64,000 nt of DNA from Octopus sinensis (lineage: Eukaryota). Positions within the stretch are counted from its first letter, which is position 1. The number at the start of each line of letters is the position of its first letter. This document shows, in pieces, positions 1-64,000 of this stretch. A program made the position numbers and the translations under genes. The stretch covers positions 90,892,001-90,956,000 of the forward strand of contig NC_043001.1 in NCBI RefSeq assembly GCF_006345805.1, read 5' to 3'. The notes beneath the pieces were generated by a model. It was not told the DNA's origin. It was given only the letters and a program-made list of their open reading frames with translations, and did not search any database.

Positions 1-1197
1 TATATTTGTCTGGCAGTGTGTGTTTGCATGTTTGTTGTGTATGTTAAGCTGATGACTGATGTGTATGTGTGAGAGAGGATATGTGTCTGTCAGTATACAC
101 ACACCTAAAGACAGATACACACAGGGACAGGTAGTCCTGGGGTGTGCGTGAATGTATGTCTGTGTGTGTCTTTGTATATGTATGTGACTGTACTGCCCAA
201 CAGTGAAACACGCTGAGATTGAAAGTTCAGTTTAGTTGCGAGCTGGATGTTGAATGAACAAGAGTTCACTTTGAAGTACCACTGTTTGAATTTTCTTATT
301 CATCATGGAGAGTTCCTGTTTAAACAGCATTAATGATTATCACTACTTATGTGCTGAAATATTCTGGTTTTCATAACCAACATGAAGATTTGGCTGATTT
401 GACAGCACTTGCAAATATATCTGAAAAAAAAAAAAGTTATTCTGGTTATTATAGCAAATTCAGAAACTTGGCAAAGTAGAAAACCTTAGTGACTTTTTCA
501 GTATAATTACAGAAATGTTATTCTAGTCCTTATAACCAGTTTGAAGACAATGCTTTTTTTTTTTTTTAACACTCCTAGCTTCCTTACTATATTCCTGTTG
601 TGCTTTATCTGTGTGAATATTCAATGCTGCTCAAACTTACTGCATTAGCCAGTATTTACTCTACAGTCTATAACACTTACACAGTTAAAAATATGTAGCA
701 ATATCAAATTAATTAGTCTTGCTACATACATCCTTCAGCAAATGTTTTAAATTAATTTTCATAACAGCAACATATTCCTTTGTACACACTTTGTTCAGTG
801 TTCATTTAAAAATTTTTAAATAATAAATCAATTTTTGTATGAAAAACTGAATTATGCCTTCTGAATTTTCCTGGAGCTTGACTTTCTTCACTGTGACATT
901 CAATCCTGAAGTTTATAACATTTAGTACATGTTCCAAATAAATGTAGACTTTGTTACATTGGTGACTTTTCAATACTGGAATCTTTCTTTTGGGAATATT
1001 CCTGAAAAAATTTTTTTATAGCATAGCTATGCTACAGAAAGTATGTTTTGCACCTATATTGACTACATTTTGTTTTGCTTGAACTTCATGTGTGTACATT
1101 TTGCTGTTTTCAATATTATCAATTCTAGGAGTGTCTGTATATTTCCATGTTTTTAACTTCTGTAGTAAACTACAGTAAAGGACATTTTATACTGTTT

Positions 1198-2940
1198 TAA
1201 TGAGTCCACATCAAATGAAGTAGCCATTCTTAGGGTAGGTGATCCCCATGAAAATCGTATTCTCATTCATGCTTGTGATAACAACCTAAACATATTCCAG
1301 AGAATCCTCCCTCTTATGATGCTCTCCAGTATCCTATTCTGTGGAATGGTCAAGATGGGCGTCATTTCAATATTCCACATATTGAATCTGCAACAGGAGA
1401 GCCAATTACAAACAAAAAGGTGTCATCAAATTACTTCTAATCTTACTAACTGATGCTAAGACTAGAACAATCAAATCAATTACACATATATCGTGATCTA
1501 TTTCAGCAATACCTGGTTGATATGTATGCTAAAGTTGAGTCAGCATCTCCTCTACATTCGTAACAATAAAGAAAAGTTAAGAGCTCAAAATTATGTTCAT
1601 CGCCAAGATGCCCTGAGGACAGATGGTGATATTCAAAACATAGGGCAACTTATAATCCTCCCATCATTCACAGGTGTTCCTCGGTATATTCACGAGACGA
1701 ACACAAGATGCTATAACATGCCAAGACATGGAAAACCAGATTGTTTTGTCACTTTCACCTGCAATCCTAAATAGGAGGAAATAAAATCTAACCTCCTTCC
1801 AGTGTTTCATCTTCTGGTATTGCAGCTACCCTCATCAATGGGGGAAGGACTGCTCATTCCATGTTCAAGCTCCCTCTAATTCTTGCAATGAAAGAATCTC
1901 AAATTTGCAACATTTTTCCAAAACTCTGCAATGGCAACAGTTCTCAACAAACCTGCCTCATTGTTTGGGAGGAGTGCACTGTCACATCGTGGAGCTCCAG
2001 AGGTACTTGACTGTACCCTCCAAGACATAAAAAAAAACAGCATGCTCATGGGAGGAGTAATGGTTCTTCTTGCTGGAGATTTTCATCAAATGTTGCCAGT
2101 TGTCCCCAAAGGCTCAAAAGCTGATGAGGTCAATGCATGCTTCGAAAAATTGTACCTTTGGAGACATAAAAAAACTTCATCTTACAAGCAACATCGGAAT
2201 AATTCTACAAGGTGATCATACAAGCTTCTTAAGGTTGGTAATGGGATATTATTCAACTCAAATTACATGCAGTCAAATGATACTTTCTCTTAGGGATCTT
2301 ATGGATAAAGTATTCCCTAATTTATGACAATTACACTGATGTAAACTCGCTATGTGAAACAGTTATACTAGCTCCAACTAATGAAATGGTTGAGAAACTC
2401 CATCATGAACTTCAAAAGTTAGATACATCAGAAATGACTTTTTGATTAATTGACAACAGTCGATCAAGATGAGGTTGTTCAACACCCTGTTGAATTTCTA
2501 AACCCACTGGGACGCCACCGCATAATTTGACACTAAAACTGGGTGCTCCCATTATGTTGCTTAAGAATCTTGGCTCATCTCACCTCTGTAATGGAACTCA
2601 ATTGTTACTTCCATGAAGCCACATATCCTACAGGCAACAATCATAACAGGTAGTCACAAAGGAGAAAATGTCTTTATTCCAAACATTCCTCTCATACCCT
2701 CAGATATTCCATTTGAATTTAAGACACTTCAGTTTCCAGTTGAACTAAGTTTTGGTATTTCAATTAACAAATCCCTCCTCTCTACTACATGCTTCTCCTA
2801 TGGCCAACTCTATCAGTACAATTTGGATATTTTAATAAAATATAGGTATTTTGGAATAATTATGAGAATATATCTTTATATTGTCTACTAATCTGAATAA
2901 GAACAGCAGTAACCCAGGCAACTCTGGGTCATTCAGCTAG
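1198..2940 (+). mobile_element. Helitron relic (Rep/helicase pseudogene, internally deleted)
   Basis: Broken frames give YDALQYP, IILPSFTG.PRY, GKPDCFVTFTCNP (Rep N-terminal region) and SSGIAATL, GGRTAHSMFKLPL, VLLAGDFHQ.LPV, QFPV.L.F..SINKS (PIF1 helicase); ends with a hairpin (2912-2929), CTAG (2937-2940) and T. Confidence 0.92.
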
Positions 2941-2983
2941 TATACATATATATATATATAGAAAATTTATTTTTTCTTTTAAG

Positions 2984-3124
2984 CCTCTTCCTGTTGATAC
3001 ACTTCAAGGATGGACACTGTATTCTTTTGATAATGGTACTAGAATATGGTGGCACAACTTTACCATATCGGGTGCTAGCATTACAGTCTTTGCTTCTTTT
3101 GGTGGAGTTGCAGTGTCATCAATG
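2984..3124 (+). CDS. Exon A (PLPVDTLQGWTLYSFDNGTRIWWHNFTISGASITVFASFGGVAVSSM), start of START-like domain 1
   Basis: ttttcttttaag acceptor, ATG|gtaagt donor, 47 open codons; GW..Y..D.G.RIW resembles the START N-terminal strands; phase 0 fits the next exon. Confidence 0.8.
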
Positions 3125-6100
3125 GTAAGTACAATACTGTTGGCTTAAAAACTGATTGGTTAGGTAAACATTTTTTTTAAATTCTGGAAACAAATCTTGC
3201 ATTTCTTCAGCAAGCTAAACTCTTTTGTAAACTTAAGATATTTTCTTGCTTGCATGACTGGAAGATTTTGAAAATTTGGGTGTTATATATTGTTGGAACA
3301 ACTGAATTTACACTGAGAGCAAGTTCTCATCCTACTTTCCACCTGTGTTTGGGACTGGATGTCTTTGTTTTGATGCATTCAGGAGTAGTGATGTTCAATT
3401 TTTATGTTGAGCTGCATTATTTGAACTTGGCTCAAACTTACAAGAAGACTTGCATCCATTGTATGACTAATGAAACATACACGATTATACTGCTCCTACT
3501 ATATTTATTGCCAGGAGTCAGTCTTTTGTCCAGTATCTACTTACAAATAGATAGCAAGCTATTAAAATTAAGCATCCTTGCAATATACATATTAGTATCT
3601 GCAGCAAAGTACAAACTCAACTTGTAACCTAGAATAGTTTTATTTTTCATAAGTATTTTTGTATAACTTGGCTCATTTGTCAAAGAACTGCGTAAATTTT
3701 GAAACTAAAAAAAATCGGCCAGTCAAAAGATCTAATTGATAATGCGATTAAGACAAAAAGTTAATAAATATCTGAGTGCACACACAAATTTGGAAAGGAT
3801 AGACTTACCTGTTGTGCAAGCAGAGAGTAAATGAAACTAAACATATTGTCTACATTAGTGTCATTGCCAACATAGTGTAAACATTAACACTCAGACAAAA
3901 GTGCAATGAAATCTTACGAGAGAAACTTCTGATATTGTAGAATCTAATTTAAATTATGCGGTAATTAGGTGTACTAAAAGGTTAATAAATGTAGTTTTGT
4001 TTACCCTAACCAATTTGTCTTAAATTATTAATTTATCAAGCCCGTTTAACAAATTTTTAACTTGGTTTTAAGACTTCCAATGAACCATCAATTTGAATAT
4101 TTTCAAAATACGATATAGTTATGAAACAATTTTTATTACAATCTTTTTATTTTCATAATTATTACATTGAAATGTTTTATAGATCAATGTAAGAACACTG
4201 AGCGTATCTTCAATTTCTGACTGTTTAATGTACGCATCATATGGTTAATTCTTTATTTACAGACTGTATTCCAGGTTTTAAAAGATATCAGCCACACATG
4301 GAGTTGGAAGCCTGGTGTTATGTCCACATCGTACATTTTGCGAGGCAGCAGCAAACAGAAAGCTGATCCAAGATCATCACCTTCTTTGTCTTCAGGAAGT
4401 TACTCTTCAAAGTCAGCTAATTATGATGTCATTGCTGAAGAACATTTAAAGAGTGTATCTGATGGTTCAAAATCATATAGCATACCTTGCCAAATGCCAA
4501 TCACTAATACTGAAACTGTGACATTGCAGAGGTGAGTTTGAGTTATTCCAACTTTGAACAGTACAGTTTTAAAACTTGACCTGTTAAATACATACTTAAA
4601 AAAAAAAAAATAAATGCACCCTTTTAAAGCCTAGCCAGGCTCATGGGCCCGGTTTCCCAGTTTCTATGGTGTGTGTGTTCCCCAGCTGGACGGGACACCA
4701 GTCCATCGCAGTGTTACTCATTTTTGCTAGTTGAGTAGACTGGAGCAATGTGAAATGAAGTGTTTTGCTCAAGAACACAACGCGTCGCCTGGTCCAGGAA
4801 TCGAAACCACAATCTTACGATCATGGTGCTGACACCCTAACCACTAAGCCACTGCCAGAATAAATAAACTCGCATTGTAGCTATTCACAAATTTCACAGT
4901 CATTATCTTAGTTTTAATGTGCTCTTTTCCATGCTTGGTTGCGCCAGATAGAATTGACTGAAGTAGATTTTCTAAGGCCTGATGCCCTTCCCTATCACCA
5001 GCCCCTACATGTTTTCATGCAAGGTAATATTTCCTTGATTGGACCCCCCCCCCAAGTTTCATTTTCTTAACTCTGCTCTTTAACTCTATTTCTAATTGCT
5101 GTAATTAAGACTAATTTTGTGACAATGAGTTGTATTGGTTTTTTCCCTAGATATTGGGATTGTGATAACAGTGGAGGTGGTTGGTTATTGGAATCCAATG
5201 AGAAAACAGGTGACTGGAAAGTTTATATATTTCAACCTCTCAAAGGTAAACCAATATATTTTTTTATTTCTTTTTCTCTTTAATTCATTGCTGTTCACTT
5301 TTTTTTTTTTATATAAAGCTTTTTTAATAGAAAACTTTTATCAGGAAAAGTCAGTGATCACACTCACCAGGCTCTGAGACTGGTGTGAGTTATCTGGTTG
5401 ATTGAGTTTAAACATTTCAAATTGATGGCTGTGAGAAGAGATGAATTGAAAGAAAATTCCCAGGAATTGACACAGGAAGGAAAAAGTGGTATAGTGTTTA
5501 GTCAGAGGCTTGGAAAGAAGGGTATACAACTAGCTTAATCTAAAGAGCTGGTGGTGGTGGGAGTCATTTAGTGACAAAAGAATTGATAGTAAAGTGACAG
5601 TCTGATTGGTAAAACTCAACTCATCAATACACTAAAACCTCTAGTCCACAGTTTGATGGCTTTCTTTTGGTTATAACTTAAGATGTTGTTTAGCAAAAGC
5701 AGTAACACCCTTTAAGATGTGTGAGCAATAATTTATTGTGACTTTTAACTTTTTAGAAAGTTAACCGATCAGAAGGTGAGGTATTTTCTGATTTGGGAGG
5801 TAGTTTTAAGCAATATAGTAAACGGAATTTCCAGGAGAGTTTATCAGAGATTGTGTTCAGTACTTGAAGTGACTTTAAAGGATGTTTAAAAGTGGAGCAA
5901 GTTTTTAAGACTGTTTTTTTCATGTGCTGTAATTGTATATTTGGGGGTACTTAGACAAAATTAGAGAATATTTTACTTAACCTCTATTCATGGAAGATGT
6001 GGGTTTTGACTTGAAGTGCCTAGATTACAGTGGGTGGCAGGCACATTTGGAAGGTTTTGGAGGAGTGAAGAGTGGTGTCATCTGCATAGGAGTGTTGGTA

Positions 6101-8112
6101 GAAGTGTCAATGAGATTCAAGTGATGAGAAATACATGACTATAGGTGTGCAATTTAGTTAAGCAGTTTTTCATGCCAGGCACTGTCAAATGTAGCGATAT
6201 TACTCATAACAAACCTGAAATGGTGTGAGGTCACTTGCAAATAACATGGCAGAGCCAGTCCCCAATAGTTTGGCTTTACAGGAGCCACACATGTTACTGA
6301 GGAAGGCAAGAGACTCAGGATGTCAGATAAAATGATTGTTATTGCTTGTATTCACTTTGAGATGTTGGAAGTGAAGGCTATAGGCTGATAGTGATTTTCA
6401 TGTTGAGTTTGGTAATTTTTCTGACTAAATATAATACGAGTCTGATATAAATTTTTGCTCATGAAAAAAGGTTGCCTCTCTATTGTAAATTCATGTAACC
6501 TCAGTAATGCAATACTTCTTACAGTAGTGAAATGTCTACCAACAGCAATGTGTTGGGTCATTGAAACTTAAGTGTCTTTCCCAAAGACATAGGACAATGG
6601 CCATGATACAATACTTATTTTGAACTGATATATTTGAAATGACATTTAAAAATAAATTTCTTTCATAATTTTTGGTTAAGAAGAAAAAATATTTCCCCCA
6701 ACTTAGTCGAATAAGGAACTTCAACCATTGTATGTGGGGAATATTTCCAAAGAGATTTTAAGTTTCTTAAATTTTGTCTTCTTTAAGTTGTGATATTAAG
6801 TGAAGTTTTTTACTACTACCATCAGCAGTTTGTGTGTGCGTGTCTGTGTCTCTGTTTGGGGCTGTGTTTACGTGTGTTTATAGCTACAAAAGGTATTAGT
6901 TTCAACAACCAGTATTCCAATTGTTTAACAATTTAATAAGCAAATCTGTTAAATCCAATTAAGTGGTTGAATATTCCACAGAAATTTGTTACCTTTAGTG
7001 TAATCGTTATACAGAATCCACATGATGTGGTGTGAGACTTTTCTGAATTTCATTGTCCTGGCCATTTGAAAGGGTATCACAAGATTGTCCACTCAGACAT
7101 TTTTTTTATAAACATAAATTTTCTTTGTTTCAGATACTTTCCAGTGCTTGATAACTATTTTAGTACATGAAAAACTCCAATCTCCAATTGCTACAGCTGC
7201 CATAACTTCTCGTTTGCTTGGATCTCTTCAGAATTTTTTCTTGTACAAAAAAGTAAATCCACCAACATTTCCATACGTTTTATTTCATGTGGACAATCAT
7301 AGGATGTTTATGCAGAGGTCAGCTTCCTTCAGAAGATCTGGTCATAGCAAGGACACTAGATTTTTTAATAGATTCCGGTCACTGTTAGAAAAAAAACCAT
7401 CAATGAATTCCAAAATATTATCTAAAGAAGAACGCCAAAAGACTGAAGATATTCTGCGACCATTAACCTTTCCCTCAGAAGATTTAATGGCAAGTTGCTT
7501 AGTAGAAGATTCTACACACAGTCTAACCTCTTCTTCTGCATCATCTGGATCTGTAAAATCTTCAAAAGACACTCTGGATAATCAGAATAAATTAGCAGAT
7601 CCTGATAAGGATAGCGTGTCAGAAGACGAAGTGGATTCAAAGACAAATGGACATGCTGTATCTGGTTCACTACCACGCAGTGCTTCAGTTCCAGAAGGTG
7701 GCTATAACATTCCTACTAATTCACCTAAGGGTATGTGCAGCAAGTTTTAATTTTTTTTTCTGATTGGATTTTCTGATATATATGTATATATCATCATTTA
7801 ACGTCCGCTTTCCATGCTGGCATGGGTTGGACGGTTCAACTGGGGTCTGGGAAGCCAGAAGGCTGCACCAGGCCCAGTCTGATCTGGCAGTGTTTCTACT
7901 GCTGGATGCCCTTCCTAACGCCAACCACTCCGTGAGTGTAGTGGGTGCATTTTACGTGCCACTGGCACAGGTGCCAGATGCTGCTGGCAGACAGCCACGA
8001 TCGGATGGTGCTTTTTACGTGCCACCGGCACAGAGACCAGACGAAGCTGGCAACGGCCACGGTTGGATGGTGCTTTTTATGTGCCACCGGCATGGAGGCC
8101 AGTCGGGCGGCG

Positions 8113-8188
<76 letters not shown>

Positions 8189-11100
8189 ATAAATAAAAAT
8201 CATTAAGGTGGGGCGCTTGCTAATAGACGATGGCTAACCTCTCATGGCATGATGGCATCATCCACGGTAAAAAAAATGGGACCTGCGATGACCTATTTGT
8301 GGTTTTTATTCCAATGCTGGGCACCTGATAGGATCGGTATTTTAAATAATGATCTTATTCATATAAATTTATATATATAGTTTTCTAAGTTAACCAGGCT
8401 ACCACTAATTAAAATTTAAGTGTAGCACATAATTGGATAGGTGCTAAGTTTTTTTCCATATTTCTTATCTTAATTACTTCACTGGTACTAACTTATTAAT
8501 TATGGAATTAATGGTATTCTCTTTCAGTTTGAGTAATTAAATTGTTTAGTTAAGCTGTATCTCAAAAGTGCTAGATAAGTTTGAGCTTATTACCTGAAAT
8601 AACAGACCAGAACTTGATTACTTACATCATTAAAGAAATAAGTTTTTTTTAATTTTCAGTTTTTTTTTTTCCTTGCCTTACATGTGCTTTTTTCTTTTTC
8701 CCTTGTTCTAGATCATCGATTTGTATTTTACCAAACAGTTGCTAATGAAGCAGCAGCTACTCTCTTAAAAGAGGTAAGCTCTTTCTTGGTTACTTTTGAA
8801 GCCACTATTGACACTACTTGTAATGGTTATTACATACAACCATTTGTGTTATTTGGGCTATTCCTCTCCTGGAACTACTTCCTTTTAACATCTATCCCTC
8901 ATTTTCAATATTATCATCATCATCCTCATTTAACGTCCGCTTTCCATGCTAGCATGGGTTGGACGGTTCAACTGGAGTCTGGGGAGCCCGAAGGCTGCAC
9001 CAGGCCAGTCAGATCTGGCAGTGTTTCTACAGCTGGATGCCCTTCCTAACGCCAACCACTCCGAGAGTGTAGTGGGTGATTTTATGTGCCACCGACACAG
9101 GTGCCAGACGAGGCTGGCGAACGGCCACGCTCGGATGGTGTTTTTTTTTAAATTTAAAAAAAAAATTTTTTTTTTTTATCTCTTAGTTTATTTTCCATTG
9201 ATCAACCTTTCCACCCTAAGCTACATCTTAATACAGCATCTCATTCTCAGCACCCTTTCGTATTAGGTTTGCCATGAATTGCCCCCCTCCACTTTTGTTT
9301 GCCACTTACTCTTTCCATTCCTATGTACCTCTGACCCTCATCTAGGTCACTGTACATCTCCACTCACTCCTGCTTTACCCACCCATCCCACATGTCTTTT
9401 CCCCTTCTTTCCTCTGCAGTTTTATTACACTGTTGCTCTCACTTTTTCTGTACTGCCATTTATTTCTTTCACTCCTCTCCCAACTTGTGTTTCCTATCAA
9501 CCATGCCTCCAACTATGTTCAACATTCACTTCTGTAACCCCTATCTCTAACCATCTATCACATGCCACTTTTTATTCACCTTCATGTGTACCTTGAAGAT
9601 ATGCTCAGACACTTTTGCCATCATCTTTTTGAAATAGTGCAAGCCTTCTATAATTAGTTATTTTGCCAATTTTTTTTCCTGATATATTTAAAAAAATGTT
9701 TTCACTTGTTTCAGTCTTTGGATTGTGGCCATGCTGGGACACTGCCTTGAGGGGTTTTAGTTGAACAAATTGCTCCTGGTATTTATTTTTAAGCCTGGTG
9801 TGCTAGCCAGATCAATTACATTCTCACCAGTGTGGTAGCCAAATCTGTTACATTCTCATCAGACCCTAACCCCAGCATAGACTAGTCATTAGTGACCTTA
9901 GACTCCAGGCCAGAAGGATGCCAAGAAGCAGACCAATCAGGAAAAGAATTTGGAAGCTTAAGGACCCTTCAGATGGTCAGGCTTAGGGACATCCTAACTG
10001 AGAAATATGAGTGAGGAGGAGCTACAGACTTGTGACATAGAGGGCAACTGGGAATTACTGTAGGACAGTTTACTGAGTGCCACAGACCAAATCTGCAGCT
10101 GGTGCAAAGTCCCATCCAGACCTAGGGTAATGTGGCGGTGGAATGATGCAGTATACAGGGCCATTAGAGCAAAGAAACAGGCCTGGAAGAGTTGGGGTAG
10201 CAGGGAACTGTATATAGCACCACTGATGCTATATTTCTGGTAAGGCAGCAGCAGGAGAAATACATAGCCAAATATAAACCCTTGTACTTGGCTTTTGTTG
10301 ACTTCGATAAAGCCTTTGACAGTGTTCTCTGATTCCTTATCTGGTGGTCAATGCAGAAACTAGGGATAGATGAGTGATGGGTGAGAGCTGTACAAGCCAT
10401 GTATAGGAACGCTACCAGTAAGGCAGCAAAGAATTCAGGGTACATGTTGGGGTTCACCAAGGATCAGTCCTCCAGGTAGTAACAGAGGGATTTAAGACAT
10501 GCTGCCCCTGGGAGCTCCTCTATACTGATGACCTTGTTCTTATAGCTGAATCACTACCAGAACTAGAGAAGTTCCAGGTTTGGAAGCAAGGTCTAGACTT
10601 GAAGGGCCTTTAGAGTTAACCTAGCAAAAACAAAAGTCTTAGTAAGTAGGAAGGCAGACAAATCACAAATCCATCTGGTAGATGGCCTGCTCGATCTGTA
10701 GAAAAGCATAAGTAGAAGCTCTATAAGCTTTGGACACATAATAGGTGCAGCAATATCAGAAGAAGGTTAACAGGGAAAATAGCTTTGTGTGTGGAAGATT
10801 TACAGGTACAATAAACACCAAAAATAAAGAGAAAAGATTCCAACTGCCTGAGGTATAAACTAGAGATAGCTTTTGTTATCTAGGTGACCAAGTTAGTAGC
10901 TGAGGTGGATGCTCCAAGAACATAGCTATGATAATAAGAATAGGCTGGGCAAAGTTCAGAGAGCTGCTACCTCTGTTGGCAATAAAGAGCCTATTCCTCA
11001 GTGAAAGGCAATTTGTATGATGCCTGTGTGGGAACAGTTATGCTACATGGCAGTGAAACGTGGGCTGTGACAGCTGAGGATATGTGTAGGCTTGAAAGAA

Positions 11101-14100
11101 ATGAAGCCAGTCTGCTTCACTGGATATGCAGTGTGCATGTTCGACAGTGTAAGCATCTTGAGAGGAAGGTTGGGCATAAGAGGCATTAGATGTGGTGTGC
11201 AAGAGAGATGACTGCACTGGTATGGTCATGTGATGCGTATGGACGAGGGCAGCTATGTAAAGAAGTGCTGATTTCTAACTGTAGAGGGAACCTGTGGAGA
11301 GGTAGACCCGGGAAGACATGGGATAAGGTGGTGAAGCATGATCTTCAAACTTTGGGCCTCATAGAGGCAATGACTAGTGACTGAGACCTTTGGCGATATT
11401 TTGTGCTTAAGACCCGTCAAGCCAAGTGATATCATAGCCGTGGCTGATGCTGGTGTCATGTAACTGGCACCCATGCCAGTGGACCATAAAAAGCACCTTT
11501 CAAGTGTTGGGCCTCACAGAGGCAAAGTGGCTGATGCTGGTGGCATGTGAAAACCTCCTTTCGCGTGTTTGGTCTCACAAGAGGCAATGACCGAGATGTT
11601 TGGTGTTATGTTTGAGAAGACCCATCAAGTAAAATTAGTCATGACAGATACTGGTGTCACATAAATAGCATTTGTGCCAGTGGTACGTAAAAACATCCAT
11701 TAGACTCTTGGAGTGGTTGGCTTAGGAAGGGCATCCAGCTGTAGAAACCATGCCAAATCAGACTAGGGTCTGGTGCAGCCTTCCAACTTGCCAGCCTAGG
11801 TCAAACCGTCCAACTCATGTCAGCATGGACAATGGATGCTAAATGATGATGGTAATTAGTCTGTTGCTCTCTCTTGCTGAACTGCTAAGTTATAGGGACA
11901 TAAGCAAATCAACACCAGTTGGCAAGCAGTGGAACTGAGAAATGCATGCACACAACTGGCTTTCACAGTTCCCACTCACTATATTCACTTAAGGCTTTGG
12001 TTGTCTAAGGCTGTACTAGGAGCTGCACTGTTGGATTGAACCTGAAGTCATGTGATTGCAGTGCAAGCTTCTTAATTGCACTGATCATTTTACATGCACG
12101 TGTCTTGGGATAATGTTTTATCTGAACTAGTAATAATTTTTTATTTATACACATTATTGCTTAGTGCTGACGCCCTGTAATGTTTTATGTAATTTTGTAT
12201 CTGATTTCCTTGTATGTTAATCATTCTACCATGTTAATCATTATATGATAAAATTAGATCAAAGGTTGTTGACAACATCTATATAATAAAGTTAATTAGC
12301 ATAATGCAACTTATAATATCCTGTATTTTTATCTTTCATCTATTGTACTTCAGCTTATTTTCACTTACAGGTCTAAATATTTATTTATTCTGTTCAGTAA
12401 AATTTATCTAACTTGTTAAAAAAAATATTGCTTTGATTAAAAAAAAACAAAAGCTTTTTTGCTTCTTTATGAGTAGAAACATTGTCATTGATAAATTTTG
12501 CAGAGGAAAATTTTTTTTTTCTTTGAACCCCACAGTTCCTGTTCATCTTTTATTGCCCGTTTATCATATTTCTGTGAAAATGCTTTGCCTTTGTTTTGAT
12601 TAATTAAAAAAAAAATGAATTTAGTAATCAACTGTCATTTATTAAGCTAGTGTTTGGAACATCAGTTTGCATGAAATTTTGATGGAAAGTTTTAATTTAG
12701 ACCACTTTAAAATTGAATCAGCAGAAGAGGCATTTTTATTAGATGCAATGAAACAAAATTCCTGCAACAAAATGGGGTAGTTTTGATCTATGTATATAAT
12801 AAGTAAAAATCCTGTTGAAGTTAGTTGTGCTTTGCATCCCTTTTGGACCAGTGAAAGAAAGTACCGGTCGAGTACTGAGGTTGATGTAATTGACTTATCC
12901 CATCTTAAGAAAGTACCAGTCGGGTACTGAGGTTGATGTAATTGACTTATCGCATCTTAAGAAAGTACCAGTCGGGTACTGAGGTTGATGTAATTGACTT
13001 ATCCCATCTTAAAATTGTTGTTCTTGAACCCTGTAGCAGACTAACATCTCAGTCAAGGGGAATGTTGTGATCTCAGTCACTTGTATGCCATGAAAACTAG
13101 GTAACTGGCCTTTCCATTGCTAGGGCTCCAAAAAGGGAAAAAATAAAAAGCTTTCTGCATCATTCACACTTGTAATGTATTTAAGATTAATTATAACCAA
13201 GAAAGTAAGATGTTAACTTTTTAGATAATTGAGAAGTCAACATTTTATAATGTATTGGTAAAGGCACTAAGCATATTTTGCATTAGATTAGCTGGAAGCA
13301 GAGCAGATAAAATTAGAGAAAGAATAGCTGTTTGGAATGTTGAACTAATTAGAAACTGACAGGTAGTTATCTAGTTTATGAAATGAAACAGAACCAGTGA
13401 TGGGCTACTATATATTATGTTTATTTTTTCAATCATGTGAGATTGCTCTCTTTCTCTTTACAGCTAACTCTATCCAGCAACATTGATTTACAATCTCAAA
13501 CAGAGAACAACAATTTGACTGGACGTTGGGTGTAAGTAAAAGTGTTTCGAATTTTGTTGTTTAGCTAACCTTAACTAGTTAAGATCAATCAGATTTTATA
13601 ATTGAATTTTAAGGCCGAATATTCTGTGTAACTAATGACTTTTAATGTTTAACCTTGTACATGTGTAAAAATTCTGTTATTCTTTTATTCTTTCAGTCAA
13701 TTGACTGTGGCCATGCTGGAGCACCGCCTTTAGTCGAACAAATTGACCCCAGAACTTATTCTTTGTAAGCCTAGTACTTATTCTATCGGTGTCTTTGCTG
13801 AACCGCTAAGTTACGGGGGATGTAAACACACCAGCATCAGTTGCCAAGCGATGTTGGGACAGACAGACACGCGCGCACACACACACACACACATATATGT
13901 ATATCTACATACACGACGGGCTTCTTTCAGTTTCTGTCTACCAAATCCACTCACGAGGCTTTGGTCAGCCTGAGGCTATAGTAGAAGACATTTGCCCAAG
14001 GTGCCATGCAGTGGGACGTAACCCAGAACCATGTGGTTGGTAAGCAAGCTACTTACCACACAGCCATTCCTGCACCTGTATGTCTGTATTATTTGTTGAG

Positions 14101-17100
14101 CGTGTCTGTGTACTGAAACAGGTCTTTCAGTGTAGAACATCTAATCTCTCCAACCAAGTTTTGCTTTAAAATTTCATGCATACCTTTGTGGAAGTGTCTG
14201 TTCATATATTGCTAATTTATGCCCCATTTTACTTTGCTAAGAATTGTTGGTTAACTTTTTACAAGTGTAGATATTTGCATATTTTTGGAGCAGTATGTTT
14301 ATGCAAAACCCTAAAGAAATATTAAATTTTTTTAGGGTTTTACTTAATACGTCTAGATTCAACTTTTGATTATATAAGTAAGTTTTGTATATGTATAGGT
14401 ATGGCTGTGTGGTTCCCATCCACATAGTTCTGGGTTCAGTCCCACTGCATGATGCCATGAGCAAGTCTTTTGCTATAGCCTTGGATTGACCAAAATCTTG
14501 TGAGTAGATTAGGTAGATGAAAAGTGAAAGCATGTGTGTCTGTTTGTCCCCCACCACCACTTAGCAACCGCTGTTGGTGTGTTTATGTCCCTGTAACTTA
14601 GCAGTTCAGCAAAAGAGACTGATAGAATAAGTACCAGGCTTAAAAAAAAAGGGGAAAAAAATACTGGGATCAATTTGTTTGGTTAATATTCAAGGTGGTG
14701 CCCAAGCATGGCTTCAGTCTAATGACTAAAATAGGTAAAAGGTAAACTTCCAATCATCCTGTAAAAGCCTCTTTCACTTTTCTAAAAATAATTTGCTTTC
14801 ATGCTCTTTCAATTTTTAGAATCTTTAAATCTCTCTCAATTGTTTGTTCACCTTACATCCTGCATCAAGATCACCCATTAATGATATTTTGCTTTCTGAA
14901 ATACTTTACCCTATGTTTAAGATGATTGGATGATAGAAATAGTAGAATGTTAGATTTAAATAATACTTCAGAGCAATGCTACTCAGTGGTGGTCCGCAGA
15001 CCGGTGCCGGTCTATGAGCAATCAGCTGCCGGTACATGGCAAGTTTCCAGAAAAACATAAAATGCTTATGTAGTATTATTTGTTTACAAAATAAATATAA
15101 AATAAAAAAATGTCAACTTTTATTATATTAATTATATTGTTTCCAGTATAAATTAATACTAGCAGTATCGCTCAGTGTTGCTTGGGTTTGTTTCAACCCT
15201 TTAGAATTGGAATTTTTGAAAAGTAAAAATTTTGCATTATGTAGCTTATTCTCTTTAAGTGAACATTTTTCTGGTTGAAATATACTGAAAAATGGCGACA
15301 CAGCAGTTAAAAAATCGTAAAAAAATAGGGATTTTCATAGAAAAAAAGCACCTTTTTGATGTAAATAATTTTTGGTCTTAACATGGTCCGATTTGAATTT
15401 TTTCTTCTATGGAAGGAAGAGCAAGCCTTCTATCATACTCTCAATTTTGGTCAACTTGCGCTGCAGGGTCTTGGAAGAGATAGTGTTAGTTAAAGGCTAC
15501 CAAACCTGCCATACACAGACAACTTCAGCTTTATATATATATATATATAGAGAGATTAAGAAATATTACCAGTCCCCAGCACATTGGGGGGTGGACTGCT
15601 GGTACGCCACATCAAATAGTTTGAGATGTACTGCTTTAGAGCATTTATCTGTATCATTTGGTTCTAGATACATAGCCATGTAAAGTTATGTAATGGGATT
15701 AAATGACTAAACAATTTCTACTATAGATTTGTATCTTTGTGGCACGATCAAATGAGTCCTCGTAATTCTAACTTCTGCTCTTCCATACTTGCATGGGTCA
15801 GATGGAATTTGTTGAGGCAGATTCTTTACTAATGGCTGACCTGCCACCAACTCTCACCTGTTTCCCATGACTTTTTCCAAGCATGACCCGTTTCCTCATG
15901 ACTAGACATTATTCACAGAAGATTAGAAACAAATACCGCTGCTGTATAAAAGCAACACTTTGACTATAATGTAATTTCAAGACAAGGAAACACACATAAA
16001 ACAGGCTTCTTTCAGTTTCTGCCTACCAAATCCATACATAAGGCTTTGGTTGGCCCAGGATTATAGCAGAAAACACTTGCCCAGGGTGCTATGGAGTATG
16101 ACTGAACTTGAAACCATGTAGTTGGGAAATAAACTTTTAAATCACTTAGCTAAGGCTATGCCTTTTAATTTAACGTCTGCTTTTCCATGCCTTCATGGGT
16201 CAGACAGAATCTATTCATCATCATCATCGTTTAACGTCCGCTTTCCATGCTAGCATGGGTTGGACGGTTCAACTGGAGTCTGGGAAGCCCGAAGGTTGCA
16301 CCAGGCCAGTCAGATCTGGCAGTGTTTCTACAGCTGGATGCCCTTCCTAACGCCAACCACTGTGAGTGTAGTGGGTGCTTTTTATGTGCCACCGACACAG
16401 GTGCCAGACGAGGCTGGCAAACGGCCACGCTCGGATGGTGTTTTTTATGTGCCACCGACACAGGTGCCAGACGAGGCTGGTGAACGGCCACTCTCGGATG
16501 GTGTTTGTTACGTGCCACCGGCACGGAGGCCAGTCGATGCGGTACTGGCTACGGCCACGATCGGATGGTTTTCTTATGTGGCACTGGTACCACAAAAATA
16601 CAAATTTCATTGATGTTCATTGATTTTGATTTGATTTTCACTTGCCTCAACAGGTCTTCACAAGTGTCCCAAGAAGGAAGGTATGCAGGTGGACCGACTA
16701 CGTCCCAGGTAGGGACCATGGGTTATGGCCTCATGTGACCTGCCGGGTCTTCTCGCGCACAGCATACTTCGAAAGCTCTTGGTCTCTGGTCATTTCCTCG
16801 GTGAGACCTAAAGCATGAAGGTCGTTCTTCACCACCTCATCCCAGGTTTACCTGGGTCTACCTCTTCCACAGGTTCCCTCAACCGCTAGGGTGTGGCACT
16901 TTTTCACACAACTATCTTTATCCATTCTTACTACGTGTCCATACCAGTGTAGACGCCTCTCTTGCACACCACATCTGATGCTTCTTAGGTCCAACTTTTC
17001 TCTCAAGGCACTTACACTCTGTCGGGTATGAACACTGACATTACACATCCTACGGAGCATACTGGCTTCATTTCTTGCGAGCTTACGCATATCCTCAGCA

Positions 17101-17878
17101 GTCACGGCCCATGTTTCACTGCCATGTAGCATGGCTGTTCGCACACATGCATCATACAGTCTGCCTTTTACTCTTAGCGAGAGGCCCTTTGTCACCAGCA
17201 GAGGTAAGAGATCTCTGAACTTTGCCCAGGCTATTACTTTAACTCTTTAGCATTCATATTACTTTGTCAAATGTGATGCTTGTTTATTCACATTCATCAT
17301 CATCATCGTTTAACGTGAGGTTGTATTATTCACAAAATATCCAGTTTCTCCTGACTTTAACATGTCACTTATCAACTGGTGCAGTATGTAAAAAATACTG
17401 TTTTCATACTGAATGGTCATAAGCTGCCACTTTTCTACTAATTAATATTTATGATTACTCACCTTATACTCCCAGTATACGCAACCTCTTCCTTGCATCT
17501 AAACTTGAACTTGTAGACCTCTATTTCTGTCACCATTGTTCTCTGAAGTCCTTCTCATCACCAACACCCAAATTGCAGTTTATTATAACAAAGCTTCTCA
17601 ACTTTGATCTCGTTAGTTATTTAGATTTGCTGATTAGTCATATCTTTGCATCTGGTATCTTAATTTTTACTTGTTTGGTTGTTGGTCTGTGGTCATGCTG
17701 GGGCACTTTCTTGAAGGGCTTAATAGAACAAATCGAATCCAATACTTAAGTCTGGTACTTATTCTGTCAGTTTCTTTTGCCAAACCTCTAAGTTGCAGCA
17801 ATGTAAACAAACCTACAAACAGTTCTCTCCCTCTCTCTCTCCCTCTCTCTCTCTCCCTCTCTCTCTCCCTCTCTCTCT

Positions 17879-17909
<31 letters not shown>

Positions 17910-20900
17910 CTCTCCCTCTCTCTCCTCTCTCCCTCTCTCTCTCCCTCTCTCTCCCTCTCTCTCTCCCCTCTCTCTCCTCTCTCTCTCTCTCTCTCCCTCT
18001 CTCTCTCCCCCTCTCTCCTCTCTCTCTCTCTCCCTCTCTCTCTCTCCCCTCTCTCTCTCCTCTCTCTCTCTCCCTCTCTCTCTCCCCCTCTCTCTCCCCC
18101 CTCTCCTCTCCCTCCTCTCTCTCCCCCTCTCTCTCCTCCTCTCTCTCCCTCTCTCTCCCCCTCTCTCTCCCCCTCCTCTCTCCCCCCTCTCACTACCCCT
18201 CTCACTACCCCTCTCACTACCCCTCTCTCTACCCCTCTCTCCCCTCTCTCTCCCCCTCTCTCCCCCCTCTCACTACCCCTCTCACTACCCCTCTCACTAC
18301 CCCTCTCACTACCCCTCTGCATAGAACCACTTCGGCAATTACTTGAAAAAATATACTGAAAATTAGTTTTAACCTAACGGTAAATGTTTGCAACTACATA
18401 ATTCATAATGGATATCTTATTTTTTATTTATTTTTTTTTTTAACCCTTTTAACTCCTCTTAAAGACATTGATTCAGACTTCACCAATTTGATGGAAACGG
18501 TTAATAAATAGCTCTGCAAATGGCCAACAAAAAGAAAGAAAAAATAAGATAAAGTTCAATGAATATCTAATCTTAGGCAAATAAGGGAGGCAACTCCGGA
18601 CGTTTTGGTTTAATTAAACTTGTGTAAAATAATGGCCATAAGTGGTTAAAGTTGTCAAAATTGAGTAAATATCCAAACACACATACTGTAGAAAACATTG
18701 ATTAGTAGATTAGTGCCATCATACTTAATGAAGTTGAGCAATAAAATCTAATTTTTTTTGTCTTTACTTCTACAACTCTATATTAATGTACATAGTATTG
18801 TATATACTAGTGCATATCATTCTCTTTTACTTGTTTGAAATTTACTGTGACCATGCTGGAGCACCGCCTTTAGTCGAACAAATCGACCCCAGGACTTATT
18901 CTTTGTAAGCCTAGTACTTATTCTATCGTTCTCTTTGCCGAACCGCTAAGTTATGGTGATCTAAACACACCAGCATCAGTTGTCAAGCGATGTTGTGGGG
19001 GACACACACACATACATGATGGGCTACTTTCAGTTTCCGTCTAGCAAATCCACTCACAAGGCTTTGGTCGGTCTGAGGCTATAGTAGAAGACACTTACCC
19101 AACGTGCCACGTAGTGGGACTGAACCCAGAACAATGTGGTTCGTAAGTAAGCTACTTACCACACAGCCACTCCTATGCCTATCATTGTACATATCTGTGT
19201 AATGGTTCTTTTATTACTCATCTGGTATATATGAAGTATTGCTTATACTGAAACATGTTGAGATGTTGGATATACCAAGATAACATTTAATATTAATCGA
19301 GTCAGTGATTTAAAAAAATTTTTTTTTTTATACCTGCCCCATCATCATTGTCATTGTTCATTGTCTATGTTCTGTACCAGCAGGGGTTGGACAGCGTGAC
19401 ATGATCTGATGGGTTTGAAAACTGTCATACTCCAATGTCTGCTTTGGCATGGTTTAATGGCTCAATGCTCATCCTAGCACCAGTCACTTCACAACATGTT
19501 GTGTGTGTGTGTGTGTGTGCCCCTGTCTCATCAGTACTAGTGAGTTGCCATGCAGCTTGAATGACAGATACTCTTCAACTAAGTGGGGATGTAATAGTGA
19601 TTTTATGCTAGGAGATGAGGGGTTCAAGTATGAGAGAATAGCCAAAACTGAACAGGTCTCTTGCTGTAAAGGAGTTACATGGTTACTCATATTATAGGAA
19701 AGGCTGAAAATAAGGTGGAGCTTGGGTGGAAAGAAGATAAAGTTAGTGGTAATGAAGTGTCAGGGTGGAACCTCAAAGAGGCGTGTAGAAGTGGAGACAG
19801 GAGAACAAGGATCAGTGGATAGAGGTTGCTTTTACTATCTTTTTTCTCTTACTTGTTTCAGTCATTATTGTGGCCTTTGCTGGGGTACATCTTAGAATTT
19901 TTAGTCAAATGAATTGGTCTCAAAACTTATGTTTTTAAAGCTTCGTATTCATTTTTATAGGTGTAAGGACATAAACATACCGAAACTAGTTGCCAAGAGG
20001 TGACTTCAGTTTTCATCTACCAGATTCACTTACGAGGCTTTGGTTGACCTGAGGTGCCACACTGTAGGGCTGAACTCAGAACTATGTGGTTAGAAAGCAA
20101 AGTTATGACACAGCCATGCTATATATTGAAATTTTCCCTTCTAGTTACATTACGACTTGCTACATTACAGTACTAACTTAACTGTTATTCTTCATGTGGA
20201 TCTTGTCTCAGTTGTCTCTTAAAACCCTTTGATTTTCATTCCATCTTCAGAAAATGCTTAAAGGAAATTTTACAAAGCTATATGCATTGATGACTATTTT
20301 GCTTTGTGATACACATAATTTTGAGTTTAGAAACCTATTGTAAAGATAATGTTTGGTATAGATTTAGTGTTGTTTTACTTGTATTCATCTCTGACATTTG
20401 TAATGATAGAAAAATTTACTTTTCTAGTTGAATAAAGAGCACAGCCATGGCCATGTGTTTCAAGAAGTTTACTTCTCAGCCACATTGTTTCAAGTCCAGT
20501 CTTGTTGTGTGACACCTTGGTAGGTGTCATCTGTTATAGCTCCAGGCTGAATGTTATAGCCTGAGGCTGGCCAAAGCCTTGTGAGTGAATTTGGTAGGCT
20601 GAAAGCAGCACATTGTGTATGTGTGTGCTTATGCTTGCATTTTACAAAAGTCTCTTGCTACAAGTGGTGTTATTGCTGTAACTTCCGTCAAGAAATCGTT
20701 TCTTCTCTTGAAAAGCAGGTGAGGGTTAGTGACAAGAAGGGCATCTGACTGAAACAATGCCTCAATAATGTATTTAATCCATAGGGAAAATAGATATAGA
20801 ACGAAAAATGAATTTACAATGTATTTTTACATTTTCCTTTGTTTTGTTTCCTTCCAGGTTTTGTGGCTTAGATGATGAAATTGTCATTTTACGAAAAATC

Positions 20901-23900
20901 CCCGAAGAAGGTAGTTCTTTACAAAGGTATTGAAAATAAAACGCTCTGTACTTAAAAAAAAAAATGCTAAAGATGTTGAGTTTGTAGAAGTGTCTATAGT
21001 TTGAAACTAGCAGATAACCAAAGAAAAAAATTTAATATATCCTTTTATTTTTTCTAAGGACAACCAGAAATGAACTACAGTGTGGAATTATTTTTCTATT
21101 TTAATGCTTCCTTTTAATCTTAATTATCTAATTGTGTGTTCCGTTTTCACTTCAGCTACATGGGTAAAGGTATAGTCCAGGTGCCTCCAAAAGTCGTATG
21201 GGACACAGTTCGAAATCCACGAACAAAGTTTACTTATGATGAGAGTCTTAAGGTAAGAAGTTTTGAAACTTTGCATAGTGTGGTGATGCATTTGCTTAGC
21301 ATAACGCCTGATGGCTAATTTACTTTTGAATTTTATGAATCTGATTGTCATTTCTAGCTTTCCTGAGAAATAGATAAATCTTAAAGTGTCAAACTTTTGG
21401 CTTTTCAAATTCTAAGGCCTCTCTTCCAACTCTTAACATACCTGAAACTGCTTCATAGTTTTGAAAATTTAAATTCAAATCTTGGATTAATATCATGTTA
21501 TATAACATTAAATTTCAATATATAAACATGTTTATCAATTTATTTCACTAAACCTCTTATAGTCTCTGATTATTTTGGTACTTTAGACCTAAAATGACAG
21601 TATATTCTTTTTGGAAATGTGGTCACACCAGGTTAAGCTTTCTAAAATGAATTCAATTTATAATGGTCATTGAATTGTAACAATGGGGTAGTCAAAAAAA
21701 GCTTGTAATAAGTGGGATGGTGGTTAAGGTAATTTGAGAACTGTTTTAAAACGTATGACTTATTTCCCCTTGTAACTTCTTACATCCGACTGACAGCATG
21801 AATATACTCTGTAGATGCTTCTTGATGCTTCCGTTTTATCAATTTCTTTAAATCTGTTTAAGATGCTGTAAAAATAATTTTGTTCATTTGAGAATATATT
21901 TTATTAATTCAGTCTGAAGTTTTTAGTAAAATGCAATTAAAAAAAAAGATTGTGGAATAGAGAAAAAAAGAAAAAAATTGAGCTTAGTTCTTCAAACTGA
22001 ATATATACCCATCAATTATCTAGCCTATTTTGTTATCTACAGCAGGCTGTAACTGTCTATGCTGTCCATTTACAGTTGTTTAACCCCAGGTCAGTCCTGA
22101 TCTCGCAGACATATTGTTTTTCTTTACAAATGTGTATTATCTGGAATTACATTATCCAGTTCATTCTTTTAACACTGTATAAAATTTTTAAATATGCTAA
22201 AATTAGCAGAATACCCTCCTCAAATCATAACCTACAAACTTTCTCACGAGCTCTTTCATTTAGTTATGTACTGGATGAGTGAATGAAAAGTATCTTTCTT
22301 CCTCAGATATGTCTCCCAGCTCTTAAGATTAGAATTATTGACCCTTCATCTACATCCCTATAGTCTTAACCAGTTTTCACTTTCAGATATTTTTTTTGCA
22401 CTTTTTTTTTTCTTTTCAATATTGAATGTTATTTCACTGTTATAACTATGTTTTTGTTTGTATTTCAGAAAGTTGATGTTTTGGAATCATTTCTTGAGAG
22501 CCTAAAAATTGGTAAGATTCAGTAAAATGTTATATTTGCATATTTAAGATTTAATTGATGGAACCATATTTCTTTAGCTCTGGACCATTCTTTGTTGTGT
22601 TTTTGTCATTAAAAAGTTACAAGTTAGCAATAACACAAGTTATTGTAAAGATAGAATCAGGAGTTGCTGAATAAGGAAAATGTGTTGGAAAATGATGGTA
22701 TATATGAAGTGTATCTAATAAATACCAGCTATTATGGTTGTTGTAGAAAGGGACATTAAAGTTATAAAGACAGGGAAAGCAGCTGCACCATGTTGGATAG
22801 TTGAGATAATTACAGTATCCTGATTGTCAATCAGGTAATATTGGATGTTTGTCTCTAATGACTAATGTAGCATTATCATCATGAACTGCCACAATGGTAA
22901 AGGAAATGCTTGAGAAAGAAGCAATCATTAGAGGCATTAAACTGTTGGATCAATCATAAAAGTGACAAGGGTTAGCAAGGAGATAATTAATGAGTTTGTG
23001 CCTGGATGTGGAACTGATGTCTTATTCCTAATGAGACAAAACAATTTCTTAACCAAAACTAAAGACTTTGAATTCATTCATTTGGAGAAAGTCCTGACAA
23101 GGTACTGTGTTCCACAAACTGGTTGGTAGTCACTAAAACAATGGAAAGATGAATGATTTGTGAGAGGTGTACAAGTAATGTGCTGTCAGCAAAATGAGTT
23201 AACAATAAGGTTAGCAAGCAATTTAGCAGAACATATTTCAACTCTTAATAACTGCTAAAACTCTACAAAGCTCAAGTGAGGTCCACAGTCGAGTACTGTG
23301 CCTACATTTGGGACCATGAGGTTGCTGTTTACATTGACATCCTGGACTGCATCCAGAGAAGGGCCACTTGTCTGATTGGCATTCCATCACAAATGGACAC
23401 ACTTCAGCTTCTGGCTTGTGGGCATGCTGTCTCTTCTGTCTTTTCTATTGCTACTATTATGGCCTCTGGGTTGGACTGTTTGCTATGGAACTGGATCCAA
23501 TTGACTGTTGTGGCATGGTTTCTATGACTAGATGCCCTTCCTAACACCAACCACTTCAGTGTTTGCCGGGTGCTTTCTATGTGCCACAGGCATGGGTGTG
23601 TTTATACAGCACCAGTTTGAGTGCATTCTATGTGGCACCAGCACCTGTAAAGGACAATCTTGTATGTATGGATGAAAGAGATTTTACTTAGCTTGGTGTG
23701 TTTTCTCAAGTACAGCTAATCACAAACTTGTCGACTTGTGGGTGCAGACATGACTGAATATCTAAAAATGTTTTTAATTCTTCAGATTGACTTGTCTTGT
23801 GAATAAAATCTTGTAAAAGGAAACTGTGTGGAAGCCTTTCAGAAGGATGACATTGTTAACAATGACTCATGTTGCTTATATTTTTTTTGTTTTTTTTTTT

Positions 23901-26900
23901 GTTTTGCAGTATATTTCTACCATGAAGTGGTTGCACTATTCCGTAAAGACTGCTGTGATGCTTGTGTTGTTTTGAGTGAAAGATTGGAGAACAACCGCTT
24001 CATTTTATCAATGCAGTCAGTAGACTATGAGAATACACGGAGAGACAAGGATGCTACAAAAGCATTAGTTAGTTGATCCTTTTATCTTTTTTTTTATTTT
24101 TAAACTACCAATCACTTGTTACCGCACTCCCTTGCATTACTGTTACTATCACTAACATTGACTATTATTAATACTACTATTGAAACAACCTTCTGCTATC
24201 ACTTTTTTTTCCCTCTTACTGTCACTACCATCATCATTACCATATTTTCTATGTGCAAATTAACCAAATAGGCCAAGTGCTGTGCTTAAAGATGTTTCTA
24301 AATGTTCTTTACTTTGGTAATGTAGTATGGTCTTTCTTGTAATGGTTTATGTTTTAGCCATTACACTGTTTTCTCAACATCAGACATTCTGACTGTTAAC
24401 AGCAATAGACATTCTAACTTAACGATGGAAGTAAAGAATATGTACACCATAACAATATGTTCAGCATAACAAAAACCTTAAACCCTAACCCTAAATAACG
24501 GGTGTATGTATTTACTTTTGCTGTCTTTAATATATACCAAGACTTCATGGAGTATGGGTTCCAGAATTATATAATGCTGTGTTCTAGAATTATAAAATAT
24601 GAAAGCTGGTGTTTAGAAGAACTGAAACCCACCCAGAGCTACCTTCAAATCAATGACTGCTTAGTCTTTTCATAGAATTGTTTTTAAGTGTCACAGAAGG
24701 AAATAAAATTGTTTTCAGTCATTAGTTTCAGACAGTCTCTTTGGCCTACTTATGTCTATTTGTAGGGATATTTTCTCTTTACATTAGCATACCTTAAGTG
24801 CCTTTGACAATGAAACATTCAAGTCCATTGACTCTTCCTTTTGAAGTTTGACCAGTAGTTGATATTGTAACAGTAAACATTTGAACAGCTTGGAAGGAAT
24901 GTCTGACTACTTTCTATTTCAATAAAACTCTTATTTTAAAAGATAATGCCATGATTAGACAGGCAAACATCAACTAGAAAAGTATATTTTCTTCAAAATT
25001 TAGACTCCTTCATGATCTGACCAATATCAAGCTCAGGTTTGTGTTGGTTTGCTTTCCTGCAGTACAGGAGTCACGGACAAGTTGCCTGATAGATGCACTT
25101 TTGATATTGTAACTGTGCTAACAGCAATTTGGACCATCTCTGTATGGACTTGTATAAGCACAAAGATGAAGAATGGAAAAATGAAATAAAGAGCATGGCT
25201 ATTTGAATTTTTTCTTTTTTTGCATCTTACTCTTGTAACAGCTGTTGTATCTCATAATATAACTGATATTTTTTTTTTTTTTTTTTTTTTTCAATTAGTC
25301 CTGAATATTTCCTGATTTTTTTTTCCTGCCACTCATAATGAATGTGCAGTTTAAAAGAAATCTGTTAATACAACCCAAGATGGTTGTGTGCAGTTAGATT
25401 AGCATGGATATAATGATAAATAGCTTAATGTCATTAGGAAAGTAGAATGAATTGTTAGTATGTTGTTTCATCCTAGTACAGAATTTGAAAAGGACTGTAT
25501 TCTATTTTACAGATTAAGCCAAGTGGTTGGATAATTGAGCCATTGGTCAAAGATAATCGGCTGTGTTCTATGGTTACATATATAATGCAGGTAAGTAAAG
25601 GGATCCTTGATTCCCGTTTGTAGTATTCTACCTGAGTATTGAATTTAAATTGGACAATGCATTTGAAGATAACTAGCCAACTTGTAACTTTAAATAGAAA
25701 AAAAAAAAAAAAACTGAGCAAAATAATATAACTCAGTGAAAAGCTTCAAGGGTGGTGTATGTTATTTTTCTTTAATTTTGGTTAGTGTTGAATACTTCAT
25801 GTTGATGGTATCTTCCTTGTAGACATGTTGGTCAAAGCAAGCTGATATGACAAAGAGTTTGTGGATAAAACCTTATTCAAGCTGTTACTCTCACATATAG
25901 TTGATGCTAGAATATATCTACCTATCCTGCGAATATTTCTGGGAAATTTTGTATGAATTTCATTAACTTGACACAGGCCCGTTTTTGTAGACATGGGATA
26001 TAGTTAACTGAATTGACCTCAGTATATTTTTGTCAGTTATTTTATTTGCTTTAAAAGATGGAAATTCAAAGTTCACATTAGCAGCATATGAGCTCACAAC
26101 ATCTAAAACATCTTGGCAAATAGATTCATCATCATTTGAACTAAATCTATCACTTAAAGAAAATATGAAAGTTACACACCCTAATAGGTGACCATACTTT
26201 TTTAATACTCAAACAGAACAGGAAAGGGTCTCTATGCATGCTTGTGTGCATGTACATGCGCGCACACACACACACACACAATATAACCTTTCCATTTTAC
26301 CATTTGCCAAACCTACTTGCAAAGATTTGGTCAGCCTAATGCTGTAGTAGAAGAAACTTTCTCAAAGTGCCTTTTAATGGCAGAACCTGAAACACTGTTA
26401 GGAACCAACTTTCTTAACCATACAGCCATACCTAATCTGTTTTTCTATTGTGTATGTTTTCATTTAAAAATAGTGATTTGACACAGATAATGAGCTGACA
26501 GAAATGGCTAAGTAGTTTTGTCAGTTTCCTTCACAATGATTTTAAAGTCCTTACGAGACCAAGTTTTTTTTTCCATTGTCCTGTGATCAGTAAATTAAAT
26601 ATCAATAATGTACAAGGATAGAGTCCATTAGTTACACCTACCCACCTACAAATTGGACTGATGCTTAGTAATAAAATCTATAATGATGATGCTGGCTATT
26701 TTATACCCTCTAAAAACATGTTTGAGCAGTGGTAGTTTAAAGTTAGTAGTAGGGAAGCAGATTTAATTTGATTGCTTGGTGGTAGGATGTATCAAGGTGT
26801 GTTGAAAGAAATTTTCACAGTAGATTAACCTTTTTGTTAGATTATTTCTATTGAAATACTCTGCCTTTTGTTTCAATTTTGAAAAATATTGAATTTAATC

Positions 26901-27405
26901 AAATAAATTTATCATTCCTAAAACGGTGTTTTAAATGAAATTGATATGAAATTTTAATGGAGTTTTTAAGATCACTTTAAACAGGAAGTTTGTATTATAG
27001 AATCATGGACAGTCCCATGCAGGTTGGTATCAAAAGGTTTAAGCACCCTATAATTCTTTTGGTTGCTGGCAAACCTTTATCTTGTAGGGATTCAAGGGAG
27101 AATATACAGGGACAATTATCATTTATCTTCTCTAGACTTCTGGAAGATTTGCCACTCAGTAATTCAAGTAGTTCCTGCATTAGAAGACATTATTTTTCTT
27201 GGAATTGAATATTTTTCTCTGTAATTTAATTTTTGTTTTCAATTATTTATTACAGATGGATTTTGGTCCTCCAAAGACAGCCACTGATCGATATCCATTC
27301 GAGGACCTTGTAATCCGACAACCACTCAGCATTGCAGATTTACGTCGTTACTTGCGATCGGCAGTGGTATGGGCTCGTCATCACTCATCTCCAGCACGTA
27401 GCTGA
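2984..27405 (+). CDS. Spliced gene model (5'-incomplete): tandem START-domain lipid-transfer protein; C-terminal START is STARD9-like
   Basis: 12 exons with AG/GT boundaries whose phases chain without frameshift (0,0,2,1,1,0,2,2,0,1,0,0); 1827 nt = 608 aa + TGA. START hallmarks: YMGKGIVQVPPKVVWDTVRNP, IKPSGWIIEP, SMVTYIMQMDFG, C-terminal helix RQPLSIADLRRYL. Confidence 0.9.
4263..4531 (+). CDS. Exon B (TVFQVLKDISHTWSWKPGVMSTSY...TETVTLQR)
   Basis: tttatttacag acceptor, AG|gtgagt donor, open frame matching ORF 4320-4535; phase 2 end. Confidence 0.85.
4610..4852 (-). mobile_element. tRNA-derived SINE, V-domain-like family
   Basis: Minus strand: Pol III A/B boxes (gtggcttagtgg, ggtttcgattc), then ttgtgttcttgagcaaaacac...gcgatggactgg; same family at 30512 and 38646. 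Confidence 0.8.
5151..5245 (+). CDS. Exon C (YWDCDNSGGGWLLESNEKTGDWKVYIFQPLK)
   Basis: ttttttccctag acceptor, AAG|gtaaac donor; phase 2 in and phase 1 out fit both neighbours. Confidence 0.85.
7134..7730 (+). CDS. Exon D: end of START-like domain 1 plus Ser/acidic linker
   Basis: ttctttgtttcag acceptor, G|gtatgt donor; 597 nt open frame coinciding with the 200-aa ORF 7148-7750. Confidence 0.9.
7791..8112 (-). mobile_element. RTE-LINE 3' UTR fragment with (GAT)n tail
   Basis: Reverse complement of the 3' end of the RTE copy at 9870-11851; ~63-bp internal subrepeats; followed by (AT)n at 8113-8180. Confidence 0.8.
8712..8773 (+). CDS. Exon E (DHRFVFYQTVANEAAATLLKE)
   Basis: ccttgttctag acceptor, GAG|gtaagc donor, phase 1 to 0. 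Confidence 0.85.
8913..9144 (-). mobile_element. RTE-LINE 3' UTR fragment
   Basis: catcat tail plus ttaacgtccgctttccatgctagcatggg, nearly identical to the copy at 16215. Confidence 0.8.
9870..11851 (+). mobile_element. RTE-clade LINE, 5'-truncated and degenerate (RT domain to tail)
   Basis: YLAFVDF.KAFD, GVHQGS, ELLYTDDLVLIAES, MLHGSETW, GRPGKTW; ends in gatgatg tail. Confidence 0.9.
12857..13012. repeat. 3 x 52-bp tandem repeat within a SINE core
   Basis: Unit gaaagtacc.gtcg.gtactgaggttgatgtaattgacttatc.catcttaa starts at 12857, 12909 and 12961. Confidence 0.95.
13464..13531 (+). CDS. Exon F (LTLSSNIDLQSQTENNNLTGRW)
   Basis: ctctttctctttacag acceptor, GT|gtaagt donor, phase 0 to 2. Confidence 0.8.
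13677..14077 (-). mobile_element. tRNA-derived SINE, abundant family A (central (CA)n)
   Basis: Head ggctgtgtggtaag...gggtt.cgtcccactgc on the minus strand; many copies in the window. Confidence 0.85.
14397..14746 (+). mobile_element. tRNA-derived SINE family A, older copy
   Basis: tggctgtgtgg...gggttcagtcccactgc...gccttgg...ggtggtgcccaagcatggc; opposite orientation to the 13677 copy. Confidence 0.75.
14974..15633. mobile_element. hAT-like MITE interrupted by a Helitron
   Basis: Termini caatgctactc / gagatgtactg; 8-bp TSD cttcagag / ctttagag (7 of 8). Confidence 0.6.
15159..15555 (-). mobile_element. Non-autonomous Helitron (DINE/HINE-like)
   Basis: Minus strand starts TC(TC)TATATA..AAAGCTGAAGTTGTCTGTG and ends hairpin + CTAG; inserted between A and T. 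Confidence 0.8.
16215..17236 (-). mobile_element. RTE-clade LINE 3' kilobase, well preserved
   Basis: ORF 16848-17195 KGRLYDACVRTAMLHGSETW...RRLHWYGHVVRM...GRGRPR, then 3' UTR with 63-bp repeats and (GAT)n tail. Confidence 0.92.
17824..18318. repeat. ~500-bp C/T low-complexity tract with 12-bp ccctctcactac subrepeats
   Basis: Direct inspection: no G in the tract; the overlapping ORFs are artefacts. Confidence 0.95.
18821..19180 (-). mobile_element. tRNA-derived SINE family A
   Basis: Same sequence as the 13677 and 29402 copies. Confidence 0.85.
20858..20926 (+). CDS. Exon G (VFCGLDDEIVILRKIPEEGSSLQ)
   Basis: tttccttccag acceptor, AG|gtattg donor, phase 2 to 2. Confidence 0.85.
21156..21252 (+). 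CDS. Exon H (SYMGKGIVQVPPKVVWDTVRNPRTKFTYDESLK), START domain 2
   Basis: ttttcacttcag acceptor, AAG|gtaaga donor; G.G.V..P...VW motif of START domains. Confidence 0.92.
22469..22511 (+). CDS. Exon I (KVDVLESFLESLKI)
   Basis: tttgtatttcag acceptor, G|gtaaga donor, phase 0 to 1. Confidence 0.8.
23270..23470 (+). mobile_element. CR1/Jockey-group LINE ORF2 C-terminal fragment
   Basis: RSTVEYCAYIW...LDCIQRRATCLIG...LQLL..AVSS resembles the post-RT region of these LINEs. Confidence 0.7.
23910..24067 (+). CDS. Exon J (VYFYHEVVALFRKDCCDACVVLSERLENNRFILSMQSVDYENTRRDKDATKAL)
   Basis: Long T tract plus gcag acceptor, TTA|gttagt donor (weak); open frame matching ORF 23828-24076; START core strands. 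Confidence 0.88.
25513..25590 (+). CDS. Exon K (IKPSGWIIEPLVKDNRLCSMVTYIMQ)
   Basis: tctattttacag acceptor, CAG|gtaagt donor; PSGW.I.P...VTY is a canonical START motif. Confidence 0.92.
27256..27405 (+). CDS. Terminal coding exon L (MDFGPPKTATDRYPFEDLVIRQPLSIADLRRYLRSAVVWARHHSSPARS*)
   Basis: ttatttattacag acceptor, C-terminal START helix, TGA at 27403-27405. Confidence 0.9.
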   Translation: MDFGPPKTATDRYPFEDLVIRQPLSIADLRRYLRSAVVWARHHSSPARS

Positions 27406-27659
27406 ACAAATTCTGCTGGATATACAGGTTATATAAGGAAGGGTGGGTGGGTGTTACCTCCTTTGAATTGCTGATTGAACAGATTTGCACCTTCAACTGA
27501 GATTTTTTTCCTTCAAACATCATCTAGATAACTCACATGGGTAATATGGACCTACTGCTGAAGGAAAAACAAAATTTCGTCCTGAAAACAAGACATTTTG
27601 AATTATTTTTTTCTGTTCTTTATAAATTTGTTTTTATAAATATCATTTTTTATTAATGA

Positions 27660-27665
27660 AATAAA
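27660..27665 (+). promoter_or_regulatory. Candidate polyadenylation signal AATAAA of the START gene
   Basis: AATAAA about 255 nt after the stop codon, followed by a GT/T-rich tract (tttgtgtgtatttttt). Confidence 0.4.
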
Positions 27666-28613
27666 ATTTGTGTGTATTTTTTATAATGTTGTTTTCTGAA
27701 ATTCTTTATCATTCATTTTTGCCTTCGTTGCCAGTTTTCAAATATCATACAAAACAGTGCCACCTCTTTACATCTTTTTCTAAACTTATTGAGGTTTACT
27801 TTAGTTTTTACTGTTTTTGAGTTGATGAAATAAGTACCAGTTGTGCTGGATTTAACTAAGTTAATTTTTTGACATCCTGTGATAGTTATAAAATGATTGT
27901 CATTGTCAAATATGCAGTATCATTTTCAATATTTTATGAAAAACATGTCTGCTCATGAAGAAATATTACCTTAGTTGGAAATAGGTGAAGGTTGGCAGCA
28001 GAAAGGGCATCTGGTTGTAAAAAAAAATTTGCCTCCACTAATTCTTTTTGACTCATGCAAGCATAGAAAAGTGGGCAGATTGGACTTGAACCCATGTAAT
28101 TCTGAAGTGAACTTCTTTACCTATGCAATCATATTTGTACTTATGTTGTACATTCTGATTTTTTATTTTTTTATTGTAGCTTTGCATATTGAACTTTTGA
28201 AGATTGTTTTTAATCTGGAACAAAAATGACAAACCTATAAAGCCAGGAGATTATATACAGGGGTGCAAGTATAGCTGTATGATTAAGACGTTTGCTTGCA
28301 ACCATGTGGTTCTGAGTTCAGTCCTACTGCATGGCAACTTGGACTAGTGCTTTCTGCTATAACCCCAAGCTGACCAAAGTTTTGTGAGTGAGTTAGGTTG
28401 ATGAACTCAAAGAAGCCTGTTGCATATGTATCTATATGTGCATGTGTGGTTTCTTATCCATACAAGAATAGGAAAGAAAGTGGATATTGATATGATCACA
28501 TAGCATTTATCAAGGTTTGAAATAACTACTTGACAGCTGAGTTGTGCTAATTATCAATTTAGTAAAGAGTTTGTGTTAAACAGTTTGCTCTTAACTTTTC
28601 TTGGATACTAGAT

Positions 28614-28993
28614 ACTCTTTTACTTGTTTCAGTCATTTGACTATGGCCATGCTGGAGCACCAACTTCAGTCAAGCAAATTGACCTCAAGACTTATTCTTT
28701 GTAAGCCTAGTACTTATTCTATTGGTCTCTTTTGCTGAACTGCTAAGTTACGTGGACGTAAACACACCAGCATCGGTTGTCAAGCGATGTTGGGGGTGAC
28801 AAACACACACACACACACACACACACATACGACAGGCTTCTTTCAGTGTCTGTCTACCAAATTCACTCACAAGGCTTTGATCGGCCGGAGGCTATAGTAG
28901 AAGACACTTGCCCAAGGTGACACATGGTGGGACTGAACCTGGAACCATGTGGTTGGTAAACAAGCTACTTACCACATAGCCACTCCTGCGCCT
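28614..28993 (-). mobile_element. tRNA-derived SINE family A
   Basis: Full-length family sequence with central (CA)n. Confidence 0.85.
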
Positions 28994-29401
28994 ATGATTG
29001 TTGAAATTGAGCTTTGAACCAAGGTTACAGCTCTTTTATTTACTTATTTTTTTTTTTTCAGTACAGTAATGTAAAAGGTTGGTTGTGCTAATCCAAACAC
29101 ATCTAATCTTTTAAGCTTGCTAATCCTACATAAGACAGGTGATTTTAAATTCAGATTTCTGTTGCAGTGCTTAAATCCTTCCATCTGTTTCTCCAGGTAC
29201 TGAGTGTGATAATATATACATATATATTCTTGAAGCTGTGGAATCAACCTAGACTTTTACTCAAGTATCCATATAATTCACTGCTGATCTTCAATATTTT
29301 GGTGCTGAAGAATAAGACCACTGATACTAACTGTTTTTCTAAGTGTCTCATTATATCATTAGAAGAAAAATTAAGCTTTGGCATCAAATTTTCATTTGAA
29401 G

Positions 29402-29805
29402 TCTCTTTCACTTGTTTCAGTCATTTGACTGCGGCCATGCTGGAGCACCGCCTCTATTCGAGCAAATCGACCCCAGGACTTATTCTTTGTAAGCCTAGTA
29501 CTTACTCTATCGGTCTCTTTTGCCGAACTGCTAAGTTACCAGGACGTAAACACACCAGCATCGGTCGTCAAGTGATGTTGGGGGGGGGGGACAAACACAC
29601 ACATACATGTATGTATATATATGCACACATATATATATATACGATGGGCTTCTTTCAGTTTCCGTCTATCAAATCCATTTACAAGGCTTTGGTTGGCCTG
29701 AGGCTATAGTAGAAGACACTTTCCAAAGGTGTCACGCAGTGGGACTGAACCCAGAACCATGTGGTTGGTAAGCAAGCTACTTACCACACAGCCACTCCTA
29801 CGCCT
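29402..29805 (-). mobile_element. tRNA-derived SINE family A
   Basis: Full-length family sequence; gives rise to the spurious ORF 29167-29709. Confidence 0.85.
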
Positions 29806-30511
29806 CTGTTCCTCTTACATTATTTTTAATTTTGGCACAAGGCCAGCAATTTTGATAGAAGGATGTCTATTACATTGATACTGGTACTTATTTTATCAAC
29901 CCCTGAAAGGATAAAAGCGAAGTTGGCCTCAGAATTTCAACTCAGAATGTAAAGAACTGGAAGATATGCTGCTGAGTTATTTTGTTCAATGCTCTAACAA
30001 TTCTACCAGCTTGCCACCTTCAATTCCTCTTGTGTTGGTTTCAAATTTTGGTAGAAGGCCAGCAATTTCGGGGTATGTGGTTAGTCAATAACTTCAACCC
30101 CTGTGTCCAATTGGTACTTATTTCATTGCTCCCAGAAGGAGGAAAAGCAAAGTCAGCCTCTGTAGTATTTGAACTCAGAACATGACAGACAAAATGCCAC
30201 CAAGCATATTTTTTTATTAAAAGCATAAACAGCTCCATAATTTTCCTCTTTGAATTTATCTTGTACTGAATTAAGAAATTAGTTACCATTTAGCTGATGC
30301 TGGTGCCATGTAAAAGGCACCCAGTACACTCCTAATACACCTGTAGTAGAAAGGATTATTATCATCATGGCAGACTCATTAGTGTGTTGGAAGAAATGTT
30401 GCTCAGTAGTTCTTCCAGCTTTTCACCTGCTGAGGTCAACTATATCCTACATCCTTTCAGGAGTCATAAAATAAAGGACCAGTTAAGCACTGGGACTGAT
30501 GTAATTGATTT

Positions 30512-30766
30512 AATAATAAAAATAAATGCACACTTTTAAAGCCTAGCCAGGTTCATGGGCCCGGTTTCAATGATGTGTGTGTTCCCCAGCTGGACAGGAT
30601 GCCAGTCCATTGCAGCGTTACTCATTTTTGCCAGCTGAGTGGACTGGAGCAACGTGAAATGAAGTGTTTTGCTCAAGAACACAATGCGTTGCCTGGTCCA
30701 GGAATCGAAATCACAATCTTACGATCATGATGCTGACACCCTAACCACTAAGCCATGTGCCTCCAC
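30512..30766 (-). mobile_element. V-domain-like SINE with 12-bp TSD
   Basis: TSD tgtaattgattt at 30500-30511 and 30767-30778. Confidence 0.85.
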
Positions 30767-31421
30767 TGTAATTGATTTACCCTCACAAATTTCCTAATGT
30801 GTGAAAATTGGAAAGTATTATTATTATTATTATTATTATTAAAGCGGTGAGCTGGCAGAATTGTAAGCGCACTGAGCAAAATGCTTAGCAGTATTTTGTC
30901 CATCACTGCATTCTGAGTTCAAATTCTGCTGGGGTCAACTTTGTCTTTCATTCTTTTGGGGTTGATAAAATAAGTAACAATTATGCACTAGGGTCAATGC
31001 AATCAACTTAATCCCTTCCCCCAAATTTGAGGCCTTGTGCTTCCAGTAGAAAGGATTATTATCCTTGAGGCAGCAAGCTGGCAGAATCATTAGCATGCTA
31101 GTCAAAATGCTTAGCAGCATTATGTCTGTCTTAAAGCTCTGAGTTCAAATTCCACTGAGGTCGACATTGCCTTTCATCCTTTTAGGGTTGATAAAATAAG
31201 TACCAGGTGGACATTGGAGTCAATGTAATTGGCTTACCACCCACCACTGAAATTACTGGTCTTGTGCCTAAATCTGAAACTATAATTATAATTATTGAAA
31301 CATCGAGCTGTCAGAATTATTACAACATCAGACAAAATGCTTAGCATTTCTTTTGGCGCTACATTCTGAGTTCAAATACTGTCAAGGTCAACTTTACTTT
31401 TCATCATTTCTGGGTTGATAT

Positions 31422-31726
31422 TGTTTGTTCCTTCTCGAGTCATGCCTGGCTCATAAGGGTTAGTTTCCTGGTTTCCTTGGCATATAGGTTCTCCACCTGG
31501 ATGGGACGCTGGTCCGTCACAGGTGAGCTGCAAGATGCAGGAGGAAAGAGTAAGAGAAAGTTGTGGCGAAAGAGTCAGCAGAAGATCCCCAATACCTTCT
31601 GCCAGAGCTGCATGGAGCTTAGGTGTTTTGCTCATAAACACACACACTGCCCGGTCTGAGATTCGAACCCGCGATCCCTCGACTGTGAGTCCACTACTCT
31701 AACCACTAGGCCATGTGCCTCCATCA
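31422..31726 (-). mobile_element. V-domain-like SINE (second subfamily) with 10-bp TSD
   Basis: tRNA-like head on the minus strand; gggttgatat at 31412-31421 and 31727-31736. Confidence 0.75.
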
Positions 31727-32610
31727 GGGTTGATATAATATGTACCATTTGAGCACTGGGGTTGAAGTAATTACTCAACCTCTAAAATTCCTGACCTTGC
31801 ATCAAAATTTAAAAGAATTATTACTATTATTATTGGTTCAAATTCTACCGTGGTCAGCTTTGCCTTTCATCCTTTTGGGGTCGATAAATTAAGTACCAGT
31901 GGAGTATTGTGATCAATGTAATTGGCTTAATCTGTCCCCCCCAAATTTCAAGCCTTGTGCCTATAGTAGAAAGGATTATTATTAATCAGCAGAATGTGAC
32001 AAAAGTGACTCAAGGGACAAGGCTTTTTTGCATGGCAATTATCAAACTAACTATAAATCTTTAAAAAGGGTTGGTTACAATTATGTCTGGAGTATTTGTT
32101 TAAAAGTCAATTTGGAGGGTCATGTGAAAAATGTATATTTTTATAGTGAAGAATGTTCCCAAATTTTAAATCAGTTTGATAAGTGCCATGCATCTAACTC
32201 TAGGCCCTTGAGTTACTTCTGTAACTTTCTACTGATTAACACACACACACACATATGTTCATTTTTTTTTGTGTACCAAATGCGCGTGTGGTGTAATATT
32301 TTCTCTTTGTGAGTGTTGATGTCCTGCAAGTTGTCTTTCATTTCCAATCTTCAAACAAATATCAATTTGCTTGGAAATGAGTGGCCACATAAAATTCAAC
32401 TCGACTAAATTCTGTCTGCCCCATGCAAGAATGGATAAATGTATGTTAAGTGATGATATATATATATGCATGAATTTGAATTTTTAGGTCAAGCTAATGC
32501 ATAATCTTATTGATTTTTTTTTTTCACTTTAGGCCTGCTCAGATTTTAGGTTACCACCCGAAAATTAGATATATGAAAGAGCTTATATCCTTCTCATTCA
32601 CTTTTCTTGT

Positions 32611-32641
<31 letters not shown>

Positions 32642-33103
32642 GCTGCACCAAGACCAAGATTTTTAATTTACACTTGCATAATTTTTCTCATCAGTAGTAA
32701 CATATAGTTTATACTATTTTGTTATAGTTTCAATGATCTTTCTCTTAGTGTGTTGCATGTGTGAGCATGTATGTTTGTAATGATGAAGATATTGAATTGC
32801 TGGCTCCTGTGTTCAAGTCTACTTCAAATGTTTCACATTGGTCTTTGAGCCAGATATTTAGTTCTTGATATTTAGTTCCTCACCTAAGTGACAATCTTAC
32901 AAGAAATACACTTGTTCTAACTATTTGATAGTAATCTGTGAAAAGGTTAATTTTTCTTTTATCTTCAACACCAACACCAAATTTATTAAACACTTTCTGT
33001 TGTTTCGTTCTCTCTTATTTGAGTGATCTTTGCCTTAGCTTTGTAATGAAGTATTCACAGGCTGTTTCAGTTCTTTTGGAAACTACTGCAAAAAAATCTC
33101 AAT

Positions 33104-33104
33104 C

Positions 33105-33155
<51 letters not shown>

Positions 33156-33232
33156 CTGTCTCTCTCTCTGTCTGTCTCTGTCTCTGTCTGTCTGTCTGCC
33201 TGTCTGTCTGTCTCTCTCTCCCTCTCTCTCTC
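33104..33232. repeat. (TCTG)n/(TC)n compound microsatellite
   Basis: Direct inspection. Confidence 0.95.
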
Positions 33233-33789
33233 ACCCCCCTCTCTTATTTCAGGCATGACTGTGTGATAAGAAGTTTGTTTACAATCTTCTGTGGAAATTT
33301 GTCTGGTCATTGGGGAATATTACTTTACTTGAAAACAGGTGAGTGTTGGTGACAGGAAGGGCATCTATCTCTTGTAAATCTACCTTAACAAATTCCATCT
33401 GACCCATGTGAGCATGGTAAAGAGGATCCTAAAACAATGATGCTGAATCTGGAGGAAGAGTTAGTGCCTATGGCAGGGCATCTGAGACTAATATCATTAA
33501 TGAGCCATTTAAGTTGTTGCAGGCCAATGCCTGTGGAAAAGTGATAATGAGATGGAAGACGAGGGGAAGTGACATCACATCAAGAAGTGGGGTGTTCAAA
33601 CAGCCTCTTTCTTAGCTGAGGTGTCAAGTGCAATAGATGACCTACACATTCAGTAGTAAACTTTCAGCAATAGATATTTTAGAGGAGTAGTTCTTTCAGG
33701 CCAAACGTTCAGGTAGAGTACATGTGTGGGTTCAATTACTGGGTTCTGCTGGTTCTTGTGGTTTGAAGTTTGGATGTACTATTGCCTAT

Positions 33790-34060
33790 TGCATCTCAAG
33801 ATAAGAGCGACCTTATTTGTGCCTTACAAACTATATGAAAGAGATTCCTCAAAGGACTGAGCATAGTGACAAAGGTGATGGGAAGTGGAATGATGAGTTG
33901 GTCAGGAGTATCTGAGTGGAGAAGATATGAAACTTGCCAGCCCTGAGGACAGAGGTCATTATAGTGGTGATAGAAAAGACAAAAGGAGGGGACAGCATGC
34001 CTGTAGGCCAGGGACTTAAGTGGGTCCATTCATGATGGAATACCACTAAGCCAACAAGCC
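33790..34060 (-). mobile_element. CR1/Jockey-group LINE 3' fragment
   Basis: DPLKSLAYRHAVPSFCLFYHHYNDLC resembles the L..L.HRR.V..L.LFYRYY motif. Confidence 0.7.
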
Positions 34061-35137
34061 TTTCTCTGGATGCAGTCTAGGATGTCTGTGTTTCTGCTGT
34101 AGCAGCACCATCCCAGATGTGGGCACAACACCTAATTGTGGGCCTCACTCGAGCTTTGTAGAGTGTCAGCAGCTGTTAGGGATTGAAATATCTTCTGGCT
34201 TTGAAGAGAAGGGCTATGTTTTTGGACTTAAACATTCAGCAGTAACTGACAATATTGCTAATACAGTTTATAACAGTGTAGTGACGCCATCTTGGAAATC
34301 TCCAGCACGCATGCGTAGAGTTGGATTCTTCCGGGAGGCCTGCCGGAAGTTCCCTCATGTGCATGCACAGAAAACTAGGAACAGCAAAATTTCCCTCGCT
34401 TTGTCTCTCGAATGCTGACAGCTGAACAGTATGGACGTGTTTTAGCAGCTCTCTCAAGCTGCACCTCGTGGCATTGCTATGCTATGCTTGAATGGACAGG
34501 ATTTGGTCACTCCACTTGACTACTGCGATGAGCTCCTAGGTTGCTGATTCGCCCTGAAGAAGAATGTATATATTGCGAATCCAGAAATAAAAATATTTAT
34601 GTGGTTGAAGTTAATCGGAAGTCTTGACTCTTTCCTTCGATTAATATTTTGATGTAAAGGATGAGAGCTGCACCCATCCAGTGTTACAGACCTTTCATCC
34701 TGTTACAACGGTATGCTCAATTTAGCCCAGTTATCTATTCTAGTAAGAGTTAAGATTCTTTGCCATGTACACCTTGCCACATTGATGGTGATAATGTATA
34801 CAAATTATTGACTATTCCAAAAATAGGTCAGCTTTAATATTCTAGCTAACAGCAATTCTTACCTTTTATTGCAAGATTTATTATCTTCAATGAAATAATT
34901 TCCATTTTGGATCTAAAACTCAGCAATATTTTTGTCTGCTTCTAGTTAGTTTCATGTTTTACATGATTTATCTGTTCTCCTCCTGTGGTGTATGGGGACC
35001 AGCTTGCCAAAGACTAGACCCAATGTTCTTTCTGTCTGTCATAAAAAGCAGGTAAAAGAGTTTGATGTAGGATCTTCACTCTGTCCTTGTAAAATTCTTA
35101 TCAACAGTGACTACCCAAACAGACCCATGAGTTAGAG

Positions 35138-36052
35138 CAAGAGTTCTCAACCATTTTTTTTATCTATGGACCCCTTTGACTACTATTTTATTCTGGTGGA
35201 CCCCCATAGCTATTCAATGTTTACTTCTTCCAAAATTCCTATTTTGCTTTTCACATTAACTCGTGTAGGTCAAACTATGTAAAATTTAAGAGAAAGAAAC
35301 TGAGCTGTCTTTTGCAATACATACCAATACATACATCATCATCATCATTTAACATCCGCTTTCCATGCTAGCATCAGTTGGACGATTTGACTGAGGACTG
35401 GCGAACCAGATGGCTGTGCCAGGCCCCAATCTGATCTGGCAGAGTTTCTGCAGCTGGATGCCCTTCCTAACAGCATCCACTCCTAGAGTGTAGTGGGTGC
35501 TTTTACGTGACACTGGCACGAAGGTCAGTCTGGTGGTACTGGCAACGGCCACGCTCAAAATGGTGTTTTTTACATGCCACTTGCACAGGAGTCAGTCCAG
35601 TGGCACTGGCAACAACCTTGCTCGAATGTTTTGTTGACGTGCCAGTAAGGCGACGCTGGTAATGATCACGCTTAAATGGTGCTTTTTATGTGCCACAGGC
35701 ATGAAAGCCAGACAGCTGCTCTGGCAGTGATCCCGCTCAGATGGAGTTGTTAGCACTCCACTGGCACGGGTGCCAGTCATCGAATTTGGTTCAATTTCGA
35801 TTTCACTTGCCCTAACAGGTCTTTGCAAGCAGCGTTTAGTGTCCAATGAAGGGAGGTTGGCATGGGTGCCAGTTGTCGAATTTGGTTTGATTTCGAATTC
35901 AATTTTGATTTACACTCGCCTCAACAGCAAAATTTTTTCAGGGGCCCTTAAATTACTATTGTGGATCCCCAATTTACTATTTTGTTATGTGGACCCCACA
36001 AAATCTTATATGGACCCTCAGAGGCCATATGAATCCTGGTTGAGAACCACTG
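35138..36052. mobile_element. hAT (Charlie-like) MITE split by an RTE 3'-UTR insertion (~35335-35925, minus strand)
   Basis: Termini caagagttctcaacc / ggttgagaaccactg; TSD agttagag / ggttagag. Confidence 0.75.
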
Positions 36053-36322
36053 GGTTAGAGTGTTCTCACCTGAGTGTATGCTCATTGCTAAGGATGTGCA
36101 CTGGATGGCACTTCCTCCTCCCTATTCAATGATGCACCCTCAGGTTTACAGTGATACACTTATTTCGAAACACCACTTTAGCATTATTACAAATTATTCC
36201 TCACCCAGAATCAAAGTCTGGCAATGGGCTTGCCTGAGTGGTGCAAAGGTGTCATCCACCAGGAGTAGGGAATCACCAAAATATGGTGACTGCAGTGATG
36301 ACTTGTTACAACACATGCTCCC

Positions 36323-36353
<31 letters not shown>

Positions 36354-36950
36354 AACCACCACCACCACCACCTTCCAGCATTTATTACTCTCTCACCTCA
36401 CTCTCTTTCTCCATTCATTTAAATATTCATTTAAATATTATGTTGCTCCTCAATAGAACAGTGTGAGGATGCTCAGCAAAGATTACTTATTTTTGATTCA
36501 CTTTATTCTCCTTCTCATTAGCAGCAATTATTAATATTGCTAATAATCTGTTAATTACTTTCAGGAGGTTACTGTCACACTTGTACTTGTACAAAAATGT
36601 TTATTGTTTTAAATAACTTTACTCTAGTTAAAAAAAACCATCTGTACTTTCTAAACAATGTACCCACGCCTCTTACTCCACTATTAGGTTTTGGAAAGCC
36701 TGTATAATGTACCCTTTTGGAAGTTAGCACCATGACCTCAGCTTTATTCTGAGGTTGCCTTCACAGGATTTCTATTTCCATTCATTCATTCATTCATCCA
36801 TCCATCCATCTGTCCATACATACAAACACATATCCATACAAGCATACAAACACATCCATGCAGACACACATACATACATGCAAGCATGCGTACATACATA
36901 CATACATACAAACATGCATACAAACATGCATACATACGTACATACATATT

Positions 36951-37102
36951 ACCTGCTGTGCTTGAGGTGACCTGGTGTGCTTGGGGAAACCTGCTGTGCT
37001 TGTGGCGACCTGCTGTGCTTGGGGTGATCTGCTGTGCTTCGGGCAACCTGCTGTGCTTGGGGTGACCTGCTGTGCTTGGGGCGACCTGCTGTGCTTGAGG
37101 AG
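36951..37102. repeat. 8 x 19-bp minisatellite (acctgctgtgcttggggtg)
   Basis: Units at 36951, 36970, 36989, 37008, 37027, 37046, 37065 and 37084. Confidence 0.95.
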
Positions 37103-37480
37103 ACCTATTGAGTCAAGTACATCAACACCAATATAAAAATCAAATGGAAATTGTAGTTGTGATACCCATGCCAGTGGCACATAAAAAGCACCATCTGAAC
37201 GTGGCTGATGCCAGCGCCGCCTTGGCTAGCTTCCATGCTGGTGGCACGTAAAAAGCATCAACCAGTTGTGGCCGTTGCTAGTCTCCTCTGGCCCCTGTGC
37301 TGGTGGCACATAAAAAGCACCCACTACACTCACGGAGTGGTTGGCGTTAGGAAGGGCATCCAGCTGTAGAAACACTGCCAGATCAGACTGGAGCCTGGTG
37401 CAGCCTCCTGGCTTCTCAGACCCCGGTCGAACCGTCCAACCCATGCTAGCCTGGAAAATGGACGTTAAACAATGATGATG
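37103..37480 (+). mobile_element. RTE-LINE 3' UTR-type element with (GAT)n tail
   Basis: gttggcgttaggaagggcatccagctgtagaaac...ggacgttaaacaatgatgatg. Confidence 0.8.
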
Positions 37481-38645
37481 TTGATATAAACATGCGTACG
37501 TACATACATTCACACACAAACTATAATATTTTGCTTACTACAATGTTTATACATTTGAGTGTTATGCTTTCAATAACCTTAACTATGGGGTGAAATGTGT
37601 CACTTAATATATCCCTGTTAAGTCTCCATCTCCAATGACCTTTCTGATATCATCTCAACTTTCTATCACTTATCCTGCTATTCATTCAGCTCCCATCACT
37701 CAACCCTATCACACGTTTCATCACTCAACCATATCACTCATTACTCAGCCACTCACCTCTCTATCACTCATCATCTCTCTACCAACCCCCTCTTTCAGTC
37801 ACTGCACAATATTGCCCATCTACTGGAGATGGTATTAGATTTGTCTGACCTCATCTCTCTCTCTCTCTCTCCCTTTCTCTCTCCCTCCATCTCTCTCTCC
37901 CTCCATCTCTCTCTCTCCCTCTCACGCACACATGTATACATACTTGCAATTGTTTATTAGCCACAAAATCTCACATTGATGGAGATGAAAAGCTGTACCC
38001 TCCCATAACCTCCTCGGGCCTATTACAAAGGTAAGTTAAGAGATTCTAATTGGTCATCAAAAATCCTGTCTTAGGCTGTTGACTGAATAATTAATGCCAC
38101 ATCAGAATGCCTGTGCATGTACACACACATACATGGATGTGCACACATATGTGTATGCATGCACCCACATGCTTTGATTTTAAGTGACACACATGCAGTT
38201 AACATTTCAGACACACACAAAAGACAACTACAGTTTATACTTTCCTTCTATTTCTAGATCAATATTGATCCCTTGGGAGGGATTTACATAACTATATTAT
38301 AACTTTAAAACCGCTACTTATCTATGATTTGAACATTCCAGTATGTGATGTAATCCTCTCCTCTAATAGGATTAGGGATTTATTAATCAAGTATTAACTG
38401 ACAATATTTAAATTTACTCGTCCACCATCAATCATTTAATTCAGAGAATTCAAATCACAGCTAAATCTTAGCTAACAGCAATTTTGTTACAAACTGTCTG
38501 AACACAGTGTTGCTTTTAAGGTTTTTTTTCAGCCCCTATATCTTGAATTCACATCATGGTACTGATGTTGCATTGTGTTTTTCTAAATTAGAGAGTACTT
38601 AATTCCCACCTACACAATTTTTCTTTCTTTTCTTTCTTGAGTTTG

Positions 38646-38895
38646 TGGAGGTGCGTAGCTTTGTGGTTAGGGTGTCAGCATCATGATTATAAGATTGTGG
38701 TTTCGATTCCTGGACTGGGTGACGTGTTGTGTTCTTGAGCAAAACACTTCATTTCATGTTGCTCCAGTCCACTCAGCTGGCAAAAATGAGTAATGCTGCG
38801 ATGGACTGGCGTCCCATCCAGCTGGGGAACACATACGTCATAGAAACTGGGAAACTGGGTCCATGAGCCTGGCTAGGCTTTAAAAGGGTGCATTT
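38646..38895 (+). mobile_element. V-domain-like tRNA SINE
   Basis: Reverse complement of the 4610 copy. Confidence 0.8.
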
Positions 38896-39129
38896 CTTTC
38901 TTGAGTTACTTCAATTTATATCTTAACAATCAAGTTGTGGCTGCTATGTTTTATTTTGTGTACTGTGCATGTTCTTTTGGCTTTCATTGCTGTTTTTCTT
39001 TACTTGACTTATTGCCACAATCTATCTCTAATAATCTAATAAGGTAGTGCATCAGCTAATAAGGTAGTGTCTTACTTCTTGAGAAACAGATGCCCTCAAC
39101 CACCATAAAATTCACTTCCAGTTTTATCC

Positions 39130-39908
39130 TTAACCCTTTAGTGTTCACATTATTCTGCCAAAACTAATGCTTTTTCATCCACATTGTTTTGAACTAATCA
39201 GGTATTATCTTGTAGCTATGAGATTTTGATGAGGTAGCTGTTAATTTTTAAGATGATATTGTAGGGTTGGTGTGAGAGAACAGATATGGCCAGTCTGAAC
39301 ATAAAACAGGCAGAATACTTTTGGCCGGATATGGCCGGTTTAAATGCTAAAGGGTTAAACAAACAGTCGTACCAGCAAGAGAAAGTGCAGTTGGATGCTG
39401 TACATCAAAGTGTCATATTTTCCTTAACCGCTTAGCATTCAGATTACTTTGTCAAATGCAATGCTTATTAATTCACATCATTTTGAATTAATCATGCATA
39501 ATTTTGTAGCTTTGAAATTTTGGTACAATTGTATGTTTTTAGAATGACATTGTATGGTAGGTGTGAAAGACCAGATCAGGGCAATCTGAATGTAAAACAG
39601 GTAGAATATTTGAGCCGGATATTGGCTGGTTTAAATGCTAAAAGGTTAAACTGAAATCTTGTTTGAACGCTTGCAACAGAGTGGACTCCATTTAACCCTT
39701 TTGTTTCTCTATTTCTGTTGAACTACATTGCCTCTGTTTAAATTAATTTTGGAAATAAAGAAGATTTTAGTAAAATAACTTTGTCATCATTTAGCTGGTG
39801 TTTGGAACATAGATTAGCATGAAATTTAAATTGAGGGTTTTAATTTAAAACACTTCAAAACATAATGCACCAAGGGTAATCTCAGGCAGGTTTGTATTAA
39901 AACGATTA
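39130..39908. mobile_element. Three adjacent piggyBac-like MITEs (39130-39358, 39424-39649, 39692-39908)
   Basis: TTAA flanks with CCCTTTAG...CTAAAGGG-type terminal repeats; the first two share internal sequence and the third is a different, more decayed family. Confidence 0.7.
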
Positions 39909-40332
39909 AGGAACTAGAGGGCTCTAGTTGTGGAAAACTGGGTGGTTAATTAAGTCCACAACAAATGTTTGTGTGTGCGTGTGTGTGTGTGTATATATCT
40001 ACACACATACACACATACACACACACACATTACACAAGTTTACATGAATGTGTGTGTCTGACGGTGTACTTTTAAAGTAGTATATCATGAATAAGTTTAT
40101 AAATGTACAGTACATACAGATAATTAGGTGATTAAGACACCTATGTTATTAGTTGTCTATGAAAGATTAACTAAATTATGATAAGTTCTATGTTATAAGA
40201 GGCCCAAATGGTAAAGATTGATAATCATTTATGATTTTTAGCTTCTACTGACTACACTTTAAGCTACAATTTGGTTGCTCTTCACTCATAGCATTGCAGT
40301 CCTCTGGTTTTCCTGTTTCTTATACCATATAT

Positions 40333-40564
40333 ATTTCTTTATTGCCCACAAGGGGCTAAATATAGAGGGTACAAACAAGGACAGACAAAAAGATTAAGTA
40401 GATTACATCAACCCTAGTGCGTAACTGGTACTTTATTTATTGATCCTGAAAGGATGAAAGGCAAAGTCAATCTCGGCGGAATTTGAACTCAGAACGTAAT
40501 GGCAGACGAAATACTGCTAAGCATTTTGCCCGGCATGCTAACGTTTCTGCCAGCTCGCCACCTT
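40333..40564 (-). mobile_element. Meta-domain-like SINE with 19-bp TSD
   Basis: tgtttcttataccatatat at 40314-40332 and 40565-40583. Confidence 0.88.
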
Positions 40565-40879
40565 TGTTTCTTATACCATATATTGATTCAATTTTATTTT
40601 CCTTTCAGACAGATGCTTATAAAATTCAACTCACAGTAACCATTATTCAACACCTCTCAAAAGCATATGAATGTATTAGTTCTCATTGTAAATGAAGAAT
40701 ATTTGGTCTTTCTTTAAGATCTAGAAGAAGTATGTGCATTTTACAAGTGATATTGCAACATATATGTGTATGTGTTCATATGCACATGTGCGTGTGTGTA
40801 TATGTGTGTGTGTGTGCGCATGCGTGCACACACATACACACATTTACATACACACACATTCCTGAAGAAAGATAAAAAC

Positions 40880-42460
40880 TACAGTGAGTTGGTTGAATTC
40901 TGTTTAAACAATGGATGGGAGACAATATGACTCCTTGTAGGAATAGACGAATGGTGTGTGAAGGCCATACAAGCCATGTACAGGTTGCTGTCAGTAAGGT
41001 GAGAGCTTGCAACAAGTACAATGATGAATTTAGTGTGTAGGGAGGGGTTCACCAGAGTATAGTGCTCAATCCCCTTCTTTTTATCAGTCTTTCAAGCAAT
41101 AATGGAGGTGCTTAAGACTGGATGTCCATGGAAAATCCTATATACTGATGACCTCATTCTTATAGCTGAGTCTGTTATAAGATCAGAGAAGAAATTGCAG
41201 GCATGGAAGGAAAATTGGATTCAAGGTTAACTCAGCAAAAACTAAAGTATTAAATAAGACAAACTGATACGACCCTGACACCATCAGAAAAATGGCTTTC
41301 CTCAGAATGTAGTGTACATTATCTGGTGTACCTGATGCAAACTACAGACACACAAAAGATGCAGTGAAATCATAGGCAGGTTAACAGAGAAAGCAGATGT
41401 ATGTGGCTGATGTACAGGATTAATACACATTATGAGAACACAGGAGACAGATTCATTCAAATGTCCAAGAAAATTCCTAGTGGTAGTTGATAGCTTCTAT
41501 TCCTTAGGTAACCTAATTAGCAGTTGAAGAGGATGTTCTGAAAGGGTAGTAGCTAGTGTAAGAACATGCTGGAGAAAGTTGAGGGAGTTATTATTTCTGT
41601 TGACAATAAAAAAGTTTCTTTTTTGAAGTGAAAGACAGACTATGTGAGGCTTGTGTATGAACTGCAATGCCACATTGTAGTCAGATATGACCTTGAATGC
41701 AGCAGACCTGCAATGATTTAGAAAGAAATGAAGCAAGCATAATCTGCTGGATGTTGAATATCTATGTGCATATGAGGTCTGAGCAAAAAGTATCAGGACT
41801 GATGCTAAAAAAAGAAAACTACAACAGATATCAATTTGGTATCTAATCTCCTTCAATGTAGTTCCCTTCTGAAGCTACACATTTTATCCAGAATTTTCCT
41901 CACTGATGGAAGAATTCCTGGAACTCCTTTTTTAAGATAAGGAGCAGATGCCTTGTCACATTCTATTGGATTTCCTTGATGTTTTGAAATCTTGTTTCTT
42001 CACGTGGGATTTGATTTTTGGAAAGAGGAAAAATTACAGGCATCACCAAACTTTTGGAAAAAATTGATGCAGATCCCCAACTTATTCTGGCATGGTCAGC
42101 GATGGAACCTCTGTGGTGTGGTGAGATGACCACACTCTATACACGTTATTTCCAAGTATTGCTTTGAACAATGGAAGTGAGCGAGAACATAACTTGAGCA
42201 GAGCTCAAGGTCAGTCTGTACCAAGTGGCTTCACACTGTATAATTTAGATCCAATCTCATAACTACACTCCTGATTCTTTTTGATCAGACCTTGTATATG
42301 ACAGAGAATAGAAATGTGTTGAGAAAACCTGGGCATAAATGAGTAAACAGAAGTAGTGAGCAAGTGATAAAACTATTGATTTGGCTATGTGGTGTGTATG
42401 GATGAGGGCAGTTATATATAAAAAAAGGGCTGATAGCTTACAGTATATGGAACCTGTAAT
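40880..42460 (+). mobile_element. Degenerate RTE LINE (RT region) interrupted by a mariner element
   Basis: GVHQ.IVL.PLLF, GCPWKILYTDDLILIAES, NEASIICWM; resumes after 42296. Confidence 0.8.
41771..42296. mobile_element. Non-autonomous Tc1/mariner element
   Basis: Terminal repeats ta-tgaggtctgagcaaaaagtatcagga / tcctgattctttttgatcagaccttg-ta with TA TSD. Confidence 0.85.
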
Positions 42461-43415
42461 ATATCAATAGAGAGCATTTTGCAATGAGGAACAATGGATT
42501 TTGGACTTTATTTATTAAACATGAAAAATTAAGAAAAATTCACAATCTATTATCTAATGCCTAACTGGGAACAAAAAAAAATTTTTCTTTATATTAATAA
42601 AATATTGCTGTACAAATCTTGATAAAATGTTATTTTGAGAGGCTGGGGAACAGAAATAAATACAGATTTTATGAAATTAATCTGAAGATAAAATTGGGAA
42701 TTTCTTTACATTCTGGAGAGGTTCAGGAGTAGGGTAGGAGTAGAGACATCCTGTGGTGCAACAGAGCCACTTATAAAACTGTTAACCAAAATGTAGATTC
42801 CACATTAGGTAAACAACAGCATGGATTTAATCCCATACGATATAACAAGATTGGAATTAAGGTCACTGAAATTAACACAGTGAGTAATGTTGATAATAGA
42901 AATCCCTAAAACAATATTTAAGGATTATCATATTATTTGACAGGGAAATAAATCCTTTGACTATCTTTAACATAAGTTAAGATGATGTGGGATGAGGTGA
43001 TGAAGGCTGATCTCAGGATATTGAATCTCTTGGAGGAGACAATAAAAGACTAAGATGGCTGGCAATATTCAGTGCTCAAGAAGACCTACCTAGCTATACT
43101 AGCACAGCATGACAAATTCTGAAGGCATAATATGTATGCATACAACTGAAGTTGTGGAAGCATGTGTATGCACACCATGCATGCAACTAGATCCCTCACC
43201 CAGTGTCCTTGACAGGTCTACAATTGTTTCTTTACTTCTCTTCCCTTTCCCCAAACAAATGGATCTCTCCCTTGAACCACTCCCTGTTGACATCCATTCG
43301 TCTTACTTACAATCATCACTCTCACCTGTGTTTACCATGAATTGACTATTGTCTACCCCAGTTTTATCAACATCCCATCATTGTCACATCAGTCTCTCAT
43401 CTATCTATCTATCTA

Positions 43416-43450
<35 letters not shown>

Positions 43451-43454
43451 TTAC

Positions 43455-43504
<50 letters not shown>

Positions 43505-44009
43505 GCTTTACACATAATCTGTAAACAACACATGCATACAGATGCATATACAATATACACTTACGTAAATACAATATAAATAAATATCTCCCTTAAGTAT
43601 GTATACGTGTTTGTGTAAGTCAGAGTGAACGTATGTAACGTAAACATTCGGTGACAAATCCTTCTAATCGTGATATAGTAAGAAAAAATGACAATAAGGG
43701 GAATCTTCGTCAGATTAAATTAATCATTTACGAAGTTAATGTGTTGATTAATCAGTTTGTTTTAAACAAGGTTTACTAGGATTTGTGAAGGACGGGTAAG
43801 AAAACAAGGGAGATAACTCATAGTGTTAATGTATTACCCGTTGTCTTCTATGAATTGAGTTGGTCGTTTTAATCTTTTTGTTTTTGTTGTACATTAACCA
43901 AATACTAATAATAAAAAAATTAAATCTCTTTCAGAATATCTATATATGAAGAGACACCTCCCGAGACACACACACACACTTTGCCAGTCTTACCTATACA
44001 AGCATATAT

Positions 44010-44479
44010 ATATATAAGAACATTGACCTCCTGGAATCTGTCCAGAGACGTGCAACCAAACGCATACCCTCCATCAGACACCTACCATATTCTGAGCGCC
44101 TTGTTTCCCTGGGCATGGATTCACTGAAGCTCCGGCGTTTGGCGACGGACTTGGTAAACACCCACAAAGTTATCAACCACCTCACCAACAACAACACTGA
44201 ACACCTTTTTCATCTCCATGTGTCTAACACACGTGGACATGCCTACAAAGTCAGAAAACAATACAGCTCCCATGACTTTCGGAAACATTTTTTCACGCTC
44301 AGAGTTGCTGAAGCATGGAATAAACTGCCTGCGTCAGTTGTTGACTGCCATGACACTGCATCTTTTAAGGCCCTCATGCTTTCCGAAATCCGCCGAAACT
44401 ACACCTGATTATATATACACTTTAGATGAGTTGTAGTGCACCTGAGCACTGTACACAATTATTATTATTATTATATTAT

Positions 44480-44480
<1 letters not shown>
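44010..44480 (+). mobile_element. CR1-clade LINE 3' end, young
   Basis: IDLLESVQRRATKRIP...RLVSLGMDSLKLRRL..DL...TRGH..K...FFTLRVAEAWNKLP, stop at 44408, (TTA)n tail. Confidence 0.92.
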
Positions 44481-44513
<33 letters not shown>

Positions 44514-44515
<2 letters not shown>

Positions 44516-44822
44516 ATGATCGCCTGGGGCTAAATGCATCAGTAACACCCCCACCGCCCTGTCCTGTCCCTAGCCACATTCAAATGGCTAATGTCCCTTT
44601 TGTTATGGAGCAGTTACTGTCTATATCTCGTTTAGAGAATTATTATTGCTATATATATATATATATATATAATATATATATATATATTGATGATCGCCTG
44701 GGGCTAAATGCATCAGTAACACCCCCACCGCCCTGTCCTGTCCCTAGCCACATTCAAATGGCTAATGTCCCTTTTGTTATGGAGCAGTTACTGTCTATAT
44801 CTCGTTTAGAGAATTATTATTG

Positions 44823-44823
<1 letters not shown>
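44514..44823. repeat. Tandem duplication, period 174 bp, bounded by (AT)n
   Basis: Non-microsatellite parts of the two copies read identical. Confidence 0.95.
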
Positions 44824-44892
<69 letters not shown>

Positions 44893-45523
44893 TAGTAAAA
44901 AGTGAAAAAACTTCAGAAGGCTTGTTTTAAAAGGTTAAAAAATATATATGAATAATAAAGTTGCAGAGAATATGGAATAACTGCTTTAATTTTCTAATAT
45001 ATAACTCTGTAAGGTAAAGCGGCTGGCATCAGGAAGGGCATCCAGCTATAGAAATATACCAAAGCAGACCGTAGAGTTGGTGCAGTCCTCTGGTTTGCCA
45101 GCTCTTGTCAAACCATCCAACCCAAACCAGCATGGAAGATAAACATTAAATGATAATGATGATGATGATGATGACTTAAACACTTTTCCACAAACCATCT
45201 ATCAGCGTCTAGCCCAACAGATAACCCACCGTGGTATTCTAGGAAAATTATTCTTTTGGTCAACTGATATAAGACAGAATTATTTCTTTCTTTCCATCGT
45301 TTTTGTCATTAAAAAATTATCTTTGTTCAAACTTAAACAGTATCTTGTATTTATTTTTTTCACTAAATATATTCTGTTACTTTCATAATCTATTTTTTAA
45401 ATTTCTGTGACCTGTTACTGTCTTTCTTATTTAATGCTTTAGATTGATAGACACAGGGGGAGAGGTAAATGCACAGAGGAATGCTTGTAAAGATAGATAT
45501 ACACAGACATAGAAAGAGGGAGG

Positions 45524-45560
<37 letters not shown>

Positions 45561-46247
45561 AGAGTATAAGATAAGTGAGTAGGAGCTGAGAATGAGAGAG
45601 TTAATAAGGATGGAGCAGAGAAAGGGAGGTAGAGACAGAAATTAATAGGCAAATAGACTGATATAAGAGAAAGAGAGGGATAATGACTGAGATAGATAGA
45701 TTGATAGATAGATAGATAGTTAGAGAAAGAGAGAGAGAGAGTGAGGGAAGGAGAGAGACAAAAGTAGATGGTTCATTTGAAAAAGAAATTAAAAGACATG
45801 TAAAGCATTAGGCACATGCGAGTGAGTTTGTGCATACATATGTATGTATATATGTATGTATGTATGTATGCATGTATGCATGTATGTATGTATGCTATAT
45901 ATGATGGGGGTGGAAGCAATGGTAGTAAAGTCATGCAAAGCTAAAAAGAGTAATGTGTGTTGTGTTGGTACAGTAGTGGAAGACTCATCTCATGCTAGAT
46001 TAGCTTTTTGCCGACTTAGTTCATAGGACGCACCTAGCTGATCTGTAACCTTGAAATTTATCCTCACTATCAATCCATAATCTCAAGCTGGCTGTTGTTT
46101 ATTACATCTACACTCTTACTTATTCTGTTCACAAATACAGACACTATATTTCTAGCATTTAAACCAAGTAGATCCACACACATACACACACACACGCACA
46201 CACACACACACATATATGTATATATATATATAAATATATATATATAT

Positions 46248-46956
46248 GTATATACATATTTTCTGAAAAACACAAAAAACGGGTTCGTAAGGAAGTAAGG
46301 AACACAAAGTACATAAGGATCATAAGGATACATTTGTTTGAAGGCCCGGAAGGAAAAAAAAAATTGCCAACATGGACAAGAGTAAGTATTTTGTACTGTT
46401 TGTAAGGTTTTACAGTGACATTTTACATATTATTAAGCATATGGTCACTCAGTGATGTTCTTATAGATGTTAATTTGTGTAACTGAATGTATGATGTTTG
46501 TATGAGCATAAATGAATCTGTGAGTAGATGAGAAGAGGTGTGGTTTGAAGTGTAAGTGCATGTATCTGGGTGGATACCTCTTGCCCATATATATATATAT
46601 ATAATATATATATATATGTATATACATATTTTCTGAAAAACACAAAAAACGGGTTCGTAAGGAAGTAAGGAACACAAAGTACATAAGGATCATAAGGATA
46701 CATTTGTTTGAAGGCCCGGAAGGAAAAAAAAAATTGCCAACATGGACAAGAGTAAGTATTTTGTACTGTTTGTAAGGTTTTACAGTGACATTTTACATAT
46801 TATTAAGCATATGGTCACTCAGTGATGTTCTTATAGATGTTAATTTGTGTAACTGAATGTATGATGTTTGTATGAGCATAAATGAATCTGTGAGTAGATG
46901 AGAAGAGGTGTGGTTTGAAGTGTAAGTGCATGTATCTGGGTGGATACCTCTTGCCC
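46248..46956. repeat. Tandem duplication, period 370 bp, bounded by (AT)n
   Basis: 46248-46586 reads identical to 46618-46956. Confidence 0.95.
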
Positions 46957-46979
46957 ATATATATATATATATATATATT

Positions 46980-47235
46980 ACTTTATATAATTATGTGTAT
47001 AATTATAATTAGGGTTCAGCAAAAAAAATTTACTTTGCCACATACCAAACTTTTAGAAATAGCAGCCAAAGAACTTAGCTATTTCTTCTACTATAAGATG
47101 AATCTCCCAGACAATGTATACTCAAAAACAATTCACATAGGCATAGAGGGAAAAATAACGAAAATTCACCCGGCATTTGATTACTTGTGGACGCGTTTCT
47201 GCATCCACAAGTAATCAAAAGTACCTCTTATAAAG

Positions 47236-47275
<40 letters not shown>

Positions 47276-47670
47276 CTTTATAAGAGGTAATGGTGTCATT
47301 GAAACCCAAAGGAATCAGGTAATGCTGAATAAGTGCTACAGACAGACCATAGTTAAGTTTAAATTCTGTTGGATTTTACTCATAAGGTATTGGAATCTTA
47401 CATATATACCATTCTGCCTAAAAAATGGATCTACAACTTCAATATCCCTACATATCTCACATCTATTTTCTTTCCTCCACCACACTCTCTATTTTGTATC
47501 CTATCTGAATTAAGTATTACTTAACCATCCTCTCATTATGTCTCCGATGAAGGGATATAATTAATAAATATCCTGGAAACAGCTGTAAGACCTTCTATCT
47601 ATAAATGTTATAATATCTACACAGCCTTGGTTTTTTATCTCATTACGCAAAAAATTCTTATGAGACTTAT
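46980..47670. mobile_element. Penelope/retrozyme-like terminal-repeat units diverging from a (TA)15 tract
   Basis: Both arms begin with the same 19-mer tgagactttataagaggta; the right arm restarts tgagactt after 390 nt; hammerhead-like motifs in both arms. Confidence 0.55.
47540..47591 (+). ncRNA. Minimal type I hammerhead ribozyme motif (variant core)
   Basis: Stem I GTCT/AGAC; core CCGATGA; stem II GGGATAT/ATATCCT; GAAA; palindromic stem III ACAGCTGT; GUA cleavage triplet. Deviates from consensus at U4 and at the stem II closing pair. Confidence 0.6.
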
Positions 47671-47960
47671 ATGCATACATACATACATACATACATACAT
47701 GTGTGTATGTGAATGTATGTAATGTAATAATGTATAACAGTGTAAAAATGTAAACTACAGTGATCTCTAAAATACATATATACAGTATGATAAAAAGAAA
47801 AATGTGGCAAGACGTGTGTACATATGCATAAATATGTATTTATGAATATGCATTGGATAGGTTCTCTCTCTCTTTATTTCTACTCCTCTCTATCTGTGTC
47901 TTTATATATCTATGTATATATTTGTGTGTGTGTCTATATATGTGTGTCTGTGTGTATGAA

Positions 47961-48006
<46 letters not shown>

Positions 48007-48019
48007 CATATATATGTCG

Positions 48020-48560
48020 TCATCATCATCATCATTCTACATTCTTTTTTCTTTGCTCATAAGGTTTAAACAGATCTTCTCCTTCATAATGTCTTGCCAC
48101 ATGATGTGGTCCTTTGTCATCCCCAGCTTTTTGAGATTCAGGAAGCCAGCATGTGTTTCCACTACTTCTTTCCATGCCTTCTGAAAGAGTAATTTTGATT
48201 TGTATTGCTCAAAATTTCTTCATTCAATTGGCATCCTAAATGGGTACCACATGTCCATACCAGTACTCTCTTCAACATTACAGCTGATTCCTTTTATACC
48301 AATATTTTTACTTCCTTAGCTCCTGTGTGCTCAGTTAGGCATACATTGAAATGATACACAATCAAGGGAGCTTTCTTACCTCCTTGTTTTTCAGATTTTA
48401 AGATGCAACCCCTACATCTAATGTTCATGTTTTTCCGCTATGCAATATCACACATGATATACAAGTGTCACTTAGAGATGCAATCTCTTTGTGGTCTTTG
48501 TGGTCTTCATAAGTAATAGATCACTTGACTTTTTTTACCTACCATTACCCTGTCTATTAT
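48020..48560 (-). mobile_element. Old RTE LINE 3' fragment
   Basis: Minus strand KAWKEVVE...MTKDHIMWQ resembles the RTE C-terminus; (GAT)n tail near 48020-48035. Confidence 0.6.
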
Positions 48561-48718
48561 ACTTTTGCAACTCCCACCACAACTGCTGATTAGGTCACTA
48601 AAGTATCAGGAGCTGTCAACTAAAACTAGTGAGCCTTCCAGACAGGTGAACGGATTCATTACAAGAGGTAATGGTATCTTATTGCCAACAGTTTATATTA
48701 GTATACAGTGTGTATGTG

Positions 48719-48723
<5 letters not shown>

Positions 48724-48768
<45 letters not shown>

Positions 48769-48798
48769 TGTGTGTGTGTGTGTGTGTGTGTGTGCGCA

Positions 48799-48827
<29 letters not shown>
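48724..48827. repeat. (TG)n with an embedded (CG)n run
   Basis: Direct inspection. Confidence 0.95.
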
Positions 48828-48829
<2 letters not shown>

Positions 48830-49107
48830 GAGAAAAATAAGAAGATGGAGATAAATCAACTAATAAGTATATTTTTTTAACTGCAAAAATAAACAATCTC
48901 TAACAGTTGTTTTGATTCATACTTTAAAGATTATAATTGTGATAATTAAATCATTTTATAAAGCAGAGTCTCATCAGAGGCAGAAAAAAAGATATATCGT
49001 TATATTATTTTATTAGATGTTAAATATATGGAACATCATTAGGTGTTAAATGTATGGAACATTGCTATCCCTTAATGAAGCTTATCCAACCTCTAATTGA
49101 ACATATA

Positions 49108-49175
<68 letters not shown>

Positions 49176-49619
49176 AGTCACAATGTATGGATTCAAACTA
49201 ATCCGATGGTATTCACAAAAAAAGTTCCTTAATGTATCATGCTACAAAACACATAGGAAAACCTAACAAGTGTATAGAATTATAAATAAAGAGAGAAATA
49301 TACTGTGATAAAAATTGATTTTGTTATTGGATATTCATATTTAACAATTATTTCACAGCTTAATAAACATGTATAAATAATTTATTTTATTATATTTTAT
49401 GATAAATGATAAATTACTTACATGTCTCTATTAATATATTTACAATTTTTAAATTGATGCAGATATTAAGAGTAAAAGAATATATATACATATAAAATAG
49501 TGATTTGATGAAGATCTCAAGTATTTTCCATAAATGGCTTATTCAACTAGTCTACTCTTTATGTATGGAGTCCCACCATCAGTAAATATGTTTATTCCTT
49601 TTCAACAAGTTCATTTGCA

Positions 49620-50100
49620 ATTATGAGGTTTCAATGGAAGGACTATATTACCAATGAAGAAGTTCTGCTCTGGGCCTGACTGCCCAGCATTGAAGTTAGC
49701 ATGACACCACCTCCACTGGTCAGGACATCTCATATGTATGCCTCAGACGTGCCTCCCCACAATCACCTTTTTGAGGAGTTGGCCTCAGGCACCAGACCAT
49801 ATGGAAGCTCCCAATTCCGTTTCTGAGACCAGCTCAAGGTCACTCTTCTCCACCACTCCATTGACTCAAATGCTTGGGAGACAGTGCCAAAGAGATGGCA
49901 TGTCAGACCAGATGAAAAATAACAGATGTCAAGAGGCAAAAATGCAAAGATTGACTTGCACATCCTTGTCTCCTGCCAACCTTCTTCTGGGATAAGTGCT
50001 CCCACCACCGACTCTTCTATACTGTCCTTGGCCTATACAGTCACCTCAGACATTGGCATACTTCACACCCATCATGATGAAGTAGTTCAATTACTTGCTA
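49620..50100 (+). mobile_element. RTE (BovB-like) LINE 3' fragment
   Basis: W.DYITNEEVL..A.LPSIE, ELASG.RP.G, DQLKVTL, GLYSHLRH zinc-finger remnant, gatgaag tail. Confidence 0.8.
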
Positions 50101-50139
50101 GAGATTAACTACTCGGATATGAATTAATGCCGACAACCA

Positions 50140-50178
<39 letters not shown>

Positions 50179-51027
50179 ATTCTTTTATTCTTTATTCTTA
50201 TATATATATATATATATATACACATATATATGTAGCCGTAGAAACTTTATGTATGGAGTCCCACCAGTAAATATATATATATATGTAGCTGTAGAAACCA
50301 TGCCAAATCAGACTGGAGTCTGGTGCAGCCTTCCGGCTTGCTAGCCCTGGTCCAACCCATGCCAGCATAGACAATGGACTTTAAATGATGATGATGATGA
50401 TGATGTATCTCATGGTGATGATCACCAGCCTGTAACATCTATTTTTACATGCTTGCATGGGTTGGATTGAATTTGTTAGGGTGGATTTTCTACAATCAGA
50501 TGCCCTTTCTGTCAGCAACTCATCACATCTGTTTCCAAGTAAAGTAATTTTTCCCCATAATCAGGCATGTTTTCACAGAAGGTTGGAAACAAAATACACA
50601 GCTTGCGCGAAGGTAACATATGCACATACACAAAACACACACACACACACATGCACACACACACACACACACACACACAATTGTCAATTATGTCAATTAT
50701 TTTCAAATTTGAATGAAGTATATAATATTAATTATGTTTAAATTTCCATGAATTAGATTTTATTAAAAAAACAAAGATGGAAAAAATGTCTGAAGATGAG
50801 AGAGAAAGGAGAGAAAAAATAAGAACATGAATAAGAAAAAAAGAAGAATAGGTGTAAAGTTTATGGTAAAAATAATTAAGGTTCGTCGTGTATAAAAGTG
50901 AGAAAACTACTGGATGTAAAATAAATGTGAAGTGGAGAAATGTGTTTGAGGAATTATGGAAGATTTCTTGAATTAGAGAGTTTCAAATATAAACAGTAAT
51001 TTGGAGAAGTGAAAGCAAAATGGCAAG

Positions 51028-51042
51028 AGAGAGAGACAGGGG

Positions 51043-51137
<95 letters not shown>
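51028..51137. repeat. (GA)n microsatellite
   Basis: Direct inspection. Confidence 0.95.
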
Positions 51138-51140
<3 letters not shown>

Positions 51141-51599
51141 TAAGGAAATAAACATTTTGAGAAACATAGATGGTAAAGAACTAAGAAAAAAGAGAATATA
51201 AAAATAATAATGGTTTCAAAATTTTGGCATAAAGCCATCAATTTTAGTAGGAGGGGCATGGTTGGTTACATCGACCCTAGTGCTCAACTGGTAGTTATTT
51301 TATTGACCCTGAAAGGATGATTGGCTGAGTTGATCTGGGTAGTATTTGAACTTGACTGTAAAGAGCTAAAAAAAATTGCTGCTGACCATTCTGTCAATTT
51401 ACTCCCTTTTTTAATTTTTCCAAATTTTGGCACAAGGCCAGAAATTTTAGAAGGAGGAGTTAGTCAATTCCATTGACCCCATTTCTTGACTAGTACTTTA
51501 TTCTATTGACCCCCAAAGGGAATAAAAGCTCACTATTCTCATCCACCTTTTAGAAAATTTTCCTTTTCAAGTAAAACCTGAAAAGTTGATGAGGGCTTG

Positions 51600-52900
51600 G
51601 ACAAAGAGAAAGGGCTATTACGTGATGGAAATTTGAAGCTGGGTTTTTGCTTTACAATCTCTCCTGTTTAATTAAAGGATCCCAATGAACTATGCTTGGC
51701 CTATTGATAGCCTTGTATATTCCTTGATTCTTTGAATCATCTTATCTTCCAATATCATTCTATATCTATGATGTTGACTTTGTTCCACAGCATTTGTTGA
51801 TTCTTCCTTCTTTACAAATGTTTGATTTCTCTGCCAAACCACATATGGATTTATGATGCTCTTTTAATTTGACAAGGCTCCCACAGAAGAAGCCTTGTCA
51901 GTAGTTCAAGATTAAGTGAAATAGAATTATTCTTCAAGAATTCCTGTGATTAGTACCTAGTGGCTGGCTGAAGTGAAATGATGGGTAATCTCATGAAACT
52001 GCTGTTTTTTTACATCAGAGCAGTCTTCTTCTAGACGGATGCTGTGACAATAGCTAGAGGTCCCTCACTTCCAGTGGTTTTACTGTGTTCCCTGACACCA
52101 ACCAAGAGTATTTCTAAGTCTCTGTGCTCAGATGGAATGTCATCACATATGTTAGTTAACTCATAGCTGGGACCCTGACAGGTGCTACTAGTCTGAGTCA
52201 GAACAGACTTGGGAACAATCGTGTCTAAGAGGTAATTCCACACCTAGCTATGCACTGCCGTGAAGATGGTTACTGAAAGCAAACCCCTTGTACGAAGCAC
52301 CTGTGAATAAATGGGTTTTGAATTTACTCCGCCTGAGAACTTCATTCTTCGTATTTTCAGCTCCCTGAATCAACAGAATAATTATAATGGAAGAAGATAC
52401 CCCAAAAGTATCATAAAAACCCTCCTTCCATTATACATACATACATACATACATAATTAATGAACAGCACCAAAATACCTAAGCTAAGATTTGAAACTGA
52501 ATTCACATTTTTCCACACTGTCAAACAAGTTCTTGGCCTATTGTCTTAGCCTTTCAGTGCTAAGAAATTAATGAGAGTGAGTTGACATCAGATCTTTTTC
52601 GAGTTATTCGCAGGTCAAAACTGATATAGTGAAGGATCCTATTGTTCTTGGCTGACCTAATTAAATTAGAGAAGCAGATATCAGTTGACCTCATTCGGCC
52701 ATCCAGCATCAGGCTGAAGAGCAAGCTTTCTCTCTCTTGATTGACCTATCTTGTGGTCAAAGAGTAACTCTTCTCAGGATGTTGATCAACGCACGAAGCT
52801 AGTCCTCCCATAGTTGCTATCTGCATACATTCCTTTTATTTTGGATTTCTCGCAAGCAGTCACAGAAATGAAACTACTTACTATCATATGAAATGGACTG
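51600..52900 (+). mobile_element. Possible highly decayed Penelope-like RT remnant
   Basis: Frameshifted YDV.SLF.SI-like motif at ~51767 and GYP..II-like motif near 52390; weak. Confidence 0.3.
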
Positions 52901-53010
52901 GAGATCTACAAACAAGCTGTGTATATACAAGCAGCTTGATGAAGTTGTATATATCTTATACATTGTAACGACTAATATTATTATCATCTTAATAAATGGC
53001 CATTTTAAAA

Positions 53011-54200
53011 CACTGGTCAACAAAATTAAATGTATTACACTCATTATCAATACAAACCAACTTTTTTAGACTAATTTTTCAGGCTGATTTCAAAATTTCA
53101 CTCCATTTGTATGCAACATGTATCAGTTACATGTTTGTATACATGAAGTCATTAACGTAATAAATAAGGACGTATTATTTTTAGAAAGTAAATGGGTTTA
53201 TTGAGTTAAAAATAATCACCATCATTCTACAAAGAGTGAATACACAAAAAATGGGTCAAACAAAACAAAATTAGAACAACAGAGTTAGAAACATTGTAAA
53301 TTGGATATCCTGCAGTGTTCCTGATCTGGTTGACCACGGTAAAGTGTCCAGCAGTAGTCAGCCAGCATTCTGTCATTCTAGAAGTCTTGGTACCATTTCT
53401 CCATAGCACTAATGTCCTGGTGAAATCTTTCATTATGTTCATCAGACACTGCTCCAGATGGGAGTCCAAGAAGTGAACCTTCAGTGACATATGACAACCC
53501 ATTGCTGAGTGACATTTCAGAAGATTCTTGATGCTATGCTTGTAGTCCATTGCCTTTTTGTTACCCGAGAAATTCTCACAGATCCAATTGAAAGCATTCC
53601 AGGCAAGCAGTTCCAGTTCATCCAGTGTTGTCTTGATGTTCATAGTACTTATCTAATTTGGGGTTTGACAAAGATACCCTCTTTCAATTTCGCCTGTGTG
53701 ATTTTGGGTAACTTTTCTACAATATACTCAAAGCCTCTGGCATTTCTCTTCCCTAGTGTCTTTACAAACTGTTTCATCAGTCCAAGCTTTATTTACAAAG
53801 GAGGCAATAGGACATTACATGGATCTACAAGAGGTGTATACTTGACGTGAGACAGTCCTGGCTGGTATGATGTTCTTGTCTCCAGTTTGATTCCGAATAA
53901 TGTCTGTCAGTTGCCTGACTATCCCATAGACACAAGAAACAACAGTATTTTGTGAAACCTGGTCGCATTCCCATAAACATTCCAATGACTTTTAAACCTC
54001 CACATATTGTCCATGAGTAGCTTTCATAGGCATTTCATGAAGTAAAAGCTCTATATTCTCATATGATCCATGAAGATGACTGGAGTGTGTAGTAGGTATG
54101 GAGGGTTTGAAGTTACCAATATAGAGAAGTACAGCTTTTAAACTTCATTTTGAAGAGTCAATAAACAAATGTCATTCTCTGCAGGATCATGATTTTATGA
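53011..54200 (-). mobile_element. Chapaev-type (CMC superfamily) transposase relic
   Basis: Minus strand: LFIDSSK.SLKAVLL, FTKYCCFLCLWDS, LLPPL.IKLGLMKQFVK, KEGIFV.PQIR, AWNAF...GNKK, GCHMSLKVHFLDSHL, RFHQDI; terminus CACTGGTCAACAAAA at 53011. Confidence 0.8.
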
Positions 54201-54204
54201 TAAT

Positions 54205-54998
54205 CATTCGAAAAGTCCGTAAATTGATCGGATCACTTTATGAGGTAGGATCTCTGTGAACTGCCATTTGCCACTTCAGATCTGAAATCAACTTGCAAGT
54301 CCTTTCAAAAACTACTGTACACACGTCGAATAACCCTGTCTAGGAGGAAAAACGTTGCATGCATTTGCTCTTTCATGGAGCTTCAGATGGTTGACATACT
54401 CAGCCTTGGAAAGAAGTACATGACCACATATTTCACACCTCCAGCGTCTTATGTTCTCAATGATGGTCTGATGACTGCCCCACCGAAACCAGCGCTTTAG
54501 GCTTTCCTGCTCAAGGAAACCTTCGTCAAAAGTCATACAACCATCCCTTATACGGTTCCTCCACCTATTTCTTTCCAAAGCTAGAGCTCTTCCCAGTTGT
54601 TTACATCAAATTCCTTCAGAGTGCCTTTTATGCAGTCTTTATACCGTTTTGATGGTTTGTGCTGAGGACGTTTTCCAACGCGCAATTCACAAACAGCTGC
54701 TTTGAAATCTTATTAATTTCCAGAAGCACAACATGGTCTGCCTAACGCGCCTGAGTAGTTATGATGATTGACTGGATGTTTGTGCATCCTGCATTTGCAA
54801 GAATTTCTATGTCAGATGTTCTACTTTTCCACTTGATGTTGATTATGTGTTTCAAACATTTTTGATGAAAGCGCTCCTGACTAGGACAAATAAGTACAAA
54901 AGAACCGGTAGCGCGCAAGCCTTGTAAACGCTCAGCTTGGTCTTGTTAATGATGCTGAGATTTGCCAAGACTCTCTTTCAAGCTTTCCAAAGACTTCA
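54205..54998 (-). mobile_element. RTE LINE 3' fragment with C-terminal C2H2-like fingers
   Basis: KTKLSVYKAC, GKRPQHKPSKRYKDCIKGTLK, RNRWR, CEICGHVLLSKAEYVNHLKLH. Confidence 0.85.
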
Positions 54999-55599
54999 CA
55001 CACACACACATGCATACACATACATATATGTGTGTGTTTTGTGTGTGTGCGTGTACAATCTTTTACTCTTTTCAGTCATTGGATTACGGCCACGTTGGAA
55101 CACTGCATTGTAGGCTTTGGCGAACTAATAAGTCTTGTACTTTCTCTATTGGGCAGTTTTGCTGAACCGCTAGATTACAGGGACATGAAGAAACCAACAC
55201 CGCTTGTCAAGCAGAGACAAGCATAAACACAAAGACGCGCACAAATATCCTCATCCCTCACATAGATATACGACGGGATTCCACACCGTTTCCGTTTATC
55301 AAATTCAATCACAAGGCATTGGTAAAACCGGACATCATCAGGTACTGCTGTTGCTGTAATATGAAGTTGAATTATTTATTTGTATACAAAATACGACTTA
55401 AGATGATCACAGTGAACAGACCCGCCAAAGGGTGTCGGACCATACATCCGTTGTACGATGGACGACAGCATAGATGATTATACAAAAGTATCTCTTTAAG
55501 ACCAAGCTTATCAGAATAAACACTTTTAAAACTTTACTGTACCAGATGATAATATTTACTTGACGTCCAACATATTTTCGAAGCCACTTAACCACTTAA

Positions 55600-58040
55600 T
55601 TGTGTGAAACGAGAAGAGGCAAATAATATTAGCTTATCCAGTAAGGCGTTTGTAAGCGCTATTTTTGGAAGGCTAAGTCGATCAAAGATGCTTTGGTGGT
55701 ATTGGTTACACTGGCGTCCGGTGGACGACAGATAAGTGGTTCTCGTAGACCTGTGCTTCTCAAGCATTTTTTTCTCACGCTTCACTCACTGGCTTCAAAA
55801 AGCCAGCCTTGTTACGTTCTGCGTCACGTTGAATCTTCCCCAGAACTACGTTGAGGGTACACGTGTCTGTGGAGTGCTCAGCCACTTGCACGTTAATTTC
55901 ACGAGCAGGCTGTTTCGTTGATCGGATCAGCCGGAACACTTGTCGTCGTAACCGAGGGTTGTTAGTTATTCCCTCTCCGAAGTCATCGTCCTTGGTGACT
56001 TCAAATGATCATAACTTTTCATGGCTCTCACACTCATTCCATATCGATGCTGCCGATGCAGAAACCGAACTTTTGATTTTTTTTTTTTACCCTTTAAACC
56101 AACATATTTCAGCCCCCCAACTCGTATGTTGGACAGATACACAAACACCCGCAACACTTTTAATTTCTTTCTCACCTCAAAACCCAACATCTACCAAACT
56201 GCATCCATCTCTGTACCTTTCCGGTCAGGCAAGCACTGCTTGATTGCAACTGCCCAAGACACAATCACAAACCACAGTACAACCCTTTATCACCTCAGAC
56301 ACTATTGCATTTCAAGTCAGTCGACGTGTCAGAGATCCACCAGTTTTATGCTGTTTATTCCTGGCAGCACACTCACTTTATCCCTGAGCCACCAGAAACG
56401 GCAAAGTGGTTGACTGAAACCATATTTTAAGATATGTCTATGCACATCCCATACACAACACAAGCTCAAAGTTCCAAGTCTCCCACATTGTTTTACATGT
56501 AGCTGCGCAGCAACTGTTCGATAGAAAAAAAAAACCCTTACAACGCGTGGAGAATCTCAGCCCCCACCCCCACCCCCAAATTAAGTGGCGTTCACTCAAC
56601 AGCGCAACATTTCTAAGAGCGCCATCAGATATATAAAAAAATTAATTCGTGCATCACACAGACCTCAACCTTTCCTGTTTTCTACACCGAAACTGATCCT
56701 TTTGATGCCTATCCAAAAGGATCTCGTAAATTTTGCGCTGTTCTCTTTCCCCCTCTTCTAAACAATTATGGCTTCGTAAGCAGTACCCCACGTAGAAAGC
56801 CTGCTTTACATCTAATTTCACATGACACAACCTTTGTCAATCCTCTCCAAATGTATCCCCTTCCACGCCATCAAGCTCCTCTCATCACGTATACACGCGC
56901 TAAGATCGTAAATACGCCCAGATGTTTCTAACATAAAAAGCCACCGTTTTTGCCACTATCCTTTTCATTACACTCAAGGGTTTCACCATAGAATTTACTC
57001 TTATACTCAGCAAACACCGTAATATCTTCCTCTTTAAAGAGATGTACCCTGATAACGGAATAAATCCTAAAGCACGCCTCAGCGTGTCTCATTTCACAAA
57101 AAAAGGGAGAACAAAAAAAAGCAACCGCTCTAACTCACCAAACCTATCCACCATTACTCTCACCTCTAATATCTCTTGAGCTGGCAGAATCATTAGCACG
57201 CCGGATGAAATGCTTAGCGGTATTTCGTCTGCCGCTACGTTCTGAGTTCAAATTCCGCCGAGGTTGACTTTGCCTTTCATCCTTTTCGGGGTCGATTAAA
57301 TAAGTACCACTTACACGATGTGGTCGATGCAATCGACTTAATCCCTTTGTCTGTCCTTGTTTGTCCTCTCTATGTTTAGTCCCTTGTGGGCATTAACGAA
57401 ATAAATATCTCTTATCGTAATAGAGTCAGCTATTAACAATGACATTTTTCAACGCTTTGAGTCTGTCTGTCTGTCTGTCTCTCTTCCCTCAGCGATCACC
57501 TGTAAGGTTTCCGCAAAGCCAGACCCTCTGCAGATCCACTCTCTTATATCACGTACCAGTTGACTTTCGCTTTAGAAAAGTTCGTTGAAAGCAATGTTGT
57601 TGCCCAAGACTTTAGCATATAAATTTATCTATGGGTTCCCACCAAAACCTCCCGCCTATGGGCTTCAACATCACTTATCTCTTGGATCAGTAGCTTCTTC
57701 TTTGATCGCACCACTTAACGTGCAGGAACATATTTTATCCAACGCTCATTCAATTCTGGTGTTTTCCAATGTTCGATTTTGTTCTCGCACAATTCTAAAT
57801 ATCAATGAGTTTCCGGTTGCCATATCCAACTACAGTCAATCTTATGCAAATGGCAGGACCCTTCATTCCTTTCTAACCTTCCATAACTACGCATCATATA
57901 GATGCAACCTCGACACCACACGCCAAACCAGCGTTGATTCCATAAACAGATCAGAGACAGCGTCCTTCCGTGAATCTAAGTCAACATTGTCGACAGCGTG
58001 ACGATTGTCCTTCCTCATGTCAACTTATCTTCACAATAAA
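55600..58040 (+). mobile_element. CR1/Jockey-group LINE relic (AP endonuclease plus RT), interrupted by a SINE
   Basis: SEVIVLGDF.DHNFSWLSHS near 55980; SDH..GFRKARP.AD.LSY, VVAQDFS and YA..RTL of RT at 57490-57870. Confidence 0.8.
57178..57403 (+). mobile_element. Meta-domain-like SINE, young, with 10-bp TSD
   Basis: aatatctctt at 57168-57177 and 57404-57413; CpG-rich, consensus-like copy. Confidence 0.88.
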
Positions 58041-58290
58041 TAAATGTTATATTTATATACATATTCATTTATATAACTAAATATGTGTGTATGTATTTAT
58101 GTGCGTGTGTCTATGTATGCACGCATGTATGTATGTATGTCGACAGCGTGACGATTGTCCTTCCTCATGTCAACTTATCTTCACCATAAATAAATGTTAT
58201 ATTTATATACATATTCATTTATATAACTAAATATGTGTGTATGTATTTATGTGCGTGTGTCTATGTATGCACGCATGTATGTATGTATGT
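57989..58290. repeat. Tandem duplication, period 150 bp, ending in (TATG)n
   Basis: Copies start at 57989 and 58139; one visible mismatch (cacaata vs caccata). Confidence 0.95.
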
Positions 58291-58680
58291 ATGTATGTAT
58301 GTATGTATGTTCTCTTTTTAATTATTTGAAGTCTTCATATAAAGAAGCTGGTTTCTACCAAAAGATACAAAGCCCCATCAATGGAATGTACATAATAAAG
58401 ATAAGTCTTGCCTAATTTTACTGTTCTACTTACAGATTGTCTGTCTGTCTGTATATATTGCCACATATACAGTTTTGTGCAGTTCTAACCCCATCCGGTA
58501 ATTTTCTCTCATAATTTACTTTATAAGGCACTCATACATAATTTTACTGCGATACATCTTCGACAGTGTAGGTTAGAGTTATGTTAATGAATTTAAAAAG
58601 AAAATCTAGTTTTTCTCTCAGCAATTAAAGACAATTATACCTATTTAACCGTTCAGTAACTCACATATGATTATTACACT

Positions 58681-58759
58681 CTGCTATAGCCCCGGGCCGA
58701 CCAATGCCTTGTGAGAGGATTTGGTAGACGGAAACTGAAAGAAGCCTGTCGTATATATG

Positions 58760-58806
<47 letters not shown>

Positions 58807-59012
58807 TTGTCCCCCTAGCATTGCTTGACAACCGATGCTGGTGTGTTTACGTCCCCGTCACTTAGCGGTTCGGCAAAAAAGACCGATAGAATAAGTACTG
58901 GGCTTACAAAGAATAAGAACCGGGGTCGATTTGCTCGACTAAAAGGCGGTGCTCCAGCATGGCCGCAATCAAATGACTGAAACAAGTAAAAGAGTAAAGA
59001 GTAAAGAGTAAA
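58681..59012 (+). mobile_element. tRNA-derived SINE family A, 5'-truncated, with (AGAGTAA)n tail
   Basis: Family sequence with CpGs retained; tail aagagtaaagagtaaagagtaa. Confidence 0.88.
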
Positions 59013-59512
59013 TATAAAAAATGCATGGCATCTCATTTGATATTCCTAATCATCAACATGAAACTGAAAGTTATGATGAAAAAAATATTCACGCCATTAC
59101 ATTTAGCCAAAATGAAATATGTTGGATGATATTGTGAAATGTTTTCAGTTCCTTATATTACTGTTTTCATATAATTGTTATTCTTCTTATTTTGCCATCG
59201 TTATTTTGTACATCGATCATCTGCAACTTATTGAATTGTTAAAATGTATGGATTTCCAACCTTTCTGAAAGAAACTTTGTAATGGTTTTCAACAATGCAA
59301 TCACAATCTACACATTCGAAAATGTTTCCAAGCAAATTTCGTTAAAAAAATATGCATAATTAGGAGTGATATTAAGCTTATACATACATATCGTGAAATA
59401 AAGTGTCTTGCTCAAGAACACAACACGCAGCCCGGCCAATGATTCGAACTCACAAATTCGCGATCGTAAGCTCGACCCTCTAACCACTGAGCCATGCGCC
59501 TTCATGTATATG

Positions 59513-60546
<1,034 letters not shown>

Positions 60547-62077
60547 CTCTTATGGGCTGGACTTCACTACCTCATATGTTCTTAAAATTTAAATCTACAT
60601 CTTTGTCTGTATATCTACCTTCTCTATAATGTTGCTACTTTTATATTAATGGAAAACCTATTTAATTGGCTGATGGGCACTCAGCATCTTAAATCTGATG
60701 TAATACTTACAACTTTTAATAAAATGAAGTAGTGCGAAACAATTGTACCAAATTACCGGAGTCATTCTTGTTGCTTATTTTGATTATATATATGTATGTA
60801 TATGTTTGGCTGTGTTTGTCCCCGCTACGTTACTTCACAATGTTCGTGTGTTTACGTCCCCGTAACTTAGTGGTTTAGCAAAAGAGACCGATAGAATAAG
60901 TACTAGGCTTACAAACAGTAAGCCAAGGGGTCAATTTGTTCGATTAAAGGCGGTGCTCCGGCATGGTCGCAATCAAATGACTGAAAGAAGTAAAAAAAAA
61001 GAAAATAGAAAAAAGATACACTTCACACGCGCTTGCGCACACTCATGCACACACACACACACACACACACACATACGCACACGCGCACGCGCACGCTTAT
61101 ATATAGGTCAGTAGTTCATATATCTGAAAAAGAAGCACACTGTAAAATATTATTTATGGCCGGTCAGCGAGTGACCATTAGTTTCGCACCTATAAAGCGC
61201 TTAAGACAGGTCACGTGCCTCCAGCCATTTGAGTCTGACGAGTCGCCTATGCAACTAAGCGCTTTTATAGATCCGGCAAAAGAGACATGTAGAATAAGTG
61301 CTAGGCTTGAAAAAAGGTACTGGGATCGATTCGTTCGACCAAAAACCCTTCAAGGCGGTGCCCCAGCATGGTTGCAGGCGAACGATAAAAGAAGGTATTT
61401 AGACATCCAGATATGACAGCCACTGTATCTGTAGTATTAAATAGTACCTTTATCTCTGTGTGCGTGCGTGTGTGTGTGTGATGTGTGAGTGTGTATGTGT
61501 GTGTGATCTCGATTCCTGGACTGAGCAATGCTTTGTGTTCTTGCGCAGAACACTTAACTTCACAGTACTGTAGTCTACTCAGCTGGCAAAAATAACGAAT
61601 AATTCTGCAAATGTCCTGTCCAAAGAGAGATATTATGTACAACACAAAATCCAGAAACTGGCTTTGTGAGCCTATGGCTTGGGAAGGACCTTTAATCCAT
61701 TTGTTTGCGTGTGTGAGAGAGTGTGTGTACAAATCGGAAGTAGCGACGGTCAGTGTATATAAAGAGCTGGGACACGATCGTCGACACACACACACACACA
61801 CATGTCTGTATATTATCAATTGCAGATAGTGTATATTTTTTGCTTGTTCGCCGGTTCGCTGCCGAATAGCGCTTTGGGTACGACTCCCTCTGAGCACCGG
61901 ATGTTGAAATACCATTTGCTAGTAGTGTACGACGACGTATATGTATATATGGATATGCACATGTGGTGCATTTAATTTTAGTGATTCATAGCATAGAGGA
62001 TGTTGAAAAAGTATTAGTAAAAGAAAGGGAGTGATTATTAAAAAAAAAAAAAAACCGTTTGAGAGGCACTGCGCTAA

Positions 62078-62462
62078 TCTCTCTCTATATAAACGGCAGT
62101 TTGTCTGTGCGTGTTTCTGTGTGTCTGTTTGCTTGTACCCTCACCCTGACCACGGCTTTCAACCGATTCTGATGAAACTTGACACACACATAGCCCAATG
62201 TCATAATTCAAAACTAACGTAGCGAAAATTTTGAAAAGTTCCCCCAGTTCTGAAAAAAAATCGATAAATTCGACATGGGGTCGAGAATCAGAAACACAAA
62301 CCGCAAACTGTCTAGGGGACGCAACTCCACCTTTTTTCACTCTCAAAAAAAATTTACCATCATTTTTTTCCATTTTTTTGCTATTTTTTGGCTATAACTC
62401 TCTAAAAATGCTTTATAGTTATTTCCCTTACAAACCTGAGCAACGCCGGGCGATACTGCTAG
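62078..62462 (+). mobile_element. Non-autonomous Helitron (DINE/HINE-like), complete
   Basis: Inserted between A and T; 5' TCTCTCTCTATATAAA, ccgattctgatgaaactt block, 3' hairpin + CTAG. Confidence 0.85.
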
Positions 62463-63959
62463 TCTATTATATTTGGTGAGACATTTCCGAGCTCTTACGC
62501 GAAACTGTTGTTTCATCCCCAGCGCACTTGTAATAATAGATATCAATGAAAATCTACGGCAGTGATTTTCTATTAGTTCACCATAGACGTTCTCTTTTTC
62601 TCTAGTTTCACAAGGAACATTTACAATCATAGGGCAGTTGATCTCTATTACAGTGCATGATTTTTGTTCCCTATCTTACAGAACAATATCAGACCAATTG
62701 CATTTGTACATTTTATCAAAAATATTCATTTCACAAACTCCGGAAACTGATATTATTCTTGAAATTGTGCCTCGTATCATAAACCTCAAAGTTAGCATTT
62801 ATTCATTCAATAAATAATTTTTTTACATTACGTATACAGAATAAACTGCAAGTTTTGCAAATAGCGAATTAAAACTTAAAATGAAAACATTGAAACGAAT
62901 ATATATTAAACTATCATTAATGAAAATAGAGGTGAGAGACTGTTGCAAATGAATAATATTGTTTATTAAGCATTAAAATCTACTCTGCAGTGAATGCAAC
63001 GAATATTTAAATTAGTGAAAAACTTGTAGTCCAAATATTCAATAAACTTCAGAAATCGAACACACAGGAAATTTCTTGGAAAATGAATTTATAAAAAAAA
63101 TTTCCAAACGGTCAAGCCTTTATTAATTGCTTTCTTTTAGTAACTGTTACATACCTAATTAATTAACAGCTTTCTCCATGATAATATAGATCAGTGGCGA
63201 CGCTTAACCCGAGTATAAATTAGTCAAGTGAATTGTATTTGCAAGCTGATTTAATTTCTAGCTACACTAGCTTCAAGTATGTAATTGCAGCCAATAACTC
63301 GGGCTCCTTTTACTGAGCCTGGTTGCAGTTCTTAATTTTTGGTCAGCGTCTGGGGATGTCTTAGAAGTACCCTGTGTCAAAAAATATTCGTAGCAGACAT
63401 TCTCTCGATATCGTTCACACACACCTAGCTAGGGTTCAGAAGTTACAGCCCGAGTTGTTACCTATAATCGTAAAAATTAAAAGTGATTCAAATTCAACGT
63501 TTTCTTGAAAGGATATATTTCTATAGAGATTGGCATTTAAATTCTAATCTATGAAAAGTTTCCATTCTACAATATTCTTTAAGAAACGAAAATTTATCTA
63601 GGAAACTCAGGCTGATACGAACAAGCCTAGTAAGTGTAAAAAATTAGCTGGCATCTCTTTTCAAGTGTACACGCGACAGTCAGATCGTTAATGTTTGTTG
63701 TGCACTTCGCTGTCGTTATTTGATTGCTGTTATTCTGTGCGTCTGTGTGCAAAGATCAGTTGTGTCTTGCAGGGTTGTCTTATTTTAACCATTAACTTAG
63801 AAATTGAGAAAGACATAGTGTTAGATATAAAAAAATAAGTCATTTGGGGATAGAAAAAAAGCAGAAAAATGTGAAATTCTTCGAGCAGGCATGTGACTTT
63901 ATGCGAAATCTGTGATGAGCCCGAATGACGCTGATGACCTGGAGTCACCTCTGATATGG

Positions 63960-63990
<31 letters not shown>

Positions 63991-64000
63991 TGTATGTATG
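63960..64000. repeat. (TATG)n microsatellite
   Basis: Direct inspection. Confidence 0.95.

What the first reader, a model, noticed from the sequence alone, without database searches (positions are those of the whole stretch)
2984..27405. Tandem-START protein with a STARD9-like C-terminal domain
Seen: 12 phase-consistent exons encode START-like domain 1 (exons A-D), a ~150-aa Ser/acidic linker and a full START domain 2 (exons F-L). Established: each of the 15 human START proteins has a single START domain. Inference: the motifs (G.G.V..P...VW, PS.WI..P, RQPL.IA.L..YL) match STARD9 as I recall it, but STARD9 is a kinesin with one START domain. This could be a lophotrochozoan lipid shuttle or sensor with two pockets, or a STARD9-related gene with a duplicated START. 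The ORF track misses the gene because most exons are short.
Basis: partly seen in the sequence, partly recalled or inferred. Interest (0 to 1): 0.7.

Follow-up and report, generated by a model that had tools for sequence, protein, structure and literature searches.

The report
Membrane-anchored protein with two START domains
The window holds 12 of the 14 coding exons of an octopus gene for an uncharacterised protein that carries two lipid-binding START-fold domains behind a membrane anchor, and this family is conserved from corals to sea urchins but was not seen in vertebrates, insects or nematodes.

Summary
Twelve + strand exons between 2984 and 27405 all have AG/GT borders, keep phase and give 608 aa plus a stop. 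The protein is 98% identical to residues 61-668 of Octopus bimaculoides LOC106881316. Exons differ by 2% between the two species and alignable non-coding DNA by about 10%; dN/dS is about 0.18.

The tandem-START reading is supported. The C-terminal domain is a true START: 19 of 22 family members hit PF01852, and the family profile hits STARD6 at 1e-12. The N-terminal domain is invisible to Pfam. Its predicted structure (pTM 0.72) has the full START topology, and its top 37 PDB fold matches are all START domains. The N and C profiles also align to each other (HHalign 92%, E 7e-7).

Three parts of the interpretation need correction.
- The family is not lophotrochozoan-specific. It occurs in cnidarians, echinoderms, a hemichordate, chelicerates, annelids, a brachiopod, a nemertean and molluscs.
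- Upstream lies only a 60-aa segment with a membrane anchor, encoded outside the window. There is no kinesin or FHA domain.
- The link to STARD9 rests only on names given by other annotators. I could not test it.

Lipid binding or transfer is inferred, not shown. No paper on this family was found.

The parts
2984..3124 (+). Exon A (aa 1-47 of the window's 608): strands beta1-beta3 and the start of helix alpha2 of START-like domain 1, including the invariant P3, G9-W10, R20 and W22
   Evidence: (tblastn 3e-25, AG/GT borders)
4263..4531 (+). Exon B (aa 48-137): helices alpha2-alpha3 with the WKPG motif, strands beta4 and beta5, two predicted disordered Ser-rich loop insertions, and the start of beta6
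   Evidence: pLDDT below 50 in the loops at model residues 98-120 and 136-148
5151..5245 (+). Exon C (aa 137-168): strands beta6-beta8 of domain 1 (RYW...GGGW...FQP motifs)
7134..7256 (+). Exon D, first part (aa 169 to about 209): strand beta9 and the long C-terminal helix that close START-like domain 1. The end coordinate is approximate.
7257..7730 (+). Exon D, second part (aa about 210-367): Ser/Thr- and acid-rich linker with a short basic conserved patch (RF..RFRSL.EK ... IL)
   Evidence: the octopus linker between the profile-defined domain ends is 138 aa: 14% D+E, 27% S+T
8712..8773 (+). Exon E (aa 368-388): N-terminal helix of START domain 2
13464..13531 (+). Exon F (aa 389-411): loop and the G.W start of beta1 of domain 2
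20858..20926 (+). Exon G (aa 411-434): strands beta1-beta2 of domain 2
21156..21252 (+). Exon H (aa 434-466): the GKG...VW..NPRTKFTYDESLK region, the most conserved stretch of domain 2
22469..22511 (+). Exon I (aa 467-480), domain 2
23910..24067 (+). Exon J (aa 481-533), central strands of domain 2; donor is GTTAGT
25513..25590 (+). Exon K (aa 534-559): the PSGWIIEP strands of domain 2
27256..27405 (+). Exon L (aa 560-608 plus the TGA stop): C-terminal helix of domain 2 (RQPLSIADLRRYL)

Best explanation
The region is the last 12 of 14 coding exons of an intact, conserved Octopus gene. Its product has four parts.
1. An N-terminal single hydrophobic anchor of about 20 residues, encoded upstream of the window.
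2. A divergent START-fold domain that follows the anchor closely.
3. A disordered Ser/acidic linker of about 140-240 aa in the family.
4. A bona fide START domain at the C-terminus.

Shown: the gene model, the purifying selection, the two homologous START-fold domains, the anchor in orthologues, and the wide distribution in animals.

Inferred: the protein sits in a membrane with its bulk in the cytosol, because basic residues follow the anchor. Its C-terminal START binds a lipid, most likely a sterol-like one, because the nearest solved relatives are STARD6, STARD4 and STARD5 and other annotators name the family after STARD9. Held on a long flexible tether, this domain could shuttle or sense that lipid. 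The anchor-proximal START-like domain would either handle lipid at the home membrane or regulate or dock the other domain.
For: Gene model and selection:
- 12 exons with GT-AG borders give 608 aa.
- Exons diverge by 2% and introns by about 10% from O. bimaculoides; dN/dS is 0.12 for domain 1, 0.28 for the linker and 0.19 for domain 2.

C-terminal domain:
- Pfam START is hit in 19 of 22 family members, best 1.6e-21.
- The family profile against PDB gives STARD6 1.1e-12, STARD13 2.4e-7, STARD4 3.9e-7 and STARD5 6.8e-7.

N-terminal domain:
- The AF2 model has pTM 0.72 and core pLDDT 80-92. Its order of elements is a1-b1-b2-b3-a2-a3-b4...b9-a4.
- The top 37 Foldseek PDB hits are all START domains: CERT 5e-8, STARD4 with TM 0.56/0.67, and STARD13, STARD5, STARD6, ACOT11 and PCTP.
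- At E below 0.01, sequence-profile hits in PDB are START proteins only: 3qsz 1.9e-4 and STARD10 3e-3.
- HHalign of the N profile against the C profile gives 91.9%, E 6.8e-7, over 171 columns.
- In Solemya the C profile hits the N domain directly, iE 9e-5.

Architecture and anchor:
- An exhaustive search with the N profile found 85 clusters. Nearly every model of 570 aa or more carries both domains in the same order.
- 27 of 31 full-length models have a hydrophobic 19-mer in their first 60 or so residues (in the first 35 in all but one) with mean Kyte-Doolittle score above 2.0.

Transcript evidence:
- Contigs of 2.2-3.6 kb encode 687-712-aa two-domain ORFs in several species.
Against: - No lipid-binding, localisation or expression data exist for any member.
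- The octopus protein itself gives no Pfam START hit, even at E up to 10.
- The AF2 model of the C domain was poor, with mean pLDDT 52.
- The N domain has two long disordered insertions, after beta4 and after beta5 in the model. The second lies at the position of the lid loop, and the domain may have lost its cavity.
- No FFAT motif was found in any linker, so there is no evidence for a contact-site partner.
- The orientation of the anchor is inferred from flanking charges only. A cleaved signal peptide is not excluded.
Confidence: 0.8

Rival explanations
1. The N-terminal domain is a degenerate pseudo-START. It keeps the fold but no longer binds lipid, and serves as a membrane-docking, dimerising or autoregulatory module for the single functional C-terminal START.
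For: - The N domain is much more divergent than the C domain: mean column identity is 26% against 45%.
- It has no significant Pfam hit in 21 members.
- It carries long disordered insertions after beta4 and after beta5, the second at the position of the lid loop.
Against: - It has been retained with invariant Trp, Arg and Pro positions from cnidarians to deuterostomes.
- dN/dS in Octopus is 0.12, as low as or lower than in the C domain.
- The predicted core is confident.
- None of this distinguishes lipid binding from another conserved role.
Confidence: 0.3
2. The C-terminal domain is the invertebrate orthologue of the STARD9 START module. Vertebrate STARD9 would have arisen when this START was joined to a kinesin-3 motor, so the octopus gene is a 'STARD9-related' gene without the motor.
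For: - Independent annotations call family members STARD9 or STARD9-like: Argopecten and Mizuhopecten, Ptychodera, Holothuria and Acropora, Nymphon and Stegodyphus, and Mya.
- No chordate member of the two-domain family was seen.
Against: - This was not tested here. STARD9 is absent from PDB, and the two profile searches of the large protein database listed only short family members.
- Names transferred by best-hit pipelines are weak evidence of orthology.
- Among solved START domains the best match is STARD6.
Confidence: 0.3
3. The N-terminal hydrophobic stretch is a cleaved signal peptide, and the two START domains are lumenal or secreted lipid or carotenoid carriers.
For: The hydrophobic segment starts at residues 2-14 in most models, which is where signal peptides lie.
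Against: - The segment is long (19 or more residues) and very hydrophobic (Kyte-Doolittle mean 2.0-3.3).
- It is followed, not preceded, by basic residues, which is typical of a signal anchor with the C-terminus in the cytosol.
- As far as I know (from my own knowledge, not checked here), START proteins are cytosolic or membrane-associated on the cytosolic side.
Confidence: 0.12
4. The tandem arrangement is an artefact in which two neighbouring genes were read as one.
For: No RNA-seq from this species was available, and the intron between exons F and G is 7.3 kb.
Against: - Phase is kept across all 11 junctions with canonical splice sites.
- The same fused architecture is seen in more than 30 species.
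- Intron-free transcript-sized contigs of 2.2-3.6 kb encode the whole 690-710-aa protein.
Confidence: 0.03

Closest known systems
STARD9 (vertebrate kinesin-3 with a C-terminal START domain; lysosomal, cholesterol-linked; PMC10203878, PMC3127847)
   Same: It has a C-terminal START domain at the end of a long disordered region. Several genome annotations name members of this family after STARD9.
   Different: - The octopus family has no kinesin motor and no FHA domain.
- It is about 670 aa long rather than about 4600-4700.
- It has an N-terminal membrane anchor and a second START-fold domain, neither of which is described for STARD9.
- The sequence relationship itself was not tested here.
STARD4 / STARD5 / STARD6 (START-only sterol carriers)
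   Same: By family profile, STARD6 is the best sequence match to the C domain among solved structures (1e-12), with STARD13, STARD4 and STARD5 next at about 1e-7. They also give some of the better structural superpositions for the N-domain model (STARD4 TM 0.56/0.67).
   Different: They are soluble single-domain proteins of about 205-220 aa, with no anchor, no linker and no second domain.
STARD3 / MLN64 (membrane-anchored START at endosome-ER contacts)
   Same: In both, a START domain is tethered to a membrane through the protein's own transmembrane part.
   Different: STARD3 has a four-helix MENTAL domain, an FFAT motif and one START domain. This family has one N-terminal helix, no FFAT motif by pattern search and two START-fold domains.
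Bacterial di-domain aromatase/cyclases (StfQ, BexL; PMC13525633)
   Same: They have two diverged START/SRPBCC-fold domains in one chain, with a division of labour between the domains.
   Different: They are prokaryotic polyketide enzymes. They have no anchor and no long linker, and nothing indicates a closer relationship than the shared fold.

Membership tests
START domain (Pfam PF01852; helix-grip lipid-binding fold): C-terminal domain | Significant match to the PF01852 profile | tested here: inconclusive
   The octopus sequence (window and P0001) gives no START hit even at E up to 10. Argonauta reaches 2.9e-6 and Haliotis 1.5e-13. In all, 19 of 22 family C domains hit at E of 1e-3 or better, best 1.6e-21.
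START domain: C-terminal domain | Profile-level homology to START domains of known structure | tested here: met
   The family profile against PDB gives STARD6 1.1e-12, STARD13 2.4e-7, STARD4 3.9e-7, STARD5 6.8e-7, ACOT11, STARD10 and StAR. Foldseek hits of the low-confidence model at E of 1e-3 or better are all START domains.
START domain: N-terminal domain (exons A-D) | Helix-grip fold: N-terminal helix, nine-stranded antiparallel sheet with two short helices after beta3, and a long C-terminal helix | tested here: met
   The AF2 model has pTM 0.72 and exactly this order of elements. The top 37 Foldseek PDB hits are START domains, E 5e-8 to 2.5e-5, TM up to 0.67.
START domain: N-terminal domain | Significant match to PF01852 or a related Bet v 1-clan Pfam profile | tested here: not met
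   No member reaches a gathering score. The best results are Polyketide_cyc2 at 1.2e-5 (26.1 bits against a cut-off of 27.4) in a scallop, 3 of 21 weak Polyketide_cyc2 hits and 1 of 21 START at 0.098.
START domain: N-terminal domain | Sequence homology to START domains shown by profile methods | tested here: met
   HHalign of the N profile against the family's own C-terminal START profile gives 91.9%, E 6.8e-7, over 171 columns. PDB profile hits below E 0.01 are START proteins only (3qsz 1.9e-4, STARD10 3.2e-3).
START domain: both domains | Binds a lipid in an internal hydrophobic cavity | not testable with these tools
   Model coordinates could not be analysed for a cavity, and no experimental data exist for any member.
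STARD9 subfamily | N-terminal kinesin-3 motor (and FHA) in the same polypeptide | tested here: not met
   - Orthologues start with Met and a hydrophobic anchor 35-60 aa before domain 1.
- In O. bimaculoides the two upstream exons encode only residues 1-60.
- No N-profile hit is longer than 909 aa.
STARD9 subfamily | START domain groups with the STARD9 START in a phylogeny or as reciprocal best hit | not testable with these tools
   No STARD9 sequence or structure was reachable. The only support is names given by other annotators.
STARD3-type membrane-anchored START | Four-helix MENTAL domain and an FFAT motif | tested here: not met
   There is a single N-terminal hydrophobic segment only, and no FFAT-like match in 31 linkers with a strict pattern.

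The most novel reading that the evidence does not exclude
This is an ancient animal lipid-transfer protein, dating to the cnidarian-bilaterian ancestor or earlier, that works as a two-pocket relay. An anchor-proximal START-fold domain would load or unload lipid at its home membrane. A second START on a 140-240-aa flexible tether would carry the lipid to a neighbouring membrane. The family would have been lost, or reduced to the START module of STARD9, in vertebrates, and lost in insects and nematodes. That would explain why no model-organism work has met it.
Probability: 0.2. Interest if true: 0.7.

Novelty: new variant of a known kind. Interest (0 to 1): 0.5.

Why it matters
START proteins are a main class of non-vesicular lipid carriers. 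Their classification into six groups, each with one START domain per protein, comes from mammals. This gene belongs to a further group with a different build: a membrane anchor, a cryptic START fold, a long tether and a START domain. The group is widespread in marine invertebrates and chelicerates. None of the named members came from vertebrates, insects or nematodes, the usual laboratory animals. If both pockets bind lipid, it would be the first animal example I know of a tethered two-START transfer device. It would also bear on where the orphan START domain of STARD9 came from. If the first domain is a pseudo-START, it is still a clear case of a domain that standard annotation misses.

Tried and rejected
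- **Rough exon join against Pfam.** My first hand-joined exon set gave nothing. The exact 608-aa protein also gives no START hit. Single-sequence Pfam is therefore uninformative for the octopus protein, and the orthologues were needed.
- **HHalign with mollusc-only profiles.** This gave only 14% probability. It became convincing (92%) only after deuterostome, chelicerate and cnidarian members were added.
- **Large-database searches with the C-domain profile.** Two searches listed only a few short family members and no vertebrate START protein, even at E up to 10. The STARD9 question stayed open.
- **AF2 of the C domain.** With 12 sequences the model was poor, pLDDT 52, so I do not use it for detail.
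- **Search for the upstream coding exons in the window.** tblastn found no match at E up to 1000. The O. bimaculoides locus shows that both upstream exons lie beyond the window's start.
- **FFAT motif search in the linkers.** Negative.
- **Literature.** Four searches found nothing on this family or on tandem START proteins in animals. One preprint says only in passing that START domains often occur in tandem in eukaryotes.
- **Rest of the window, 27.4-64 kb.** ORFs there showed nothing genic beyond repeats.
Full report
**What is in the sequence**

A database search with a rough join of the visible coding pieces found a 668-aa protein, Octopus bimaculoides LOC106881316 (P0001), plus about 20 mollusc relatives of 640-710 aa. 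tblastn of P0001 on the window places residues 61-668 on twelve + strand blocks. Reading the borders gives these exons:

| Exon | Coordinates |
|---|---|
| A | 2984-3124 |
| B | 4263-4531 |
| C | 5151-5245 |
| D | 7134-7730 |
| E | 8712-8773 |
| F | 13464-13531 |
| G | 20858-20926 |
| H | 21156-21252 |
| I | 22469-22511 |
| J | 23910-24067 |
| K | 25513-25590 |
| L | 27256-27405 |

- All acceptors are AG and all eleven donors are GT.
- The joined CDS is 1827 nt, stays in phase and ends in TGA.
- The protein is 98% identical to P0001.

**Comparison with the O. bimaculoides locus**

The orthologous locus (L001) aligns to the window at about 89% identity in non-coding DNA, so the window comes from another Octopus species. 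The exons differ at only 37 of 1827 positions. dN/dS is about 0.18 overall and 0.12 in domain 1. The gene is therefore real, intact and under purifying selection.

**What lies upstream**

In O. bimaculoides two more coding exons precede exon A. The first encodes roughly residues 1-43, including a very hydrophobic segment. The second is a 17-codon exon about 2.2 kb upstream of exon A.

Neither exon is in the window. Window positions 1-1021 have no counterpart in L001, and the homology starts about 180 bp downstream of the small exon. The small exon must therefore lie beyond the window's start.

The upstream part is a 60-residue anchor segment, not a kinesin or an FHA domain. Mollusc orthologues all begin in the same way.

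**The C-terminal domain**

The octopus protein alone gives no Pfam START hit, but its orthologues do. Nineteen of 22 family C domains hit PF01852, best 1.6e-21.

A family profile finds solved START domains:

| PDB protein | E-value |
|---|---|
| STARD6 | 1.1e-12 |
| STARD13 | 2.4e-7 |
| STARD4 | 3.9e-7 |
| STARD5 | 6.8e-7 |

ACOT11, STARD10 and StAR follow. The AF2 model was of low confidence (pLDDT 52), although its fold matches at E of 1e-3 or better are again all START domains.

**The N-terminal domain**

This was the uncertain part of the claim. Pfam sees at most sub-threshold Polyketide_cyc2 (SRPBCC) matches. Three independent lines nevertheless agree.

1. A profile of the domain searched against all PDB sequences finds, at E below 0.01, only START proteins: Xanthomonas START 3qsz at 1.9e-4 and STARD10 at about 3e-3.
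2. The AF2 model is P0001 residues 38-283, of which 223 residues are encoded in the window. It has pTM 0.72 and core pLDDT 80-92. Its order of elements is helix, three strands, two short helices, six strands and a long C-terminal helix, which is the START helix-grip. Two disordered Ser-rich loop insertions are also present. Its top 37 Foldseek matches in PDB are all START domains, with E down to 5e-8 and TM up to 0.67.
3. With profiles that include distant members, the N and C domains align to each other over 171 columns (HHalign 91.9%, E 6.8e-7). In the bivalve Solemya the C-domain profile hits the N domain directly.

So the protein has two homologous START-fold domains. The first is highly diverged.

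**Distribution**

An exhaustive HMM search of 1.84 billion representative proteins with the N-domain profile found 85 clusters. Nearly every model of 570 aa or more has the N domain near residues 30-300 and the START domain near residues 400-750.

Named members come from:
- molluscs (cephalopods, gastropods, bivalves)
- a nemertean
- a brachiopod
- annelids
- echinoderms (crinoid, starfish, sea urchin, sea cucumber)
- a hemichordate
- chelicerates (horseshoe crab, scorpions, spiders, a pseudoscorpion; a sea-spider C-domain hit)
- cnidarians (Nematostella, Acropora)

No chordate, insect, crustacean or nematode member was seen among those I could name. The family is therefore old and animal-wide, not lophotrochozoan.

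Twenty-seven of 31 full-length models carry the N-terminal hydrophobic segment, and none has an FFAT motif in the linker. Transcript-sized contigs of 2.2-3.6 kb encode the whole two-domain ORF in several species. This argues against a fused gene model.

**How it probably works**

- **Shown:** a single hydrophobic anchor, a START fold close behind it, a 140-240-aa disordered Ser/acidic tether, and a START domain at the end.
- **Inferred:** the anchor is followed by basic residues, which suggests a signal anchor with the bulk of the protein in the cytosol.
- **Inferred:** the terminal START most likely binds a sterol-like lipid, because its nearest solved relatives are the sterol carriers STARD6, STARD4 and STARD5, and other annotators' best hit is STARD9.
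- **Inferred:** the first domain either handles lipid at the home membrane, as a relay, or has become a regulatory or docking pseudo-START.

I cannot separate the last two possibilities. The domain's conservation shows it is functional but not what the function is.

**Relation to STARD9**

The family lacks the motor that defines STARD9. Whether the C domain is closest to the STARD9 START could not be tested, because STARD9 is not in PDB and the large-database searches did not return it. The only support is that at least eight annotations from different groups name members 'StAR-related lipid transfer protein 9(-like)'.

**Literature**

Four searches found no work on this family. Two START domains in one chain are described for bacterial aromatase/cyclases. 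One preprint mentions tandem START domains in eukaryotes in passing.

**Verdict**

The tandem-START interpretation is supported by sequence profiles and by predicted structure. The taxonomic scope and the STARD9 framing need correcting. The gene is already predicted in public octopus annotation as an uncharacterised protein. What is new is recognising the cryptic first START fold, the membrane anchor, and the family's wide but patchy distribution in animals.

Noticed in passing
window 1282-2888 (+): Decayed Helitron remnant in the intron upstream of exon A. Stop-interrupted pieces match Helitron_like_N (2.5e-9) and the PIF1 helicase (7e-15). Most of it (1018-2772) aligns to O. bimaculoides at 90%, so the insertion predates the split of the two species.
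   Followed up: partly
window 1-1021: This stretch has no counterpart in the orthologous O. bimaculoides intron. Homology begins at 1022, about 180 bp downstream of where the 17-codon exon 2 lies in O. bimaculoides. An insertion or rearrangement in this species therefore pushes that exon outside the window.
   Followed up: partly
window 9654-11948: Clean 2.3-kb insertion relative to O. bimaculoides (L001 42606 and 42609 are adjacent there) in the intron between exons E and F. It carries retrotransposon-like ORF fragments, and a related copy lies inverted at about 16772-17235. No Pfam hit was found for the pieces tested.
   Followed up: partly
window 13678-14064, 14410-14741, 18819-19167, 28591-28980, 29403-29792, 58680-58996, 60789-60995 and fragments: A dispersed repeat of about 370-390 bp, possibly a SINE, is present in at least seven long copies on both strands at 70-83% identity, several of them inside introns of the gene.
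   Followed up: partly
window about 17800-18350, and 8130-8190: A long pyrimidine-rich (CT-type) low-complexity tract gives spurious ORFs of 170-230 aa in several frames ('SLSLSL', 'ERGERE'). A (TA)n microsatellite lies near 8130-8190.
   Followed up: no
P0100 (Nematostella vectensis LOC116604069, 837 aa): The sea-anemone member has three START-fold domains. The cryptic N domain spans residues 16-240. A well-conserved extra START spans 305-479; the protein as a whole scores 3e-41 against Pfam START over two matched stretches. The family's C-terminal START spans 604-831.
   Followed up: partly
window protein aa about 225-280 (window about 7300-7470): The otherwise variable linker holds a short patch conserved across molluscs (RF..RFRSL.EK ... 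..IL, with invariant I275 and near-invariant S251 and L276). In octopus it is preceded by basic RSASFRRS motifs that look like kinase sites.
   Followed up: no
P0004 (cephalopod transcript assembly, 709 aa): This transcript carries an extra 22-residue segment exactly at the exon C / exon D junction, which suggests an alternative exon or splice site there in another cephalopod.
   Followed up: no
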